Positions 1 through 64,000 of a stretch of 64,000 nucleotides of DNA are shown one piece after another. The notes beneath the pieces were generated by a model. That model was not told the origin of the DNA. It searched no databases and saw only the letters and a list, made by a program, of their open reading frames with translations. Made by a program: the position numbers and the translations under genes. Position 1 is the stretch's first letter. The number at the start of each line of letters is the position of its first letter. Origin of the DNA: Sedimentisphaerales bacterium (GTDB taxonomy: Bacteria > Planctomycetota > Phycisphaerae > Sedimentisphaerales > SM23-30); assembly GCA_963663805.2 (NCBI GenBank), contig CAXXMR010000003.1, forward strand, positions 192,001 to 256,000, given 5' to 3'.

Positions 1-2
1 GG

Positions 3-425
3 GTAGATAATCTGCTGGCCGGCTGGCTGTGTTGGCGGTTTGGCGCGACAGGCTTTTTGTACTATGAAGTCAATATCTATTTGAGCCCCGACCCCATGAG
101 ACAGCCCATAGCATGGTCTTCCCTGAGACGTAAAGGCGGACTGGGCTGGGGCGACGGCCTGTTGTTTTATCCCGGCCCGGATGGTCCGATTGACAGCATA
201 CGTTCCGAATTGCTGAGGCTGGGGATTGAGGATTATGAGTTGTTTGTTATGTTGAGAGATAAAATAGAATCCGCAAAACAAAGTGGAGTAGCTATCGACA
301 GCAATATTGAGCAACTTCTGGATTTGAATAATGATATTCAATGGACCAATCGCTATCGACGGGACAGCAGATTTTATGAGCAAAGGCGATTGGAAGTGAT
401 GCGGGCAATTTGTAATTTGCAATGA
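3..425 (+). CDS. 3' part of a DUF4091-type (glycoside hydrolase-associated) protein; begins before the window
   Basis: Frame is open from base 3 (VDNLLAGWLCWRFGATGFLYYE...). GDGLLFYPG and SIRSELLRLGIEDYE match the DUF4091 pattern. Confidence 0.7.
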   Translation, partial: VDNLLAGWLCWRFGATGFLYYEVNIYLSPDPMRQPIAWSSLRRKGGLGWGDGLLFYPGPDGPIDSIRSELLRLGIEDYELFVMLRDKIESAKQSGVAIDSNIEQLLDLNNDIQWTNRYRRDSRFYEQRRLEVMRAICNLQ

Positions 426-481
426 TTCCGGAATTTGTTGCTGGATTGGATACGATAAGTTTGTAAACAAAAGGGTTTTGA

Positions 482-2431
482 ATGAATTTACATTCTGTAG
501 ATTGGCTGATCGTTTTTGGTACGCTTTTGTCTTTTATGGTTTTGGCCTGGTATACAAAGCGTTATATGAGGAGCGTGGCTGATTTTCTGGCGGCGAACAG
601 GTGCGGCGGGCGGTATATGCTTGGTGTGGCTGAAGGCGCGGCAACTATGGGGGCGATCAGTATAATCGCTCAGTTTGAAATTTTTTATCAAGCGGGGTTT
701 TCTGCTAACTGGTGGTTGATGATGACAGAACCGATCTGGTTGTTCATTGCACTTATCGGTTGGATTTATTATCGTTTTCGAGAAACACGCTGCTTTACGC
801 TGGCTCAATTCTTTGAGGTGCGCTATAGTAAAAGCTTTCGGGTGTTTTGTGGTATTTTGGGGTTTCTGGCAGGTACGATTAATTTCGGTATTTTTCCTGC
901 GGTTGGCTCACGTTTTTTTATATACTTTTGCGGCTTGCCTCAAAGTGTGTTGCTGGTGGGGATGGAAGTGCCGACTTTTATTTTGGTAATGCTGGGTCTT
1001 TTGGGCATGTCCTTGTTTTTTGTTTTTATTAGTGGCCAAATTTCAATTATGGTAACGGATTTCTTTCAGGGTATTTTGATGTACCTGGCATTCGCGGTCA
1101 TGGCTGTTTATTTGGTCCTGACCTTTGATTTTTCAGATGTAATAGGTACGCTGGCTCTGGCAGAAGAAGGCAAGTCGATGATAAATCCCTTCAAGTCTAG
1201 CAAGGCAGATGATTTTGATGTTTGGTTTTATTTGATTGAAGTTTTTGCCATGTTTTACACCTGTATGGCCTGGCAGGGTAGGGGTAGCTATAATTCTTCA
1301 GCCAAAAATGCCCACGAAGCCAAAATGGGCAAAGTTATCGGTGGATGGAGAACCATCGTGATTGGCATGGTCCTGGTTTATCTGCCGATATGTGCTTATG
1401 TGGTAATGCACAATCCTAAATATTCCACAACTGCTACGGAGGTTACAAATGTATTGGCAACGGTTGATAACTCGTATTTACAGGAGCAATTGACAACTTC
1501 GATTGTCCTGGCGAAAATATTACCGGTGGGCATACTTGGCATATTTGCGGCAATGATGCTGGCGGCTTTTATCAGCACGCACGACACGTATCTGCATTCC
1601 TGGGGCAGTATTTTTATTCAGGACGTAATTTTGCCTTTCCGCAAAAAGCCTTTTACTCCCAGGCAGCATATTATTTTATTGCGACTTTCTATTTTAATGG
1701 TGGCGATATTTATATTTCTATTTAGTTGTCTGTTTGTGCAGCGAATCAATATTGTTTACTTTTTCAGGGTTACCGGGGCAATTTTCGTCGGCGGCGTTGG
1801 TGCGGTGATCATTGGTGGTCTTTATTGGAAGAGAGGTTCAACTGCTGCTGCCTGGACGGCAATGATAAGTGGGTCAGTGATTGCTACAGTTGGGACGGTT
1901 TTGCAGCATCTTTGGCCCAGCCTTTATGGGAAAGATTTTCCGATCAACGGACAATATGTTTCCATGATTGCTATGGTAGTTGCCATTGGGTTGTATGTGA
2001 TTATATCCTTAGGTGGTAAGACGAATTTTAATATGTCTCAGCTGCTGCACCGTAAGGAACAGGCTTTCAGGGACAAGCCTGTTCGGGGCTGGAAAGCTTT
2101 GGTTACAGATGAGTTTAGTCGTTCAGACAAGATAATCTATGGGATTATGATAAGCTGGGTGATTGGCTGGACGTTGGTTTTTTTTGTTGGAACTATTGCT
2201 AACTTTGCTCTGAAAGATGGGATACCAGATGACTTTTGGACAAAATTCTGGAAGTTCAAAGTTTGGCTGGCATGTTTTGTTTCTATTATTACCGCAATAT
2301 GGTTTACGATTGGCGGTGTTATGGATGTCAGAGAAATGTTCAAAACCTTAGCTACTGTTAAACGCAATGCTCTCGATAGCGGAATAGTAGCAGGCAATAA
2401 AAATCTTGACGAATGTGAAACTGACAAATAA
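482..2431 (+). CDS. Sodium:solute symporter (SSS) family transporter
   Basis: 649 aa with many TM segments; SVADFLAANR, TLAQFFEVRYS and GLYWKRGSTAAA are typical SSS motifs. Confidence 0.9.
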   Translation: MNLHSVDWLIVFGTLLSFMVLAWYTKRYMRSVADFLAANRCGGRYMLGVAEGAATMGAISIIAQFEIFYQAGFSANWWLMMTEPIWLFIALIGWIYYRFRETRCFTLAQFFEVRYSKSFRVFCGILGFLAGTINFGIFPAVGSRFFIYFCGLPQSVLLVGMEVPTFILVMLGLLGMSLFFVFISGQISIMVTDFFQGILMYLAFAVMAVYLVLTFDFSDVIGTLALAEEGKSMINPFKSSKADDFDVWFYLIEVFAMFYTCMAWQGRGSYNSSAKNAHEAKMGKVIGGWRTIVIGMVLVYLPICAYVVMHNPKYSTTATEVTNVLATVDNSYLQEQLTTSIVLAKILPVGILGIFAAMMLAAFISTHDTYLHSWGSIFIQDVILPFRKKPFTPRQHIILLRLSILMVAIFIFLFSCLFVQRINIVYFFRVTGAIFVGGVGAVIIGGLYWKRGSTAAAWTAMISGSVIATVGTVLQHLWPSLYGKDFPINGQYVSMIAMVVAIGLYVIISLGGKTNFNMSQLLHRKEQAFRDKPVRGWKALVTDEFSRSDKIIYGIMISWVIGWTLVFFVGTIANFALKDGIPDDFWTKFWKFKVWLACFVSIITAIWFTIGGVMDVREMFKTLATVKRNALDSGIVAGNKNLDECETDK

Positions 2432-2876
2432 CTGGATTGAGGCAATGAGCTCAATTTTTTAATGGCCCCTGAAATTTTCGCCGACAACCCTGCGCTTCTG
2501 CCATGTATATGTAACGGCCCTATATAATCACCTGGATGAACCGATTTTACTTGAAAAAGCCTGTGCTTTACATGGTATCGGTGCGCCTTGATATAAGCTT
2601 CTCTCGTAATGATCGATGTTGTGAACTTCCCCTGAAACAGCAAGCGATTTAGTCTGAATTTTCTGGGCTGTCACATTTGGGATATAGGATTTTGGTTACA
2701 TGAAACAATTAATAATTTACGCATATAAATTTTTTGTCGGCAAGGAGGTTTTCGACTTTCCATAATTATCGATATAGAAATAAATATTGCTGCCAAACAC
2801 CATGACCCATCTTCATGTTCGTTAGTCAGAAATGATTCACAATCACTTTATACTTTTAATTGAAAGGTACTATGCA

Positions 2877-5800
2877 ATGAAGAATGTTCAAATTTTGGGG
2901 CTGTCAGTTGTATTTTTCTTTGCGCTTTATGGAACAGTTTTTGGCCTGAGTATCGCGGCAGTTATGAATGATGGCCAGGGTGATTTCGATCCCTGGAATA
3001 CCACACGCTGGGCAAATTGGTATGACGCCAATGGTAATCTTGTTTATAGATTTGACATTGATTGTTCGATCGATTTTGCCACTAGATCGACCCCTTGGGT
3101 GATTGATTTGTCTAATATGGAAGGAGGTTCGACGCAAAGGCTTTTTAATATAACAACAGAGGCCACTTCTGTTGAGATAGATGGTAATGGGCTGGTTATT
3201 GATGCCAGAATAGACACTAACGCCAACGACATTACAGACTACGATTTTAACTGGACTACAAATACATCTACTAAAATTGGCGCTTGGCGTGCCTTTATGT
3301 TCGACCAGAAAACCTCTGCGACATCTCCCACGACGGTACATAATCTGACTCTCATGGGCTTCAGGGTCTGTTTTGAATTTTCCTGGGCCCATAGAAGAGA
3401 AGTGACAATCTATGATAATACTACCGCATATAATCTTTACGCTGTCTTTGCTCGGGGTGAAAATGTCACAGTTCAGTACAATAGTTTTACCAAAAGTTAT
3501 CTGGCTGCGGTATATTGTGAAAAAGCAACCGCTAACTGGACCTTTTACGATAACGAATTTCAAGATAATGCTGTCAAAGGTACTCTGACGTATGCGGACA
3601 TACTGCTTGATGCCTGTCACGACCATGAGATAACCTATAATGAATTTCTGGCCTCAACTTACAGTCCTGTCGAACCCTATCATACGGCGATCTCCATCTT
3701 CCGCAACAGAGGCGAGAATTATGATATAAGGCGGTATTCCTCCCGGGATCATTTTATCTCCGATAATACTTTTGCCGGTTATCACATCGCAATTGATATT
3801 TGTAACCGGGAAGGCGGAGTCAGTAATAATGACAAGGAAAGTGAGTCGAGATGCTATACGAATGATATTACGGTAATGGACAACGAACTCTCAAATTGTG
3901 ATATCGGAATTCTTTGCCGGGGCAGTTACAATTACTTTGAAAATAACAGTTTTTATAATTGTTCCTATCCGATGGCGTTTTATTGCCCCTTTTATAAAAA
4001 TGTTGAAAATGTCATCGCTGACCAATACACAACAAATGTGTCATTGTGGGCCGTAGAATCTGATATCCCTTCTTCTGTGCTTCCGTATTTATCCTATACC
4101 GGCTCGGCTTTGAACAGGGCTTATTATGTGCCCAAGTCAGAAAAATTGTTCCATATACGTTCTGACGGCAGTGCCACTATATCTAGCCCCAGCCCGGCGA
4201 CAAGGATTATTGCCGACTCGCTTCTAATACCGGACACCGGAACAAATGATTTGCAGGACTTCTATGACAATGGCGGCAGGCCCATTGATGTTGCTGTTGG
4301 TAATTTTTCACAGGTGGTACCGGGTGATGAAATTGCCGTAATCTGGGATGATCCGGTTTCGCAATACAGTGTGGACCATTATTATACTATCATTATTTAT
4401 GATTGCAGAGGTGTTGAACTGGACCGTTGCGGCAGAAGTGCTGATAGATGGGATAAAATAGTTGCCGGCGATTTCCTGCCGGAAGCGGAATATGACTGGT
4501 GGCATGTACTTGAAGATGAGATTGCGGCTGTTTCGTCATTACCTGACGAAAATGGACATTATCCGATATATATTTTCCAGAGAGGAATAAAAGAGCCGGT
4601 TCTAACCCTGGCAGAAAACAATGACTACCCCGTAATATCGATGGTTAGCGGTAATTTCTATGTTGACCAGGTAACTCTCGGAGATTATGGATATATTGAT
4701 TTTGAGGAAATTAGTTATATCGTAGAACAGCCTTCGCCCGACTATATCAAAACGATCAAGCCTGCCGACCCTAATTATTCAGATAATTCGTATATTGGCG
4801 GCATTCCATATATAGATATGGCATCAGGAAATTTCGACGCTAATGACACAAATGGCGAAGAAATTGCCGGGATAAGGTCGCCCGATGCGTCCACCATGCT
4901 GGTTGCCGCATGGGATTTCGAATCCGCCGACGGAGGACCGTTGGCGGATAAAGCCCCATCTGGAAATGTAGCAGATAATTTATCTGTTGTGGGTAATCTC
5001 TCTGTCAGTAATGGCAAGGCGACGTTCTCGGTGGGTAATGCCGGGGCTCTTAAAGCTCTGGACTCAGATGATCTTGATCTGACCGGAGATTTTACTATTT
5101 GGGTAAGAGCAAAGGTAATGACGGACCCGACATACTATTTGTTCCTTGTGGATAAAAGGCGATTTTCACCTCAGGCACGCTCATATGGTTTCTTTGTAAA
5201 TTGTCCTAACAATGTGGAAGGTGGCCCTGTGGCCAATAATTATGGGCTTGGTGGACAAATCTGCCAGGATGGTGTTTCCGGTCAAAATGAAATATGGGAT
5301 GTTAACGGAGCTGAAGTAGTTCCTACCGGAGTAACCAGAGAATTAGTAATGCGATGTCGGGATAAAGGAGCATTGCAAGTCGAGTGGTTTGTCTCAACTG
5401 TATCTTCTCCCTACTCAGTTTTTCATTGGCAACGTGTGAACGGCATGACTTGCCAGGAAAATGTAAGATCTATTTTTAGCGGAGCTGGGGACCTTTATAT
5501 TGGTAATAATGTTAACATCAGCTATCCCAGTGCGACGGTGGAATATGAAGAAGTTCGTGTCTATAAAGGTGCTTTAAGTATGAGAGAGTTGGCTTTAATA
5601 GTACCGGCTGATCCGGACAGGGTGTCTGATAGTTCGTTCCCCGTTTACGTACACAGGATCGGTTCTTCAGCTTATACGACTTTTGAGAATAATCAAACTG
5701 TGTCGTGGCGTTGTATTGCTGGTGGCGATTTCCTGCCCGGCAATAGTTATGATGAAATCGCGTTGATAAGTTCGAATACGATTAATTCATATTATAATGT

Positions 5801-6092
5801 TGATTATTATCTGCTGGGCAGTAACTACAAAACCTCAACTTACAGCGTTATGACAGAAACACCACTCTGCGTTGATGTTGGGGATTTTAGCTTGGAAACC
5901 TCTCTTGACCGCTATGACAGCTACAGCGGCGATTCTACCAGTGATTATGGCAGTGAAATAAGCAGTTGGGGCGATCATCTTACTGTTTTGCCCGCGAACG
6001 GACACACCAGTTCATCTATTCCCGTTTATTTATTATCATCCGATTCTAATCCAAACAAACAACATAAGAGAATGATTCCATTTTTGAGATAA
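2877..6092 (+). CDS. Large secreted protein: right-handed beta-helix + VCBS/FG-GAP-like repeats + LamG-like domain
   Basis: Signal peptide from MKNVQ (ATG 2877, after GAAAGG). Asn-rich parallel beta-helix repeats, repeated GDF/GNF..DEIA motifs, and a LamG-like segment (AAWDFE...GDFTIW...EEVRVYKGALS). Confidence 0.7.
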   Translation: MKNVQILGLSVVFFFALYGTVFGLSIAAVMNDGQGDFDPWNTTRWANWYDANGNLVYRFDIDCSIDFATRSTPWVIDLSNMEGGSTQRLFNITTEATSVEIDGNGLVIDARIDTNANDITDYDFNWTTNTSTKIGAWRAFMFDQKTSATSPTTVHNLTLMGFRVCFEFSWAHRREVTIYDNTTAYNLYAVFARGENVTVQYNSFTKSYLAAVYCEKATANWTFYDNEFQDNAVKGTLTYADILLDACHDHEITYNEFLASTYSPVEPYHTAISIFRNRGENYDIRRYSSRDHFISDNTFAGYHIAIDICNREGGVSNNDKESESRCYTNDITVMDNELSNCDIGILCRGSYNYFENNSFYNCSYPMAFYCPFYKNVENVIADQYTTNVSLWAVESDIPSSVLPYLSYTGSALNRAYYVPKSEKLFHIRSDGSATISSPSPATRIIADSLLIPDTGTNDLQDFYDNGGRPIDVAVGNFSQVVPGDEIAVIWDDPVSQYSVDHYYTIIIYDCRGVELDRCGRSADRWDKIVAGDFLPEAEYDWWHVLEDEIAAVSSLPDENGHYPIYIFQRGIKEPVLTLAENNDYPVISMVSGNFYVDQVTLGDYGYIDFEEISYIVEQPSPDYIKTIKPADPNYSDNSYIGGIPYIDMASGNFDANDTNGEEIAGIRSPDASTMLVAAWDFESADGGPLADKAPSGNVADNLSVVGNLSVSNGKATFSVGNAGALKALDSDDLDLTGDFTIWVRAKVMTDPTYYLFLVDKRRFSPQARSYGFFVNCPNNVEGGPVANNYGLGGQICQDGVSGQNEIWDVNGAEVVPTGVTRELVMRCRDKGALQVEWFVSTVSSPYSVFHWQRVNGMTCQENVRSIFSGAGDLYIGNNVNISYPSATVEYEEVRVYKGALSMRELALIVPADPDRVSDSSFPVYVHRIGSSAYTTFENNQTVSWRCIAGGDFLPGNSYDEIALISSNTINSYYNVDYYLLGSNYKTSTYSVMTETPLCVDVGDFSLETSLDRYDSYSGDSTSDYGSEISSWGDHLTVLPANGHTSSSIPVYLLSSDSNPNKQHKRMIPFLR

Positions 6093-6118
6093 ACGTGTTT
6101 TTGATTTGATGGATTATT

Positions 6119-6167
6119 AATTTAGCAGGCTCAACGGGTATATAAACCGAGTTGAGCCTGCTAAATT
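6119..6167. terminator. Long hairpin, probable bidirectional intrinsic terminator
   Basis: AATTTAGCAGGCTCAAC ... GTTGAGCCTGCTAAATT, a 17-bp perfect inverted repeat just after the stop at 6092. Confidence 0.8.
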
Positions 6168-6264
6168 TACCATTGTCTTACTCAATAATTCGTACTTGTT
6201 GAAATCCAACGACTTATGTAAATCAGTCAAATTTTCCGGGCCGGACTTTTCCGCGATTAAACGC

Positions 6265-6346
6265 TGCTATTTGGCTCCCCGAAACATACGAATTTCGGAA
6301 TTGCTAAAATGATTAACGGCCATGTGTCCAACTCGGGACCCCGAAG
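6265..6346 (+). repeat. Dispersed non-coding repeat, copy 1 (copy 2 at 51122-51204)
   Basis: 6291-6346 matches 51149-51204 at 46/56 positions (counted by hand). Confidence 0.75.
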
Positions 6347-6437
6347 CCAACCAAAAAAGCCTGCGCTCTACGTTTTGTAAGATATTGGAATTGTTATGTT
6401 TATGAAAATATGTGTTTCCGGGACTATTTTTAGCCCC

Positions 6438-6713
6438 TTACCCCCCTACCGTGGGAATCTTCCCCAATATGTGCCTACCGAGCGGCTTAGCCTTAACCGC
6501 CAACCTGCGCTTCTGCGAATCGTTAAGGAGCAGACGCTTACAGTCATACTCGTCCCGAAGGACTTCCCGAAGTATCCGGACTTCCTCCTGGCAATAGTCC
6601 AGCGATTGCTGCTGTTTGAGCAGAGCATCCCGAGCCGCCTTGTCGCTGAGCCCGGCTATCAATGCCATGAAATATGTATATGTTTTTCGTATCATGGGGG
6701 CATTATATCTCAA
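6438..6713 (-). pseudogene. Truncated N-terminal fragment of a planctomycete integrase-core (rve)-type transposase
   Basis: QQQSLDYCQEEVRILRE...KRLLLNDSQKRRLAVKAKPLGR resembles the N-terminus of these transposases. The ORF ends after about 90 aa with no catalytic domain. Confidence 0.6.
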
Positions 6714-6917
6714 ATAGAATCAAGGACAATATTTACATGCGAAACGGCCAGAAAACCCCTACTGTACCAATCTGCGCGAATTTCACGTTTAACAGACGAG
6801 TCTGCCAATAATCCGATGTTTAACTATTTAGCCTTCTTCGATACTCTTAATAACAAGTACACTTGAGCCTTGTCATTTCACCTGTATAAAAAGTTCAATT
6901 ATTTTTTGTTTTAGCGA

Positions 6918-6945
6918 TTGACAGTTTTAAAAAACATGCTATAAA
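6918..6945 (+). promoter_or_regulatory. Sigma70-type promoter for the B12 operon
   Basis: TTGACA (6918) - 16 nt - TATAAA (6940) with a TG extension, directly upstream of the riboswitch. Confidence 0.7.
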
Positions 6946-6969
6946 AGTATTAAGCTCTTTGAAAAAAAG

Positions 6970-7152
6970 CTTTCAAGGAAGGTAAAGTGTTTTTAAAAAG
7001 CACTTGCAGGGAATGCGGTGAAATTCCGCGACGGTCGCGCCGCTGTGATCGTTCGCCTCGGCAGAATGTCGGGAACCCTGATAACTTATGCCACTGCTAC
7101 GATTTAGCGGGAAGGCGTTGTCAGGCAGGACGAGAGTCAGAATACCTGTTTT
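6970..7152 (+). ncRNA. Cobalamin riboswitch
   Basis: Conserved elements in order: AGGGAA.GCGGTGAAATTCCGC, CGCTGTGA, GCCACTG, GGGAAGGC, AGTCAG.A.ACCT (B12 box). cob genes follow downstream. Confidence 0.93.
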
Positions 7153-7242
7153 ATATGGATTGAAAAATAAGTTCTCGCGTAAAGAACAGCATTTATTCGG
7201 ATTGTGTCGTATAGTATTTATAATCCGAACACCAGCAGGTTG

Positions 7243-7282
7243 AAAACCGTTGTTCCTTATGCGGGAACAGCGGTTTTTTATT
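7243..7282 (+). terminator. Riboswitch-controlled intrinsic terminator (expression platform)
   Basis: AAAACCGTTGTTCC-ttatgcg-GGAACAGCGGTTTTTT; 7171-7190 can pair with 7249-7268 as an antiterminator. Confidence 0.8.
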
Positions 7283-7603
7283 TGGACATATAGAAAGGTG
7301 AGCTATAGAAAATAAGTAATAATGAGGCGCCGACACGATGCCGACGCCCCTAAGAGAAACCGGTTGGGCTTCCCTTTAGCACCAGTCATTATAGTCCAAT
7401 CGGGCATTAAAGCAAAGAGATAACTTGCTTAGTTTTTCTCGAGGGAGTTATGCGCCTACTCTACAATTACCGCATCCTCTCTAGAAATATCTTGCCAAGG
7501 CCCAGAATGGAGGTGACGAAAATGCAACAAAAATGATAGTGTAAAAAAGTATAAGTTAAAAAACGTAAAAGTAACAACAAACTAGTATTTGGAGAAGGAA
7601 ATC

Positions 7604-8479
7604 ATGAAAAAAACAATTAGCTTTGGTATTTGTGTATTATTTTTTGTTTCCGCAGTTGCGTTCGCTTCGCCGTTTGCCACGCAAGTGGTAGATTTCGGGG
7701 GTGTTTTTGGCAACTCGCCTTATGATGACCCCGCGTCTGTACTTGGAAAACCTTCAACGGACTTCTATGATCCCTGGGGCGGCTGGTCCGGAGGCACTAC
7801 TGACAGAAAGGTCAAGTTGGTAGAGCCAGCTTATAATGTTGATCAGGCCAGCAAAAAACTCATCACGACGCTGAATGACTACAGCTATATCGTCGTCAGT
7901 TTCGATCACCAGGTGGAAGATGATCCGGCAAATCCCTATGGTATTGATTTTCTGGTGTTTGGAAACGCCTTTTATGTTGGAGACGGATTTGTCCACGACG
8001 GCACCGACATGGGTACATACATGCTGACAGGCGGTGCGTTTACGGAAGATGTCTTGGTCTCCGTCAGTCAGGATGGTCAAAACTGGTACACTTATCAGAA
8101 CGGGCCTTACGGCGATACAGCATTCCCGACCCATGCTTACCAATGGGATCAAGCGCAATACAACGCCACCGGCGACGGCTGGACCAACGAACAGATGGAC
8201 TTCACCAAGCCGGTGAATCCTGCGTACAACGATACACTGATAAACGGAGGTATTTCCGGAGCCGATGCGATTGCTCTCTACGAAGGTTCCGGAGGCGGGA
8301 CAGGGTTTGACCTGGCCGAGTCCGGTTTTGAGTGGATTCAGTACATTAAAGTGGAAGGCACGACTGGATTTGCCGGTGGTGAGATCGATGCGTTTGCCGA
8401 CGTCGCCGTTCCCGAGCCGGCAACGATGGCGCTGCTGGGGCTGGGCGGGTTGATACTGAGAAGATATCGGAAGTATTAA
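7604..8479 (+). CDS. PEP-CTERM surface protein with a BtuH-like putative cobalamin-binding domain
   Basis: Signal peptide; C-terminal VPEP-TM-RRYRK. IVVSFDH, DFLVFGNAF, VSQDG..WY and FDL...IQYIKV resemble Bacteroides BtuH-type domains (from memory). First gene after the riboswitch. Confidence 0.75.
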   Translation: MKKTISFGICVLFFVSAVAFASPFATQVVDFGGVFGNSPYDDPASVLGKPSTDFYDPWGGWSGGTTDRKVKLVEPAYNVDQASKKLITTLNDYSYIVVSFDHQVEDDPANPYGIDFLVFGNAFYVGDGFVHDGTDMGTYMLTGGAFTEDVLVSVSQDGQNWYTYQNGPYGDTAFPTHAYQWDQAQYNATGDGWTNEQMDFTKPVNPAYNDTLINGGISGADAIALYEGSGGGTGFDLAESGFEWIQYIKVEGTTGFAGGEIDAFADVAVPEPATMALLGLGGLILRRYRKY

Positions 8480-8571
8480 GTGTCTATTCATGTGTTAGCT
8501 GAAGCCTTGTTACATTTAAGCTTTTATTTGCTATGAACTTTTTTAATCCCCAAGAAATTATGAGGAAAATC

Positions 8572-9441
8572 ATGAAGAAAATTATTTGTTTAATGGTAAT
8601 AAGTTGTTTTGTGTCGTCTGCAAACGCTGCTTTTAGTTTTAGCGATATCCCCAGTGGTAATTGGGCAGGCAGCGGAAGCAATCAGACGGGAATAATCATT
8701 CACTGGTCCGCGCCGGAATATTTCAATCTGGCCTATAGCTGGGGAGGTAGTACTCCGATGCCGGCCCCCAGCCAAGATATTTCGATGGCATGGGGCTATC
8801 GTTATGACGGTGAAGCAAATGTCAAAGATATGATGTTTGCTATCGCACAGGCCGATCCGCGACTATATCTGCACATTTACAACCAACCAACTCCGGGTTT
8901 GGCGACCCTGGGTATAGGTTATGATCTGGATGGTGATGGGTTCGGTTTGAGCGATGGGACCACGACGTATGGATCTAACGATTTTACTGATGGTGTTCTC
9001 AACGCTCATTCTATTACGGATGGTGATTACTATCTTTCGACTGATGATGATGATTTGTACTGGGGCGGCAATTACGGGGCGACTTGGGAATTGTGGCAGG
9101 AACAGAGCGGCAATGGTGGATTTTCTGCAGCTCCGGATCGAGGAAGTGAGGATTACTGGACCCCTAATGACATCTACTTTTCTACCGGTAGCCATGGTGA
9201 ATGGGATTATATTGCTGCCAATATCGGCATCTCCAGCCTGTCACTCGAAGATGGCTCATGGTTTGGCTGGTCCGTTGCTGCCGGTGGTTTAGATATGATG
9301 TTATTCGACGAGGGAACCATGGCCTGCCAAAACAACAAACAGGCACCGGTATTGCCGGTTCCCGAACCAGCAACGCTTGGCATGATAGTTCTTGGTGGGC
9401 TGAATTTGTTTGTTCGTAAAGATCGAAAGAAACATGGTTAA
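8572..9441 (+). CDS. PEP-CTERM surface protein (paralog of 10851..11711)
   Basis: Signal peptide, WAGSGSN...WGYRYDG...AIAQADPRL domain, VPEP-TM-basic tail. Confidence 0.8.
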   Translation: MKKIICLMVISCFVSSANAAFSFSDIPSGNWAGSGSNQTGIIIHWSAPEYFNLAYSWGGSTPMPAPSQDISMAWGYRYDGEANVKDMMFAIAQADPRLYLHIYNQPTPGLATLGIGYDLDGDGFGLSDGTTTYGSNDFTDGVLNAHSITDGDYYLSTDDDDLYWGGNYGATWELWQEQSGNGGFSAAPDRGSEDYWTPNDIYFSTGSHGEWDYIAANIGISSLSLEDGSWFGWSVAAGGLDMMLFDEGTMACQNNKQAPVLPVPEPATLGMIVLGGLNLFVRKDRKKHG

Positions 9442-9525
9442 ATACATTTTGCCTTATTTGTTTGGCCCACTCTTGGTGGCTTGGGAAGACAAAGGCTGTT
9501 TCTTTATTATAAAAAGGAAAAAACT

Positions 9526-10821
9526 ATGTCTAAAAAAAAGATGGCCATTAGTTGTGCCGCTACATCTTTACTGATAATTACATCGATGTTGGCATGGCCT
9601 CAGATGGCTGTAGCAGAGGTGGTATTGGGACCAGATTCCCAGGTGTTCCCCTCGGTTTCTGCCGATTTTGACAACTTTGGCAGCACCGTTGCGATCAGGG
9701 GCAATTATGCAGTCATTGGTGCCAGCCGCGATGAGAGCAACAATAACATTGGTTGTGCTTATATCTTTCAGCAAGATGTTAACGGGGTATGGAGGCAGGC
9801 AGCCAGACTGTTGGCCTCTGATGGGGAACCCAATGACCGTTTTGGTTATTCCGCGGCAATCAGCGAGGATGGTAGTTATATAGTTATCGGTGGCTTTAAA
9901 ACGAACGCGGCTTACGTATTTCATCGTGACGGTGACAATTGGACAGAGACAGCCAAGCTGACTGCGGCAACGGGCAGTTGTTTCGGTGAAGGCGTAGCGA
10001 TAAGCGGAGAATACGTAATTATCGGCTCGCGAGGTGAAGATGGTCGTACCGGTGCAGCATATATTTTCCAACGCAACGGTGACACCTGGACGCAGATGGT
10101 AAGACTTACCGACCCGGATTGCAATATAAACGACTACTTCGGCGGGAGCGTAGCAATCAGTGGCGATTACGCTGTTGTCGGAGCACCTAACGACAGCGTT
10201 CCATATACTTACACCGGTTCGGTATGCTTCTTCCAGCGCAACGGGGCCATCTGGGAGCGGATGTGCAGATTGAAAGCATCTGATCCTGCGAAGGATGACA
10301 AATTCGGCTTCTCGGTCGCTATCGAAGGCGATTACGCCGTTGTCGGTTCAGTTGGTGATGACGATACGGCGGATTGGGGCGGGGCCTTATATGTTTTTCA
10401 TCGCAATGATACAGAGTGGATCGAGGTTGCCAAATTGACTGCTCCTGATGCCCATAACTCTGACGGCCTTGGCTGTTCCCTCTCGATCAGCGGCAACAAC
10501 ATTGTTGCCAGTACCCATGCCTTCACAAGCAGTTACGGTGCCGTGTACGTTTACCACCGTGCGGGTAACGAATGGGGGCTGTTAGAGAAGTTCAAGACTT
10601 CTGACTCCTCCAGTTGGCCTACAACTTACGCTGCTATTGACAGGGAGAAAATTCTCATTGGTATGCTTGGTAACAATACTAACGGAGAATACGCCGGGGC
10701 AGCGTATTTTACGACAGTTCCCTATCCTGATGGGGATGTTAACCTGGATTACCGTGTAGATTTCCTGGATTTTGCTGTTATGACGGAGAACTGGCTCGAA
10801 TGTACGCTGGATTGTGATTGA
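9526..10821 (+). CDS. Secreted FG-GAP repeat beta-propeller with C-terminal dockerin-like domain
   Basis: Repeated FGxSVAISGxxxxxGA motifs; tail GDVNLDYRVDFLDFAVMTENWL. Confidence 0.85.
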   Translation: MSKKKMAISCAATSLLIITSMLAWPQMAVAEVVLGPDSQVFPSVSADFDNFGSTVAIRGNYAVIGASRDESNNNIGCAYIFQQDVNGVWRQAARLLASDGEPNDRFGYSAAISEDGSYIVIGGFKTNAAYVFHRDGDNWTETAKLTAATGSCFGEGVAISGEYVIIGSRGEDGRTGAAYIFQRNGDTWTQMVRLTDPDCNINDYFGGSVAISGDYAVVGAPNDSVPYTYTGSVCFFQRNGAIWERMCRLKASDPAKDDKFGFSVAIEGDYAVVGSVGDDDTADWGGALYVFHRNDTEWIEVAKLTAPDAHNSDGLGCSLSISGNNIVASTHAFTSSYGAVYVYHRAGNEWGLLEKFKTSDSSSWPTTYAAIDREKILIGMLGNNTNGEYAGAAYFTTVPYPDGDVNLDYRVDFLDFAVMTENWLECTLDCD

Positions 10822-10850
10822 GGATTAAGGCGTCAAATAAAGGGTAAATA

Positions 10851-11711
10851 ATGAAAAAACCGATTGTTTTAGTCTTTGTCTTTGTAACACTGGGAAGCAC
10901 TTTGCCTTCCTCGTGGGCTGACGCTATCTCAATGGATGATATTCAGTTCTGGACCGGAAGCGGCGACAATAGTGCTGCCATGATCGTACACTGGTCCGTG
11001 CCGGAAATCTTTAATCTTGCTTATACTGACGGAGAAACAACCCCAATGCCCTCTCCCATTCAGGATGTCACTATGGTATGGGGTTATCGATTTGACGGAA
11101 CCGTTAATGCTGAAAAGATGATGCTGGACATTGCCAGAGCTGACTCTCAATTGTATCTTTTTGCTGGCGGACAGCCGGGGCTGGGGGTCGCAATTTTCGG
11201 TATCGGTTACGATCTCGATAACGATGGATATGGATTGGCATGGAGCGAAGGCGAAACCTATACCAGTTCTGATTTCAGCAACGGATTCCTCGGAGGCCAG
11301 CCTTACGGTGACGCTGATATGTACTTGCCTACTGACCAAGACGATTTGTACTGGGGTGGCTGGTATGGACCGAATTGGGAATTGTGGCATGAAAGCGGCG
11401 GTGAAGGTGGATTCTTTATTGCGCCAGATAGCGGCCCAGATATCTACTGGACCGGTGATTTCTTTACTGGTGAGCATGGAGAATGGACATTCTCTCAGGT
11501 TGGTATATCCAGTATGAAGATTGAGGATGGATCGTGGGTAGGCTGGTCGATAGCGGCAGGCGGTCTTGATATGTATGCGTTACCGCCGGACGAAGGAACG
11601 TTAGCCTGGATAAATAATAAACAGGCTCCGGCTTTGCCGGTTCCTGAGCCGGCTGCAATTGTATTACTTGGTTTAAGTAGTTTAGCGTTAACAAGAAAAA
11701 ATTATAATTAA
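10851..11711 (+). CDS. PEP-CTERM surface protein (paralog of 8572..9441)
   Basis: DDIQFWTGSGDN...WGYRFDG; shares DDLYWGG, WELW and AAGGLDM...NNKQAP with 8572; VPEP tail. Confidence 0.8.
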   Translation: MKKPIVLVFVFVTLGSTLPSSWADAISMDDIQFWTGSGDNSAAMIVHWSVPEIFNLAYTDGETTPMPSPIQDVTMVWGYRFDGTVNAEKMMLDIARADSQLYLFAGGQPGLGVAIFGIGYDLDNDGYGLAWSEGETYTSSDFSNGFLGGQPYGDADMYLPTDQDDLYWGGWYGPNWELWHESGGEGGFFIAPDSGPDIYWTGDFFTGEHGEWTFSQVGISSMKIEDGSWVGWSIAAGGLDMYALPPDEGTLAWINNKQAPALPVPEPAAIVLLGLSSLALTRKNYN

Positions 11712-11723
11712 GGAAATAGTTAA

Positions 11724-13097
11724 ATGAAAAATTTAGTTACATTAATTCTGGTATTGATATGTGCATCTTTCTCTTGGGCCCAGGTAGATAATAACTGGTC
11801 CCAGTTTCATTCTGGTAATGATTTTGCCGGAGCGACAACGACGGGGCCTGATCTTGGGGTTTATAGCACTCCTCGTTTTCAAGTCGGCAGCGATCTAGGG
11901 GCCGGATTCATGGGTGCCAGTGCTTCTGCGCCTGTCGTGATGAATAATATGGTTTATTGTTATTCCGCCAGCGGCGCAGTTAACGCATTCAGCGAACTTG
12001 ACGGCAGTCAGTTATGGACATCACCGGTAGCAGAAGCCTCGTTTGGTTCATGGTCATCGCCATCAGCAGATTCGGCCAGTAACTCTGTTTTCATGGGTTC
12101 TGGAGAGTACGTATACTGCCTTGATGCCGATACCGGCGTCGAAAAATGGAGCTATCATCTCAGCACCATGGGCAGCCATGGTGAAACTTACGCCAGTGTT
12201 GTGAATGCTTCTGTTTCGATTGTGCCGGACCTGGGCCTTAACGGAGAAGGGCTGGCGTATATGCACACTTATGGTAGTTTCGGTGGTGGTACAAGACTTC
12301 ACGCGATCAATGTTGCTGACGGTAGTCAAGCCTGGACTCTCGACCTGACAGGTCAGGGGCAGGGAGCGGTAGCCTACAATTCAGCCGAGAATCTGGTTTA
12401 TACAACGGTAGGTACCGAAGGTGGCTGGGCGTCGGGCCGGGGCGGCATAGTTGCTATCGACGCATCAACCGGAATAATTAATGTAGGTTGGGGCAATAAC
12501 GGATACAGCGTTGGTTCTTTCGAGCCTTTGAGCTTTGGCGGAATCACTTATGACAGTGTTAATGACCGGGTAATCGCCGGCGGTTATGACTTTTATGATT
12601 ACGCCGGTATGCTTGTTGCAGACGGTTCCGACGGTTCGACCATTTCCTATACAGGCGATAATGGGGCCCCTTCAGGCGACTATACGCCCACGCTCGGCGA
12701 TGACGATCTGGTCTATGCCTGTGGGGCAGAATTTCAGGATGGCCCGTTCGTATTTGCTTATAATACCGTGACCGGACAGGAAGTCTGGAAATCGGCACAG
12801 GGCTGGGGCGGCTGGAATCAATCGCTGGCTTACGCACTCGACATGGGTGACGGCACTGATGTAATCTACGCATCCGACCAGTATGGAACTAAAATCGGGA
12901 TGTTTGATGCTGATACCGGAGCACTCTTGGAGACCATAGATGGTTATGGAGGTCAGTTTGCTTTAGCCAACGAAAATCTTTATACAATTTCTGGTGGACA
13001 GTTAGTAGCTTTTGGTCCGAATGTGGTTCCTGAGCCCGCTACGATGACTTTGCTGGGTTTAGGCGTTATCACTATGTTACGTAGAAAACGTGCTTAA
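11724..13097 (+). CDS. PQQ/BamB-like beta-propeller PEP-CTERM protein
   Basis: Repeated AxDxxxGxxxW blades (LDADTGVEKW, NVADGSQAW, TVTGQEVW); VPEP-TM-RRKR. Confidence 0.8.
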   Translation: MKNLVTLILVLICASFSWAQVDNNWSQFHSGNDFAGATTTGPDLGVYSTPRFQVGSDLGAGFMGASASAPVVMNNMVYCYSASGAVNAFSELDGSQLWTSPVAEASFGSWSSPSADSASNSVFMGSGEYVYCLDADTGVEKWSYHLSTMGSHGETYASVVNASVSIVPDLGLNGEGLAYMHTYGSFGGGTRLHAINVADGSQAWTLDLTGQGQGAVAYNSAENLVYTTVGTEGGWASGRGGIVAIDASTGIINVGWGNNGYSVGSFEPLSFGGITYDSVNDRVIAGGYDFYDYAGMLVADGSDGSTISYTGDNGAPSGDYTPTLGDDDLVYACGAEFQDGPFVFAYNTVTGQEVWKSAQGWGGWNQSLAYALDMGDGTDVIYASDQYGTKIGMFDADTGALLETIDGYGGQFALANENLYTISGGQLVAFGPNVVPEPATMTLLGLGVITMLRRKRA

Positions 13098-13195
13098 TTA
13101 ATTTTGAGGCCCGGTCGCAACCGCAAAATCAGTATCTGTAAATGTAGATGTAGATTAGAAAATAAAGATTTCGACAAGTTAAAATGGAGATCATT

Positions 13196-14827
13196 ATGCG
13201 ATTAACTATTTTTTCAGTATTTACTGTTTTTGTGGTGGCGATCGGTCCTGGGGCGCATGAGACTCATGCGTCTGACATCTGGGCGGATCATATTGTTTAT
13301 AACTGGGACGGTTCAACCGCGACGCATGCTCCCGGCAGTAATGACAACATGACTCACGGTCCATTTCATTCCAGTGCGCTCTGGAGTGATCCCAACGCGA
13401 TACTGGGTAAGCCCTGTACACTGGACAGGGACGATACGGAATGGGACGGAGGCAATTTCCGTGAGATCAACATGGTCTGGCCAGCATGGTACAATGGTGT
13501 TAGTGATTACAATCTGGATGGCACACACTATACGGATGGTTACCCCGAATTAACCCGTAACAACGGATGCGGACTGAAGAAAAGCGGCTCAGAAATCGGG
13601 CAGATTGTAGTCGAATTTGATGAAGTTATCGAAAACGATTCGCACAACCCTTACGGGATCGATTTCATTGTTCATGGCAATCCGTTCTTTGCCACAGGCA
13701 TTTATGTTTATGAAGATTCAGACATGAACACATATACGCTGACGGCTTTTGGTGGAGGCGGTGAATTTCCGCCCAGCGGAGCCGGTGCGGTCTTTTCGGA
13801 ACCTATAACAATAAGCGTTGCTCAGTCGCTTGACGGCCCGTGGTATACTTTTACTGATGCTCCGGGTGATGTGGTAGTCACTGCCGACAATTATTTTCCG
13901 ACCCAGCCGTATAAATGGGACAGCAGTAATCATTGCTGGATTGGCGAAGAACTCGACTGGACCAAACCGGTCAATCCCTGGATTGTCAATTATTTCGGTA
14001 ATGAGACAGTAGCGGATGCCATCAGGCTGTACGCCGGCTCCGCGGGTGGAACTCCTTTTGATCTGGACTGGCTTTCAGACCAGTACGGCAATCCTGTCGG
14101 CCTGGAATGGATAAAGTACATCAAATTCAGTGACCCGGATAATTATCAGGGCGAGATATGTGCCGCCGCGGACGTAGCCCCGGTAAAACTCGGTGATCAG
14201 ATGTCGGTTACACCCTTCAATCTGGAGGTCGGTATAAGCCAGCTGGACTTTGTTGATCCTGAAAATGAATCAGCCAAACTTGCTGAAATTCTCGTTGTTG
14301 ACACTGAGCAAGCCCTGGCATTTCAAGTAACCGCCATAGATGATCTTTCGAATTATGCCGAGGCCCCACCCCAGCCGTTGGCAGCCTATAATGTGACGGC
14401 GATAGTAATCTTGAGCCCTTTTACCCAGGCGGCGGCAGTTGCGGATTTAAGTTTTTATGTTGGAGATACCTATAATGGTGACGGCAGTGATCTGGCGATT
14501 TATCAATGGATTGATGAGAGCTGGACGGTGCTGATGCCCTCAGGCTATGATACCTTCGGCAAATTGCTTAGTGTGACTGATGTTGATGTGTTTGAGGTTT
14601 TTGTTATCGCTGAAACCCTGATTTCGCCCGAAGGTGATATTAATCAAGATTACCGGGTAGATATGCGGGACTTTGTATTTCTGGAGCGATTTTGGCTCAT
14701 GGACATAACCAATGAACCTGACGAATTGGCACAAAGAACAGATTTAGCCGAAGATGGTTTTATTAATATTATGGATATGGCTGTTTTGGTGGATAACTGG
14801 CTTAAATGTACTTCTAATTGTAAGTGA
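13196..14827 (+). CDS. Secreted BtuH-like domain protein with C-terminal dockerin-like domain (paralog of 7604)
   Basis: Shares LGKP, NPYGIDF..GN.F, FPT..Y.WD, TKPVNP and ADAI.LY.GS.GGT.FDL with 7604. Tandem dockerin-like repeats GDINQDYRVD / DLAEDGFIN..D. Confidence 0.78.
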   Translation: MRLTIFSVFTVFVVAIGPGAHETHASDIWADHIVYNWDGSTATHAPGSNDNMTHGPFHSSALWSDPNAILGKPCTLDRDDTEWDGGNFREINMVWPAWYNGVSDYNLDGTHYTDGYPELTRNNGCGLKKSGSEIGQIVVEFDEVIENDSHNPYGIDFIVHGNPFFATGIYVYEDSDMNTYTLTAFGGGGEFPPSGAGAVFSEPITISVAQSLDGPWYTFTDAPGDVVVTADNYFPTQPYKWDSSNHCWIGEELDWTKPVNPWIVNYFGNETVADAIRLYAGSAGGTPFDLDWLSDQYGNPVGLEWIKYIKFSDPDNYQGEICAAADVAPVKLGDQMSVTPFNLEVGISQLDFVDPENESAKLAEILVVDTEQALAFQVTAIDDLSNYAEAPPQPLAAYNVTAIVILSPFTQAAAVADLSFYVGDTYNGDGSDLAIYQWIDESWTVLMPSGYDTFGKLLSVTDVDVFEVFVIAETLISPEGDINQDYRVDMRDFVFLERFWLMDITNEPDELAQRTDLAEDGFINIMDMAVLVDNWLKCTSNCK

Positions 14828-15600
14828 AACAAAAACCCGGATTTACATTAATAGAACTACTGGTGGTGATAGCCATCATAGCTTTGCTGGTATCAATCCT
14901 GCTGCCGGCCCTGGGGCGTGCTAGAGCTGCAGGCAAGCAAATTGTTTGCCTTAGTAATGTACGTCAGATGTGCCTGGGAGTTCAAACATATCTGGTTAAT
15001 AACAATGATTTTTTCCCGCCCGCTGCGAGGGATACATTTGGAATGCCAGGCAGCGTTCAATACGCCTGGGATTTCATTCGCGAATGGAATCATCTAGCTA
15101 ATACCTGGGATTATAAGCCTGGGCTGATTTGGGAAGGTCAGGGTAATGTTGAGATTCAGCAGTGCCCGGCCTTTACCGGACCAGCCATGTGGGAAGGGGA
15201 TAAATATACCGGCTACAACTACAACACCAGCTATATTGGCTGGGCCGAACCAGTGGGAGGATGGTCAGCGTTAGATTATATACCAACCGCACGCATAACG
15301 GATATCAGGCAGCCTGATAAGTGTGCTGTTTTTGGTGACGGGCAATATGGAAAAAACCAGGCTAATAAGTTTATGCGGGCCCCCTGGGAAAATGAGCGGG
15401 AAAAGGATATCAGCAATTCAACGCGTTATGCCGGAACCCAGGGTTTTCGACACCTCGAGAGCACCAACGTTGGTTTTGCTGATGGGCATTGTCAGTCATT
15501 GAAAGACAGGCATACCAATACCTACAGCTTCATCCAGGGTTATATCAGCAGCGATTGCGGCTTCCTCTCAGAAGATAATTCCCTGTATGATCTCAAATGA
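14824..15600 (+). CDS. Prepilin-type N-terminal methylation / H-X9-DG (DUF1559-type) protein, B12 cassette
   Basis: [14 protein letters not shown] cleavage motif; H-LESTNVGFA-DG. Confidence 0.9.
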   Translation: MKQKPGFTLIELLVVIAIIALLVSILLPALGRARAAGKQIVCLSNVRQMCLGVQTYLVNNNDFFPPAARDTFGMPGSVQYAWDFIREWNHLANTWDYKPGLIWEGQGNVEIQQCPAFTGPAMWEGDKYTGYNYNTSYIGWAEPVGGWSALDYIPTARITDIRQPDKCAVFGDGQYGKNQANKFMRAPWENEREKDISNSTRYAGTQGFRHLESTNVGFADGHCQSLKDRHTNTYSFIQGYISSDCGFLSEDNSLYDLK

Positions 15601-15743
15601 CTCAGCCGGCCAGTGTTTTTATAAACTTTGTCATGGAAGGAACGTGAACTATATAACTGAATTGTGTTAGAAATTTATCTCTTTTAATGGTAATATTACT
15701 GCCGAGATGCCATTTTGCAAAAGTTTAGTTGAAGGTTGAATAG

Positions 15744-16754
15744 ATGCTGACTGCAGACGAAATACATGATCACCTGAATAATCTCACAAAACCAAAGGGA
15801 AGCCTGGGGCAACTTGAAATGCTTGCCGCCAAATTAAGCTTATGTCAACAGACACTCAAGCCTAGAACCAAGCCTCGAAGTATCGTAATATTCGCTGCTG
15901 ACCATGGAGTAGTTACAGAGGGTATTTCCGCTTGGCCCGCTGAAGTTACGGCATTAATGATTACCAACATTTTAAGCGGGGGTGCCGCGAGTAGCGTATT
16001 AGCGAAATCTACTAAAACAGAACTACGGCTTGTCGATGTTGGCTCGTATGGCTTACCTGAGAACGAAAGTGACAATTACCGATGCGTAAAAATTGCATGC
16101 GGCACAGCCAATCTGTCAAAAAAACCATCTATGACTAAAGAGCAATTTAAACAAGCGGCCTTAGTTGGCAGAGCTGAAGCCGAAATAGCCGTTGGAAAAG
16201 GAGCCAGGATACTGGCCGCTGGAGAAATGGGAATTGGCAACACAACATCCGCATCTTGTATAACATCCCTGTTATGTGATGCGGCCCCAGAATCCGTTAT
16301 TGGTTCGGGAGCAGGTGCTGACGAGGTAATACTGTCTCGAAAAAGGGATATTGTTTATGACGCGGTACAACGATTACGAAATAAAAGCAATAATGATTTT
16401 ATTGAAGACATTTCCAGTATATGCGGCTTCGAAATCGCCGCTATGGCAGGTTTCTATTGCAAGGCGTTTGAGCTTAAAAGAGTTATGATAATTGATGGTT
16501 TTATCTCTACGGCAGCAGCGTTAATCGCCGAGAAGATAAGTCCGGGCTGTTGTGGTTATATGATTGCATCGCATTGCTCCGCGGAACCAGGCCATAAGAT
16601 TCTGTTGAAAAAGCTGAAATTAGCGCCGCTTCTCAATTGGTCAATGCACTTAGGAGAGGGAACCGGTGCCTTGCTGGCCATGCCCTTGATAGATGCCGCC
16701 GCCAATATTACGTCAAAAATGGCAACGTTTGAATCTGCGGGGATAAAGCGATGA
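15744..16754 (+). CDS. cobT: Nicotinate-nucleotide--dimethylbenzimidazole phosphoribosyltransferase
   Basis: LTKPKGSLGQLE, AADHGV, GEMGIGNTT, LGEGTGA. Confidence 0.95.
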   Translation: MLTADEIHDHLNNLTKPKGSLGQLEMLAAKLSLCQQTLKPRTKPRSIVIFAADHGVVTEGISAWPAEVTALMITNILSGGAASSVLAKSTKTELRLVDVGSYGLPENESDNYRCVKIACGTANLSKKPSMTKEQFKQAALVGRAEAEIAVGKGARILAAGEMGIGNTTSASCITSLLCDAAPESVIGSGAGADEVILSRKRDIVYDAVQRLRNKSNNDFIEDISSICGFEIAAMAGFYCKAFELKRVMIIDGFISTAAALIAEKISPGCCGYMIASHCSAEPGHKILLKKLKLAPLLNWSMHLGEGTGALLAMPLIDAAANITSKMATFESAGIKR

Positions 16755-17530
16755 ATAAATATCTAATACTGCCTTTTTTAACGACGGTACAATTTCTGAC
16801 CCGCATACCCGTTCCAAATGGAAACAATCCTTCAGATCCGAAAGTGTTTCAGCGGGTTGTATTGTTTATGCCGCTGGTCGGAATGCTGGTAGGATTGATT
16901 ACTGCCGGTGTTTTTGTGCTGTGCCAGTTTTTCTTTAATGCTTTATTGGCCGCGACCATTGCAATTGCTGTGGAGCTATTGGTCACGGGTGCGTTTCATG
17001 AAGACGCGGTAGCGGATTACTTTGACGCGTTTGGCGGCGGCTGGACAAAAGATGATATTTTGAGAATACTAAAGGACAGCCGAATAGGCAGTTACGGGGC
17101 GACGTCCCTTATTATGGCCCTGATTTTACGGATTCTGACAATAGCTTGTCTTGATGGAATTCTGTTCCAGATAGTTGTGATTACTGCCTCAGCCTCTATT
17201 GGACGGCTTGCTACCGTTATTTCAGTTGGAATTTTAAAGCCATTAGAATCCAGAGAAGGTCTTGCCAAAGAAGCCGGCCATAATGCTAAAATATCGGATG
17301 TCATCATCGCAGCCTTATTGATTTTACCCGTATTTGTTATTTGGGGATATTTAACGCCAATTAAAATGCTGATATCGCTGGTTGTTATTGCGGTTTTGTT
17401 GGCAATCGTATTACGAAAAATAAACAAACTTATCGGAGGCATTACAGGCGACTGCCTTGGTATGATTTGCTACATGGCCCAAATAATTGTTTTGTTAGTC
17501 TCCGCGGCAGACTGGAGGGGATTGGATTGA
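16751..17530 (+). CDS. cobS: Adenosylcobinamide-GDP ribazoletransferase (cobalamin synthase)
   Basis: FLTRIP, TGAFHEDAVADYFDA, KDSRIGSYG, GGITGDCLG. Confidence 0.95.
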   Translation: MNKYLILPFLTTVQFLTRIPVPNGNNPSDPKVFQRVVLFMPLVGMLVGLITAGVFVLCQFFFNALLAATIAIAVELLVTGAFHEDAVADYFDAFGGGWTKDDILRILKDSRIGSYGATSLIMALILRILTIACLDGILFQIVVITASASIGRLATVISVGILKPLESREGLAKEAGHNAKISDVIIAALLILPVFVIWGYLTPIKMLISLVVIAVLLAIVLRKINKLIGGITGDCLGMICYMAQIIVLLVSAADWRGLD

Positions 17531-18093
17531 AACGCACACTTATTCTCATACGTCATGGCCAGATACAGGACAAATATCAAGGCTTGTGTTATGGTGCAAG
17601 CGATATCGAACTGAGCGAAATCGGCCAGAGACAGAGCGTCGAGGCTGCTGAACAAGTCGGTAAGTATCTAATCGACACAATATATCACAGCGATCTTAAA
17701 CGCACTATCTTTATGGCGAAACTTTTGGCGACTAAATCGAACGCCAAAATCAGCGCAGACATTCGCCTCAGAGAGAGGAATTTTGGTACGTGGGAACTTA
17801 AAAAGTGGGACAGCATTTATGCTGAGAACGGAAATAAGATTGACGGTGTGTTTGAAAATCCCGATTCGTTTGCTCCGCCGGAGGGAGAGACAACTTATGC
17901 TTTCCGCAATCGAATCATGACGTGGTACAAGGATATTCCAGAAGAAGGAATTTTCGCGGTAATTGCCCACGGAGGAACCATTGCCGCTTTGCTGGGAACA
18001 CTGAAAAAACTTTCCGTTAAACAATGGCTTGATTTGATTCCCCAATATGGTGAGCATGTTATTTATTCAGAGGATAAGAAAGTGCCAAAATGA
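17527..18093 (+). CDS. cobC: Histidine phosphatase, probable alpha-ribazole phosphatase
   Basis: LIRHG, SDLKR, LRERNFG, HGG. TTG start at 17527 overlaps the cobS stop and follows GGAGG. Confidence 0.85.
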   Translation: MKRTLILIRHGQIQDKYQGLCYGASDIELSEIGQRQSVEAAEQVGKYLIDTIYHSDLKRTIFMAKLLATKSNAKISADIRLRERNFGTWELKKWDSIYAENGNKIDGVFENPDSFAPPEGETTYAFRNRIMTWYKDIPEEGIFAVIAHGGTIAALLGTLKKLSVKQWLDLIPQYGEHVIYSEDKKVPK

Positions 18094-18455
18094 AAAAATA
18101 CAGCATTGTTTTATTAGTTGCCATATGCCTTAGTATTTGCCTTGTTGGTTTTTTTTCGACTAATTATAACCTACCTCCCTTAGAACAGAATCAAGTAGTC
18201 CCCAGCAGGGTTATCTCGATAAACCCGGCAGCTACTGAAATCATTTTTGAGCTTGGTTGTGATGATAAACTCATCGCCATCAGCGATTTCTGCAATTATC
18301 CCCTTAAGACGAAAAATATGGATAAGGTTGGCGGTATTATTAATCCTAATTTCGAGCGTATAAGTATCCTCAAGCCAGATTTGATAATCATCCAGGGCAA
18401 ATGTGAAGATATAACAAAATTTTGTAACCACAAGGGTATTAAATATATAAATATC

Positions 18456-20046
18456 GTAACATTTTAGCCAAGTGAAGCAAATTCTATAGCTTTTGGGTTG
18501 GCTTGTGCAAAAAAAAGACAAAAAAAACTTTAAAATGTTAAGATGGGTAATTTGCGCTATTGCGTGTAATGGTTTATAGTTTCAGCATGATGAAGCCGAA
18601 TGCTGAACAGGCTATCGCCGACCTGGCCTTAGAGCAGGAATTGACTGCGGAGCAGGCTGAGCTTATTTACGAGCAAGGCAGAGAGGCGGTGGTTTTTGTT
18701 TTGCTGAGACTGTCGAAACTGGCAGCGGAAAAAACACAAGGTACGTTAGTTGCCGGCAGTCCGGCTGATCCTTCGTGTCCCTCAGGTCAGAAGCCGGTTT
18801 TTGTCAAGCCGAACAAAACAGATAAAAAACGCGGCAAAAAGTTTGGCCGTAAAAAAGGGCATCAAGGTACTCGCCGCAATCTGCCGACCCAAATAGACCG
18901 TACCGAAGAACATCGCGCTTCATGTTGTCCGGACTGCGGCGGCGAACTGAAAAAATGTTCCGGCACACGTGAACGAATCATCGAAGACATCCCGGAAGAT
19001 GTTCGCGTTGAGACGGTAAAGCATGTTATTCATCGCGACTGGTGTCCGAACTGTCGCAAGGCGGTTGAGCCGATCGTAACCGATGCTCTGCCAAAATCAT
19101 CTATTGGCAATGGTATTGTGGTTTTGTGTGCCTGGCTCCACTTTGCGTTGGGCAATACGATAGCGCAGATCCTGGAGGTGTTTAATTTTCATCTCCGGTT
19201 TAAGATGTCGCCGGGCGGATTAGTCCAGATGTGGCATCGTTTAGCGGATATACTCCTGGCCTGGTACGAAGAAATAATCGAGGACATTCAAAAAGCCGGT
19301 GTCCTGCACGGCGATGAGACCGGCTGGCGGGTAAACGGTAAAACGCATTGGTTATGGTGCTTTACCAGCCATCAAGCCACGATTTTTACGGTCGAGCAGT
19401 CGCGGGCCGGGCCGGTGGTTTTGGAATTTATCAAAGAATGTTTCAACGGCGTGTTCGTAAGTGACTTCTGGTATGCTTACAATGTATTGTCATGCGCCAA
19501 ACAAAAGTGCCTGGTTCACTTACTGCGTGATTTGGAGCGAGTCTGGAAAGCCAAAGACCACAGCGGCGATTGGCCGAGGTTCTCCAAAAAACTCAAACGA
19601 TTAATTCGCGACGCGATACGCCTGCGTAAACGCATCGATGAACTGGATGCGACGGTTTACCAGCGGCGCTGCCAACGAATCGAAAAACGCTTGGATCTTA
19701 TTATCGCGCATGAGTGGTCGAACAAGGAAGCTCAGCGGTTGATTAAGCGTTTGAAACGCCATCATGATGAGCTGTTCACTTTTCTGAGCAATCGCGAGGT
19801 GCCGTTCGATAATAATTTTGGCGAACGCAGCATTCGCGGCGCGGTGATCATGCGAAAGAACAGCTATAACAACCGCAGCGACCGTGGAGCCCGAACGCAA
19901 TCGGTGCTGATGAGCGTGTTTTTTACCCTGAAACAACGCGGCCTAAACCCGGTTGCTACCATCAAAAAAGCCCTGCGAACATACATCAAAACCGGCAAAT
20001 TGCCAAAACTCGCGGAGTTCTCTGCTTCACTTGGCTAAAGTGTTAC
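18456..20046 (+). mobile_element. IS66-family insertion sequence (single-ORF, ISBst12-like)
   Basis: 24-bp terminal inverted repeats GTAACA(T/C)TTTAGCCAAGTGAAGCA; 8-bp target duplication TAAATATC at 18448-18455 and 20047-20054. Confidence 0.95.
18560..20038 (+). CDS. IS66 transposase (TnpC-type)
   Basis: CPDCG...CPNC zinc finger, HGDETGW, SDFWYAY, CLVHLLRD, DNNFGERSIR. True start may be 18587/18590. Confidence 0.93.
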   Translation: MRVMVYSFSMMKPNAEQAIADLALEQELTAEQAELIYEQGREAVVFVLLRLSKLAAEKTQGTLVAGSPADPSCPSGQKPVFVKPNKTDKKRGKKFGRKKGHQGTRRNLPTQIDRTEEHRASCCPDCGGELKKCSGTRERIIEDIPEDVRVETVKHVIHRDWCPNCRKAVEPIVTDALPKSSIGNGIVVLCAWLHFALGNTIAQILEVFNFHLRFKMSPGGLVQMWHRLADILLAWYEEIIEDIQKAGVLHGDETGWRVNGKTHWLWCFTSHQATIFTVEQSRAGPVVLEFIKECFNGVFVSDFWYAYNVLSCAKQKCLVHLLRDLERVWKAKDHSGDWPRFSKKLKRLIRDAIRLRKRIDELDATVYQRRCQRIEKRLDLIIAHEWSNKEAQRLIKRLKRHHDELFTFLSNREVPFDNNFGERSIRGAVIMRKNSYNNRSDRGARTQSVLMSVFFTLKQRGLNPVATIKKALRTYIKTGKLPKLAEFSASLG

Positions 20047-20777
20047 TAAATATCAATCTTAGGGATATTAGCGAAATATATCAGGGCATAAAAGAGCTCG
20101 GTGAGAAGCTAGGCAACCCTGCCGCTGCGGAGAGATTATGCAGTAAGATCAATAATGAACTGGAAACTATAAAAAACAAACTATCTTCCGCGGAAAAGAA
20201 AAAGGTGTTTTTTTCCTTGTATCGTGTTCCCGGCACACTTGCAAGCATTACTACAGTTGGACCGGACACTTTTTTGGGTGAGCTTATTGAAGTCGCAGGC
20301 GGAGTAAATATTTTTAGTGATTTGGAGCAGGATTATCCGGTGATTTCCAAAGAAAGCCTTCTCAAACGCCAGCCAGAAGTTATTATTGAACCATATCCCC
20401 ATTCGGCCGGGACTAATTGTAATTCAAATGAGGCTTTAAAAGACTGGTCAAAACTTAGCAAACTAGAGGCTGTAATTAATAATAAACTTTATGTTATCGA
20501 TGGAGATATTGTCCTGAAACCGGGTCCAAGAGTTGGGCAGGCGGCGTTTGAACTGGCCAAGATAATTCATCCAGAGCTGTGTGATGAATCTCCAATTTGC
20601 AAACAACAATAATGTCAGTTACTCTTAGTCAAGCTTACATAAATAATGGATTGCATCAACGTGGAAATAAACATCGGCGATAGTATTAACAGATCAGATA
20701 ATTCAGACAAAAACACTATGTAAAAATAGTTGAGTTACTCTTGACACCGGGTTCCGGACAGATAACATGAGGTTTTT

Positions 20778-21332
20778 ATGAAAATGCAATTACAGGTAAA
20801 AACTGCTGATTTATTAGAAAAAGGATATGTTCAGGTTTATACTGGAAACGGCAAAGGCAAAACAACAGCGGCCATCGGTCTGGCAGTTCGTGCCGCAGGT
20901 GCCGGACTTAGAGTCTTTTTTGCCCAGTTTATCAAAGGGATGCTTTATAGTGAAATTCAGGCGCTGGAGAGATTTTCAGAGCTTATTGCCGTCAAGCAAT
21001 ACGGCAGAGGGTGCTTTATCCAAAAAAATCCTGAACCACAGGACATCGAAGCGGCCTATTACGGACTTGAAGACATTATGGCGATAATGCAGGATGAAAA
21101 TTATGATGTGGTCATTCTCGATGAAGCCAATGTGGCTGTCCAATGTAATCTTATCACTGTTGACGATCTACTTAGACTTGTAGATAATAAGCCATTTGCT
21201 ATGGAACTAATTATTACCGGCAGATATGCCAAAAAGGAAATCCTGGAGGTTGCCGACCTCGTGACGGAAATGAAAGAGGTTAAACACTATTATCGAAACG
21301 GTGTTCAGGCACGAATCGGTATTGAAAAATAA
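20778..21332 (+). CDS. cobO: Cob(I)alamin adenosyltransferase (CobO/BtuR)
   Basis: YTGNGKGKTTAA, LDEAN, ITGR, ADLVTEMKEVKH. Confidence 0.95.
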   Translation: MKMQLQVKTADLLEKGYVQVYTGNGKGKTTAAIGLAVRAAGAGLRVFFAQFIKGMLYSEIQALERFSELIAVKQYGRGCFIQKNPEPQDIEAAYYGLEDIMAIMQDENYDVVILDEANVAVQCNLITVDDLLRLVDNKPFAMELIITGRYAKKEILEVADLVTEMKEVKHYYRNGVQARIGIEK

Positions 21333-21377
21333 ACCCTTTCTTCAGAGTATTTATGAGTAAAATAGTTTTTTCTGACA

Positions 21378-24170
21378 ATGAGTAAAATCTGTTTAATCGC
21401 ATGTGGGGTGTTGGCCCCGGATATCCAGCAGATTGCTGAACAGCTCGAAATTGATATCGAGATGTTTTTTCTCCAGGCTGCTCTGCATGATAATCCTAGC
21501 AAGTTGAAAAATGACCTCCAGCATGAAATTTTCAGATTAAGTGAAGACGCTGAAGTTGAGAGGATTGTAATTGGTTATGGTTTATGCGGAACAGGTACGG
21601 TAGGAATACAAGCCGGCAGCACAAAACTGGTCATACCACGTGTTCATGACTGCATTTCCCTTTTTCTTGGTTCAGACGCAGCTTATAAATATCAATTTAA
21701 AAAATACCCCGGCACTTTTTATTTTACGCAAGGCTGGATTGATAAAGATGTACAGCCTTTGTCCCAACAGGAAGCAACTGGTTGCTCTGTTGGTCCCAGA
21801 GCAATCGACGATGCAATAGCAAAGCAGCCTCAGGCTGAAAAAGAAAAACATATTCGTCAATTTTTTGATAGTTGGAAAAAAAATTATCAGCGTTCAGTTT
21901 TTATTAATACCGGAGTCGGTAATCGGAAGCAGATTGAACAATACGCTAAGAATATGGCGGCGGAAAATAATTGGGAATATGAGGAAATTAAAAGCGACAA
22001 GTCGCTGTTGGAAAGACTGCTGATCGCGGATAGAACAGATGACGATCTGCTTGTTGTGCCTCCCGGCCACGTAACGATTTATGACCCATTAAGCGAAAAG
22101 CTCGACGCCGTCACTGCCGAATACACTAACCGAAAGGCGGGTGGCGCTTCGGTCATAACCAATATCTTCGGCAAAGACGAAGAAGGGCCCACTAAAGGAT
22201 TAGGTATTGATGCCGGGGGAACATATACCGATGTAGTGGTGTTCGATTTCAGAAATCAGCATGTTCTTACAAAAGCAAAGGCACTTACGACAAAATGGAA
22301 TTATACAATAGGAATCAAACAGGCACTCGATAAAATTGATATTGAGTATTTGCGTGATATCGAACTAGTAAGTGTCTCCACGACACTTGCCACCAACGCC
22401 ATAGTCGAACATCATGGCAGAAAGGTCGGATTGTTCCTGATGCCTCCAACGGGGCCTTTCAGAGTAGATGAGATTGGTTACACGCCGGCAGCTATTGTGA
22501 AAGGAAGGATTTGCATTGAAGGATTCGTGCAGGAGAAAATTGATGCCGCACAGATAATAGTTATTGCGGATGATATGATTCGAAGCCATGATGTGAAAGC
22601 TTTCGCGGTTTCCGGATATGCCTCTACAGTTAATCCCGCCCATGAAATCGAAGTTAAAAAGCTGCTTTATGAGCATACCGGCCTGGGGGTCACATGCGGC
22701 CATGAGCTCTCCCAGCTGCTTAATTTCAAAACCCGGGCAATCACAGCGGCACTGAATGCCAGAATTATACCCTATATCGAAAGCCTGCTCGGGAATCTTC
22801 AGGTCGCTTTAAAAGCAATAGATATTGACGTCCCAATCATGGTAGTAAAAGGGGACGGTACTTTGATGAGTATGAATCTGGCAAAGGAAAGACCTGTTGA
22901 GACAATTTACTCTGGTCCGGCGGCAAGTGTTGCTGGAGCGAAAAAACTGACCGGCCAAAAAGATGCCCTTGTTGTAGATATTGGAGGAACCACAACTGAT
23001 ACCGCTTCCATTCGTAATAACTCGGTGCTTATATGTTCTGAAGGAAGCGTCGTTGCCAATGCTCATACACACATCAAAGCGCTGAGCATGCGAACCAAAG
23101 GTCTCGGAGGAGACAGCGGCATTGATATCATTCAACAGTCTCTGTCAATTGGCCCGGTGCGGGTTCATCCCTTTGCATATTTTGCACAGAAATATCCCGG
23201 AGCCGATCAGGCAATAAATTACATTGAAAAACATACAGAAAAATATATATGCGATACCAGACCCGCTCATCTGCTGGCGCTGACTGAGCATCATGAATCT
23301 TTTCCATTGGAAGAGCATGAAAAAAAGATTCTCGAAGTTCTCAATGACAGACCCTATTCGGTATATGAGTTAGCTCAGGTGTTTGGAGTTGAATATTGGG
23401 AGATGGTAAGATATCAGAATCTTTTGAATCACAACATTATCTGTAAAAGCAGCCTGACGCCGACCGATGTTCTCCATGCCATAGATAAAATGAGCCTTTG
23501 GGACCAATTAGCGGCCCAAAGAACATGTCGGATATATGCCCAAATCGCTCTTATGGAATATGAAGAATTTATTTGTCATATTCAAACTTCTTTTACAAAT
23601 GAACTTGCGAAAGAACTGTTTACAATGCTAATAAATCCGGAAGGGATGTTGGATCCAGTTGACAGCTTTCCGACAGGCAAAGAAATACTTTCAAGATGGC
23701 TGGACAGAAGCAACCATAATTTTACTCTTTCAGTAAAACTGAACTATCCTATTATCGGAATCGGTGCTCCCGCAAAGGCACTATTACCTGCTGCCGCCGA
23801 GTTTTTCAACACCAAATTAATTCTTCCGGAAGATGCCGATGTTGCCAACGCAATAGGAGCCATCACAAGTTCAATATCAATCACACATTCAATAAAACTC
23901 ACAAATGATCAAGATGGCCAATATGTTATAGAAGGGTTACCGAACAATCCATCATTTAAAAATTACAACGAAGCCCTTGATTTCGCTAATATAACACTTA
24001 TCGAAATGGTTACGAACCTGGCTCATAAAGCCGGCACGATAAATCCTTCAATTCAAACAATCGCTGAAGATCAAATTGTGACAGCCGCAAATGGAACAAA
24101 GGTATTCCTCGGAACCATAATTACCGCTTCAGTGACCGGCCGACCGACCTTGAGGGCAAGGGAATCATGA
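21378..24170 (+). CDS. DUF1638 domain fused to a hydantoinase/oxoprolinase-A-like (ASKHA) ATPase domain
   Basis: N-terminal LH..P..L, YGLCG, P..HDCI..FLG (DUF1638); then GIDAGGTYTD, STTLATNA, SGPAAS, DIGGTTTD, ANAIGA. Confidence 0.85.
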   Translation: MSKICLIACGVLAPDIQQIAEQLEIDIEMFFLQAALHDNPSKLKNDLQHEIFRLSEDAEVERIVIGYGLCGTGTVGIQAGSTKLVIPRVHDCISLFLGSDAAYKYQFKKYPGTFYFTQGWIDKDVQPLSQQEATGCSVGPRAIDDAIAKQPQAEKEKHIRQFFDSWKKNYQRSVFINTGVGNRKQIEQYAKNMAAENNWEYEEIKSDKSLLERLLIADRTDDDLLVVPPGHVTIYDPLSEKLDAVTAEYTNRKAGGASVITNIFGKDEEGPTKGLGIDAGGTYTDVVVFDFRNQHVLTKAKALTTKWNYTIGIKQALDKIDIEYLRDIELVSVSTTLATNAIVEHHGRKVGLFLMPPTGPFRVDEIGYTPAAIVKGRICIEGFVQEKIDAAQIIVIADDMIRSHDVKAFAVSGYASTVNPAHEIEVKKLLYEHTGLGVTCGHELSQLLNFKTRAITAALNARIIPYIESLLGNLQVALKAIDIDVPIMVVKGDGTLMSMNLAKERPVETIYSGPAASVAGAKKLTGQKDALVVDIGGTTTDTASIRNNSVLICSEGSVVANAHTHIKALSMRTKGLGGDSGIDIIQQSLSIGPVRVHPFAYFAQKYPGADQAINYIEKHTEKYICDTRPAHLLALTEHHESFPLEEHEKKILEVLNDRPYSVYELAQVFGVEYWEMVRYQNLLNHNIICKSSLTPTDVLHAIDKMSLWDQLAAQRTCRIYAQIALMEYEEFICHIQTSFTNELAKELFTMLINPEGMLDPVDSFPTGKEILSRWLDRSNHNFTLSVKLNYPIIGIGAPAKALLPAAAEFFNTKLILPEDADVANAIGAITSSISITHSIKLTNDQDGQYVIEGLPNNPSFKNYNEALDFANITLIEMVTNLAHKAGTINPSIQTIAEDQIVTAANGTKVFLGTIITASVTGRPTLRARES

Positions 24171-25734
24171 ATAAAAAAGCAAAATGCATATCCATATTAG
24201 GAACAGGTTCTGATCAGGTTCTGATGTTGGGAAAAGTGTTATCACTGCTGCTCTATGCCGTATATTAAATGATCAAGGTTTCAGGGTTGCTCCATTCAAA
24301 GCTCAGAATATGTCAAATAACTCTTTTGTTACAAAAAGAGGACATGAAATGGGGCGGGCACAAGTTGTTCAGGCCCAGGCCGCAAGAGTTGAAGCAACTT
24401 CCGATATGAATCCTGTATTACTCAAACCATGTACGGATACGGGAGCGCAAATCGTTCTTAATGGAAAACCGTTCGGCAATTGCCTGGCCTCAGATTATTT
24501 TGCTGACACTAATTTCCTTTCGGAAAAAGCTCTTGAAAGTCTGGTTAGATTAAGAAGTGAATATGAAGTGGTTGTTATGGAGGGAGCAGGTTCCTGTGCT
24601 GAAATAAACTTAAGGGAAAGAGATTTTGTTAATTTTAGAATTTCGCATGCAGTAGATGCTTCAGTAATTCTTGTCGCCGATATTGATAGAGGAGGTGTAT
24701 TTGCTCAAATCATCGGTACGCTGAACATCATACCGCCAGAGGATCGCAATCTGGTCAAGGGAATCATTATCAATCGTTTTCGAGGAGATGCCAAATTATT
24801 CGAAGATGGTATAAAATATATCGAACAAAAAACAAATCTGCCAGTCCTTGGCCTTGTCCCTTTTTTCTATCATATCGAAATTGACTCTGAAGACAGTATG
24901 CCTGTCGAGACAATCATCGACCCGAAAGCTGGTCCCGCAAGAAATAAAATCAATATCGCCTGTATCCGGCTTCCGCATATATCAAATTTTACAGATTTCA
25001 ATCCGCTGATCCGTGAAGATATCGTTAATTTTCATTATCTTTCGAAGCCTCGTAATCTGATTGGCTATGACTTGCTGATTTTGCCCGGTAGCAAAAATGT
25101 CAGGAACGATATGCAATGGCTGACAGAAGCCGGTTGGATTGACGCGATTATGCAATATAGAAATACCAATCGCAAAATTCTTGGAATATGTGGAGGTTAT
25201 CAAATGCTTGGATTAACCATAGATGATCCAGCAGGAATTGAAGGTCAACCGGGACAAACCAAAGGTCTTGGGCTACTAGCGGTTGAAACAAAATTGCATC
25301 ACGAAAAGATTACTACTCAAACTATTGGGGATTGGATAGGTTTTGAAAATATACATGTCACAGGTTATGAGATACATATGGGGAAAACTACCCCGGTCGG
25401 CAAAGGAAAACCGGTAGTAGCATTAGAGAGCAGAAATGCAAAAATAATTAAAGCGTTTGACGGCTGGCAAACAGAGGACGAAAGAATACAGGGAGTTTAC
25501 CTACACGGCCTATTTGATGAATCTGTTTTCAGGAGAGCTTTTTTATCGTTACTGAAACCTGAATTCGACAGCTTGGAAAATCAAACAAAATCAATATCTT
25601 TGTTGGAATTTCGAGAAAAACAGTATGACCTCCTGGCTGAACATTTTAATAAATTTGTTGACATTCAAAAAATAACTGAAATATGCAATTTAAATTCTAT
25701 TGGTGCTTACAATTATCAATTGGGAGCATTCTGA
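24167..25734 (+). pseudogene. cobQ: Cobyric acid synthase with a 5' frameshift
   Basis: ATG 24167 gives MNKKAKCISILGTGSD; an 11-bp tandem duplication then shifts the frame before VGKS...PFKAQNMSNNS. Downstream EGAGS, ISNFTDF, GICGGYQ and GYEIH motifs are intact. Confidence 0.9.
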
Positions 25735-25910
25735 TGATGCTGACTGGACTGTTGTATCAGGTGAGGCTTACCAAGGAATCTACTCCGCTCAATCTGGCGA
25801 CATAGATTATGGGCAGAAAAGCTCTATTGAATTTTCCATTGACACAACTGGATACAGTGAAATCAGTTTTCATAGAAAGGTTTCATGCGAATGTGATTGG
25901 GATTTTCTAC
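25718..25910 (+). pseudogene. Orphan fragment of a secreted-protein beta-sandwich domain
   Basis: WEHSDDADWTVVSGEAYQGIYSAQSG...ISFHRKVS.E.DWDFL looks like an internal domain of large planctomycete surface proteins; there is no signal peptide and the similarity breaks off. Confidence 0.45.
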
Positions 25911-26029
25911 ATCAAACATCAAGATGCGTTTTTGAGCAAGACAAGCCAAATTCCCATAGCCCTAGGAAGCATAAGGTATTGCATAATGGGCAATTGTGTG
26001 AGGCTAACATTTCTTCGAAGAATTGTTCT

Positions 26030-26073
26030 TTGACAAAACATTTTCACCCTGATAAAATTGCAATTATGTTGCA
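26030..26073 (+). promoter_or_regulatory. Promoter with adjacent Fur/Zur-like operator
   Basis: TTGACA (26030) - 17 nt - TAAAAT (26053), immediately followed by the palindrome TGCAA-TTATG-TTGCA (26059-26073). Confidence 0.75.
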
Positions 26074-26104
26074 TTTTTAACTAATAGAGACAGAAAAATA
26101 TAAT

Positions 26105-26536
26105 ATGGATTGCCCTGAAAAAATATTGAAAGACCATGATTTCAATTGCACTAAAATGCAAATTGCAACTCTCAATGTCCTTATTCAAACAGATCATCCT
26201 GTTGCAAGAAGGGATATTCTGCATGCTTTAGAGGACATGAATCCCGATAAGACCACGATCTATAGAATCCTCGAAAGATTTTGCGAAAAAGGCTTAGTAC
26301 ATAAAGCTTATGTTGATAAGAGGGCATGGGAATATGAACTTGCTGACAAATGTACCGACCGCCAGTGTCATCCACATTTTAAATGCACTAATTGCGGAAA
26401 AGTCACTTGCTTATTTGATGCTCATGTACCTTTAGTGGAGGGCTTGGGAGAGGAATTCATTTTTCAGCGCCAAATGATAATGATCGAAGGTATCGGACCT
26501 GAATGTTCAAAAGTTTTTTTTAAGACGTGCGAATAA
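26105..26536 (+). CDS. Fur-family transcriptional regulator (Zur-like)
   Basis: DKTTIYRIL, HPHFKCTNCG, C-terminal GIGPEC. Confidence 0.88.
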   Translation: MDCPEKILKDHDFNCTKMQIATLNVLIQTDHPVARRDILHALEDMNPDKTTIYRILERFCEKGLVHKAYVDKRAWEYELADKCTDRQCHPHFKCTNCGKVTCLFDAHVPLVEGLGEEFIFQRQMIMIEGIGPECSKVFFKTCE

Positions 26537-26823
26537 AACAGAAACAATCTTTTTCATTTATAATACTGGCAATATTCATTGCTAATATTTCAGGTGCGCT
26601 GTTTTTCTGGCACATCGCAGCAGAAGGAGGCTACGAGCATCACGATTGTGATAACTGCCCAATCTGTCAGAATACGTTTATAAATTCTGCCAAGTTCTTA
26701 AATACATCATTTGTATTAACCACCTGCATCAATATATTGGAATATGCGATTGAGTATGATTCGAACGACATGCTGACAATCCAGAGCATATCCAATATCA
26801 TGCCAAGAGCTCCACCTGTTTAA
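26527..26823 (+). CDS. DUF2946-like small protein with His/CxxC and C-terminal RAPP motif
   Basis: TM helix, EHHDCDNCPIC, ends in MPRAPPV; start overlaps the Fur gene. Confidence 0.72.
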   Translation: MRIKQKQSFSFIILAIFIANISGALFFWHIAAEGGYEHHDCDNCPICQNTFINSAKFLNTSFVLTTCINILEYAIEYDSNDMLTIQSISNIMPRAPPV

Positions 26824-27097
26824 CCTGTTTTTTCCATAAACTTCGTCAAGAATAGCTGTAGAGTGCTACAGATCAAGAGTTTGTCGCCGTGAGTGGTGCG
26901 AGGCGTATTGAAATACGTTGAGCTCCGCAAACAAGATAAAACCTTGAGATAGCGTGCTATACAACTTTGCAGTAGAAGATTTATGAAAAATGTAGGGTAA
27001 TTCCCCTCTGTATCTTTTAGCAATTATAAACCATTATACAGAGTATGCTTGTACACATATTCTGCAAACCAAACTTTAATTATGAGGAAAATAAGTA

Positions 27098-27892
27098 ATG
27101 AATCTTAAAATTGTTACCATGGTAATTTTGGCTTGTTGTGTTATTACAAATGTTAGCCTGGCAGACTGCCCGTTGGCTCATACTCACATTGGAGTCAATC
27201 CGACCTGGCGGCCTGACGGCGATCCGGTCTCAAGCGATGATAATCAACTTTGGTTCTTCTCGCTGCCGCCTGCTCATTCTGCTGGCACTCCCGGCTGGCC
27301 GAACTGGGAACAAGCCAATGGAGATGTATTCCTGCAGTTGGTACCTGTTTTAGAAAGCGGCAGTACGATCCCGAAAGGTGATGGGTCAGGAAAACAGCTT
27401 TGGACATGTCAATTCATGTACAGCAAAGCCAACGGCTATGGTGATCCGGCGGGTACGCAGCATCTTGACGGCTGGCATTCAGCTCACCCGGGTCATGGCA
27501 TGTGGAACCTAGAAAGCATCGATGAACAAACAACCCCTGATTGGGAAATTCATCTTCAACGTGAAGCAACGTCTGTTGCCTCAGATGATTTCTTTATGCT
27601 TTTACCCAATGACACGGCTGTTCTAACCACTGACGGATCTAATTACCAGCTGAATAAAATGTGGCTTTCGGATAAAAATGCCTGGGGAATTCATGAGCAC
27701 ATGAGTTTTAATTTCTGGCTTACGCCGGATATTGGCCAGGAAGTTACCGCAACTTTTTCGGCTTATGATGCAGGAGGCCTGTACACGGCATCCGATGATT
27801 TTGATTTTGCCTTTGTAACGGTTCCCGAACCTACATCTTTGCTGCTTTTCAGCTTTGGAGTAATCCCCCTGCTAAGAAAGAAGCAGAAATAA
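27098..27892 (+). CDS. His-rich PEP-CTERM surface protein, putative metal (Zn/Ni/Co) binder
   Basis: Signal peptide, HTH, HSAHPGH and HEH clusters, VPEP-TM-RKKQK. Confidence 0.78.
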   Translation: MNLKIVTMVILACCVITNVSLADCPLAHTHIGVNPTWRPDGDPVSSDDNQLWFFSLPPAHSAGTPGWPNWEQANGDVFLQLVPVLESGSTIPKGDGSGKQLWTCQFMYSKANGYGDPAGTQHLDGWHSAHPGHGMWNLESIDEQTTPDWEIHLQREATSVASDDFFMLLPNDTAVLTTDGSNYQLNKMWLSDKNAWGIHEHMSFNFWLTPDIGQEVTATFSAYDAGGLYTASDDFDFAFVTVPEPTSLLLFSFGVIPLLRKKQK

Positions 27893-28660
27893 ATGCAACG
27901 TGTAAATAAAGATGGTTACAACCGGGGCAGTCTAGGCTGTCCCGGTTGTAATGCTATTTTCTGCCAATCCAGAGGGTTTACTTTGGTTGAACTTTTGGTA
28001 GTAGTTGCAATCATTGCACTGCTGGTAAGTATCTTACTGCCTGCCCTAGGCCAGGCGAGGAAGCAAGCCAAAAAACTTGTATGCTCCAGCAATATGAGAC
28101 AAATTGGAATTGCAATTAACGCATACACAATCGATAGTAAAAACCATCTTCCTCCAAGTTCCTGTCGTATCTCGGATCCGGACCAGTACTGGCTTAAGGT
28201 TTTGTCAGATTATATAGATGGACAATTGCTGTTTCACTGCCCAAGCGATAAAGCCAATAACTTTGTCGATTGGGACAAACCTTTAATTAAACAGAAGGAT
28301 AAACGATATTCAAGTTTTTCTGTCAATGCTCTTTTAGACCCAGTTTGTTATAGATATGGGCATTCCGCAAACAGTTATAATCTGGTAGATAAAATCCGCA
28401 GGCCCATGAGCTGTATTTGGATAAGTGAAGCACCAAACACGGAAGCTTTTCTGTTGGCCGACCACATTCATCCGGAATCGTGGGAAGGGTCAGTTGATTA
28501 TGCGAAAACATTTATCGCATGGGATCGTCATATGGGAAAATCGAATTATCTTTTTGCGGACGGGCATGTTGAAACACTGGAATTTGAAGAAACATACCAA
28601 TGGCCCCGTACATGCTATTGGTACCCAGAATCGGCCCCAGCATGGCCTGACAATCCGTAA
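27893..28660 (+). CDS. Prepilin-type / H-X9-DG protein, Fur/Zur cassette
   Basis: [26 protein letters not shown]; extra DHIH motif. Confidence 0.9.
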
Positions 28661-28685
28661 CCCAAAAACCCTAAGGGACAACAAT

Positions 28686-29471
28686 ATGAAAAAACATATA
28701 TTTTTTTTCTTAATACTTACTTTGTCATTACTGAATGTTCAGGTTTATGGCGAATGTTCACTTGATCACTTTATCATTGGCATAAACGAGGACAGTATTT
28801 CCGGTACTGATGATGACAATAAACTGTTCGTTGACTGTTGGCAAAAATATCGCCGTAGTGGTACGCCTTCATATGTTAACTGGTATTACCCTCTCTCCGA
28901 AAGTATCTTTTCCGGTTATAAATGGCGAATTGGTGAACCTGGATTTGATGGTTTCCAGGGAAGCAATCCTAATGGCGGCTACACTTATGACCCCAACCGA
29001 TGTCTTGTCGGAACACCCGATCAGGATTACAGGATAATGATTGAATGTATTTCAATTTCTTCTGGTTTAAAGGCGGTCCATAAAGATATTCCCCAATTTA
29101 CGATTGACCAGGCTGGCCAGTCTTTTAATCTCAGCAGTATTCATGGCGGTGATCCTCATATGCATTTTTCTTATCGAGCGGTTGATGGAACCAGTTTATT
29201 TTGGATTACATGGCAAATGTATGATGCCCTGGGCCAATATGAACCTTCAGAGCCTTTCACTATAGTATTTAACACTGAACCATTGGCGGGCGATTTGGTC
29301 GTGGATGGCACGGTAGATATTAACGACCTGACCGCACTTAGTTACTATTGGCTCAGAGATGAAGGCTCGATCAGCAATGATTATTATGAACGAGCCGACT
29401 CAAACCGGGATGGAAAGGTAAACTTGCTGGATTTTGCCATACTCGCTTCAAACTGGCTTGAAACACTTTGA
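28686..29471 (+). CDS. Secreted dockerin-like protein sharing the N-domain of 27098
   Basis: Start at MKKHIFF (signal peptide). CxLxHxxIGxN...DDNxL...HxHxS...YDAxGxY is shared with 27098; two dockerin-like repeats at the C-terminus. Confidence 0.78.
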   Translation: MKKHIFFFLILTLSLLNVQVYGECSLDHFIIGINEDSISGTDDDNKLFVDCWQKYRRSGTPSYVNWYYPLSESIFSGYKWRIGEPGFDGFQGSNPNGGYTYDPNRCLVGTPDQDYRIMIECISISSGLKAVHKDIPQFTIDQAGQSFNLSSIHGGDPHMHFSYRAVDGTSLFWITWQMYDALGQYEPSEPFTIVFNTEPLAGDLVVDGTVDINDLTALSYYWLRDEGSISNDYYERADSNRDGKVNLLDFAILASNWLETL

Positions 29472-29798
29472 AGTGACCCAATTGATTTATCAATACATAA
29501 TATTTTGACTCTTAAGCCGATATTACTACCTGGACAGTTTGTACTGTATCCCGGAACCCGCTTGTGACCTAAATATTAGTATCCCAAAACAATATTACTA
29601 TTCAAATATATTTTCACACTTTTCCGTTTTTTGGCGAATATTCTTTAGGCTTCAGTAGCTGCTCAACCGGAAAAAATTGAAAATATCTGCGTCTCGAATA
29701 CTTCTTTGAGCGAAACTGCAATAAACAATCCTGGAAAAAAAGTCTAACTCATGGAAATAAACATTATTACCGGGATCAGAAAGCCCCAGTTTATATTA

Positions 29799-31632
29799 GA
29801 GCCTGTCCATTGTTTGCAACTATTTGCGGGACAAGGGATTGAGTTTGATTTTATTTGATTAGAGGTGGCGGTTTTTGCTCAAAACGATAAAATAGGTGTG
29901 TTATAATTATTTCATCACAAGTAATTATTACCCAGAAAGGGAACACACCTATGGCAAACATCTTACCCATCCAAGGCCGATTTGACAAAGATATTCCTGA
30001 TGATTTTGGCAACGCTGAATATCGTCAGGAGCGTGAGTTACTCATCGCGATCGACGAGATTATCGTTGCCGGCTGTTTGGCGAATCCGTTGATCGAATAT
30101 TTTCTTGATGTAGCTTATGCCAACAAATACATCAAAGTTTTCGGCACCGATAAATCACCAAAGCTAACCAGCAACGAACGTGCCAACGTTCATGCCAATG
30201 CTGTGCTGGCTTTACGTATGGCAATTCTTCGCAAGCGGCTGGGTTCCTCATTGCGTAAATTCTCATTGGAATTATCGCACAGTGATCTTTACAAATGGTT
30301 TTGCGGTATAAATCGTTTTTCTCTGCCTAAGGTTCCCGGTAAAAGTCATATTGGCGAATTGGAAAATGCTATTCCGCCGGAATTGGCAGAGGAAGTCGAA
30401 AGGCTTTTGTTTCAGTTTGTCCAGGATAAAGAATCAGAAATACTTTATGAGCCGCTGGCTTTTAGCCAATGTTATTTTGACTGCACTTGTATTTCCGTTA
30501 ACATTCATCATCCGGTCGATTGGGTTTTGCTCAAGGATGCCACTATCACGCTCATGAAAGCTACCGCTCGAATTCGTGAAATTGGTTTGCTTCATCGCAT
30601 GGCCAATGAACCAGCCGTTTTCATTACAAAGATGAATAAACTTTCGATGGAAATGACTTTCGCAAAACGTAAGAAAGGGGCTAAAAGGGATCGAAAGCGT
30701 ATTTTTCGAAAAATGAAGAAGTTGGTCAAACGCGTTTGTAATCATGCTAAGAGTCACTTAGAATTACTGGAAGCAAAGTGGGATACAACGAAATTGTCTC
30801 GTTCGCAAACCGAACAAATTATCAAACAGATCACCAATGTGACCGGCAAACTCAATACTGCCATCCAGAATGCTCACGAACGTATCATCGGCGAACGTCA
30901 GGTAGACAATCGGGATAAGATTTTAAGTTTGTATGAAGATGATGTCAATGTGATTGTCCGTCGAAAAGCCGGGGCCAATGTTGAGTTTGGCAATACGCTT
31001 TATTTGGCCGAACAGTCTGATGGGATAATTATCGATTGGGAATTTATTCGCGACCAGGCTCCCGCTGACAGTAAGCTGCTGAAGGAAAGTCACAAGCGGA
31101 TTGAAGATCGCCTGGATGTGAAAGTGAAACTAATGGCCGGTGATCGCGGCTTTGACAGTAAAGACAATCGGCAAATTCTCGAAAGCAATGATATTTTTAA
31201 TGCCGTTTGTCCGCGTGACCCCCATGCGCTGACTGAGCGTTTGAAGGAAAATAAATTCCGGGAAGCTCAGACTCGCCGAAGTCAAACCGAAGCGCGAATC
31301 GCAATTTTGAGTAATTGTTTTTGCGGCTCGCCGATGAAACAAAAGGGTTTTGATAATCGCCATATTCACATGGGCCTGAGCATTTTGTCACACAACCTCT
31401 GGGTGCTGGCAAGATTGAAGATCGCCCAGGGAAAAGCCCAAGAAAAAGCTGCTTAGCAACCCATTTAATCCCGTAAAATGCCTTTTGACGGGAAATGTAC
31501 GCGCCAAAATCGACAGTATGGGCCAGCTTGACCAACAAAAACAAAGAAACCCCCAAAAAAAACAAAATCAGCCCCCCAGCCAACCACGCAAAATCATCCA
31601 CCCAACAAAAAAAACGACTTCCGGACAGCCTC
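29799..31632 (+). mobile_element. Insertion sequence, DDE (IS5/IS1182-like)
   Basis: Ends GAGCCTGTCC / GGACAGCCTC; 7-bp direct repeat TATATTA at 29792-29798 and 31633-31639. Confidence 0.85.
29951..31456 (+). CDS. DDE transposase
   Basis: YFDCT, KILSLYE...KAG..VEFG, AGDRGF, R..TEARI. Confidence 0.88.
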   Translation: MANILPIQGRFDKDIPDDFGNAEYRQERELLIAIDEIIVAGCLANPLIEYFLDVAYANKYIKVFGTDKSPKLTSNERANVHANAVLALRMAILRKRLGSSLRKFSLELSHSDLYKWFCGINRFSLPKVPGKSHIGELENAIPPELAEEVERLLFQFVQDKESEILYEPLAFSQCYFDCTCISVNIHHPVDWVLLKDATITLMKATARIREIGLLHRMANEPAVFITKMNKLSMEMTFAKRKKGAKRDRKRIFRKMKKLVKRVCNHAKSHLELLEAKWDTTKLSRSQTEQIIKQITNVTGKLNTAIQNAHERIIGERQVDNRDKILSLYEDDVNVIVRRKAGANVEFGNTLYLAEQSDGIIIDWEFIRDQAPADSKLLKESHKRIEDRLDVKVKLMAGDRGFDSKDNRQILESNDIFNAVCPRDPHALTERLKENKFREAQTRRSQTEARIAILSNCFCGSPMKQKGFDNRHIHMGLSILSHNLWVLARLKIAQGKAQEKAA

Positions 31633-32005
31633 TATATTAGGCGGCCTGGTAAGGAGCATGGCAATAGCAATATTGTTTTTCGTATCATGTCAGCATTATG
31701 GCTCAGATAAAATACTGGGCAATACTTACTTGCAAATGATCAGAAAAACCGTCATTTTGCCATAATCAGCGGTAAATGACTTTGGGAACGTCGCTAAAAA
31801 CCCGTCTTTCGGAGTCACCAACAAAGTCAATGTCAATACCGGATTGAACAGGTTTAGTTTTACACTTTGAAAAGGAAGCCATGATTTCTTCTATGCTCTG
31901 GGCAATTATTCCAAATCGTCCAGGAATATATTTCCGATAATGATTCTTCATAATGTTTTTTCGCGTTTGGAATTGCAAATGTCCTGTATATTTGTCAGTT
32001 ACATG

Positions 32006-32575
32006 CTAAATCTTTTTTAATACGGCTGTTTTACTTAGAAAAATATTGGGACCTGATTCAACTTCAAAACCGCAGCTTCGTGAAATATCTAAAGACTCTT
32101 GAAAGTCAGCTTTGGAAACATGGATTGGCGGCTCTACAACAAGGGCTTTCCCTTGTGGACTTAATAGTGAATGGAATTCCTTGAACAGTTGAGATTGGTT
32201 CGGAACCTCATGGATGACGTAAAATACAAGTATAAAATCGACGGGGCCGGTTAAGTTGGTGCGATCGGTCTGGCATTGGTGTAAAATAATACGGTCACTG
32301 AAATTTGTTTTATCGACTTTGATCTTTACTAGATCAAGCATACCTCGCTGGAGATCAACCGCGAATACACGACCTGAATTCCCAATCAGATCAGCTAATC
32401 CAAGAGCAAAAAAACCGGGCCCGCAGCCATAATCAACAGCCACCATGCCTTCTTTGACAAAGGGTCTTAAAATCTTGTCAGGATTCTGAAACCATTTCCT
32501 AATAGACAGATCAAGACCGCCAGCTCTTTCCATGGGGCACACCTTGTTGTTTTTCATAATAATCACTCCTGCCAA
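32006..32575 (-). CDS. Class I SAM-dependent methyltransferase
   Basis: VDYGCGPG motif I, AVDLQ, VIHE. Confidence 0.88.
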   Translation of the reverse strand: MAGVIIMKNNKVCPMERAGGLDLSIRKWFQNPDKILRPFVKEGMVAVDYGCGPGFFALGLADLIGNSGRVFAVDLQRGMLDLVKIKVDKTNFSDRIILHQCQTDRTNLTGPVDFILVFYVIHEVPNQSQLFKEFHSLLSPQGKALVVEPPIHVSKADFQESLDISRSCGFEVESGPNIFLSKTAVLKKI

Positions 32576-32615
32576 GCTAAATACGTTTATTCTGTTTGAT
32601 CAGTAACCGCAAAAT

Positions 32616-32632
32616 TGTTTAGCGGCTATACA
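32616..32632. promoter_or_regulatory. Degenerate copy of the MarR operator upstream of the methyltransferase
   Basis: TGTTTAGCGGCTATACA vs TGTATAGTAACTATACA at 33106. Confidence 0.6.
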
Positions 32633-32647
32633 TTATAGCTAAAATTT

Positions 32648-33097
32648 TTATTTGTGTTTATCAACCATATTCTCCAAATGGGTCAAAAAGCCTTCGATCA
32701 ACTTTAAATCTTTTTTCGATAGTTGTTTCATATATTTGTATAATTCGTTATCCATCTGTTTATGATGTTGCTCATGGGCCAAGTATGCAACACGACCCTT
32801 TTGGGTAAGAACCGGAACCGCTTTTAGATGATTGTCAGGATCTCCACTTTTACGAGCCAATCCTTTCTCCTCAAGTTTAGTTACAGATTGAGATACGGCG
32901 CCTCTAGTAACGCCAACAATTCGTGCCAATTCCGACATGTGCACGCCTTCATTATTTCCAATAAACATAATCATATGTATTTCAGAGGGATATAGCAATG
33001 CATCCACACCAAACTTCCGAGGCGTTTTTTCATTGCGAACAACCTTATTCATCACTCTTATTAATGCTTCACTTAATCTTGTAAAATGTTCATCCAT
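32648..33097 (-). CDS. MarR-family transcriptional regulator
   Basis: LYPSEIHMI, SELAR..GVTRGAVSQ...KLEEKG, LTQKG. Confidence 0.9.
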   Translation of the reverse strand: MDEHFTRLSEALIRVMNKVVRNEKTPRKFGVDALLYPSEIHMIMFIGNNEGVHMSELARIVGVTRGAVSQSVTKLEEKGLARKSGDPDNHLKAVPVLTQKGRVAYLAHEQHHKQMDNELYKYMKQLSKKDLKLIEGFLTHLENMVDKHK

Positions 33098-33103
33098 TCC
33101 AGC

Positions 33104-33132
33104 ATTGTATAGTAACTATACATTATTGTCAA
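33104..33132 (-). promoter_or_regulatory. MarR gene promoter with overlapping palindromic operator
   Basis: Minus strand TTGACA - 17 nt - TACAAT; perfect 8-1-8 palindrome TGTATAGT-A-ACTATACA at 33106-33122. Confidence 0.8.
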
Positions 33133-33232
33133 AGGAATTTCATGACAATTGCAAAAGTTTTTAAAAAACTACAAAAATGTTACAATTGAGTTGTCGTCTT
33201 TAGAAAAGTTTATCAATCTCTGTTGCTGTCAT

Positions 33233-33763
33233 TTACGGATTGTGTGCCTCTTGAAATCCTTGAAAAATGTATCCAAATACTTCGGCTGCTTTTTTACAAT
33301 CCTGTTCATTGGGATGATTGGCGGCCTGTTCCAAACGGGCTTTTCGTTTTTCGTTCATGGCATGAGGGTGGCCAGGTTTTTTATCCGCGATGTCGCGCAT
33401 CCACTGGATAAGTTTGGGGTCTATTTTTCCCTGGCAGATAAAATGTCCGAGAATACTATTGGCCCGCAATAATTTCTCTGCCTTTTTCATTGAATCGAGA
33501 GCGTGTTGAGAATCAGGGCAGGCTCCCAGCGTCAAAAAGATGCCGACATTTTTACCTTTGATTTTTTGCATATAATCACGAACAACCTTGTCTGGCATAC
33601 CTTTATCTACCCAACCGCCAATTGCGATAAAATCGTACCCATCAGGCAAGGGGGCTTGTTGTACCGGATAAATCTCGCAGTTTGGTAACAAAGCTTGATG
33701 AACAGCCTCGGCGATCATTTTGGTATTTCCGGTTTTACTAGAGTAAACAACCATGCATTTCAT
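33233..33763 (-). CDS. Flavodoxin-fold protein, HmuF-like
   Basis: YSSKTGNT FMN loop, WVDKG, TLGA.PDS.HA, CQGKID, GHPH; last gene of the heme radical SAM/ECF operon. Confidence 0.78.
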   Translation of the reverse strand: MKCMVVYSSKTGNTKMIAEAVHQALLPNCEIYPVQQAPLPDGYDFIAIGGWVDKGMPDKVVRDYMQKIKGKNVGIFLTLGACPDSQHALDSMKKAEKLLRANSILGHFICQGKIDPKLIQWMRDIADKKPGHPHAMNEKRKARLEQAANHPNEQDCKKAAEVFGYIFQGFQEAHNP

Positions 33764-35235
33764 TTTGGAGCCTCTGGTTTTTCAAATTTCATAAGATCGT
33801 AAAAAAATTTCTGATATTGAGATCGATATATTGTTCTGGCAATGGTTCCGTTGTCTACCCAGAGTATTTTGTCACAGCATAATAAAACCAGCTCTATATC
33901 ATGAGTGATGATAATGACAGGGATTTTCTGGTCACAAAGTTTTTTGATTTCCGCGGCCAGCTTTCTCATTCGCATCATATCCAGGCCGCTGGTGGGTTCA
34001 TCAAGTATAATAATTTCGGGATCCAGAGCCATCAGAGCGGCAATTGCCAAACGCTGTTTTTCTCCGCCTGACAATGCCTGGGGGTGTCGATCTTTCAACT
34101 CCAGTAAGTCATATTGTTTGAGAATATCCTTAGCTGCGACATCGTCTGTATTATCATTTTGAGGGCTCAAAAGCAACTCGCCTAAAACGGTATCACTGAA
34201 CAATTGCTGCTCAGCCTGTTGAGTTACACAACCAATACGACCTATTCTGCTTTTAGGCTTGAAAACCTCACCTTTTATTGAAATCACACCCTTGTCTTCT
34301 TTTTGCAGACCGGTAATAATACGTGAAAGCGTTGTTTTACCAGCACCATTATGCCCCATAACAGCAATACAAGCGCCTGCTTCGACTGCAAAATTGACAT
34401 TATTCACTATCTGTTTATTTCGGCCTACCGAGCCATAGAGGCCTTGCACTTCAAGTGCAACATTTGGACCTGATTGTCCCGGACGATCTTCAACTTCAGG
34501 AGAGTGGTCCCATATTCGCAAGCCGGCCTTCTGTCGAAAGTTTGATGAAGCCAACTTATCAGGTGGACCGTCATAAACAAGTGCGCCATTTTTTATCACA
34601 ACCACCTGGTCAGCTAATTCACGTAAATACCAGAGGCGATGTTCTGAAATAACCATTGTTCTACCCTGTTTTTTTAATTTGCCCAACAGATGTTTAAGTT
34701 CGTGGATAGAAGAAATGTCAAGATTCGCTGTCGGCTCGTCCATAAGCAGTAAAGGCTGGTCCATGGCAAGGATAGAGGCGAGAGCAACTTTTTGCTTTTC
34801 GCCCGAAGAAAGCGTAAATAAATCACGATATCTGAGATGCTCGATTTCCACATCTGCCAATGCCAACTCAAGACGCTCCACAACAGTTTCAGGATCAAGC
34901 CCGCTATGCTCCAAACCGAACATTATCTCATCTTCAACAGTAAGCTGAAAAAACTGGGTATTGGGATTTTGGAAAACCGTACCTGCCAGCTCACTAATTT
35001 CCCATAATGATTTGCCGGCAATGTCCCGGCCGGCAATGCAGATTTGACCGTCGAGTATTCCGCCATAATGCCTCGGGGCCAAACCGTTAATGCAATGCAA
35101 TAAAGTTGACTTGCCGCTGCCGGAAGGACCGGTCACCAGAATCAGCTTGCCGGGTGATACCTGTATGTTAACATTTGCCAGGGCAGGATTATTTGGGCCG
35201 GCATATGAATAATTTAAATCAGATATTTTCAGCAT
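33760..35235 (-). CDS. ECF transporter duplicated ATPase (EcfA-A')
   Basis: Two ABC domains: GPSGSGKS/LSSGEKQ/DEPT and GHNGAGKT/LSGGEKQ/DEPT; FQNP Q-loop. Confidence 0.92.
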   Translation of the reverse strand: MLKISDLNYSYAGPNNPALANVNIQVSPGKLILVTGPSGSGKSTLLHCINGLAPRHYGGILDGQICIAGRDIAGKSLWEISELAGTVFQNPNTQFFQLTVEDEIMFGLEHSGLDPETVVERLELALADVEIEHLRYRDLFTLSSGEKQKVALASILAMDQPLLLMDEPTANLDISSIHELKHLLGKLKKQGRTMVISEHRLWYLRELADQVVVIKNGALVYDGPPDKLASSNFRQKAGLRIWDHSPEVEDRPGQSGPNVALEVQGLYGSVGRNKQIVNNVNFAVEAGACIAVMGHNGAGKTTLSRIITGLQKEDKGVISIKGEVFKPKSRIGRIGCVTQQAEQQLFSDTVLGELLLSPQNDNTDDVAAKDILKQYDLLELKDRHPQALSGGEKQRLAIAALMALDPEIIILDEPTSGLDMMRMRKLAAEIKKLCDQKIPVIIITHDIELVLLCCDKILWVDNGTIARTIYRSQYQKFFYDLMKFEKPEAPK

Positions 35236-35987
35236 TGCAATGTTATTATAAGAGAAATAGTGATGAGTGATGACATCAGGCCGGCTGTTATTATGAACGC
35301 GTAATAGTCATTTTTACGAAAACGAATGGGGCGAGGCTGTTTTGTGCAGTCCGGGCGGGCTAACCCTCGTGTTTCCGCTACAGCGGCGAGTTCATCTGCC
35401 ATTTTTAAGCTGCGTATGGTCACCAGAGCAAGATAACTCTGACCAATGAGGTGGGGATGCTTTAGTAGATCACGCTTTCGATGAACTATTCTACGCAAAC
35501 ACATGGAATCTCTAATGACCACCGATTCATTTAAAAGGGTAGGTAAAAATCGAACCGCAATGGTAAGCGGCAGGATAATAAGAACCGGTACTTTCCAGGC
35601 TTCCAGTGCCATTGCAAGATCACGCAGCTTGGTTGTAACGGCAAACCAGAGGCCGGTCACAGCCAGAACTCCTCCCCTAAAAACCATACCAATGAACATG
35701 GAGCCGGGATTATCCAGCGGCTTATTGATGATATAGTTGAACAAAAACACAAAAACGCTCCAGAGCATGACGGCCAAAAGCATTGTAATAACAAAAACCT
35801 TTATTAAACGCGAAAAATAAGCCAAAACACCAGCAGTGACAAACAGTCCCAGGCAGATAATATCATTGGCAAAGATAAGCGCCGCTGTAACTAAAATAAG
35901 GATAATCAGTTTACATCGCGGGTCAAGCCGTTCAAATACACAATCAGGATTGCGTTGTCCCAAGCGTTGTATAAATGAACGCATCAT
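35229..35987 (-). CDS. ECF transporter transmembrane T component
   Basis: LDPRCKL, RFLPTL, AAVAETRG motifs. Confidence 0.9.
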   Translation of the reverse strand: MMRSFIQRLGQRNPDCVFERLDPRCKLIILILVTAALIFANDIICLGLFVTAGVLAYFSRLIKVFVITMLLAVMLWSVFVFLFNYIINKPLDNPGSMFIGMVFRGGVLAVTGLWFAVTTKLRDLAMALEAWKVPVLIILPLTIAVRFLPTLLNESVVIRDSMCLRRIVHRKRDLLKHPHLIGQSYLALVTIRSLKMADELAAVAETRGLARPDCTKQPRPIRFRKNDYYAFIITAGLMSSLITISLIITLQC

Positions 35988-37969
35988 GCCATCACTCCTG
36001 CTTTTGATATTTTGCCGGTCAGCTTAATTCCAGCGATTCCGCCCGCTAACGCTCCAATCGCCGAGGCCGCAATTGCAAGTACAATCAGATACCAGACAAG
36101 TTGAATCTGTGTCATCTCAGTAATAAATGCATATAATTTGCTGAATGTGGTTTGAGATGTACGGTATATAATCAGTGCAGTTATCAGTGGGATAGTTTTC
36201 GAGATGCCTCCCAGCATACGAGCGGCCATATCTCCCAGTACACCTCCTATTACCAAGCCAAACCCCATGAGAATACTACCAGACAGCAGCATGGTCATCA
36301 GGGAATATACCAGGGACATTACACTCAGGGCGCCGGTTTTGGGAACTTTCTTTAGAGCAACATACATAATGATCGAAGACACAAACGCCATCAGGAACTG
36401 CATTACGCCCGGTATCATCGCAATGCCCGTCACGTGAAGCAGCATTGCAGCAACAAATTGGGTCACAAATACTAACGCACACATTACTCCCAGAACTGAA
36501 ATATCTTTTATGGAAAACCCATACATGGCATGGTTATGTTTTGAATGATGGTTTTTTTCAGAAAGGTCATTGTCAGTATTTGAGATTTCCGAAAAGACCA
36601 TCAGATTTTTTGCAGGAGCATTTTTCTCAGCCAGACCAGCATAATCCGCGGCAATATTGTAGCACCAGCTCCAGCCGTTATCAGTAAGTTCGTAGAGTGG
36701 ACCTTCTTTTTGCAGGAGGCCTTTTTCAAGATGTTTATCAAGCTTATTATTAAGGATAGTTGAGGAATCAATGGCGTCGTCATGCCATACTGTATCTGGA
36801 TTTAAAAAACCGCGCTGTAGTTGTCCTGTCACGGAACGCAGTAAGCGGGACTTCGCCGGCAGCATGAGCGAAGCCATATATCCGGCCTTTTTTCCGGCAA
36901 TCAGCATCTGGTACATGTTTTTGTCCATGGCATTCATAATGACCAAAGGTCCCAGATAGCCGCCGGCACTACATCCGATCGGCAAACAGTCTCCATCATT
37001 TAATCGTATATTGGCATAAAGATTTCTGTCTGTGGACTTGACAAAGTGGGTACACGTATCTTGACGATATCCGAGCTGGGTCAAAAACTGTCGTGCCGAT
37101 CGACATTGTTCAAGCTCGACAGGCAAATCCGGCAATGGGGCAATTTCACCTTCTTTCAGTTGTTTTTCCAGAGGAGTTCCGCTCATCGCAATCAGCGGAT
37201 ACAAAGATATACCGTCAAAATTCAAGGCGACCGCGAAATTCAAATCCTCGTGGAATTTTTGAATAGACTGGCCGGGCAGACGATAAAGTATGTCGGCGGA
37301 GATGGTCTTTATGCCAGCAGTTCTGGCGTTTTTGACCATTTGATATATTTTGTCCTTATCTGACAAACGCCCTAACTGTTGACGCATAGAAGTATCGAAT
37401 GTCTGTACACCCAGGCTTAGGCGATTTACTCCTGACTGTACCATTGCCTGCAGCTTTTCGTCAGACAGGTCATGAATCGTAGATTCGACAGTTATTTCCG
37501 CTGATTCATCAAGGCAAAGTACATCTCGGGCGGTATCAAGCAGATCAGCCATTGCCTCAGCAGGCAAGATCGAAGGAGTACCGCCTCCCAAATAAAGAGC
37601 TTCAAAACCACCCTGAAGAACATAACCAGAGTCTTGATATTTCTGTAGTTCCCTGATAACTAATTTCGCGTACTCAGCAGCCCGGACTGAAGTACCCGCT
37701 CTACGCTGGAAATTGCAAAACGAGCACAAAGTTCCACAAAACGGAATATGTACATAAGCCGTTCTACGCTGGCCTTCGTCAACACCTTTTTCAACGATAT
37801 TTTTCCAGATATCTTTTTCATCGCCCCGGGGCGCTATACAGCTCCAGCCATAAGTATCCATATGACTGCGCAATCTGGATCCGAAGGGCAAATCAGCACG
37901 ATTAATCACCTGAATCCGCCGTTCCACATTTAAGCCTGAAGCAAAATCTATATTCGTTCTGGAATTCAT
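35984..37969 (-). CDS. HemN/ChuW(HutW)-like radical SAM protein fused to an ECF S component
   Basis: YVHIPFCGTLCSFC, YLGGGTPS, RLSLGVQTF; His-rich linker; C-terminal about 175 aa multi-TM domain (KVPKTGA) resembling MptD-type S components. Confidence 0.82.
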   Translation of the reverse strand: MNSRTNIDFASGLNVERRIQVINRADLPFGSRLRSHMDTYGWSCIAPRGDEKDIWKNIVEKGVDEGQRRTAYVHIPFCGTLCSFCNFQRRAGTSVRAAEYAKLVIRELQKYQDSGYVLQGGFEALYLGGGTPSILPAEAMADLLDTARDVLCLDESAEITVESTIHDLSDEKLQAMVQSGVNRLSLGVQTFDTSMRQQLGRLSDKDKIYQMVKNARTAGIKTISADILYRLPGQSIQKFHEDLNFAVALNFDGISLYPLIAMSGTPLEKQLKEGEIAPLPDLPVELEQCRSARQFLTQLGYRQDTCTHFVKSTDRNLYANIRLNDGDCLPIGCSAGGYLGPLVIMNAMDKNMYQMLIAGKKAGYMASLMLPAKSRLLRSVTGQLQRGFLNPDTVWHDDAIDSSTILNNKLDKHLEKGLLQKEGPLYELTDNGWSWCYNIAADYAGLAEKNAPAKNLMVFSEISNTDNDLSEKNHHSKHNHAMYGFSIKDISVLGVMCALVFVTQFVAAMLLHVTGIAMIPGVMQFLMAFVSSIIMYVALKKVPKTGALSVMSLVYSLMTMLLSGSILMGFGLVIGGVLGDMAARMLGGISKTIPLITALIIYRTSQTTFSKLYAFITEMTQIQLVWYLIVLAIAASAIGALAGGIAGIKLTGKISKAGVMA

Positions 37970-38026
37970 TTATTGGCAACCCTTTTCAATTCAGCATTTT
38001 TGCGCCTGGGCCGAACGACCGTACTT

Positions 38027-38101
38027 TTATTTTTTTTTGCACCGACAGACTTTACATTTTTCGTTACAGTTACATGCAGTGTTTTTACAACTAATAGTCA
38101 T
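38027..38101 (-). CDS. Cys-rich micro-ORF MTISCKNTACNCNEKCKVCRCKKK (absent from the ORF track)
   Basis: AAAGGA RBS upstream of ATG 38101; 6 Cys in 24 aa; the stop follows an A9 run. Confidence 0.5.
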   Translation of the reverse strand: MTISCKNTACNCNEKCKVCRCKKK

Positions 38102-38135
38102 GGAATTCTTTTTCCTTTCGATCTTTTAGCACTTT

Positions 38136-39113
38136 TCAATAATTATCCAGATGACCTTCCAGATTAACAACATGGAGGTAATCCGCTATTGGAATATCAA
38201 AACATTTCAGTTGTTGGTGAGTAATAGAAATATCACGACTTAGCGTTTGCATTTTTTTTGACAATACAACGTCACCGCTTCCACTTAAAATGATAATTCT
38301 ATCCTCAACGTTCGGGCTTCTCCGTTTTAGACGAAAGGGTATCCCTGCGCCATAGCTGACATGTCCGCTACCGCACAAGACCACCGCGAGAGGATCAGGT
38401 TGATTGCTATTGTTGATCGCCTGAAACAGTTTCTCCGCCATCATTTCGTCGCGACACACCTGGGCTGTGAACATTCTATCGAGCATCTCCGGTATATCTT
38501 TCACATGAGCCATCACCATCATGGTGTTATTCAGGTGTTGGCGATATTTCTCATTAGCAGTGTCTATCTGGTCAGGCAGCTCATTTCTCTCCTGGCCAGA
38601 GAGAGTCTGTATTCCCCAGCGCCCCACCTTCCGGATAATCTCCTGCCGGGCATTCAGACCAACAATTGTGCCGCCGGCATGATGCACTGCTTTTACAATC
38701 TTCTGATAGTCCTGATAGTTACCCCAGCGTGAAGGCCAATCAATCAACTCGCTCAACTGCTCAAAGGTAATCTCATGGCAATTGTAGCGGTCGAGGGCGG
38801 GTTGATTGAAGGCCTCCACCTGCTCAAGCCCCAGAACCAGAGGCCGGTCTCTGGCAAGCAAATCCGCGATGATCTTGTGTTGGAGTTCATGGTGGCGGGT
38901 GAGCGTGTGATGTTCTCCCAGATACACAACATCCACCTCAGCCAGGTCCATGAGCATTTGCTTGTAAGCCACCGGTTCTCCACGATAAGTGTCAACCCAA
39001 AAGCCGCAGCGGTTGACGGTTCTCCCTGTCATCTGACATCCTCCGGAAAACACTAAGATTGCAGTCAAGGCCCAAAGTGCTGATTTTATTGTTGGCTTAA
39101 TTTTCATATTCAT
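38136..39113 (-). CDS. ChaN/PhuW-family heme-associated lipoprotein
   Basis: Lipobox FSGGC; DVVYLGEHH, LGLE, AQ..RD..MA, GSGH..YG.GIP. Confidence 0.85.
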   Translation of the reverse strand: MNMKIKPTIKSALWALTAILVFSGGCQMTGRTVNRCGFWVDTYRGEPVAYKQMLMDLAEVDVVYLGEHHTLTRHHELQHKIIADLLARDRPLVLGLEQVEAFNQPALDRYNCHEITFEQLSELIDWPSRWGNYQDYQKIVKAVHHAGGTIVGLNARQEIIRKVGRWGIQTLSGQERNELPDQIDTANEKYRQHLNNTMMVMAHVKDIPEMLDRMFTAQVCRDEMMAEKLFQAINNSNQPDPLAVVLCGSGHVSYGAGIPFRLKRRSPNVEDRIIILSGSGDVVLSKKMQTLSRDISITHQQLKCFDIPIADYLHVVNLEGHLDNY

Positions 39114-39130
39114 GATATTCCATTATCCAT

Positions 39131-39946
39131 TTAATAGCCCGGTCCCCACAAAGTACGGTCTTCCTGCGAATCCGGCAGACTTAAATGAGTCCAGAACATA
39201 TGTCCTGAAGTTTTTATGTTGACCGGGGCGGCCACTTCATCGGCCTCATAACCTTTGACTCTGCCGATATGACTGTCAACAAACATAATATTCATGGCCT
39301 GATCATGATAGAAGCCGCTGGTATATCTGTGATGGCCCTGCCAATCGGGATTGTACTGAAGCAAATTCGGATTATATATGTCATAAACTTGGCCATAATA
39401 ACTCGTCTCAATCATGAACATGCAATCTGAGGCCATTCTAATATTGTCGAGTTTATATTTACCGCCCGGCCCGAAACGTAATTCCGGACTGGCCAATGTC
39501 CAACCGCTGCCGGCGCCGGCTTTTTTGTAATAACCATTTAACGCGTAACTGGTGTATTTTTGGTTATGAGGTGAGAAACCCATGGGGTACGGATCTTTAT
39601 CTGAAGGACAAAACCATAAATCTGCAGGTTCCTCCCAGGTTGCTTCTTTTGCGCTGTCTCCGCCAATATAAGGCAATAAGGCCCATATCCACGGCCTGGA
39701 GCCAATGTTGTTGGCCATAATACGATACGCAATTGGTATATCACCTTTGTTGTCCATAACATAAGTGCAAAACGCCAGCGATATCTGCTTCATTTGCGAA
39801 GCACAAACTACCGCCCGAGCCTGGGTACGCGCTTTTCCCAACGCCGGTAATAAAATCGATACCATCAGAGCGATTATCGCCACCACAACCAGTAATTCCA
39901 CTAACGTGAAACCACTGAACTTTTGTTTGTTTGTACAAAACATCAA
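39131..39946 (-). CDS. Prepilin-type / H-X9-D(S) protein, heme cassette
   Basis: [26 protein letters not shown]. Confidence 0.88.
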   Translation of the reverse strand: MMFCTNKQKFSGFTLVELLVVVAIIALMVSILLPALGKARTQARAVVCASQMKQISLAFCTYVMDNKGDIPIAYRIMANNIGSRPWIWALLPYIGGDSAKEATWEEPADLWFCPSDKDPYPMGFSPHNQKYTSYALNGYYKKAGAGSGWTLASPELRFGPGGKYKLDNIRMASDCMFMIETSYYGQVYDIYNPNLLQYNPDWQGHHRYTSGFYHDQAMNIMFVDSHIGRVKGYEADEVAAPVNIKTSGHMFWTHLSLPDSQEDRTLWGPGY

Positions 39947-39967
39947 AGCTGCTTCTCCTGCATACTG

Positions 39968-41458
39968 TTAATTGACCGGAATAAAAATATAATTACTCAC
40001 GTCAAGCCAGTTTTCCGCCAATTCCAGGATATCTAAAATATCTATCAGGCCATTCCCGTCACAGTCACCGTCAAGCCCGTCACCTTCCATATTCCAGTTC
40101 TTAGTCATAACAGCCCAATCAGCCAGATCAACAGAACCATCCATATCAATATCAGCACTATCACGTAATGGGCCTGCGGGCAAAACCGCATCCAAAGCGG
40201 TTGTAACCGAAAAAGCGTCTATGTACGGCTCGTCACCAGAAACTATAAATTCGACGGCAATATATTCAGGATTATGAGCCAGACTGAAAACTTTGGTACT
40301 TCTGTACCAGTTGTAATCCTCCTGACCATTACCAATTAGCTGATCCACAAAATTGCTTGGCGTTACATCTGTTGCACCATCAATATCAACCGTAACTGTT
40401 CCTCTGTCATACCAGTCGTATTGGACCATGACTTTCAGGCTTCCTGTTTGGTTGCCTGTGGGAATATTGGCTGTAAGAGTATGGCTTGCATAAGGATTGC
40501 CGCGATAGATTCCGCCGTAAACCCCGTCCACCCAGTTCGGCTGATCACCGGCCACAACACTGTCAACATAAGGATGCCAGGTGAGGAATGGATTGGTAAT
40601 TACCATATCTCCTATCAAGGTTTCTTCTTCCCACATCATGTTTGGATCACCATAAGCATTGTCCACATTCCCATCCGGCTCATGAGACGGCAGGAATCTG
40701 CCCGAACCTGCTGACATAAGCCAATGCTGATGAGTATAACCTGGATCATTACTCCAGTCCGGAATCCAGGCATTATCGAAACCACTTTTGCACTCGGTGA
40801 AAATCAGTACCGGCGAAGTGGTATGCGGCATGGGGTTAGCACTGTCGTCAGCCCGGCTGGACCAGAATCCGGGATGCATGTTGATCTCAGGGTTGTCGGC
40901 ATTGACATCTTCCCGGCCGGTAACCGCCAGCCCCAGATTCTCCACCCCTTGTTCACCATTGGTCGTCTCAAACAATATCCACTGGTTCACCAAAGTGGTA
41001 ATATCCCAATAGCAGACACCATCCTTAAAAACCATTAAGCTGGCATAGGAGTCCAGAATGTGATTTTCGTTGACATAAAAATCGCGGGGCGTGACCGAAT
41101 AATTGAGTATATTGGTTACATCCATATCAACGTTGTGAACTGAGACCGTAACCGGGCTGGTGGTGGTCATTCCCATCGAACCTTCCGCTCCCGAGGCCAT
41201 TCGCAACCAAGCCCTTTCTACAGGAGTATCAGGCAGAGATGCGGAATCAAACTTCAGGAAAAGTATGGTTTCATAGCTCTCCAACCCATTTCCCATATCT
41301 ATTAACGCATGCGCGTTTGAAGTAAGCAGATAGGTCCGATCAGAAAAAACCATTGTTGACATAGGCGTATAAAAATCACTTTGAACGTCAATCAGCGTGC
41401 TTGCCAGGCAATTGCCGGCTAACAATATCGCTGTCATAAAAAAATATTTTTTTGTCAT
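39968..41458 (-). CDS. Secreted DNRLRE-like domain protein with C-terminal dockerin-like repeats
   Basis: Start at MTKKY; LKFD...A.L...DIT..VN.W; tail ADIDMDGSVDLAD / GDCDGNGLIDILD. Confidence 0.72.
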   Translation of the reverse strand: MTKKYFFMTAILLAGNCLASTLIDVQSDFYTPMSTMVFSDRTYLLTSNAHALIDMGNGLESYETILFLKFDSASLPDTPVERAWLRMASGAEGSMGMTTTSPVTVSVHNVDMDVTNILNYSVTPRDFYVNENHILDSYASLMVFKDGVCYWDITTLVNQWILFETTNGEQGVENLGLAVTGREDVNADNPEINMHPGFWSSRADDSANPMPHTTSPVLIFTECKSGFDNAWIPDWSNDPGYTHQHWLMSAGSGRFLPSHEPDGNVDNAYGDPNMMWEEETLIGDMVITNPFLTWHPYVDSVVAGDQPNWVDGVYGGIYRGNPYASHTLTANIPTGNQTGSLKVMVQYDWYDRGTVTVDIDGATDVTPSNFVDQLIGNGQEDYNWYRSTKVFSLAHNPEYIAVEFIVSGDEPYIDAFSVTTALDAVLPAGPLRDSADIDMDGSVDLADWAVMTKNWNMEGDGLDGDCDGNGLIDILDILELAENWLDVSNYIFIPVN

Positions 41459-41483
41459 TTTGCGGGTTCCCTTTTTAAAAATC

Positions 41484-41519
41484 ACTGCCGGCCTCGATAG
41501 ATGGCTTGAGGCCGGCAGT
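41484..41519 (-). terminator. 12-bp stem-loop after the PEP-CTERM gene (leaky terminator or stabiliser)
   Basis: ACTGCCGGCCTC...GAGGCCGGCAGT, followed by GATTTTT on the minus strand. Confidence 0.6.
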
Positions 41520-41545
41520 ACGGAGATATTGGCCCCTGAAGAGCC

Positions 41546-42268
41546 TTATTTCCTTTTCCTGAGACTCACCAGGCTGCCCAGACAAAGAAGCAGCATAGTG
41601 GCTGGTTCAGGAACGAAGGTATCGGATATATACGGAACTGAAGCCCCGGGAAATTGGCCATTATCAATGTCCCAGCTGCCAAAAGCGCCGCCGCCGGAAA
41701 AGATAATACCGTTGTTTACGCCGCCCACCCAACTATTATAAACATCGGTGATATCCACACTGCAAAGACCGGCGGATGTGATGCTTAGAGTTGCAAAGGG
41801 AGTGGCATTGATATGAGCGTCTTTAACCTGCTCCGGGGTGCTGGTCAGGTCACCGATATTTTCCACATCAATCGAGGCGGCGTAGAGATCGACAACCAGC
41901 GGACTTGCCACACTTGGAGCACTGATCCCCATCATACTGTTAACATAATCAATCTGTTCCAAAACCAGAAATGCCTGATCGACCGTTTCGGTCGGGCTGT
42001 CAAATTTTACCCAGCCATAACCCCAATATCCGGGATTGCCCATAACACCACTCAGAGGCTGGGCCAGGAAATAATCCTTATTATTGACTTCACCCGCCCG
42101 GTTGTCATAAAAGCCCAGTCCCATTTCACCGCCCATACTCGCCCCCATGAAGGTATAGCCGGTAATGGTACAGTTGTCATTGATTACAGCCGCTTTTACA
42201 TCAGCACAGAGGGTCAGTCCTACAAAAGCAACTACTAACATAAGTGTTATTTTTTTGATATTTTTCAT
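41546..42268 (-). CDS. Met-rich PEP-CTERM protein sharing its domain with 39968..41458
   Basis: KFDS..V..A.L, SMMG..SP, DV.NI, G.C..DIT...N.W; VPEP-TM-RKRK. Confidence 0.78.
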   Translation of the reverse strand: MKNIKKITLMLVVAFVGLTLCADVKAAVINDNCTITGYTFMGASMGGEMGLGFYDNRAGEVNNKDYFLAQPLSGVMGNPGYWGYGWVKFDSPTETVDQAFLVLEQIDYVNSMMGISAPSVASPLVVDLYAASIDVENIGDLTSTPEQVKDAHINATPFATLSITSAGLCSVDITDVYNSWVGGVNNGIIFSGGGAFGSWDIDNGQFPGASVPYISDTFVPEPATMLLLCLGSLVSLRKRK

Positions 42269-42383
42269 TGTTTTACTCCAAATCTAATTTCTAATTTACA
42301 CGTTAAAAAAATCCTAAGCACAACCTGCAAGTTACAACATTTTCCTAAACCATATCTAAAACCTCCTTCCTGAAACGACTTGC

Positions 42384-42427
42384 AAAAAAAGGAGCAATAG
42401 CAGGCTTTAAACACCTTCTATTGCTCC
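42384..42427 (-). terminator. Intrinsic terminator between DUF2023 and the heme cassette
   Basis: Minus strand GGAGCAATAG...CTATTGCTCC-TTTTTTT. Confidence 0.75.
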
Positions 42428-42524
42428 CTGGCTGGCTTATCGATGCTTGCTAGGTTGCAAGTTGTCTGGATTGTAATTTTTATAATACTATTAGATTGCT
42501 AAACAGTTAACTTTTTTCTGTCCT

Positions 42525-42884
42525 TTATTGAGCCGCGGAAAATAATTTTATTGTTTGCGGCGGGCTGTCATGCTTTTTGATTTCAAGATAGCGGCTGCAC
42601 TGTATTAATCGATCATAACCCAACATCGTTCCCAGTATGAAATCTTCTTCCGGAGTATAATCGTTCAAACAAGGCTTTCCTATCGTTCGGATGACTTCGA
42701 CACATGCCTCGGCACCGAAAAATACGTTTATGTTTCCATTTTTCAAGTGATATATCTCGTAGTCGATATTCATTTTGTCCAGCTTTTCCCGGACGCGACC
42801 TTCATAACGCAGCGAAGTGGTATGCAGGATCAGGTTGCGCAATCCCTTGCGGTATTCATAAATGTGATGATAGAAAACTTTCAT
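42525..42884 (-). CDS. DUF2023 family protein
   Basis: MKVFYHHIYEYRKG.R.L.L.T...TPEEDFILG.MLGY...QC.RY; coupled to the flavodoxin gene. Confidence 0.85.
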   Translation of the reverse strand: MKVFYHHIYEYRKGLRNLILHTTSLRYEGRVREKLDKMNIDYEIYHLKNGNINVFFGAEACVEVIRTIGKPCLNDYTPEEDFILGTMLGYDRLIQCSRYLEIKKHDSPPQTIKLFSAAQ

Positions 42885-43387
42885 AAGCCCAATTCATCCT
42901 GTAATTGTTTTACCCATTTTTTGATTCTGTCGGCAGTCTGGTCCGGCTGATTGTCGTCGTCGAGCGCCAGTCCCAGGAAATGACTATCTTTCGCCGCAAG
43001 GGAGCTGGTAAAATTGTATCCATCGGTGGGCCAGTTTCCCAGCAGCACGGCCCCGGCTTTTTCCACGGCCAGGGCGATAATACCAACAGCATCAATAAAT
43101 GTGTCGGCATATCCTTCCTGGTCACCGGTACCGAATACCGCAACTTTTTTTCCGGAAATATCTATTTCGTCAAAAGATTCTTTGCCGTACCAGTCGTCCT
43201 GCAGCTCACCCAAGCCCCAGGTGGAAGAACCCAGGACAAGCATGTCATAGTTCTGAAAATCGGAAACTTCTGACCCGGAAATATCATTCAAGCTCACCTC
43301 CCCCAGAGAGTCCAGTTCTGCCTTGATCTGCTCTGCCGCTGCCGAGGTGTTCCCCGTTGAACTACCGTAATAAATACCAATTTTCAT
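42881..43387 (-). CDS. fldA: Long-chain flavodoxin
   Basis: GSSTGNT, STWGLGELQDDW, FGTGDQ..Y...F, GLALDDDNQ. Confidence 0.92.
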   Translation of the reverse strand: MKIGIYYGSSTGNTSAAAEQIKAELDSLGEVSLNDISGSEVSDFQNYDMLVLGSSTWGLGELQDDWYGKESFDEIDISGKKVAVFGTGDQEGYADTFIDAVGIIALAVEKAGAVLLGNWPTDGYNFTSSLAAKDSHFLGLALDDDNQPDQTADRIKKWVKQLQDELGL

Positions 43388-43452
43388 TTGTATCTCCTAT
43401 TTTTAGATCAATACTATACATAGTAAAAATTTACCTAAACTTATAATCCGCG

Positions 43453-43650
43453 TTATTTATTCATAATAAGTTTGCCATGGCGAGTGATCCTGATCCGATA
43501 CGTTTCACCGGCATGACAAATATGAATTTCGTTATGGTTGCCAAAAAGCTGAGGAGTGTTATACACTTTAGGCTTGGCGTGACCAACATCCGCACTGGAG
43601 ACGGATTCTTTTCTTGAGCTGTAATCAGCGTGTAAATTTTGTTCCTGCAT
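43453..43650 (-). CDS. hemP: Hemin uptake protein HemP
   Basis: LFG...EI.I.H.GE.YRIRITR.GKLIMNK signature. Confidence 0.88.
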   Translation of the reverse strand: MQEQNLHADYSSRKESVSSADVGHAKPKVYNTPQLFGNHNEIHICHAGETYRIRITRHGKLIMNK

Positions 43651-43653
43651 GAT

Positions 43654-43953
43654 TTAATTCTCACCTAAAAACCGCTTTAATCTGTTGGGAATATTGCTGG
43701 CCTGTTCTTTCTGGCCAGAACCATATAAAGTTTCAGAATCTTCCTCAACATAGCTAAACAGATAATCAAAGTCGCCCGGCAGCGTCAGAAAAACTTCTTC
43801 AAATACCGTTCCATGCTGACATTTTCGCCGGGCTTCAACCAGCAGAAAGTCGCCTTTTCTTTTTACTTTGACATGGTTTACAAAAAAGGCTGCTTTAGCC
43901 ATGTTACTTCTCCTGATTCTGGGGTTTCGCTGTTTCGGCATCAATAATTTCAA
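43654..43953 (-). CDS. Hypothetical protein
   Basis: Fills the gap in the co-directional run. True start may be at MAKAAFF (about 43902). Confidence 0.4.
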   Translation of the reverse strand: MKLLMPKQRNPRIRRSNMAKAAFFVNHVKVKRKGDFLLVEARRKCQHGTVFEEVFLTLPGDFDYLFSYVEEDSETLYGSGQKEQASNIPNRLKRFLGEN

Positions 43954-44602
43954 AACAATCCCGCGGAGCGACCGACAAGATGTTTATCAATGCCTGCTTC
44001 TTTAATTTTGCCGCCTGGTGATGGCCGCAGGTGGCACCTTGGTTTTTAAGTTTAAAAAACTCCTCGGATATCAGTTCCGGACGCAGGCGAAAATGACATG
44101 TTTTATTTTCCGATATTCGCGTCGCCGTAAAAGTGAAGTTTTCGCGGCTCAGGGGGCCGGGCTCGTCTGTAAATTCAAGCTCCTTACCGGCATAAAAACT
44201 TAGCATATCCCAAACGCCGTCAGAGGCACTGCCAGCGGCAATGCTGAAATCGCTGATTTCGGGAGTATTCTGACCGAACAGCTTATCTACGGCAAAGCGA
44301 ATGGCCTGATAGCCAATTGTGACACCCAGACATAGGGGGTAATCCCGGGCAGAATGATTCTCTTTGTCGGCGCTTACCTGAAAATCGGTATGGCCATGCT
44401 CGCGTTCTTCATGCCAAAGATTCGCCTCATCCAGGGTGATAGTTTTGTTGTTACCTTCGGCATCAAATATCACCAAGACAGGCATCTGCTGACGTAACAA
44501 GACCATCGCCGCTCTGTCATCGTCTGTTTTTTTGCATCCTGATATGATTATGACCGATACTAGTAAAAGAATGATGATCGTTTTTAGACAAATTGATTTC
44601 AT
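43904..44602 (-). CDS. Lipoprotein with FmdE-like His/Cys metal-binding motif
   Basis: Lipobox IISGC from ATG 44602; HEEREHGH...LCLGVTIGY resembles the FmdE HGH..C.G...G motif. Confidence 0.6.
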   Translation of the reverse strand: MKSICLKTIIILLLVSVIIISGCKKTDDDRAAMVLLRQQMPVLVIFDAEGNNKTITLDEANLWHEEREHGHTDFQVSADKENHSARDYPLCLGVTIGYQAIRFAVDKLFGQNTPEISDFSIAAGSASDGVWDMLSFYAGKELEFTDEPGPLSRENFTFTATRISENKTCHFRLRPELISEEFFKLKNQGATCGHHQAAKLKKQALINILSVAPRDCFEIIDAETAKPQNQEK

Positions 44603-44628
44603 TTTTATAATTCCCATCTGTTTGTTTC

Positions 44629-45582
44629 TTACCATGTCGGATTGCAATTTATATCTGTCGGATTATTGCAGCTTAAAAAATGTTGGGCCAGATCAGCCAA
44701 ATCGAGTATATCCACTTTACAGTCATGATTAGTGTCGGCTTGCAGTCCCATCCCGGCCTGCCATACACCATGACAGGTCGAAGGTATGGTCGCGGGATCG
44801 TCAAACCAACTCTCGTCAAAGGCCGCGTCCTCAGGGGCATTGCAGGCCTGCCATTGGTCCGCCATAATCGCGAAGTCCGCAAGGTTGACATAAGCGTCCT
44901 TATTGACATCTTCCGCCAAGGCCCAGCCTAACAAAGCGACATCATTACGATCTGTCGGCATATCGGTATAGGCACTCCGAAACGAATCGAAAAATATGCC
45001 GGAATTTGAAACGGTGACTTCACGAAAAACACGAATAAAATGAACGTCTTCGCTAAACTTCCCATCAAAATCAAAAGTCGCATCATAGAAATATCCACCC
45101 GTGCCGGGCACCTGATTCAGTTCCCCTTCGATGACGCCAATTTGGGTAAAAACCGCACCGTCGGTACTGGCCCACACAGAAGCCTGGGCCAGGGGGCCGC
45201 AGTACATGCGAACGACAACGTCGTTAGCGTCAATGTCCCGAAGACCGTGATCGAATTCAACGATAATTTCCTGTTCGGCATGAAGCGGCGACCCGGTGCG
45301 CCAGCCGGCGACATAATCCTTGTCGCCCTGATCCCAGTCCCAGGCGTACATATTGCCGTTCTGATCGGAATCGGAAGGCCCCAGCACCAGCCAGGTCGTG
45401 GCGGGAGTCTCAGAAACCATCGGCAGCGAACCGGATCCGCTACAGCCTCCGTTCACAAAGCTGGCAATTTTACTGGTATGGCTGATAACCCGATCGGCCC
45501 AGTTTACACCATTAACATATTCCCCCTGACTTACCTGATTCCAGGCAAATATAATCAATAACAGACATATCATCTTTTTCAT
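44629..45582 (-). CDS. Secreted dockerin-like protein, close paralog of 46421..47071
   Basis: NWAD.V, GNM.AWD, DYVAGWR, RMYCG, QVPG, FDFDG and FFDSF are all shared; two dockerin-like repeats. Confidence 0.82.
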   Translation of the reverse strand: MKKMICLLLIIFAWNQVSQGEYVNGVNWADRVISHTSKIASFVNGGCSGSGSLPMVSETPATTWLVLGPSDSDQNGNMYAWDWDQGDKDYVAGWRTGSPLHAEQEIIVEFDHGLRDIDANDVVVRMYCGPLAQASVWASTDGAVFTQIGVIEGELNQVPGTGGYFYDATFDFDGKFSEDVHFIRVFREVTVSNSGIFFDSFRSAYTDMPTDRNDVALLGWALAEDVNKDAYVNLADFAIMADQWQACNAPEDAAFDESWFDDPATIPSTCHGVWQAGMGLQADTNHDCKVDILDLADLAQHFLSCNNPTDINCNPTW

Positions 45583-45604
45583 ATTTATAAATTCCTTTCA
45601 CGGC

Positions 45605-46348
45605 CTATTTTTGTTTGGCATACCAAAAGCCGCCAAATCTTTCTTCATCGAATCGAGAACAAAATGGTATTTCGTCTTCCGTGAATGATTCGATATGCTG
45701 GTCAAGAAAGATCATATTTACTCTTTCGTGATGACGAAAAGCAAAATTAGACTTGGGGCAACCGTCAAACAGCACAATTCCGGGCACTTGTATCGAGCCG
45801 CTGGCGTCACAAAACATCAACGAATCCGCCGGTTTTCGATATTCACTTTCGTGCCGATATTCCGTGGGCATATTACATTTTCCCGAAACTCCCCAGGTTC
45901 CGTTTGCCGCATAACTCAACGCAAACGTCCTTTCCTGAGCAGGATAATCCGGCGGGCTGTCACGAGACATTTCGGGATAACGATGACTGGGGCAGGTTAA
46001 AACCGTATCTTTGTTTTTAGTGTCGGGAGCAAGTAACTCGCCGTCTTCATCTTTTAAAATATCAACGGCCAGATAATTCATCAATTCCGGATTCATAAAC
46101 CAGTGCTGACTGACATGGCCGTATTTGCCCGGATATGGCTCAGCCGCGGGCATTTTACCTTTGTGGTCATCCAGGTACATTCTCAGGGCCAGACCCAGAT
46201 TTTTAAAATTTGATTTGCAGGCAACACATCGAGCCTCTTGCCTTGCCGCGCTCAGGCTGGGCATCAGTATTGATACCAGCAGTGCTATAATAGCTATAAC
46301 AACCAGTAGTTCTACCAGAGTAAACGCTTTGAAGTAATTTTTTTTCAT
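45605..46348 (-). CDS. Prepilin-type / H-X9-D(Q) protein, iron cassette
   Basis: [26 protein letters not shown]. Confidence 0.88.
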
Positions 46349-46365
46349 GCTTTACGCCTTGTGCC

Positions 46366-46399
46366 CAGGATACGGGTCTAAATGTAAACCCGTATCCTG
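46366..46399 (-). other. 12-bp intergenic stem-loop after the PEP-CTERM gene
   Basis: CAGGATACGGGT...ACCCGTATCCTG, no U-tract. Confidence 0.6.
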
Positions 46400-46420
46400 A
46401 ACAGTTTCGATATCATCCTG

Positions 46421-47071
46421 CTATTTTTTCTTTCTCAGACAAATGCCGCCCAGCCCCAGAAGAATCATAGTCATCGGCTCGGGAACCGAAGCGAACGAGT
46501 CAAAGAACATGCCGGTACCGCTGCCGGTTGTTTCCCGGTGGACTTTGACATAGCTAACGTCGCTTGATGTTAAGCCATCAAAATCAAACGCGGCATCATA
46601 GAGGAAACCGGGTTTGCCGGGAACCTGCATCGACTGCCCAATTATGGTGCCAACCTGGACCCAGTCGTTATTGTTAGTTTCGCTTACATAAACAGTCGCA
46701 CTGGCTTTGGAGCCGCAGTACATTCTTATTACCAGATCATCACCGGCGATATCCTGCAGAGGTTCGTTGAAACCTACTACTAGTTCCTGATCGACATTAC
46801 CACCGCGCCAACCCGCAACATAATCCAGGTCACCTCCAACAAAATCCCAGGCGTGCATATTTCCGGTCTGATCGGCATCCGAAGATCCCAGGGGCCAAAA
46901 TTCAGTGGCAGGAGTCATTAGTGTTCCGCCATAACTCTGAATCGCGCTGGTGTAGCTGACTACACTATCGGCCCAGTTCTGGCCGCCAACCAAAGCAGCC
47001 TGACTGACAGTTGCCAATGCACAGACCATTATCATTCCCAATACCTTATTCAAACTTTTTACTGATTTCAT
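46421..47071 (-). CDS. PEP-CTERM surface protein, iron cassette
   Basis: Signal peptide; VPEP-TM-RKKK. Confidence 0.85.
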   Translation of the reverse strand: MKSVKSLNKVLGMIMVCALATVSQAALVGGQNWADSVVSYTSAIQSYGGTLMTPATEFWPLGSSDADQTGNMHAWDFVGGDLDYVAGWRGGNVDQELVVGFNEPLQDIAGDDLVIRMYCGSKASATVYVSETNNNDWVQVGTIIGQSMQVPGKPGFLYDAAFDFDGLTSSDVSYVKVHRETTGSGTGMFFDSFASVPEPMTMILLGLGGICLRKKK

Positions 47072-47232
47072 TTTGATTGCTCCATTTCATTTTTTAATAT
47101 GTTTATTTTCAAGGTTCAAACTCCAATGATGCGTTATCAACTAGCTGGTATCCATTTTCCATAGCCTCCTTTCCGGCTCAGGTTGGCAACCCGTAAAAAG
47201 TAAGACGCGCCTAACTAAGCGGGTAAAAAAAA

Positions 47233-47640
47233 TTACTTGCCAGATTGCACACTTCCGGCCCGCAGCTCTTCAGACCTGGGCTTTGCTTTATAAACCTGGC
47301 TGCCTAATATAAAAACACTTCCTATACTCAATGCCATGACCAGAATCACGATAAGGGCCGCTGCCAGAGATTTCCCTTTATAGCGTATTATTCGGTTAAT
47401 TTTTGCCTGAAACCACTGCCAGTGCAGAGCCAGATGCAGGCCGCAAAAAACCAGCATAACAACTGACAGGGCAAAATGCATATGCCCGTAATCATGCCGA
47501 CTCAAACCCCAAAGCGTCCAACCGGAACAGCCCCTATAGCCCGGCGGCAATAAGAACCGCATAATCAGGCCGGTCCATACGATCGCGGCCAAAAGCAGCA
47601 GCAAAATAAAATCTATGATAAAATTTATCTGGGAACGCAC
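47233..47640 (-). CDS. DUF4405-like membrane protein
   Basis: Three TM helices with H..L...H..LHW His pattern. Confidence 0.7.
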   Translation of the reverse strand: MRSQINFIIDFILLLLLAAIVWTGLIMRFLLPPGYRGCSGWTLWGLSRHDYGHMHFALSVVMLVFCGLHLALHWQWFQAKINRIIRYKGKSLAAALIVILVMALSIGSVFILGSQVYKAKPRSEELRAGSVQSGK

Positions 47641-47646
47641 TTGCTA

Positions 47647-49731
47647 CTATCCAATAATTATACTGCCGATCTGATATACAATTACAGTTAACACATAAGC
47701 TACCGCGGTTAGTCCGCCAAATTGAAACAAGGCCCATTTCCACGAATTTGTTTCCCGGCGACATATCGCCAGAGTAGCAACACAGGGGGCGCTGATAAGG
47801 CAGAACAACATGATGCAAAACCCCTGCAGCGGCGAATAATTTTCGCTTAATTTATCTCGTAGCGGCTGAGATTCTTCATCCGCTTCACCGATGGAATAGA
47901 CGATGCCCATTTGGGCCACAAATACTTCCTTGGCCGCCAGACCACCAATCAGGGCCGTGCCAATACGGTAATCAAAACCCATGGGGCTTATTACCGACTC
48001 CATGGCCTTGCCTATCCGGCCGGCAATTGAACTTTGCAGTTCGACCTGTTGTATCTGTTCATCTGACATACCGGCCAAGTGGCTTTGGTCAGCTTTAGGA
48101 TAGCTGGTCATGGCCCACAGAATTATCGATATCGCCAGAATAACCGTGCCGGCCTTCTTCAAATAGAGCCAGCTTCTTTCCCACATGTGGATCAGCAAAC
48201 CCCGCAGGGTCGGCATGCGGTAAGGCGGCAGTTCCATCAGGAACAGGCCGCTGTCACCTTTTAATATTGACTTACGCAGCACTAAAGCGAGTACTATGGC
48301 CAGTACAATTCCGATCATATATATGAACCACATCATCAGGCCGTGCCATTGCGGAGCGAAAAAAGCGGGAATGATCAGAGCGTAGATCGGCAAACGCGCC
48401 CCGCAACTCATCAGCGGCAATACCATAATCGTAACAAGTCTGCTTTTGCGGTCGTCAAGTATTCGGGTGCCCATTATGGCGGGAATCGAACAGCCAAATC
48501 CAATCATCATCGGAATGAAACTGCGACCATGCAGACCTATTTTTTTCATAACCCGGTCCATCAGAAAAGCCGCCCGGGCCATGTAACCGGAATCCTCCAG
48601 CAGTGCAATCGCGAAAAACAGCAGGATTATATTGGGCAGAAATATCACTACCCCTCCTACCCCGCCGATAATCCCGTCAACAATAAGAGATTTGAGCGGG
48701 CTCTCAGAGCCTGCCGGCCATAACCCGGTGACAAATTCTCCCAGCCAGTCAAATCCACTCTCAATCCACCCCATGAATGGATCGCCAACCCAGAAGGTCA
48801 GCTTGAAAACCAGATACATCAAGGCCAGAAAAATGGGCATTCCCAGAATGCGGTTAAGCAATAACTTGTCCACAAAATCGCTGATTTGATGCCGCTGAGC
48901 AGCAGTGTGGGTCACCGCCTCTTCATATACACCTGATACGAAACCATAGCGTTTTTCCGCGATCAAAACCTCAGAACTGTCGGCGTAGAGCTTTTCCAGA
49001 TGCGCAACACTTCTGGCGACCTGGTTGATAACTTCGGGATCATGCCCCAGATCCAAAATCTGCTTATCTTGCTCCAGCAGTTTCAAGCTCAACCACCGCG
49101 TTCCGTATTTTTGAGCCAACTGGTGTTCATTGCCCGCCAGGAGTTCGATTTGGGCCAGTTCTTTTTCAATGTCAGGCCCGTAATTTACCTGCTTGATTTC
49201 CGGGTCGCTGCCAACTGATTGAACCTTTTGGATAATGGCATCGAGCAGATCATTGATGCCTTTGTCTTTAGACGCAACCGTCCGCAGAACCCCCGCATTA
49301 TAAAACCGGCCGATCTTCTCAGTATCAAAAACGACACCCTGCTTCTCGGCCATATCCGCCATATTCAACACTAGAATCAGCGGAACATTGAGTTCATGTA
49401 TTTGCGTTGCCAGATATAGATTTCGCTCAAAATTAGAGGCGTCAATAACGTCAATTACCACATCAGGCTGCTCATCGATGATAAAATCGCGTGCCACGAT
49501 CTCTTCAATGGAATGGGCTGTAAGACTGTAAGTTCCGGGCAGGTCGACAAACAAAATTTCGTGCCCTTTATAGTTGCGTACACCTTCCTTTTTTTCAACG
49601 GTAACTCCGGGATAATTCCCCACATGCTGCCGGGCACCGGTCAGAGCGTTGAAAATGGTGGTTTTGCCGCTGTTGGGATTGCCTGCCAGGGCCACGGTTA
49701 TTAATTTATCAGCCAATTCGGTTATCCTCAA
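47647..49731 (-). CDS. feoB: Ferrous iron transporter FeoB
   Basis: GNPNSGKTT, NYPGVTVE, DLPG, LEDSGYMARAA, GFGC, PCVAT. Confidence 0.97.
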   Translation of the reverse strand: MRITELADKLITVALAGNPNSGKTTIFNALTGARQHVGNYPGVTVEKKEGVRNYKGHEILFVDLPGTYSLTAHSIEEIVARDFIIDEQPDVVIDVIDASNFERNLYLATQIHELNVPLILVLNMADMAEKQGVVFDTEKIGRFYNAGVLRTVASKDKGINDLLDAIIQKVQSVGSDPEIKQVNYGPDIEKELAQIELLAGNEHQLAQKYGTRWLSLKLLEQDKQILDLGHDPEVINQVARSVAHLEKLYADSSEVLIAEKRYGFVSGVYEEAVTHTAAQRHQISDFVDKLLLNRILGMPIFLALMYLVFKLTFWVGDPFMGWIESGFDWLGEFVTGLWPAGSESPLKSLIVDGIIGGVGGVVIFLPNIILLFFAIALLEDSGYMARAAFLMDRVMKKIGLHGRSFIPMMIGFGCSIPAIMGTRILDDRKSRLVTIMVLPLMSCGARLPIYALIIPAFFAPQWHGLMMWFIYMIGIVLAIVLALVLRKSILKGDSGLFLMELPPYRMPTLRGLLIHMWERSWLYLKKAGTVILAISIILWAMTSYPKADQSHLAGMSDEQIQQVELQSSIAGRIGKAMESVISPMGFDYRIGTALIGGLAAKEVFVAQMGIVYSIGEADEESQPLRDKLSENYSPLQGFCIMLFCLISAPCVATLAICRRETNSWKWALFQFGGLTAVAYVLTVIVYQIGSIIIG

Positions 49732-49735
49732 AAAT

Positions 49736-49749
49736 TTAGGCTAGCCTTA
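49736..49749. promoter_or_regulatory. Candidate DtxR-family operator at the feoB start
   Basis: TTAGGCTAGCCTTA with perfect core AGGCTAGCCT; similar to 50564-50581. Confidence 0.6.
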
Positions 49750-49766
49750 TTTTGCATTCAAAAAAA

Positions 49767-50534
49767 TTATATTTTTTCCACTTCAATATTATCAGCTTCT
49801 TCTTTACGAATAGAAAGATGATAGCCCTTGACTTTTACTTCAATGGGATCACCCAGCGGTGCCACACGTTCGACCTCAACCACAGAGCCCCTGCTGATGC
49901 CCATTTCAACCAGTCTTTTGGTTACCGAGGCTTTTTTTTTAATCTTCTTAACTATACATTTCTCGCCTTTGGAGATATCGTTCAAGGACGTAAGTTCAGT
50001 GGTTTCAGACATTTTGCTTTTTTCTTTCTCTAAGTTCTCTATTCCCGCACCAAGACAAATCTGGCACTGCTTTATATTGCACGAACCTCTCTTTTCAAAA
50101 TAATCGTGGAACTTTTCAACCATGTCATTGCCGCAGCGGGGGCAGGCCTGAATGAATTCCGTAAAAGCAATTAAGCGTTTTATGAGCTTCTCCGGTATAA
50201 CATGCTCTATCTTGCAGGCTCCGGTTTCGGCTACCTTGGCATCGGCACCAAGTATTTCTACAAAAAAGTCTCTCAGTATTTCATGCTTACGAATGATAGC
50301 CTTGGCCTGCTCCAGACCTTTGGAGGTCAGAGTAATTACCTCGTAAGGCTGATAATTGATATGCTCCGTCCTGGCAAGGGCCTGCAAAGCGGTTGTGACC
50401 GAACCTGCCTTGACCCCAAGGTATTTGGCAATATCTTTGGCGCGAACCCCGCCCTTCTCGGAAATGATATTAAATATCGCTTCCAGATAGTCTTCCAGAC
50501 TCGCACTTAAATGTTCTGCCTGAGCCATTATCAA
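49767..50534 (-). CDS. DtxR/MntR-family metal-dependent repressor with C-terminal FeoA domain
   Basis: EDYLEAI, RKHE.L..FF, ACKIEH; FeoA RLVEMG...APLGDP...LSIR. Confidence 0.92.
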   Translation of the reverse strand: MIMAQAEHLSASLEDYLEAIFNIISEKGGVRAKDIAKYLGVKAGSVTTALQALARTEHINYQPYEVITLTSKGLEQAKAIIRKHEILRDFFVEILGADAKVAETGACKIEHVIPEKLIKRLIAFTEFIQACPRCGNDMVEKFHDYFEKRGSCNIKQCQICLGAGIENLEKEKSKMSETTELTSLNDISKGEKCIVKKIKKKASVTKRLVEMGISRGSVVEVERVAPLGDPIEVKVKGYHLSIRKEEADNIEVEKI

Positions 50535-50558
50535 CCCTTTCTTTCCTAAGGCCCGAAC

Positions 50559-50588
50559 AATATAATAAGGCTGGCCTTATTTTGTCAA
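50559..50588 (-). promoter_or_regulatory. Promoter of the dtxR-feoB operon with palindromic operator in the spacer
   Basis: Minus strand TTGACA - 18 nt - TATATT; 8-2-8 palindrome AATAAGGC-TG-GCCTTATT at 50564-50581. Confidence 0.75.
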
Positions 50589-50884
50589 GAGCAATTTTAT
50601 TTTTTCTATAATAATCAAATATCCCCCCCGCTCTTTTCCTGAAACGCGGTGAGTTACGATTTCAGATTTCGCAATTGCCCAATAACCTAACTAACTGTAA
50701 AATAAAGACTAAGAAAACACATTGTCATAAAAAGAGAAATTGGTGATTGTACTAAATCATGACAGAATTAGTTGCTGACTATTAACCAGCATAGCCACGG
50801 CTCGTTTAATCGCTGAGAATCAGCTTGCAATCAAATGGGGCGGAAATTAACATCACGCTGCTGTATAAAAGAGGTGAAAGTGCC

Positions 50885-51092
50885 ATGCCCCTAAAAAAAA
50901 ACCTGTTATATTTTAGCCTATTCGCCGCAACGGCCATTGCCCACGGTCCGCATGACGATCTTCATCACTGGGAAAAAGCCAGTCCTGATCCTGACCGTAT
51001 TTTTCTGTCCTTCTATGGTGATTCGACTACATCGCGCGCCGTGACCTGGCGCACAGACACCAGTGTTTCGGAAGCTGTCGCCCAGATCGCTC
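50885..51092 (+). pseudogene. N-terminal fragment of a purple-acid-phosphatase-like secreted protein
   Basis: GAGGTG RBS, signal peptide, PDPDRIFL...GD..TSRAVTWRTD..V.....QIA; similarity stops just before the dispersed repeat. Confidence 0.6.
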
Positions 51093-51121
51093 CCCGAAAG
51101 AAACCCCTGTCGAACGGGGAA

Positions 51122-51204
51122 TGCTATTTTCGCTTTCCGTACCATTCTAATTTCGGAAATTCTAAAACGCTTAACAGCCTTGTGTCTGATTCGGGAACCC
51201 GAAG
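51122..51204 (+). repeat. Dispersed non-coding repeat, copy 2 (copy 1 at 6265-6346)
   Basis: 46/56 identity over the core segment. Confidence 0.75.
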
Positions 51205-51483
51205 GGTGTTAAAAAAAACGCGTCATGTATTTCGTAACTTACTGCTCTGTGAATAGTTATGACGGATATTCTTTGTCACGTTTTTTCATTATTTGGCAAT
51301 TTATACCAGCCAAGGTGTTAGTGCCGAAATTTTCATCAGACATTCCATTACGCTGAGTTTTTCGATCCAATTTAACAATCTTTTCGCCAGTAACCACCTG
51401 ATTTTATCGCTAGTTAGCGTCCGATGATTTTATGCCTACTACGACCGCAGTTGACATTTTTTTTAAAAAAATTATAAAAAAAA

Positions 51484-51512
51484 TTGACAGTCTAGTGTCA
51501 TCTTGTTATAAC
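51484..51512 (+). promoter_or_regulatory. gntR promoter with overlapping palindrome
   Basis: TTGACA - 17 nt - TATAAC with TG extension; TGACA-GTCTAG-TGTCA at 51485-51500. Confidence 0.72.
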
Positions 51513-51530
51513 AGGGTAACATTAGGATAG

Positions 51531-52328
51531 GTGTGCAAATTAAATGCGAGTAAAAGAAAAATGGCCAGTACATCATCATCGGCAACATATGGCGAACCAG
51601 TCCTTAAAGAAAAAGTTGCGGAAACCCTCCGAGGTATGATCCGTAGCGGCAAAATAAGAGGTGGGCAGCGAATTGAGCAGGCTGTGATTGCCAAAGAGAT
51701 TAAGGTTTCCATAGCGAAAGTTCGTGAGGCTATAGGTGTAATAGAACGGCAGGGGTATGTAGATTGGGTATCTGGTATGGGAGCGTTTTGTAAGCGGTAT
51801 ACAGTTAGAGATCTGCGTGATTGCATGGAGGTTAGAAAGCCCCTTGAAGTTCTTGCTGTGGGTTTAGCTGCAGAAAACGCCACTTCTGAATTAGTGCGGA
51901 AACTTCAGCTTCTTAATGATCAAATGCACAAGTATCTTCGAGACGAGGGCGGTAATAGTTACACTCAAGAGTTTGAGCCCGAATTAATATCAACTCATAT
52001 TTCTTTTCATCAGGCTATCGTTCAGGCTTCCGGAAATCAATATCTAATCGGTATCCTGAACGATAAACATATCATCGTTGATCTTTTGAACTTAATTGGT
52101 TTTTCCAAGTTATCAAGCCCAATTGTCAAAAAAATAAACGAGAAATTTATGCGGGATTCTGAAACAGACAACAGGCAGTTTGAAGGATGTCGCTCTCGTC
52201 ACGCAGCACTGATTGAAGCAATAGAGTCTGGCAAGACGGCTGCTGAAGGCGTAATGGCGTTACACCTGGATTATGATAAATGGTTTGATCAACTTGAGGA
52301 AATATATGGGGATGAGCCCTTGTATTGA
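51531..52328 (+). CDS. GntR/FCD-family transcriptional regulator
   Basis: I.SG...GG.RI.....A....VS...VREA; FH..IV.ASGN; H..L..AI. Confidence 0.9.
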   Translation: MCKLNASKRKMASTSSSATYGEPVLKEKVAETLRGMIRSGKIRGGQRIEQAVIAKEIKVSIAKVREAIGVIERQGYVDWVSGMGAFCKRYTVRDLRDCMEVRKPLEVLAVGLAAENATSELVRKLQLLNDQMHKYLRDEGGNSYTQEFEPELISTHISFHQAIVQASGNQYLIGILNDKHIIVDLLNLIGFSKLSSPIVKKINEKFMRDSETDNRQFEGCRSRHAALIEAIESGKTAAEGVMALHLDYDKWFDQLEEIYGDEPLY

Positions 52329-52446
52329 CCTGCAACCTATTTTGGCAGTTTACATGAATCACATTATGTGTTTTCGTATTTTGTGTTGTGGTTATTTATC
52401 CGTATTGTGTGGATAAGTTTAATGTTTTTGGATTGGAGGTTCGAGG

Positions 52447-53409
52447 ATGAAGATTGAAAGAGCGTGTGTGTTGGGTATTGTGTTGCTGGCAGGTTTTGTT
52501 TCTGTGGGTATTGCTGATGTGGTGACTGACGGGTTGTATCTTTATACTGATGCTCGCACTCCCGGTCCGATTCCTACGGAAAAATGGGCTCCGGTCAAAG
52601 ATGGAGTCGGTAATGATATTGGTCCCTGGGGTCCGTTATATGGTATCGGTGCGGATGGTGCGTATATTCCGACGTATCAAACTGCTACTCGTACGACAAA
52701 TAATGGTACCGCTTATGTTCCCCATTATGATTTTTCGTTTAGTTCCGGTGTGGGTGGTGGGGTTATAGATTTTGCCAGTGCTTTCAAGCCTGATTATGAC
52801 GAGGACTGGACGGCGGAAATATGGGTTTATGTGGATGCGACTTATGTGGGTGAAAGTCAGCCGTGTTTGTGGAGTAATCAATCTCTTTCGGCAAATGGTA
52901 TGAGAGTAAATCTTGCTAACTGGGATAATAACGGCACAACTATGGTAGCGATGGAAGCCCGTGACAACACTAATCCTGATAAGGTTACCTGGAATAATAC
53001 CGCCAATAACGGTGGTGCGGAATGGGCAACGGGGAAGTGGATGCAGGTTGTGGCGTCGTATGACGGAACCACCGGCCAGCAACCGGTAATGGATCTTTAT
53101 GTTAATGGTCAATTAGCACGTCACTATATTGATACGGAAGCTGTACCGGCTACCGCAAACTTTACCGCAATTGGCAGAAATTCTATCGGAGCTCGCGGCA
53201 GATATGATAATCCTGACGTCTCAGTGAATAGAAACTTTCTTGATGGCGGCATTTCTGTTTTTCGGCTTTATGAAAAGGCTCTTTCGGCAGCGGAAGTCGA
53301 ACAGAATTATAACAGTGATGCATCCTGGATGATCGTTCCTGAGCCGGTCAGTTTGATTTTTGTTAGTTTGGGAGGTGCGTTGATAGCTAGAAGGAAGAGA
53401 AGTAAATAA
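52447..53409 (+). CDS. LamG-like (ConA) domain PEP-CTERM protein
   Basis: PDYDEDWTAEIW, QSLSANGMR, EARDN, RLYEKALS; VPEP-TM-RRKR. Confidence 0.85.
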   Translation: MKIERACVLGIVLLAGFVSVGIADVVTDGLYLYTDARTPGPIPTEKWAPVKDGVGNDIGPWGPLYGIGADGAYIPTYQTATRTTNNGTAYVPHYDFSFSSGVGGGVIDFASAFKPDYDEDWTAEIWVYVDATYVGESQPCLWSNQSLSANGMRVNLANWDNNGTTMVAMEARDNTNPDKVTWNNTANNGGAEWATGKWMQVVASYDGTTGQQPVMDLYVNGQLARHYIDTEAVPATANFTAIGRNSIGARGRYDNPDVSVNRNFLDGGISVFRLYEKALSAAEVEQNYNSDASWMIVPEPVSLIFVSLGGALIARRKRSK

Positions 53410-53421
53410 ATGTGTTGTCAC

Positions 53422-53454
53422 AGTCTCCGCGGCTTTGGTGGCGGAGACTCTTTT
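53422..53454 (+). terminator. Stem-loop with short U-tract after the PEP-CTERM gene
   Basis: AGTCTCCGC...GCGGAGACT-CTTTT. Confidence 0.55.
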
Positions 53455-53480
53455 GTATTACATAGCATGGGAGTATTAAA

Positions 53481-56400
53481 ATGAGAAATTGGAATTGGTT
53501 GTTAATTTTGGTGTTAGCAAATTCAGTTGCTTTTGGTTCAGATTTATGGGTTACGCACTATCCTGATTCTGACAGTACTCAGATTTGGATAGATGCTGCT
53601 GATTTTGGTTCTAAAACGGCAGATTTTCAGGAAGATACTGCCGCGAGCGACACATTAAGCAGACATGCTTATTATTTTCCCAATTATGATGGTCCGTCAA
53701 CATTTCAGCCGTGGTGGGCGGAATACACAATAGCAGCGGTCGATGTGCCGGGTGTTACGTTGGATGGCAAGACCTGGTATTTCTGGGCTCGGGCCTCTCA
53801 GCCGATTTCCGGAGCGGAAGAATCGGATGTGGTATTTGTCAAAGGTGATCCGGGTGATGGCACGGGTGGTAGTTGGTATGACGATGCTTTGGCAACGGTT
53901 GATGTCGCTACGGACAGGATATTGAATGATCTGGCGTCCGTCGGCGGGGTTGGTGCCTGGGTCTGGTGTAGTACGGAGACCGAGTCTGTTGTTTCAAAAG
54001 AGTTCAATCTGGACGAAAATAATGAGATTGTTTTCCGGATTTCAGAGCGAGAAAGCGGTTTGGCAAATGCGCGTATCGATGCAATGATGTGGACAGATGA
54101 TCCGAATTTTGTGCCTGCTGATTCTGATTACCTGGGCACCTCATTATATGGTATCAGGCAGGTATATGATGGTCGTGACGCGGGGGAAATACCCCATATT
54201 TTTTGGACTGCACAAGACGGCTATGGTCAGGATGCCATTATAAATGGTGAAGGTCCTGGTAGTGACAAGCCGATTTACTACCCGGTAGAAGGCGGGGGCG
54301 GATACGATTTTAGCTATACTCTCGATGCTTTGGATCACAACAGTGACAGCGGTTCAATTGTCGATTTGGGCCAAGAGTTTTTGCCGGACTATGATGATGA
54401 TTTCAGTGTTGAGGTATGGTTCCGGGCGGATGGTTGTCCGGCGGGGAATCAGCAGCAGGTGCTCTGGAGCACACAAAGCCTGGCGGGTAACGGTATGCGT
54501 TTGTATATCTATGACTGGAGTGGAGCCAGTGGTAAATTTGGGATAACTTTGGAGGCTCGTGATAATACGGGCAGTAAAGTGCAGTGGGCCACATCTGATG
54601 AAAATGGGGGTGACAAATATGATTATGGCCAATGGATGCAGGTGGTGGCGGTTTACGATGCTGGTGCGGCGGGGTCGGGTATTCCGAATATGAAGATATA
54701 TACCAACGGCGAGCTGAAGCGAGATGTGGATCATACCTCGGCAGTTCCGGCGGATACGGATTTTGTTGATACCGTTCGGGGAGCGTCTTCGGTTCTGGGG
54801 GCGAGAGGTGTTCCTAATGACATTCGATTTGCCGCAAATAATGACCGCGAGTATTTCGATGGCGGTATCGCTCTGGTGCAAATATTTGAAAAAGCCGCAT
54901 CTTCTTCAGAAATATTAGCTTCTTATAATGAGAATAAGTTGTGGATTATTGATGAGGCTCCTTATGATCCCGCGGTTGATTTGCCATTTGATGGTTCTAA
55001 TGGAGTTGAAATACAGTCTGGTCTGATTTTTAAGCTTGACGCAAAAAGTGCCGGCGATCTGCCTCATTTGGCTTGTGTTAATGAGCAAACGGGGTCAACC
55101 GGTGGCGTGGAAAGTATGGGCCCTTCGGCGTCTTTGTATTTGCCAGAGTATTACGAAACTGTAAATGGTGCCGGCTATGAATTAGATTACACAACTGATT
55201 CCGGCGGTTATCTAGATCTTGGTAATGTTCTTCCCGATTACGACGAACCTTTTACTGTTGAAATGTGGGTAAGGCCTGACGGGATGACCTCGGATTGCAT
55301 GCAACAGGCTCTTTTTAGTTCTCAGGGTTTGTCCGCTAATGGCGCGCGTTTGGCTATTGCTGACTGGGACCTTGACGGCAAATATAGCATTGTATACGAG
55401 ATGCGTGACAATGTCGGCTCTAAGGTCAACTGGAATGCCTGGGATGAGAACAAGGACGAGTATAATGTAAGTCAATTTTACGATGTTGGAGAATGGATTC
55501 AGATCGTGGCGGTGTATACCCCGGATGCTACCGGGTTAGGCTGGCCTAATATCAGGATATACACCAACGGTGAGCTCAAACTGAATAAAGATTGTGTCAG
55601 TACTTTGCCAACCGATTATGATTTTGTTGAGTTTGGAGGGCAGGGGCAAATAGGATCGCGTGGCAAACAAAGCGACACAAATACAAGTTCTACGAACAGA
55701 CATTATTTCAATGGCGGCTTTGCCTTGATTCGCATGTATGAAAAAGTTCTAAGTGGTGCTGAGGTCCAGAGCAACTATGATTACAATAAAAATGAAATTA
55801 TTGTTAATCTGCCTTATGATCCCTCCGTTGACCCGGTATATACTCCACCGGTAATATTGCCAAAGGTGAGTTTTTCGCTTGTGCAGGAATATGACGGCAG
55901 GTATCCGGGAGTTTTGAGTGATGTGAACTGGGACCCAACCGTCGAAAGCGTTACCGGTGATATTTATAGTATTGGTCCTCTACCTAGATGGCCTCAGCAT
56001 AGCGTAGATGCTTATTACTTCAGCAACGCGGTTAATGACAGTGTTGAGGATCCCAATAGCTCCGGCGGCGGAATGGAATTGGGTGACGCATTTGTGCCCG
56101 ATTACAACGATGATTTTACCGTTGAGATATGGGTTTCCCCTGATGAAATTCCAGCAGATAATCACCAACAGGTACTTTGGGGTACTCAAGGGCTTTCTGG
56201 CAACGGCATGAGATTGTATGTATATGATTGGAGTGGAACTTGGGAAGATTGGTATGGCGTTGCTTTTGAGGCCAGGGATAACTCTGGTGAAAAGGCCAAA
56301 TATACTGTTTCGGCGTCTTCTGTTACTCAGCAGCATTCCGAGGGCTGGAAGCAGTTTGTCATTGCTTATGATGGAGCAACAAATAAAAAGCCTGTGATGA

Positions 56401-56885
56401 AAATGTTCGTCGATGGACAACCATTCTCGCTGGCAAGCTCGAACGTTAATGATCCATTGCCTTTGGATTTGGATTTCAAAACGGTGAATGCCAGGCAAAT
56501 GCTGGGTGTTCATGGCTTCCCGGAAGAGGCAGTCACTACAGCCAAGGATGTCAGGCAGTATTATCAAGGCGGTATGGCACTGGTAAGAGTTTATGACCGC
56601 AAGCTGGCTGATTCCGAAATTTTGGTGAACTACAACAATGATGCCGGTTGGGTGCAGTCGTTGGCCACATATAATTCCGCAGCGTTCGATTTGGGATTAG
56701 TCCCGGAAATCACTAAGGCGGATATTAATGGCAACCGATATATCGGCTTGGTTGATTATTCGATGCTTGCTTATGACTGGCTGGCTTCGCCGGTAGTAAA
56801 TGAAAATGCGGACATCACAGGTGATGGTAATGTCAATGTTGCTGATTTGGAAAAGCTGGCTGAATATTGGCTGACTGAATTTTAA
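53481..56885 (+). CDS. Secreted protein with three LamG-like repeats and C-terminal dockerin-like domain
   Basis: Three copies of PDY..F.VE.W...Q.L..NG.R...E.RDN; tail ADINGNRYI / ADITGDGNVN..DL..LA..WL. Confidence 0.85.
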   Translation: MRNWNWLLILVLANSVAFGSDLWVTHYPDSDSTQIWIDAADFGSKTADFQEDTAASDTLSRHAYYFPNYDGPSTFQPWWAEYTIAAVDVPGVTLDGKTWYFWARASQPISGAEESDVVFVKGDPGDGTGGSWYDDALATVDVATDRILNDLASVGGVGAWVWCSTETESVVSKEFNLDENNEIVFRISERESGLANARIDAMMWTDDPNFVPADSDYLGTSLYGIRQVYDGRDAGEIPHIFWTAQDGYGQDAIINGEGPGSDKPIYYPVEGGGGYDFSYTLDALDHNSDSGSIVDLGQEFLPDYDDDFSVEVWFRADGCPAGNQQQVLWSTQSLAGNGMRLYIYDWSGASGKFGITLEARDNTGSKVQWATSDENGGDKYDYGQWMQVVAVYDAGAAGSGIPNMKIYTNGELKRDVDHTSAVPADTDFVDTVRGASSVLGARGVPNDIRFAANNDREYFDGGIALVQIFEKAASSSEILASYNENKLWIIDEAPYDPAVDLPFDGSNGVEIQSGLIFKLDAKSAGDLPHLACVNEQTGSTGGVESMGPSASLYLPEYYETVNGAGYELDYTTDSGGYLDLGNVLPDYDEPFTVEMWVRPDGMTSDCMQQALFSSQGLSANGARLAIADWDLDGKYSIVYEMRDNVGSKVNWNAWDENKDEYNVSQFYDVGEWIQIVAVYTPDATGLGWPNIRIYTNGELKLNKDCVSTLPTDYDFVEFGGQGQIGSRGKQSDTNTSSTNRHYFNGGFALIRMYEKVLSGAEVQSNYDYNKNEIIVNLPYDPSVDPVYTPPVILPKVSFSLVQEYDGRYPGVLSDVNWDPTVESVTGDIYSIGPLPRWPQHSVDAYYFSNAVNDSVEDPNSSGGGMELGDAFVPDYNDDFTVEIWVSPDEIPADNHQQVLWGTQGLSGNGMRLYVYDWSGTWEDWYGVAFEARDNSGEKAKYTVSASSVTQQHSEGWKQFVIAYDGATNKKPVMKMFVDGQPFSLASSNVNDPLPLDLDFKTVNARQMLGVHGFPEEAVTTAKDVRQYYQGGMALVRVYDRKLADSEILVNYNNDAGWVQSLATYNSAAFDLGLVPEITKADINGNRYIGLVDYSMLAYDWLASPVVNENADITGDGNVNVADLEKLAEYWLTEF
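54600..54772 (+). repeat. 173-bp near-identical direct repeat (copy at 58298-58470)
   Basis: 172/173 identical; the single mismatch is 54743 vs 58441. Confidence 0.92.
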
Positions 56886-56913
56886 GGTTGAAATTAGTCG
56901 TGATTTACAGAGC

Positions 56914-56944
56914 GGTTCCTGCCCCTGTGATTGGGGCAGGAACC
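56914..56944 (+). other. 12-bp intergenic stem-loop before the prepilin gene
   Basis: GGTTCCTGCCCC-TGTGATT-GGGGCAGGAACC, no U-tract. Confidence 0.65.
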
Positions 56945-56963
56945 TAAGCTTCGGAGAACTGAA

Positions 56964-57776
56964 ATGAAAAGACAAAAAGGCTTTACTTTGGTGGAATTAC
57001 TGGTGGTGGTGGCAATTATTGCACTATTAGTCAGTATATTGTTACCCGCTCTGGGGAAAGCCCGGGCAGCCGCCAAGCAAACTGTTTGTGCTAGTAACTG
57101 CAAGCAGTGGGCTATTGCTCTGCACGTTTTCGGCGTGGATCATGACGATAATTTTCCCCGCAGGGTTGAACCGGACAGCCCGCCATATATGTACGAATTG
57201 ACCAATCCTTATCAATATGCTTACCAAAAGAATGGTGTGACATATTTTGATAATGTAAAGACGTTTATTGAGCCTTACGTTGGCATGCCAAAGTTTGTGT
57301 TATGTCCTGATATGAAATGGAGCAACTATCGTGACCATGATTGGGATTGGCAATGGCAGCATTGGGGGGTTAAGGGTGGCGATTATAGTTTCTTTGTTAC
57401 ATATCCTGATATTCTTATCGAGAAATATCCCAATCATATAGTGGCCAATCATTTCAAGGTTGGCAAGATTTCGGTCCTTAATCCGGAGATTTCGGTAATG
57501 GGCGATCATGTGCGGTATTTTGGTCCGGCCAGCACGAGCGGCAGTGGTTATGCCGGGTGGATGTACGCTCATCCGTGGAAATTTCAGACGGGTTTAGAGC
57601 AGGAGCCCAAGGGGATGAATGCGGCTAAAGTTGATGGAAGTGTTGAATGGGTGAGTACTGAGTATCTGGAGCCGTTTATTGTATATACTGGTGGTCAAGG
57701 TGACGTGATGTATTGGCCTAAAGTTGTGAAAACCAGTAGTGTTTTGCCGATTCCGAGTTTGGGGAGTGGCGGATGA
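56964..57776 (+). CDS. Prepilin-type / H-X9-DG-like protein, glycan cassette
   Basis: Start [14 protein letters not shown]-terminal H...[11 protein letters not shown]. Confidence 0.88.
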
Positions 57777-60379
57777 TTCACTTAAAAAAAGTTTTATTTG
57801 TTCTTTTATTTTTTTGTCTGGATGTGTTCGCATATGAAACGACTAATGGGTTAGTGCAAAAGTTTGACGGGCGATATCCGGGCAGGTTTTTGGTCTCGGA
57901 GTGGTCCTCTAAAGTTCAGTCTCATGAAAGGGCCAGGCTTTTCGGTGTGGGGTTCAATGGTTCACAGCCTCAATATCATTGTCATACAAACGGCGGCGGA
58001 TACGATTTTGGCTATACCCTTGATGCTTTAGATCATAATAATGACAGTGGTTCAATCATTGATTTAGGTAAAGATTTCCTGCCGGACTATGATGATGATT
58101 TTGCTATTGAGGTTTGGTTTCGGGCCGATGGTTGTCCGGCGGATAATCAGCAGCAGGTTCTCTGGGGTACGCAGAGCCTGGGGGCAAACGGTATGCGTCT
58201 TTATATTTATGACTGGAACGGGGCCAGTGGAAAATTTGGAATAGGATTTGAGGCTCGCGATAATACAAATGGCAAAGTCAAATGGTATATTGCTGACGAA
58301 AATGGGGGTGACAAATATGATTATGGCCAATGGATGCAGGTGGTGGCGGTTTACGATGCTGGTGCGGCGGGGTCGGGTATTCCGAATATGAAGATATATA
58401 CCAACGGCGAGCTGAAGCGAGATGTGGATCATACCTCGGCGGTTCCGGCGGATACGGATTTTGTTGATACTACCAGAGGTGCCTCTGCCGTTTTGGGAGC
58501 ACGAGGCATTCCGGAAGATGTTAGTTTTGTCGCTAAGGATAATCGTCAGTATTTTGACGGGGGGATCGCGTTAGTCAGGGTTTATAATAAGTGTTTGACT
58601 GCCAATGAAATTATTAATAATTTTAACTATGATTCTGGTTGGATAGTTTTCAGTCAACCATATATTTCAACAGACCCGGTTTATAATGCTCTGCCTCAAT
58701 ATTTCACAGATAAAATGAACTTGCCCGGCTATTCTTATCTGGCCGAATCCTGGCAATGTGTACCTGGTGATTATAAGTGGAATCCATACGTTGATTGCAA
58801 TGCGGATTCGATAATAGATTTATGGGATTTGAACTGGCTTTGCAACAACTGGCTTAACGAAACTGAAGTTAATCGGACAGTATTGTATAATAATGACACA
58901 ACACATATTTTGACATGTGTTAGTCCGTACCATTCGCAAGGCCGGGCTTTTGAACCGGCAATGATTGATGCCTCTGTTGCGGAAACCGCTGGTACTGGTG
59001 TAACAGTACATGTTTTGTCGCCCGGATTAGGTTGGGTTCCCTGGTGGCAGAGTTCAGTGTTGCCTATGGGACAGCAATACAGTTGGTTCTATCAAACGTA
59101 TGGAATATTACCAAACGAATCATTTTCCAATTATGTTTATTCTGGTGGCGATATTGTACAGGATTTTATTGACAGCTGTCGGAATAACGGTTTATCGCCG
59201 TTTATATCGTATCGATTGAATGATACTCACCATCTGGAAACAGTTGATCCTGCCGCTGTGGTGCCTTCGAGCGTTAAAACTGCGTCTCAATTTTATCATG
59301 ATTTTCCCGAATACAGACTTAGTCAAGATGTGACTGATTGGGACGAAAGGGTACAGAATTGGGCGATAGAAGCAGTTCGTGATTATAAATTTGACTTTAT
59401 TTCGGAGTTATGTGAAAAGTATGATATAGATGGTTTGGAATTAGACTTTCTAAGACACTATCGCCATTTCCTAACTGATGGAAGTATTACTGTGGAGACC
59501 AAAAAAGCAATTATGACGAGTTTTGTTGCCGATGTACGGGCTGTACTTGACAAGACCGCAAGGCTTGGTAAATCCAGATATCTTTCCATAAGGGTTCCCT
59601 GTGACATTCCTGCCCTTGAAGGGATGGGGTTGGATTTATCTGCTTTGGTTGCGGTCGGTGTAGATATGATTAATTTGTCAAATTATTATCACATGAAACA
59701 ACAGAACGATGCGGAAACAATAAAGGCTTCTCTAGCTAACGTGAATGTTTATAATGAAATTGCTTATACTTGTGGTTTAACTCCGATTACTGGTTCTGAT
59801 GAGGTTATACATCGCTTAGCGACCCCTGAAATGATTAATACTGCGGCTCATCTAGCTTATTCTGCCGGACTTGATGGGGTCAGCAGTTTTAATTTTCAAT
59901 ATTACCGTCTTACCGGTTATGAGCCGCCATTTGAGGTATTTAATCACATTTCCGATAAAAACTGGGTAGCGGCCCAGTCCGAACAGCATTATGTGATAGC
60001 CTGGACATACAGAGGGCCGGCTGGTGCGGTCCATCAATTGCCAACTACGATAAGTACTTTTCAAACCAAGACATTTACCCTCAAAATGATACCTCCCGCA
60101 TCCGGTTGGTCTGGAGTAGGTAGGTTAAGGATAATGGCTCAGGATGATTTGGGAGCGAGTGTCTGGGATGCCTCAATTAATGGTTGCGGCTTAATATCTA
60201 CTACAGATGTTTCAGAGCCTTATTCCAGCCCATATACTACCGGGATTGGCCAAACTTCACAATACCGAGCGTGGCAGGTGCCTTTTAGCTGTCTGGTTAA
60301 TGGAGAGAATTCCGTTTCGGTAACGAATTTAACTGCTAGCGAGGTCAAATTGATTTATATGGATATTGCAATTCAGTAG
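57773..60379 (+). CDS. LamG + dockerin-like + putative TIM-barrel glycoside hydrolase (GHL10-like)
   Basis: N-terminal LamG repeat, [13 protein letters not shown], then SYRLND.H and [13 protein letters not shown]. Confidence 0.72.
58298..58470 (+). repeat. Second copy of the 173-bp repeat
   Basis: Matches 54600-54772. Confidence 0.92.
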
Positions 60380-60389
60380 GTATGTATTA

Positions 60390-62015
60390 ATGAAAAATGG
60401 CTTTAAGTTGATTCTTGCTTTTTGTTTAATTCCAATGGGCCTCTCTGCCGCTGAAAAACCACCTGTTATTCTTTTTAGCAATGACACTACCAACATCACT
60501 ACTTGTGAGAGTCCATTTCGTGGAGCAGGGGAGCCTTTTAGAGAGCAGATGTTAAAAGCATCTGTTGTGGAAACAGCAAGTCTGGGTGTTGACGTTCATA
60601 TGCTTCAGCCGGGACTGGGATGGGTTCCCTGGTGGCAGAGTCAGGTGTATCCTATGCAGGAGCATGTTGAGTGGCTGAGGTCAATCAAGCCTGCAAGTCT
60701 GAATTCTTATGACAAGTATATTATTAATGGAGGCGATATAGTCAAGGTCGCTCTGAAGACCGCCCGGGAAACTGGTCAGTTATTTTTCGTGTCATACCGG
60801 TTAAATGATTATCATCACATTTTGCATTCTCTTTCAAAGTTAGATTTCCCAAACGAAAGAGAGAAGGCATTAGCTAATTGCAAATTTTATTATGAGCATC
60901 CGGAATATCGAATTGGCCCCGGCATGCACGGCAGTTCTAAAGAATCCTTTAATCAATATTTGCAGGATTGGACTCACAAAGAGGTGCGGGATTATAAGTT
61001 TTCGCTGATAAGTGAGATTTGCAGAAATTATGACATCGACGGACTGGAACTTGATTTCATGAGACACGCCTGCTATTTCAATTCCCAAGATACGACTGCC
61101 AGACAAAGAATAGAAATAATGACAGTTTTTGTCAAAAGGGTCAAAGAACTGCTCAATAAGACTTCGCGTGATGGTAGGCAACGCTTCCTTTGTGTCCGAG
61201 TTCCCTTTAGGCTAAAAGACTGTGAGGCGATTGGCATAGATTTCCCGTCGATTGCCAAGGCGGGAGTTGATATGTTAAATCTTTCGTGCCATTATGTTAC
61301 GGAACAGCAATCAGACCTTCATGAAATTCATAAGCAGGTGCCGAACACTCCGGTTTATTTTGAAATGACAAATGTGAGCAACCTTTTCAAAAATCCAAAC
61401 AGGAAAAAACAGACTTTTTTTGTTGCTACCACTGACCAGCAGTTTTGTACGACCGCTCACCTGGCATATGCAAGAGGAGCGTTCGGATTAAGTCTGTTTA
61501 ATTTTGTGTATTACCGGGATTTTTCGGAAAAAACCCATGGGGCAGATGGTTCAAGGATTGATGTCTCCGAGCCGCCATTTTATATCATTCGTAAGATACG
61601 TGATAAAAAATGGCTTGCCAGACAGCCTCAACATTATTATCTTACCAGGTTTGATGCGGATTATAAACGCGTCACCAAATTGCCGGTAAAAGTAGGAGAG
61701 TTGCAGACTTTTAAACTGGATATGGCTCCTCCAGTAGACGGTTGGGAAGCGGGTGGGCGATTGCGTGTGCAATTCCTGACACCGTATAATGGTAGCAAAT
61801 GGAAATTACGATTCAACAATACTGAGTTGGAGCCAACTGGAGATATCTCCGAGCCGTATCCATCACCTTACAAAGACGGATTGGGTGACAGTCAAACTTT
61901 GCTGGCCTGGAAACTACCCGCCGAGATAATAAAAAATGGTATTAATAAAATAGAGCTTGCCGCTATTGAGGGTACACCGCCGCGATTGATTAGCATAGAT
62001 ATTGCGGTGAAGTAA
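60390..62015 (+). CDS. Secreted putative glycoside hydrolase (GHL10-like), paralog of the C-terminal part of 57773
   Basis: [39 protein letters not shown]. Confidence 0.72.
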   Translation: MKNGFKLILAFCLIPMGLSAAEKPPVILFSNDTTNITTCESPFRGAGEPFREQMLKASVVETASLGVDVHMLQPGLGWVPWWQSQVYPMQEHVEWLRSIKPASLNSYDKYIINGGDIVKVALKTARETGQLFFVSYRLNDYHHILHSLSKLDFPNEREKALANCKFYYEHPEYRIGPGMHGSSKESFNQYLQDWTHKEVRDYKFSLISEICRNYDIDGLELDFMRHACYFNSQDTTARQRIEIMTVFVKRVKELLNKTSRDGRQRFLCVRVPFRLKDCEAIGIDFPSIAKAGVDMLNLSCHYVTEQQSDLHEIHKQVPNTPVYFEMTNVSNLFKNPNRKKQTFFVATTDQQFCTTAHLAYARGAFGLSLFNFVYYRDFSEKTHGADGSRIDVSEPPFYIIRKIRDKKWLARQPQHYYLTRFDADYKRVTKLPVKVGELQTFKLDMAPPVDGWEAGGRLRVQFLTPYNGSKWKLRFNNTELEPTGDISEPYPSPYKDGLGDSQTLLAWKLPAEIIKNGINKIELAAIEGTPPRLISIDIAVK

Positions 62016-62063
62016 TAATGAATTATTTAGCAATTTTACTTTTGAGTATTATTTGTAGAAAGC

Positions 62064-63413
62064 GTGAAATTAAAGATGGCGTTATGGAATTTTCCGGAAG
62101 ATTTTTTGTGGGGTACCGCCACGTCGAATTATCAGGTTGAAGGCGCAGTAAGTGAAGATGGACGGGGCAGGGGTATATGGGATACTTTTTGCCATACTCC
62201 CGGCAAAGTCGCTCACGGCCATAATGCGGATATCGCTTGTGACCAATTTCACCTTTACAAAAATGATGTGGCGTTAATGCGAGAGCTTGGAGTTAAAGCA
62301 TATCGCTTTTCGATATCCTGGCCACGCGTATTTCCCGATGGCAAGGGCCGGATCAACCCCAAAGGTTTTGACTATTATCATTCTCTTATCGATGCTTTAC
62401 TAGAGGCCGGAATCGAGCCTGCGGTTACACTATATCATTGGGACTTGCCTCAGACCCTTCAGGATATGGGAGGGTGGCCCCATAGGGATATCGCTAAATA
62501 TTTTGCGGAATACGCGGCAGTTTGCTTTGATGAGTTAGGAGAAAAGGTTAAGTTTTGGATGACCTTAAACGAGCTGACGTGTGCATCCTACAGCAGTTAT
62601 GAATCTGGCAAATTAGCACCTGGTATTCGTGGCGATGGTCAGGCATCATTTTCTGCAGCGCATCATCTTTTATTGGGGCATGGCCTGGCGGTCCGGGCTT
62701 ATCGAGACACCGGGCAGGATGGACAGATTGGGGTTGCTTGTGATGTCAACGGGGCAAGGGCAGCGACCCGGGCTGAAGAAGATATTCTGGCTGCGGACCG
62801 TGCCAGGGATGGCTGGGGGGGGAGATTTTTTCTAAATCCTTTATTTGGGAAGTCGTATCCCCAAAGATTTTTGCAGGCTTATCCCAAACGCCGTTTGCCT
62901 GTCGAGGATGGAGATATGGAGATTATTGGTGCTGGTCTCGATTTTCTGGGGGTTAACATGTATAAAGAATTTGCCATTGCTCATGATCCTTCACATCCAG
63001 AAGGTTATCGTCGGGTCCGGACAGGTTATTCGAAAACCTCTTTGGATTGGGATATCAATCCTCGTCAACTATATCGTGTTCTTAAATGGGTGAATGATGA
63101 ATATGACTGTCCTGCCATATATGTTACAGAAAATGGATCTGCGTTTCCCGATAAATTGAGTGATGATGGTCTCTGTCATGACCCTGAGAGGATTGAGTAT
63201 ATACGCGGATATATTGCCGCCTGTGCCGAAGCGATGCAGGAGGGGGTCGACCTTCGAGGGTATTTTCTATGGTCATTTATTGACAATTTTGAATGGGGCT
63301 GTGGATTTACAAAACGATTTGGTCTGGTTTATTGTGATTATGACAATGAATGTAGTCGCATCCCCAAAGACAGTTTTTATTTCTATCGTGAAGTTATCGC
63401 AGGCTATGAGTAA
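62064..63413 (+). CDS. GH1 beta-glucosidase
   Basis: FLWGTATSNYQVEG, YRFSISWPR, TLNE acid/base, YVTENG nucleophile, WSFIDNFEW. Confidence 0.95.
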   Translation: MKLKMALWNFPEDFLWGTATSNYQVEGAVSEDGRGRGIWDTFCHTPGKVAHGHNADIACDQFHLYKNDVALMRELGVKAYRFSISWPRVFPDGKGRINPKGFDYYHSLIDALLEAGIEPAVTLYHWDLPQTLQDMGGWPHRDIAKYFAEYAAVCFDELGEKVKFWMTLNELTCASYSSYESGKLAPGIRGDGQASFSAAHHLLLGHGLAVRAYRDTGQDGQIGVACDVNGARAATRAEEDILAADRARDGWGGRFFLNPLFGKSYPQRFLQAYPKRRLPVEDGDMEIIGAGLDFLGVNMYKEFAIAHDPSHPEGYRRVRTGYSKTSLDWDINPRQLYRVLKWVNDEYDCPAIYVTENGSAFPDKLSDDGLCHDPERIEYIRGYIAACAEAMQEGVDLRGYFLWSFIDNFEWGCGFTKRFGLVYCDYDNECSRIPKDSFYFYREVIAGYE

Positions 63414-63606
63414 AAAATGATTCGCTCTTAGGCAGAATTTAATTTTTAGAAGCTCCCTTAAAATTTAAGATTGCGATTTTTTAGATTTGTGCTAAGTTTG
63501 AGCCGATAAAGAAGGGCAAGAATGTTTGAATGATTAAAAACTATGGGCCTTACGACAGACGACAAAGGATTGTTAATATTACAAAAGGTTCTGGATTTAA
63601 AGCAAC

Positions 63607-64000
63607 ATGAATATCAATCGTAAAGAAATCTCTTTAGATGGCTTTTGGCAGCTTCGTTCGGAAGCGATTACTTGTACTTCCCTGGAGGGCTCGAGGATTT
63701 CCAGGCTCAAAACAGGCTGGATTGAAACTCCCGTACCCGGTGATATTCATCAGGGCGTAATCGCTGCTGGTAAGGGGCAAGAGCCGACTCTTGGTATGAA
63801 TTCCCGTGACGACGCCTGGATTGAGGATCGCTCCTGGTGGCTCAGGAAAACCTTCAAGGCCACCCAGGCGATGATTGATGCCGACCAATGTGAACTGCAT
63901 CTTGACGGCCTTGATGCCAACGCCTCGATATTTCTCAACGGTAAGCAGCTCGGCAACCATCCTTCGGCATTCAGACCTTTTATAATGCGCCTAAACGAGA
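63607..64000 (+). CDS. GH2 (beta-mannosidase-like) N-terminus, runs off the window
   Basis: Translated by hand: MNINRKEISLDGFWQL...VPGDIH...WIEDRSWWLRKTF...DGLDANASIFLNGKQLG.H.SAFRP. Confidence 0.8.
   Translation, partial: MNINRKEISLDGFWQLRSEAITCTSLEGSRISRLKTGWIETPVPGDIHQGVIAAGKGQEPTLGMNSRDDAWIEDRSWWLRKTFKATQAMIDADQCELHLDGLDANASIFLNGKQLGNHPSAFRPFIMRLNE

Follow-up and report, generated by a model that had tools for sequence, protein, structure and literature searches.

Background

The cobamide relay of Bacteroides, in which BtuB is accompanied by the surface lipoproteins BtuG, BtuH and BtuJ, places several surface-exposed B12 binders beside BtuF/BtuCD in riboswitch-controlled loci. The C-terminal domain of BtuH2 binds B12, the same domain is found in BtuG1, and the N-terminal domain of BtuG is a propeller (PMC8941943); B12 binding has also been shown experimentally for the DUF4465 family (PMC13398666). 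Sus-like polysaccharide utilisation loci, one for each substrate, combine the SusC/SusD pair with a regulator, LamG/CBM proteins that bind glycans at the surface, glycosidases and a transporter of the inner membrane. Competence (Com/type IV) pili are retractile type IV filaments that import a macromolecule across the outer membrane, the DNA passing through a secretin. The type II secretion pseudopilus (GspG-K) and the dockerin-cohesin system of cellulosomes offer further points of comparison. In planctomycetes, pili-like fibres of crateriform structures bind dextran, which later appears inside the cell, and uptake via these structures has been put forward as a speculation (Boedeker et al. 2017, PMC5394234).

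Here we describe a stretch of 64,000 nucleotides (the window) from a Sedimentisphaerales bacterium (GCA_963663805.2, contig CAXXMR010000003.1, positions 192,001-256,000 of the forward strand), which holds five cassettes (c1-c5), each consisting of a PEP-CTERM protein, a dockerin-tailed paralog and a prepilin. Riboswitch control and the presence of several predicted surface-exposed B12 binders beside BtuF/BtuCD are shared with the Bacteroides relay; the c1 domain is predicted to have the fold of the BtuH C-terminus, beta-propeller proteins also occur in c1, and DUF4465, the BtuJ family, is found in a second B12 module. Unlike the relay proteins, those of the cassettes would be attached through PEP-CTERM or dockerin-like tails rather than lipid, the cassette locus lacks BtuB, no TonB was detected in the source genome, and the conserved partner is a DUF1559 prepilin. 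The cassettes share the general composition of Sus-like loci, with pilin, PEP-CTERM and dockerin proteins in place of the SusC/SusD pair. Secretins and PilT are present as for competence pili, but the proposed ligands are vitamins, haem, metals and glycans on separate binding proteins, and their import is hypothetical. Like the type II pseudopilins, the cassette pilins have a prepilin leader, Glu5 and an N-terminal helix similar to that of GspG (TIGR01710, E about 1e-8 to 1e-9), but they fall well short of the GspG cut-off (about 35 vs 88.85 bits), are twice the size of GspG with a large H-x9-DG domain, and number about 76 in the genome, dispersed over substrate loci rather than gathered in one operon. 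Two-repeat calcium-loop dockerin tails as in cellulosomes exceed the Pfam cut-off in four of the five cassettes (Dockerin_1; c1, c2, c4 and c5), but no cohesin was found in the source genome, the organism is a diderm, and in many orthologues a single repeat precedes a conserved W-L-x-C-T-x-x-C terminus. The crateriform-structure fibres are similar in coming from a related bacterial group and in linking pili-like fibres with polysaccharide uptake; that report names no fibre proteins or genes (PMC5394234), and the cassettes are a candidate, not a demonstrated, molecular basis for them.

Organization of the five cassettes

The five triads had been described in a sequence-only reading and were confirmed at their coordinates by Pfam, by alignment and, for the PEP-CTERM tail of c5, by eye. 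As that reading held, the PEP-CTERM gene comes first in every cassette and has its N-terminal domain in common with the dockerin-tailed gene (5/5). In an all-against-all BLASTP comparison this domain was common only to the dockerin-tailed protein of the same cassette, with identities of 35% over 302 aa in c1 (E 4e-38), 23% over 257 aa in c2 (E 2.5e-7), 30% over 100 aa in c3 (E 1e-6), 48% over 197 aa in c4 (E 7e-56) and 36% over 288 aa in c5 (E 4e-42). Matches between cassettes were limited to PEP-CTERM tails, dockerin tails and pilins, which agrees with the claim that the shared domain differs from cassette to cassette. All five pilins contain the prepilin N_methyl motif (Pfam), and DUF1559 is above the Pfam cut-off in c2-c4 and below it in c1 and c5. 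PEP-CTERM exceeds its cut-off in c1, c3 and c4, falls below it in c2 (17.0 vs 20.7 bits) and was recognised only by eye in c5 (VPEP tail). A Pfam search of the c3 protein at 39968..41485 returned no dockerin match, but its two-repeat tail aligns with the other four dockerin tails. Among orthologues the same domain carries either PEP-CTERM or dockerin, so that the anchor type swaps.

As all three families are abundant in the source genome (76 pilin, 73 PEP-CTERM and 152 dockerin-tailed ORFs), their adjacency might be thought fortuitous. Genome-wide sets were collected with a crude ORF caller, HMMs built on five sequences of the window and, for PEP-CTERM, a regular expression; adjacency was defined as 300 bp or less, and chance expectation was derived from 200 random relocations. 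A dockerin ORF adjoined 37 of the 76 DUF1559-type prepilin ORFs, compared with a mean of 4.1 by chance (maximum 10); pilin-PEP adjacency was 11/76 vs 1.2 and PEP-dockerin adjacency 24/73 vs 3.6. The modules are real and conserved, each with its own pilin orthologue, and for c1, c2 and c4 the complete module has orthologues in different families of the order. Chance adjacency is refuted by the relocation statistics, by paralogy confined within each cassette and by these orthologous modules, and we give it almost no credence. Pilin-dockerin pairing is not universal, since dockerin ORFs far outnumber pilins and 18/76 pilins lack one within 8 kb. The search for adjacent PEP-CTERM, dockerin and DUF1559 genes yielded 15 strict triads (a homologous PEP/dockerin pair plus a pilin) in 4.75 Mb, four of them inside the window; c2, the fifth window triad, was missed by the threshold. 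The remaining triads belong to sugar loci, which also encode LacI/AraC/GntR regulators, sulfatases, GH130/GH2/GH38 enzymes and SSF/MFS transporters.

Cassette 1 and a second B12 module

The B12 cassette is the strongest case. On the forward strand, c1 is headed by a cobalamin riboswitch (6963..7167; RF00174, 72.7 bits, full model), followed by the PEP-CTERM protein with a putative BtuH-like, B12-binding fold (7604..8479, alternative start 7589; PEP-CTERM 27.9 bits). In the model of this protein (pLDDT 83.5), the domain had its best fold match in 7BIZ_A (Z 12.8, rmsd 3.2 A, 137 aa, 25% identity) and its second in 8BLW_B (Z 12.0), the following best having Z 9.8. A profile of the domain family gave no match at E <= 1 among PDB sequences, and the domain models as BtuH-like by fold only. 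Four further forward-strand genes come next: an extra PEP-CTERM protein (8533..9441), homologues of which lie just 5' of the c1-domain gene in four loci (L021, L022, L027 and L029); an FG-GAP beta-propeller (9481..10821; FG-GAP_2, E 4e-73) with a single dockerin-like C-terminal repeat that matches the c1 and c2 dockerin tails (BLASTP); a paralog of the extra PEP-CTERM protein (10851..11711; 54% identical, BLASTP; VPEP tail); and a PQQ/BamB-like beta-propeller with PEP-CTERM (11724..13097; PQQ_2 E 3e-18, PEP-CTERM 26.4 bits), to which dockerin-tailed propellers adjoining the pilin in two loci (L028 and L081) are related. The dockerin-tailed protein with the BtuH-like domain (13196..14827, alternative start 13184; Dockerin_1 29.2 bits) has orthologues in 20 loci, in all of which a cobalamin riboswitch lies 5' of the c1-domain homologue. 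The H-x9-DG prepilin (14824..15600; N_methyl 33 bits), modelled with a long N-terminal helix and a beta domain, belongs to a clade, B12-A, with support of 0.996, and its orthologues (31-47% identical) are present in 20/20 loci, adjacent in 19 and one gene away in one. Cobamide salvage and transport genes follow (15744..25734, forward strand; Pfam), encoding CobT, CobS, a CobC-like protein, a BtuF-like protein, CobO, a DUF1638-hydantoinase fusion and CobQ.

This version is conserved across the whole bacterial order: 61 of 148 listed riboswitches from other genomes precede a c1-type module. The source genome itself carries a second, different B12 module, made up of a DUF4465 B12 binder with PEP-CTERM, a homologous dockerin protein and a pilin of the sister clade. 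Its DUF4465 domain was identified by Pfam (E 2.5e-51) and matches the 9HMU B12 complex (E 4.7e-29), and among 39 other riboswitch loci sampled the module was complete in 20 and partial in three. Outside the order, a riboswitch was found 5' of pilin relatives in 2 of the 17 loci examined. Throughout the order, the B12 modules contain folds or families of B12 binders and stand under riboswitch control. Their predicted B12-binding role is well grounded because the c1 domain is BtuH-like by fold and the second module carries the B12-binding DUF4465. The claim that the cassette occurs once per nutrient is loose: five cassettes are present, but the genome has two B12 modules and the metal of c2 is unassigned.

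The pilins of the two B12 module types form sister clades (support 0.871) exclusive of the genome's 69 other pilins, and their globular parts are strongly conserved. Coupled with the Pfam name of PF07596 (SBP_bac_10), this could suggest that the globular domain itself binds the ligand, as in the old view of DUF1559 as "solute-binding protein family 10", with the paralogs as accessories. We consider this unlikely. The dockerin proteins of both module types are also homologous (hhalign probability 99.3%, E 4.8e-20), so that the pilin clade tracks its partner as well and is no specific sign of the ligand; the two B12 pilins share 34% identity, hardly above the 28-32% that they share with pilins of other cassettes; and fold comparison of the pilin model gave no match to any binding protein.

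Cassettes 2 to 5

The regulators and haem genes named in the sequence-only reading were all recovered. On the forward strand, c2 is headed by a Fur-family regulator (26105..26536; FUR, E 3e-10), for which NCBIfam does not separate PerR, Fur and Zur; a homologue lies within +/-1.5 kb flanks in 13/24 c2-related loci. The cassette consists of a PEP-CTERM protein with a His-rich domain (27098..27892; weak, 17.0 bits), whose family is present in 45/151 genomes of the order, a prepilin (27893..28660; N_methyl, DUF1559 33.9 bits, H-X9-DG TIGR04294 26.5 bits) whose orthologues (44-77% identity) were recovered in at least 17/24 loci, and the homologous dockerin-tailed paralog (28686..29471; Dockerin_1 39.3 bits). 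On the reverse strand, c3 comprises a PEP-CTERM protein (41546..42268; 25 bits), its paralog with the dockerin-like tail (39968..41485), which has a weak DNRLRE-domain match below cut-off, and a prepilin (39131..39946; N_methyl, DUF1559 27.7 bits); orthologues of the latter two occur in one other locus (L058), where the prepilin is 57% identical. The haem genes 3' of c3 (33233..39113, reverse strand; Pfam and NCBIfam) encode a ChaN-type haem-binding protein, a fusion of a ChuW/HutW-like radical SAM enzyme (TIGR04107, E 3e-85, below cut-off) with an ECF S-component, ECF T, a double ATPase and a flavodoxin.

A DtxR-FeoA fusion (49767..50534), FeoB and DUF4405 lie 5' of c4 (together 47233..50534, reverse strand; Pfam), and among nine related loci the module has a FeoB homologue beside it in three and a DtxR-like one in five. 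The cassette, also on the reverse strand, contains a PEP-CTERM protein (46421..47071; 21.1 bits), a prepilin (45605..46348; N_methyl, DUF1559 27.3 bits) with orthologues 40-66% identical in 9/9 loci, a dockerin-tailed paralog (44629..45582; Dockerin_1 24.9 bits) and a conserved fourth gene for a putative lipoprotein (43904..44647), which has no match in Pfam or NCBIfam and, in 7/9 loci, a homologue directly 3' of the dockerin gene. Conservation of the c4 and c2 modules extends to their regulators. On the forward strand, c5 is headed by a GntR/FCD regulator (51531..52328; Pfam) and encodes a LamG protein with a PEP-CTERM-type tail (52447..53409; Laminin_G_3 E 1e-14), 36% identical to the repeats of a three-fold LamG protein with a dockerin tail (53481..56885; Dockerin_1 and BLASTP), and a prepilin (56964..57776, alternative start 56931; N_methyl 37.8 bits); glycosidase genes follow (LamG + GH18-like, GH18-like and GH1; 57773..63413, forward strand; Pfam). 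These data support the view that the cassettes are each specific to a nutrient, lie beside regulators and importers of the inner membrane, and are kept (c1, c2 and c4) as modules with their own orthologous pilin.

PEP-CTERM proteins are associated with exopolysaccharide and flocculation, and weak floc_PepA matches (NCBIfam) were obtained. BtuJ1 is moreover described in a preprint as an extracellular vitamin reservoir (10.1101/2025.07.01.662609). A role in adhesion, aggregation or extracellular storage under nutrient stress, rather than outer-membrane transport, nevertheless appears quite improbable: the modules sit within uptake and salvage operons, beside BtuF/BtuD, ChaN, FeoB and sugar transporters, and their position behind riboswitches is conserved.

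TonB-type receptors and envelope machinery

TonB-type parts are scarce or absent. A Pfam scan of window ORFs of 100 aa or more found no TonB receptor and no Plug domain, as the earlier reading had stated, and a check for a dedicated receptor elsewhere in the source genome found a single TonB-type receptor, of a signalling family (TOL_0244/YfiR-like/histidine-kinase set). No TonB_C match was found in this genome; because it is 88% complete, TonB may be encoded in sequence absent from the assembly. Only one of the 148 listed riboswitches precedes a BtuB-like receptor (a same-strand TonB receptor within 10 kb). Scarcity holds less strictly across the order, where a PF00593 match is absent in 52/151 genomes but 99/151 keep at least one TonB-type receptor, most genomes retaining 1-9. 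Genomes with a c1-type module in which no TonB-type receptor was found include G005, G011, G019, G029 and G042.

In a genome of the same family (G001), a riboswitch is accompanied by cob genes and by genes for a BtuB-like receptor, ExbB, ExbD, TonB and BtuFDC, and the counterpart of this locus in the window consists of riboswitch, cassette, cob genes and BtuF. Context supports the idea that the triad occupies the BtuB/SusCD slot, since the BtuB operon of G001 stands where the window has its cassette. G001 also holds a pilin module, so the two systems are not mutually exclusive and no simple replacement of BtuB has occurred. The original interpretation is, overall, partly supported.

Proposed function

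The cassettes point to an undescribed route for nutrients across the outer membrane. We lean slightly towards the view that they are nutrient-specific acquisition modules at the outer envelope, with the pilin as candidate for the outer-membrane step. The nutrient would be captured outside the cell by two paralogous, Sec-exported binding proteins, one sorted by PEP-CTERM/exosortase and the other bearing a calcium-type dockerin-like repeat. The module-specific DUF1559 type IV pilin-like protein would be an obligatory third part, built into a type IV filament machine of the cell and supplying the step given by BtuB/TonB or SusC in other diderms.

A possible, if doubtful, alternative is that the cassettes serve export and display only, the pilin being a pseudopilin dedicated to one cargo, the adjoining dockerin protein, which it would select, push out or display via a type II secretion machine, with the nutrient crossing the outer membrane by another channel. 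The GspG-like pilin N-termini, although below cut-off, the side-by-side position of pilins and dockerin-tailed proteins, and 152 dockerin-like tails with no cohesin found to receive them fit this, and the swap of PEP-CTERM and dockerin on one domain fits both tags as sorting or attachment devices. Type II secretion, however, is not known to use cargo-specific pseudopilins. Export alone would also fail to explain how a 1.3 kDa cobamide passes the outer membrane in module-bearing genomes in which no TonB-type receptor was found, and BtuF and BtuD directly 3' of the pilin in three loci (L070, L071 and L188) tie the pilin to the import side.

We infer that the pilin acts in outer-membrane passage. 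The source genome has six secretins, two exosortases, four PilT ATPases above cut-off and about eight PilB/GspE. The version of passage that we tentatively prefer, as a candidate, is a "fishing" pilus, in which the dockerin-tagged binder would ride a short fibre that consists of the cognate pilin or has it at the tip, and PilT-driven retraction would take the loaded binder to or through a secretin, where ligand would be handed to proteins such as BtuF and ChaN; the PEP-CTERM paralog would be a fixed surface reservoir. The ligand could instead pass via an unrecognised porin. Import would be completed by neighbouring periplasmic binding proteins and ABC, ECF or Feo transporters. In the window, the BtuF-like gene is split by IS66, with a transposase (18560..20038) between Peripla_BP_2 pieces (18090..18467 and 19953..20612), and an intact Peripla_BP_2/FecCD pair is present elsewhere in the source genome, on contig C13.

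Organization and context of the cassettes

A sequence-only reading had claimed that five cassettes in the window each combine a PEP-CTERM protein, a dockerin-tailed paralog and a prepilin, and we located all three components in every cassette, the dockerin of cassette 3 by alignment only. The prepilins, all with an N-terminal methylation motif recognized by Pfam, lie at 14824-15600 (+) in cassette 1 (B12), 27893-28660 (+) in cassette 2 (Fur family), 39131-39946 (-) in cassette 3 (heme), 45605-46348 (-) in cassette 4 (DtxR/FeoB) and 56931-57776 (+) in cassette 5 (GntR/glycosidase). The PEP-CTERM model PF07589 scored above its cut-off on 7589-8479, 11724-13097, 41546-42268 (-) and 46421-47071 (-) and below it on 8533-9441 and 27098-27892; the tails of 52447-53409 and 10851-11711 are visible by eye alone. 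Dockerin_1 (PF00404) exceeded its cut-off in the four cassettes other than cassette 3, on 13184-14827, 28425/28686-29471, 44629-45582 (-) and 53481-56885, with scores of 29.2, 39.3, 24.9 and 23.7 bits. The cassette 3 protein at 39968-41485 (-) gave no Pfam dockerin match; at its C-terminal end it can be aligned with the two-repeat tails of the other four cassettes. The gene starts proposed earlier at 7604, 13196, 28686 and 56964 are internal ATGs of the open reading frames (ORFs) given here and look like the better starts.

The PEP-CTERM gene comes first in all five cassettes and, as had been proposed, has its N-terminal domain in common with the dockerin-tailed gene of the same cassette. All-against-all BLASTP of the window proteins aligned the two domains at 35% over 302 aa in cassette 1 (E 4e-38), 23% over 257 aa in cassette 2 (E 2.5e-7), 30% over 100 aa in cassette 3 (E 1e-6), 48% over 197 aa in cassette 4 (E 7e-56) and 36% over 288 aa in cassette 5 (E 4e-42). 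The shared domain differs among cassettes, the BLASTP matches between them being confined to tails and pilins. A phmmer search of the PDB with 10851-11711 returned no match, comparison of 11724-13097 with the PDB gave only BamB-type propellers and no BtuG, and the PEP-CTERM proteins of cassettes 4 and 2 fell into generic PEP-CTERM clusters only in the ESM Atlas.

The neighboring genes described for cassette 1 are present, with a cobalamin riboswitch at 6963-7167 (+), co-oriented with the cassette genes (RF00174, full model, 72.7 bits against a gathering threshold of 31.5) and cob genes downstream. Cassette 3 indeed adjoins heme-associated genes (ChaN, a ChuW/HutW-like gene and an ECF transporter), cassette 4 a DtxR-FeoA fusion and FeoB, and cassette 5 a GntR/FCD regulator and glycosidases. 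For cassette 2 a Fur/Zur regulator had been named; a Fur-family gene is present, and PerR, Fur and Zur are inseparable by NCBIfam. The ChuW/HutW-like gene at 35984-37969 (-) encodes a radical SAM enzyme of anaerobic heme degradation (TIGR04107 E 3e-85, below cut-off) with a fused membrane domain that resembles an ECF S-component (Trep_Strep), and it is followed by ECF T, double ATPase and flavodoxin genes, a set that may constitute a heme-importing ECF transporter coupled to ring opening. In the cassette 4 neighborhood, the gene 49767-50534 (-), which joins the DtxR-type metal repressor to a FeoA domain, immediately precedes FeoB; the cassette 4 module of relatives is accompanied by shorter DtxR-like homologues.

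Genome-wide association of pilins, dockerin proteins and PEP-CTERM proteins

ORFs of the whole genome were crudely called and searched with HMMs trained on the window's five pilins and five tails, and with a pattern for PEP-CTERM, which yielded 76 pilin, 152 dockerin-like-tail and 73 PEP-CTERM-like ORFs. Adjacency was defined as location on the same strand with a gap of at most 300 bp, and 200 random relocations served as the null. Pilins adjoined dockerin-tailed ORFs in 37 of 76 cases (random mean 4.1, maximum 10) and PEP-CTERM ORFs in 11 of 76 (random mean 1.2), and 24 of the 73 PEP-CTERM ORFs adjoined a dockerin-tailed one (random mean 3.6). The possibility raised in the sequence-only reading that triads are no commoner than chance is thereby ruled out, the observed adjacency being far above that of random relocation. 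After removal of the tails, 26 of 73 PEP-CTERM ORFs had a homologue among the dockerin-tailed ORFs, and for 18 the best such homologue lay within 10 kb. Strict triads numbered 15 in the genome, four of them in the window; cassette 2 fell short of the threshold and makes a fifth there. From the pilin-dockerin adjacency and the strict-triad counts, the widest pattern is therefore a pilin with a dockerin protein; the PEP-CTERM paralog joins it in a subset, and in the window such modules cluster into an unusually dense island.

Pfam annotation of 16 further loci of the genome placed the triads mostly in sugar-utilization settings. These loci carry LacI, AraC or GntR regulators, enzymes of the GH130, GH2, GH38 and glucoamylase-like types, sulfatases, LamG or CBM domains, and SSF, MFS or ABC transporters. 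Neither cassette 5 nor the remaining sugar-locus triads that were scanned contained a SusC/SusD pair or any TonB-type receptor.

Conservation of cassettes 2 to 4 in related genomes

The cassette 4 domain occurs in nine of 151 genomes of the order, including our own (eight others). All nine loci have an orthologue of the cassette 4 pilin (40-66% identity) beside the dockerin paralog, and seven also retain a fourth gene, homologous to 43904-44647; FeoB was present at three of nine and a DtxR-like gene at five. The cassette 2 domain is more widespread (45/151 genomes), and its full gene order of cassette 2-domain protein, pilin orthologue (44-77% identity) and dockerin paralog was found at 17 of 24 loci, with a Fur-family homologue within the 1.5-kb flank at 13 of the 24. 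At some cassette 2 loci the first protein carries a dockerin-like tail in place of PEP-CTERM, which indicates that the two tags are interchangeable on one domain. The triads are real, non-random and conserved as modules, each with its own pilin lineage.

One complete genome of the order (G021) holds the cassette 2, 4 and 3 modules within ~13 kb, clustered as in the window. Between this stretch (G021:C1:2054000-2072000) and window positions 26105-47071 the cassette 2 genes are 74-86% identical, and cassettes 3 and 4 are well below this at 41-66%; the two genomes belong to different families of the order. Judged from sequence identity and clustering, this could reflect recent transfer of a micronutrient island.

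B12-binding folds and families

The predicted structure of the cassette 1 PEP-CTERM protein (mean pLDDT 83.5) gave Foldseek matches at E <=1e-3 to 7BIZ and to chain B of 8BLW only. A second-look structural alignment reached Z 12.8 with 7BIZ chain A (rmsd 3.2 A, 137 aligned residues, 25% identity, chain residues 316-592) and Z 12.0 with 8BLW chain B (rmsd 3.4 A, 148 aligned, 22% identity, chain residues 391-660), and the next-best match scored Z 9.8. The entry 7BIZ is BtuH2, in which B12 is bound by the C-terminal globular domain, and BtuG1 is reported to have the same domain (PMC8941943, accessible text). The modeled cassette 1 domain has the fold of the BtuH C-terminal B12-binding domain, and cobamide binding is predicted on this structural basis. 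A profile of 20 family members found no BtuH chain at E <=1 among PDB sequences and only marginal dockerin matches; since it does not reach the 7BIZ and 8BLW chains, the likeness to BtuH rests on fold.

The only other cobalamin riboswitch of the genome, on contig C14 (101970-102156), is followed in order by a PEP-CTERM DUF4465 protein, a dockerin-tailed protein, a pilin and a BtuD-like ATPase. The first of these (G000:C14:100857-101624) matches DUF4465 at 175 bits (PF14717, E 2.5e-51) and solved B12 complexes at E 4.7e-29 (9HMU) and E 5.7e-26 (9FCT); none of the window proteins matched DUF4465. B12 binding has been shown in vitro for proteins of this family, some of them from related phyla (PMC13398666); the accessible text of that paper mentions no pilin, PEP-CTERM or dockerin. 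The B12 modules contain B12-binder folds or families.

B12 modules behind cobalamin riboswitches

Matches to the cassette 1 domain at E <=1e-5 were found in 91 of 151 genomes of the order, many weaker matches being to the tail only. A cobalamin riboswitch lies upstream on the same strand at all 20 best cassette 1-domain loci (19 of them from other genomes). In 20 of 20 other genomes the domain gene is followed by a full-length orthologue of the cassette 1 pilin (31-47% identity), directly adjacent at 19 loci and one gene away at the other, and at 19 of 20 loci of other genomes the domain gene itself bears a dockerin-like tail.

Approached from the riboswitch, RF00174 was found in 145 of 150 genomes, mostly once per genome, and 148 of the 180 matches in other genomes were listed. 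A cassette 1-domain match follows 61 of these 148 on the same strand within 3.5 kb (58 of 121 genomes). We sampled 39 of the remaining 87 listed loci and found at 20 a complete second-type module, consisting of a DUF4465-like protein, a dockerin protein homologous to that of C14 and an orthologue of the C14 pilin (42-55% identity); three more had a partial module, interrupted by a contig end or hidden by the ORF filter, and the rest had cob genes, BtuF/BtuD or large enzymes. At several second-type loci (L070, L071, L188) BtuF- and BtuD-like genes directly follow the pilin. Among the matches listed, B12 modules are the commonest thing behind cobalamin riboswitches in the order.

Between the two module types the dockerin proteins show homology (hhalign probability 99.3%, E 4.8e-20). 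A tree of 81 pilins gave good support to each B12 pilin type (0.996 and 0.998) and joined both in a clade containing none of the genome's other 69 pilins (support 0.871). That pilin phylogeny follows ligand alone was considered and dropped; the clade also tracks the homologous dockerin partner. These comparisons therefore identify a conserved core in which a BtuH-like dockerin protein and a B12-clade pilin stand behind a cobalamin riboswitch. When wider genome contigs were scanned with the pilin alignment, most of the matches listed covered the common N-terminal helix only; among 17 loci outside the order with longer pilin matches, two had a riboswitch upstream, one in a MAG labeled Candidatus Kuenenia and one in a MAG labeled Chthoniobacteraceae, where two PEP-CTERM genes stand between riboswitch and pilin.

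TonB-type receptors

No TonB-dependent receptor (PF00593/PF07715) was found among the window ORFs scanned, in agreement with the sequence-only reading. The genome has a single gene matching PF00593/PF07715, on contig C8 and not near a riboswitch, and TonB_C (PF03544) gave no match in this 88% complete genome. The C8 receptor was considered as a BtuB and dropped, as it belongs to a signaling-type set (G000:C8:107972-113374), shared with a hybrid histidine kinase and a periplasmic protein of YfiR-like type, that NCBIfam recognizes by its TOL_0244, TOL_0243 and 'HK near YfiR-like' models.

At least one PF00593 match occurs in 99 of 151 genomes of the order, with a maximum of nine each, and none in the other 52; B12 modules are present where such matches are absent in, for example, G005, G011, G019, G029 and G042. 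The comparison with riboswitches used 149 typed receptor matches from other genomes, with 84 of 234 receptor and 32 of 180 riboswitch matches lying beyond those listed, and one of 148 riboswitches had a TonB-type receptor within 10 kb on the same strand. Among the matches listed, TonB-type receptors are scarce in the order and almost never riboswitch-linked.

The genome G001, of the same family, carries a riboswitch followed by CobC-like, CobT, CobS, a BtuB-like receptor (TIGR01779 E 1e-104, below cut-off), ExbB/TolQ-like, ExbD/TolR-like, TonB, BtuF, BtuD, BtuC and CobQ genes. The operon frame is that of the window, with the receptor set standing where the window has the cassette, the BtuB slot proposed for it earlier. 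The other riboswitch of G001 precedes a second-type pilin module with BtuF, BtuD and one further gene; having both, this genome indicates that the two routes can coexist.

Pilin properties and possible roles in uptake

All five window pilins match the prepilin motif PF07963 at 29-38 bits and share the motif G-F-T-L-[IV]-E-L-L (Glu5). Their agreement with GspG is restricted to the N-terminal ~58 residues, TIGR01710 scoring 26-36 bits against a cut-off of 88.85. For PF07596 (DUF1559, cut-off 23.3) the pilins of cassettes 2, 3 and 4 scored above the cut-off (33.9, 27.7 and 27.3) and those of cassettes 1 and 5 below it (18.0 and 18.1); TIGR04294 (H-X9-DG) matched the cassette 2 pilin at 26.5 bits, and H210-x9-D220-G221 is conserved in the cassette 1 pilin family. 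The pilin model has an N-terminal helix at residues 9-59 (50 residues) followed by a beta domain, and its Foldseek matches were weak and all to type IV pilins (best 3SOK FimA, E 0.03; TM 0.20-0.32). The genome encodes six secretins, two exosortases, four PilT-family ATPases above the curated cut-off and about eight PilB/GspE-type ATPases. Cohesin (PF00963) gave no match in the 88% complete genome. Co-folding of the cassette 1 pilin (26-258) with the cassette 1 dockerin protein (31-547) and two Ca gave 0.00, 0.36 and 0.00 against a mark of 0.32, uncontrolled scores that favor neither binding nor its absence.

DUF1559 prepilins form a very large protein family, and we know of no outer-membrane route for B12, heme or oligosaccharides in TonB-poor bacteria of this kind. 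Among the unexplained paralog families of planctomycetes and related bacteria it is the largest. One planctomycete is reported to have 68 paralogs, two of them essential, and the family was still described as of unknown function in 2023 (PMC10632474, accessible text). In the accessible text of the Kiritimatiella description TonB-type uptake systems are given as not found (PMC5148204). The parts of the cassettes are known families (riboswitch, PEP-CTERM, dockerin, type IV pilin, BtuH-like fold, DUF4465), and the cassettes are a variant of nutrient-specific surface capture loci, with a fair chance that they hide a new outer-membrane import principle. In the open literature that we searched, no paper linked DUF1559 to dockerin, and neither the linkage of DUF1559 prepilins to cobalamin riboswitches across the order nor the overall combination was found.

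We infer that the pilin is needed for the outer-membrane step. The view that we favor, tentatively, is that a pilus would display and retract, carrying the dockerin-tagged binder. About equally likely is that the pilin serves export or display only, in which case these would be the first cargo-dedicated pseudopilins; that the pilin itself binds the ligand is a weaker rival. A wider proposal built on the display-and-retract pilus seems doubtful to us as a whole: that DUF1559 prepilins serve as substrate-specific subunits in retractile 'fishing' pili importing B12, heme, metals and glycans independently of TonB, and also underlie planctomycete fiber uptake. In such a scheme cargo bound to dockerin-tagged carrier proteins would pass through the secretins. 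The nearest published hint is the report that pili-like fibers of Planctomycetes bind dextran, which then enters the cell (PMC5394234, accessible text). The tie of pilins to specific nutrients is clearest for B12, with its riboswitch, B12-binder folds and adjoining BtuF/BtuD genes, and the question thus lends itself to testing with a single ligand and a simple assay of growth or uptake. Uptake that needs the pilin would represent a new outer-membrane import principle, with bearing on vitamin economics in gut, rumen and marine communities.

Other features of the B12 loci

Just upstream of the cassette 1 riboswitch, 2832-6092 encodes a secreted protein of 1086 aa that weakly matches a beta-helix. 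Further along the window, an IS66-family transposase gene (18560-20038) interrupts a BtuF-like gene (Peripla_BP_2) at 18090-20612, leaving pieces at 18090-18467 and 19953-20612, so this B12 operon may have lost part of its function; contig C13 (270296-272110) carries a Peripla_BP_2/FecCD pair that is intact. Downstream of the second B12 module, in G000:C14:86000-97000, a 174-aa acidic protein stands where relatives have BtuF, with transposase-like fragments beyond it. The cob operon of the window includes a fusion of DUF1638 to a hydantoinase/GlmL-like ATPase (21378-24170), and in one relative a standalone DUF1638 gene directly follows the B12 pilin (L021:15347-16063).

In many cassette 1 orthologues the tail consists of one calcium-loop repeat with a Cys-Gly-Asp...His-Pro linker before it and a conserved Trp-Leu-x-Cys-Thr-x-x-Cys terminus after it (alignment A1), with window sites at 10730-10821 and 14740-14827. 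From its alignment this tail seems to be a separate kind of C-terminal tag and not a classical dockerin with two repeats. A ComF-like gene, encoding a double zinc ribbon and a phosphoribosyltransferase, directly follows the pilin at four of 20 first-type B12 loci (L027:15245-16009, L028:5312-6079, L029:3884-4645 and L030:15440-16225); the ComF family is known from DNA-uptake competence systems.

Follow-up and report, generated by a model that had tools for sequence, protein, structure and literature searches.

Among the closest described systems, HmuY homologs with a Met-Met pair bind heme best when it is reduced, according to the available part of the source (PMC12106395). In C. violaceum, the HmuP-responsive element (HPRE) controls a siderophore receptor as well (PMC9131926), and in the carbohydrate-binding module CBM96, the ligand groove of structure 7VBO consists of a Lys10-Thr13 wall opposed by a Ser63-66 wall (available text of PMC9971899). 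Here we describe a locus in a 64,000-nt window from a Sedimentisphaerales bacterium (contig CAXXMR010000003.1; all coordinates are positions within this window) that encodes two related proteins, PEP240 and DOCK496. We consider it likely that PEP240, and DOCK496 through its first domain, act as surface hemophores with bis-Met ligation of ferrous heme, since they combine a predicted sugar-binding fold, two conserved methionines and predicted heme-processing gene neighbors.

The locus lies on the minus strand, where all genes named in a preliminary description of this DNA were found in the order claimed, with hemP upstream. PEP240 (41546-42268), the candidate hemophore, comprises a signal peptide, a Met-pair domain of the CBM96/DNRLRE fold (~aa 27-216; key residues M41 and M112/M113) and a PEP-CTERM tail. 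DOCK496 (39968-41458), whose probable start is the ATG at 41458 (496 aa) rather than the GTG at 41485, carries a signal peptide, a Met-pair domain (~aa 19-223; M33 and M95), a second beta-sandwich from a family without a name (~234-424; Atlas best match not above 0.76) and a dockerin-like tail. This tail resembles dockerins in structure (Z 6-7.6, with 2ozn at Z 7.6) but scores 14.5 bits against Pfam PF00404 (dockerin type I), below the cut-off of 22.9. The range 39131-42268, previously assigned to the PEP-CTERM/dockerin pair, also includes the gene of a DUF1559 prepilin (39131-39946) from a distinct subfamily (HHRxTSGFxH) that accompanies the Met-pair family. Further downstream are encoded a ChaN-family protein with a lipoprotein-like signal (38136-39113; PF04187, E 1e-53), a HutW/ChuW-like radical SAM enzyme with a fused Trep_Strep ECF S component (35984-37969), an ECF T component with a double ATPase (33760-35987) and a Flavodoxin_3 protein (33233-33763) that probably serves the radical SAM enzyme as partner. 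The best NCBIfam match of this Flavodoxin_3 protein is a BilS-type flavodoxin, below cut-off; HmuF, suggested earlier, does not appear in the review consulted. Upstream of PEP240 lie the hemP/hmuP regulator gene (43453-43650; PF10636, E 3e-13) and, between hemP and an HPRE-like element, flavodoxin FldA with DUF2023 (42525-43387). Both PEP240 and DOCK496 are predicted to reside at the surface, from the signal peptide, in PEP240 a PEP-CTERM match above the Pfam cut-off, and the two exosortases of the genome.

PEP240 and DOCK496 align at 30% along a stretch of 100 aa (E 3e-8), where SMMG of the former faces SMGM of the latter. The Met-rich loop noticed earlier is confirmed; overlooked was a better conserved N-terminal methionine (YxxM), M41 in PEP240 and M33 in DOCK496. 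Of 65 family domains left after dereplication at 70% identity, 56 keep both positions, as does none of 15 Met-less DNRLRE-like controls; the count used a profile built from Met-rich sequences and scored the second site leniently (any Met in 11 residues). M41 and M113 are invariant in the first 23 homologs, and besides the two methionines no His or Cys is invariant in the mature domain across the PEP240 family. In P0083 and P0089, a His-for-Met replacement aligns exactly at the second site only, and a His/Tyr subfamily of the DNRLRE fold adjoins hutX at two loci (L075 and L082). In a sample of the phylum that covered 401 genomes and scored 7 candidates in each, the family was found only in the genome of the window, plus one partial weak match; the literature searched contained no published description of it.

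The preliminary description had called both proteins DNRLRE-like. At the sequence level this falls below the NCBIfam cut-off (NF033679, 34 bits: DOCK496 25.2, PEP240 no match), but the structure models do match CBM96/DNRLRE. For PEP240, the best fold is CBM96 (Z 12.6, rmsd 3.3, 160 aligned); matches to 7VBO and 8WAB reach Z 12.6 and 11.9 for PEP240 and 12.5 and 12.4 for DOCK496, the next rows lying at 7.3 and 8.9, and CBM96 is also the top Atlas match for the Met-pair domain (0.93). Neither HmuY nor another known hemophore appears among the fold matches listed, and no HmuY Pfam match was found for PEP240 or DOCK496 at E 0.05. The sequence match to 7VBO (E 3.5e-7) required profile A3, which includes canonical-like DNRLRE members; with the Met-type profile A4, no PDB chain of relevance was matched, nor did the PEP216-family profile match any. 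In the A3 alignment, the first Met falls at Asn9 of 7VBO, next to the Lys10-Thr13 wall, and the second at Ser66. This profile alignment would thus place the two methionines on opposite walls of the groove, in loops modeled with low confidence (pLDDT 57 for aa 41-50 of PEP240; <50 for aa 1-43 and 95-99 of DOCK496).

The same comparison bears on whether these are plain CBM96-like glycan-binding or surface-layer proteins whose methionines are structural. The closest solved folds to PEP240 are indeed alginate- and chondroitin-binding modules, and the genome holds ~75 PEP-CTERM-like and 68 prepilin-like genes, a setting in which such proteins would fit. However, the cationic groove of CBM96 that would serve polyanion binding (Lys10, 22, 25, 27, 31 and Arg36) is absent, the essential Arg36 aligning to Gly83 and Lys10 to Gly42, and the domain is acidic (4 K+R versus 21 D+E). 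Both methionines lie in loops and are missing from the controls. Homologs located mostly in carbohydrate loci had been named in advance as an outcome that would speak against heme; no carbohydrate gene recurs near the family among the loci examined, and we regard the glycan reading as very unlikely.

Gene neighborhoods point to tetrapyrroles. At least one of ChaN, the HutW-like enzyme, a CbiX-type or a CobN-type chelatase lies beside the Met gene at 17 of 21 loci, as compared to 0 of 17 control loci, the Met-family loci being related to one another so that these counts are not independent; all four markers are absent at the remaining 4. HutW-like genes scoring at least 288 bits occur in 6 of 301 genomes, five of which carry the Met family, and one genome (G439) has the HutW-ECF module without it. 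Location in a heme-utilisation locus, as expected of a hemophore, is thus found both across loci and among the top HutW-like genomes. None of 26 other hemP loci holds the family. As a heme-specific marker, ChaN alone was rejected: 43 of the 301 genomes carry chaN, and neither a Met protein nor hemP accompanied it at the three loci outside the family that were examined.

A tetrapyrrole setting does not by itself specify heme b, and the ligand could be another metallo-tetrapyrrole (corrinoid, siroheme, coproheme or F430). CbiX-like (7/21 loci) and CobN-like (1/21) neighbors belong to chelatase families of the B12/siroheme pathways, ECF transporters carry B12 too, and the radical SAM enzyme of the window reaches 286.6 bits against TIGR04107 (ChuW/HutW), below the cut-off of 400. 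Yet the corresponding enzyme at locus L069 scores 449 bits, above that cut-off, no Rfam match, cobalamin riboswitch included, was found in 29000-53000, and hemP, HPRE and DtxR indicate iron. The CbiX-like neighbors carry export signals, as does IhtB, a proposed heme dechelatase in the available part of PMC12094164. At locus L021, CobN, MotA/ExbB and DUF2149 genes follow the Met pair, an arrangement that resembles hmuS-U-V as far as described in the accessible portions of PMC12583661 and PMC12094164. Taken together, another metallo-tetrapyrrole in place of heme b seems to us quite improbable. Heme might also be held permanently, by surface redox proteins serving electron transfer or ferric reduction rather than by carriers; flavodoxins are co-encoded, and at locus L025 a gene resembling that of di-heme cytochrome c peroxidase is found upstream. 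No redox partner is kept across loci, however, and the place of the family behind an HPRE-like element, beside importers and heme-degrading enzymes, suits uptake, which makes a redox role extremely improbable.

The sequence ahead of PEP240 contains an HPRE-like motif (42428-42454, minus strand) directly followed by a hairpin with a T run, a predicted intrinsic terminator with a covarying stem (42384-42427, minus strand) that stops 115 nt short of the PEP240 start; motif and hairpin together occur once in the genome. The motif matches the published chuR HPRE (GCAAGC...AGCCAGCCAG; PMC9131926), is of the GC(C/A)AGC type and lies in the leader of a hemP-linked gene. Note that general scans stayed at shuffle level (promoters 43 versus 36.6 in shuffled sequence, terminators 25 versus 19.4) and missed this hairpin. 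A palindrome lies in the promoter of the DtxR/MntR-FeoA gene (50566-50579, minus strand), and similar sites are found at 49736-49749 and 47201-47214. That these are operators is only suggestive, because the pattern was fitted afterwards and matches 7 times over the two strands (4 sites, each inside the window), as compared to 1-6 times in five shuffles. HmuP is also reportedly an RNA-binding protein, which carries no weight here.

HPRE-like elements were found at 9 of 21 Met-family loci, six of which have the element immediately ahead of the Met gene, and at 12 of the 26 other hemP loci. As heme-specific evidence, hemP/HPRE was rejected, as it heads other pilin/PEP-CTERM cassettes. In 23 of these 26 loci a pilin follows hemP; the PEP-CTERM cargo there varies and frequently has feoB nearby, and feoAB belongs to the same gene run as the Met family in the window and at locus L035. 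Such an arrangement would suit a Met pair that binds a free soft metal (Fe2+, Cu+ or Co2+), the proteins being a further cargo of a general pilin/PEP-CTERM cassette that responds to iron starvation and feeds FeoB. Against this, the family tracks tetrapyrrole genes far more than the other cargo does (3 of 26 loci) and is carried by most top HutW-like genomes, and an invariant His or Cys is lacking in the mature PEP240 domain; we therefore find free-metal binding unlikely.

The preliminary description proposed that these proteins replace the TonB heme receptor, which is plausible. The operon contains no heme receptor gene, the only TonB receptor of the genome is of the TOL_0244/YfiR type and lies on another contig, and none was found in genomes G639 and G477, all consistent with replacement; a distant locus (L036), on the contrary, has two TonB receptors near its Met gene, so that replacement does not extend to every member of the family. 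At the 26 other hemP loci, 71 of 122 downstream ORFs were scanned and revealed no TonB receptor.

Surface heme capture through methionine, as first suggested, draws good support from conservation, fold mapping and neighborhood, heme binding itself being a prediction. In the mechanism that we propose, iron shortage would lift a DtxR-type repressor, and HemP would promote read-through of the terminator before PEP240. Both proteins would be exported, PEP240 via the exosortase route, and M41 with M112/113 (M33 with M95 in DOCK496) would be the axial ligands clamping ferrous heme between them. Heme would then pass the envelope, possibly linked to the co-encoded pilin, and ChaN and the ECF transporter would bring it to the HutW-like enzyme; elsewhere, the iron would be removed by an exported chelatase of the CbiX-like or CobN/HmuS-like kind. 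More speculatively, and with considerable doubt, planctomycetes including Phycisphaerae might have TonB-free heme uptake, in which a HemP-switched cassette would supply CBM96-fold catchers and a dedicated DUF1559 pilin that takes either heme or its laden catcher through the outer envelope. Pilin and PEP-CTERM protein would form a general uptake system of the swap-in type, with the substrate determined by the cargo; the DNRLRE scaffold would have gained heme ligands more than once (Met pair; His/Tyr beside hutX).

If true, hemophores would gain a new fold, one that descends from a carbohydrate-binding module, and this would give a ligand to PEP-CTERM/DNRLRE proteins, nearly all annotated hypothetical. 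It would extend HemP-HPRE control from Proteobacteria to Planctomycetota and offer a cheap, color-based handle on the substrates and the import route of the dozens of DUF1559 pilin and PEP-CTERM cassettes in these genomes, whose cells have TonB receptors in small number or not at all.

Compared to known systems, the predicted beta-sandwich resembles CBM96/DNRLRE (7VBO, 8WAB; NF033679; PF24517) with Z 11.9-12.6 and distant sequence homology, but identity is 12-18%, the score lies below the NCBIfam cut-off, the Met-pair domain has no attached lyase, and in the groove Lys/Arg give way to Gly and aromatics, with two methionines placed on its walls by the alignment. Surface location, Met pair and anaerobic host recall the Met-Met HmuY hemophores (Tfo of T. 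forsythia, BfrA of B. fragilis; available part of PMC12106395), and the CobN, ExbB-like and DUF2149 partners at L021 recall hmuYRSTUV (PMC12583661, as far as its accessible text goes); unlike HmuY, the proteins lack a lipid anchor and end in a PEP-CTERM or dockerin-like tail, in a locus without an HmuR-like receptor. The ECF module and an enzyme with HutW as best NCBIfam match parallel ChuW/HutW with LhaSTA (available part of PMC7299338), although the window enzyme scores below the cut-off and is fused to the ECF S component. Finally, hemP and the motif resemble the HemP/HmuP-HPRE control of heme TonB receptors (shmR in E. meliloti, chuR in C. violaceum), except that the motif is here fused to a terminator hairpin and precedes PEP-CTERM/pilin cassettes. 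Directly downstream of the HPRE-like element, PEP240 occupies the slot of the heme TonB receptor in Proteobacteria.

The genome carrying the window (4.75 Mb, 88% complete) has there a minus-strand run of 21 genes, from 50534 down to 32006 in window coordinates. The run opens with DtxR/MntR-FeoA, feoB and DUF4405, followed by a first cassette of PEP216, a pilin, DOCK317 and a weakly FmdE-like protein, and then by a 99-aa ORF, hemP, a flavodoxin and DUF2023. After a 256-nt gap come the PEP-CTERM protein PEP240 (41546-42268), DOCK496 with its dockerin-like tail (39968-41458), a DUF1559 pilin, ChaN, a HutW-like radical SAM enzyme fused to a Trep_Strep ECF S component, and ECF T and A; a second flavodoxin, MarR and a methyltransferase end the run. 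This annotation bears out the genes that the preliminary description had listed for the operon. The radical SAM-ECF S fusion (35984-37969, minus strand) is likewise found in three other loci (L018, L020 and L068), and the two parts are encoded by separate genes in locus L069 and genome G439. The iron locus falls within a stretch of negative GC skew, with a transposase-like ORF (by appearance; 29951-31456, plus strand) at its end.

PEP240 and DOCK496 share a domain whose family, the Met family, is rare: they have 22 other and 14 homologs, respectively, in the 90% database, and searching 1.84 billion representatives with a profile yielded 28 matches at E ≤1e-30 and 64 at 1e-10 among the best 150 listed. 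No additional member was found in the window's genome. Matches at 1e-12 occur in 31 of 301 genomes of the class, strong and full-length in only six (G000, G012, G534, G476, G477 and G639), counts from which are not independent because three of the six belong to one order; the weaker matches examined were other DNRLRE-like PEP-CTERM proteins. On a tree of 40 domains, the Met type occupies several branches, separate from canonical controls.

Two methionines, Met1 and Met2, are conserved. In the PEP240 alignment M41 (TGYTFMG) and M113 (GAM/GSM) are invariant (23/23), although PEP240 has MM at 112-113 and the conserved residue could be either; in the DOCK family M33 (FYTPMS) and M95 (GSMG) are nearly invariant. 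We counted 65 domains (70 of at least 60 bits after dereplication at 70% identity, minus 5 without coverage), using a profile built from Met-rich sequences and scoring Met2 within an 11-residue window: Met1 is present in 58, a second-loop Met in 59 and both in 56, for a background Met frequency of 2.7%, and His stands at the second site in two. The alignment covered 15 of the 17 control proteins: Met1 is absent from all 15, a count resting on poor alignment at site 1, one has a loop-2 Met and none has both. In the distant relatives P0083 and P0089 the first Met is missing and His occupies the second putative ligand site.

The PEP240 model (pLDDT 75.6) best matches the CBM96 structures 8WAB (Z 12.6, rmsd 3.3, 160 aligned) and 7VBO (Z 11.9; next row 7.3). 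In the DOCK496 model (pLDDT 66), residues 19-223 match the same structures (Z 12.5 and 12.4), and a second beta-sandwich (about 234-424) with middling structural matches only precedes the dockerin-like end. This second domain (window about 40187-40759, minus strand) matches no named family; it is found too on its own, as a PEP-CTERM protein adjoining the Met family (L027:8016-8894, L069:8626-9462, L035:10594-11679 and L036:10818-11795), mostly with GGM in place of DOCK's YGGxY. A profile including canonical-like DNRLRE members matches 7VBO by sequence (E 3.5e-7); the Met-type profile, searched against PDB chains, did not. The available part of PMC9971899, whose residue numbering fits the 7VBO chain with an offset of 16, describes a CBM96 alginate groove walled by Lys10-Thr13 and, opposite, Ser63-66, with Arg36 essential for alginate. 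In the profile alignment to 7VBO, Met1 falls on Asn9, adjoining the first wall, Met2 on Ser66, in the opposite one, and Arg36 aligns to Gly83. With these replacements, and with acidic domains, the former glycan site appears rebuilt with one Met per wall, in loops of low model confidence; such an arrangement would be what a bis-Met heme clamp needs.

Neighbourhoods were compared at 21 loci including the window, duplicates being merged (L016/17/21, L018/19, L023/40, L024/37 and L026/39). At least one of four markers is present in 17 of them: ChaN in nine, a CbiX-like chelatase in seven (four of them called by a local profile whose seeds were Pfam-confirmed), a HutW-like enzyme in five and a CobN-like chelatase in one; hemP is in 13. 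The loci without markers are L026 (hemP only), L035 (feoAB), L036 (an ECF module, and two TonB receptors close to the Met gene) and L038 (gene at contig end). None of the four markers occurs in 17 control loci, from 16 of the 25 weak-match genomes; hutX is in two (L075, L082) and hemP in one (L087). HutW-like genes of at least 288 bits are found in 6/301 genomes, five of which carry the Met family; the sixth, G439, has a HutW-ECF module with no Met protein within 20 kb. The CBM96 fold would suit a glycan-binding or structural role, which is very improbable given that no carbohydrate gene recurs among the neighbours in the 21 loci (single cases: GH113 in L070, an esterase in L021). The feo genes nearby might suit binding of free metal, and the chelatases another tetrapyrrole; we regard the former as unlikely and the latter as quite unlikely. 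A redox protein, for which the flavodoxins might speak, is scarcely credible. Further DNRLRE-like neighbours (L025:10777-11682, L030:1801-3789 and L032:2155-3417) carry a first-loop HGHG and, in the second loop, either MM(S/C)xPM or MCHPM. An unnamed conserved membrane protein of about 200 aa, with the motif C-x6-7-C-x3-K-x-MGVFD, lies between pilin and Met-family genes (L027:7379-7990, L069:7714-8499 and L070:10475-11107).

In the gap before PEP240, at 42384-42454, a conserved motif stands ahead of a hairpin and its T run, an arrangement that the genome contains once. Across 10 sequences, 7 of the 17 predicted base pairs show changes on both sides; an Rfam scan of this leader gave no match. 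The motif matches the HmuP-responsive element (HPRE) that PMC9131926 prints for chuR of C. violaceum; the part available places such elements upstream of genes for heme TonB receptors and has HemP-family proteins acting after transcription start. HemP may act by antitermination at this leader. HPRE-like elements are present in 9/21 family loci, immediately before the Met gene in six, and hemP is in 32/301 genomes, including all six family genomes. As heme-specific evidence, hemP and HPRE are limited by the absence of the Met family from the 26 other hemP loci fetched, where we found a pilin in 23, an HPRE-like element in 12, a tetrapyrrole gene in three and ChaN in none; one of them, L128, belongs to G476, where the Met gene sits on a different short contig. 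HemP here would therefore switch pilin/PEP-CTERM cassettes in response to iron, the Met family being the cargo that accompanies heme genes. In these Phycisphaerae loci (L119-L144) the pilin after hemP is of the DUF1559 type, and the partners vary (PepSY-TM, FTR1, porins, other PEP-CTERM proteins).

PEP216 (46421-47071) and DOCK317 (44629-45582), both on the minus strand, form a second PEP-CTERM/dockerin pair, unrelated to the Met family and with its own pilin and FmdE-like gene. The PEP216 family stands behind hemP and an HPRE-like element in six of the 26 loci, all adjoining feoB; its profile has no match in the PDB, and PEP216 is a candidate iron-binding surface protein. Of four palindromes resembling DtxR-family operators (50566-50579, 49736-49749, 47201-47214 and 55536-55549), three lie upstream of dtxR, feoB and PEP216 and one inside a LamG gene; relatives' dtxR promoters contain similar sites. 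A DNRLRE PEP-CTERM subfamily (L075:3504-4220, L082:3712-4440, L083:9737-10501 and L073:9570-10388), marked by the motif G-H-D/N and by a Tyr close to its first loop, is possibly a second, His/Tyr heme-binding branch; in L075 and L082 a pilin and hutX follow it.

The window's genome has one TonB receptor, on another contig, adjoining a YfiR-like gene and nearly at the TOL_0244 cut-off. G012 has two, G023 five and G534 one, by position none in the locus, and none was found in G639 and G477. The preliminary description had the Met proteins replacing the TonB heme receptor; with few or no receptors in these planctomycete genomes and two in L036, perhaps of Desulfobacterota from its tail type, this is plausible for these planctomycetes and not general. 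One pilin subfamily accompanies the Met family in eight loci, and pilin-linked heme uptake without TonB can be proposed only tentatively.

The Met-family proteins are, on sequence and models, probably best viewed as candidate hemophores that would hold ferrous heme by a Met pair (bis-Met); according to an excerpt of PMC12106395, Met-Met HmuY proteins favour reduced heme. In the literature (titles and abstract openings, mostly open-access) we found no heme-binding DNRLRE, CBM96 or PEP-CTERM protein and no planctomycete hemophore; the original HPRE survey (Amarelle 2019, as cited in the accessible part of PMC9131926) might list planctomycete elements. Hemophores themselves are already known, as is an ECF transporter for heme (PMC7299338, in excerpt); what would be new is the placing of a hemophore on a new fold. 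Most of the six family CbiX-like proteins inspected have predicted export signals, a feature common to IhtB (PMC12094164, in part). Behind the Met pair of L021 lie CobN, MotA/ExbB and DUF2149, like hmuS-U-V of Bacteroidota, and the Met proteins occupy the places that hmuY and hmuR hold in the hmu arrangement, as far as the available text of PMC12583661 describes it.
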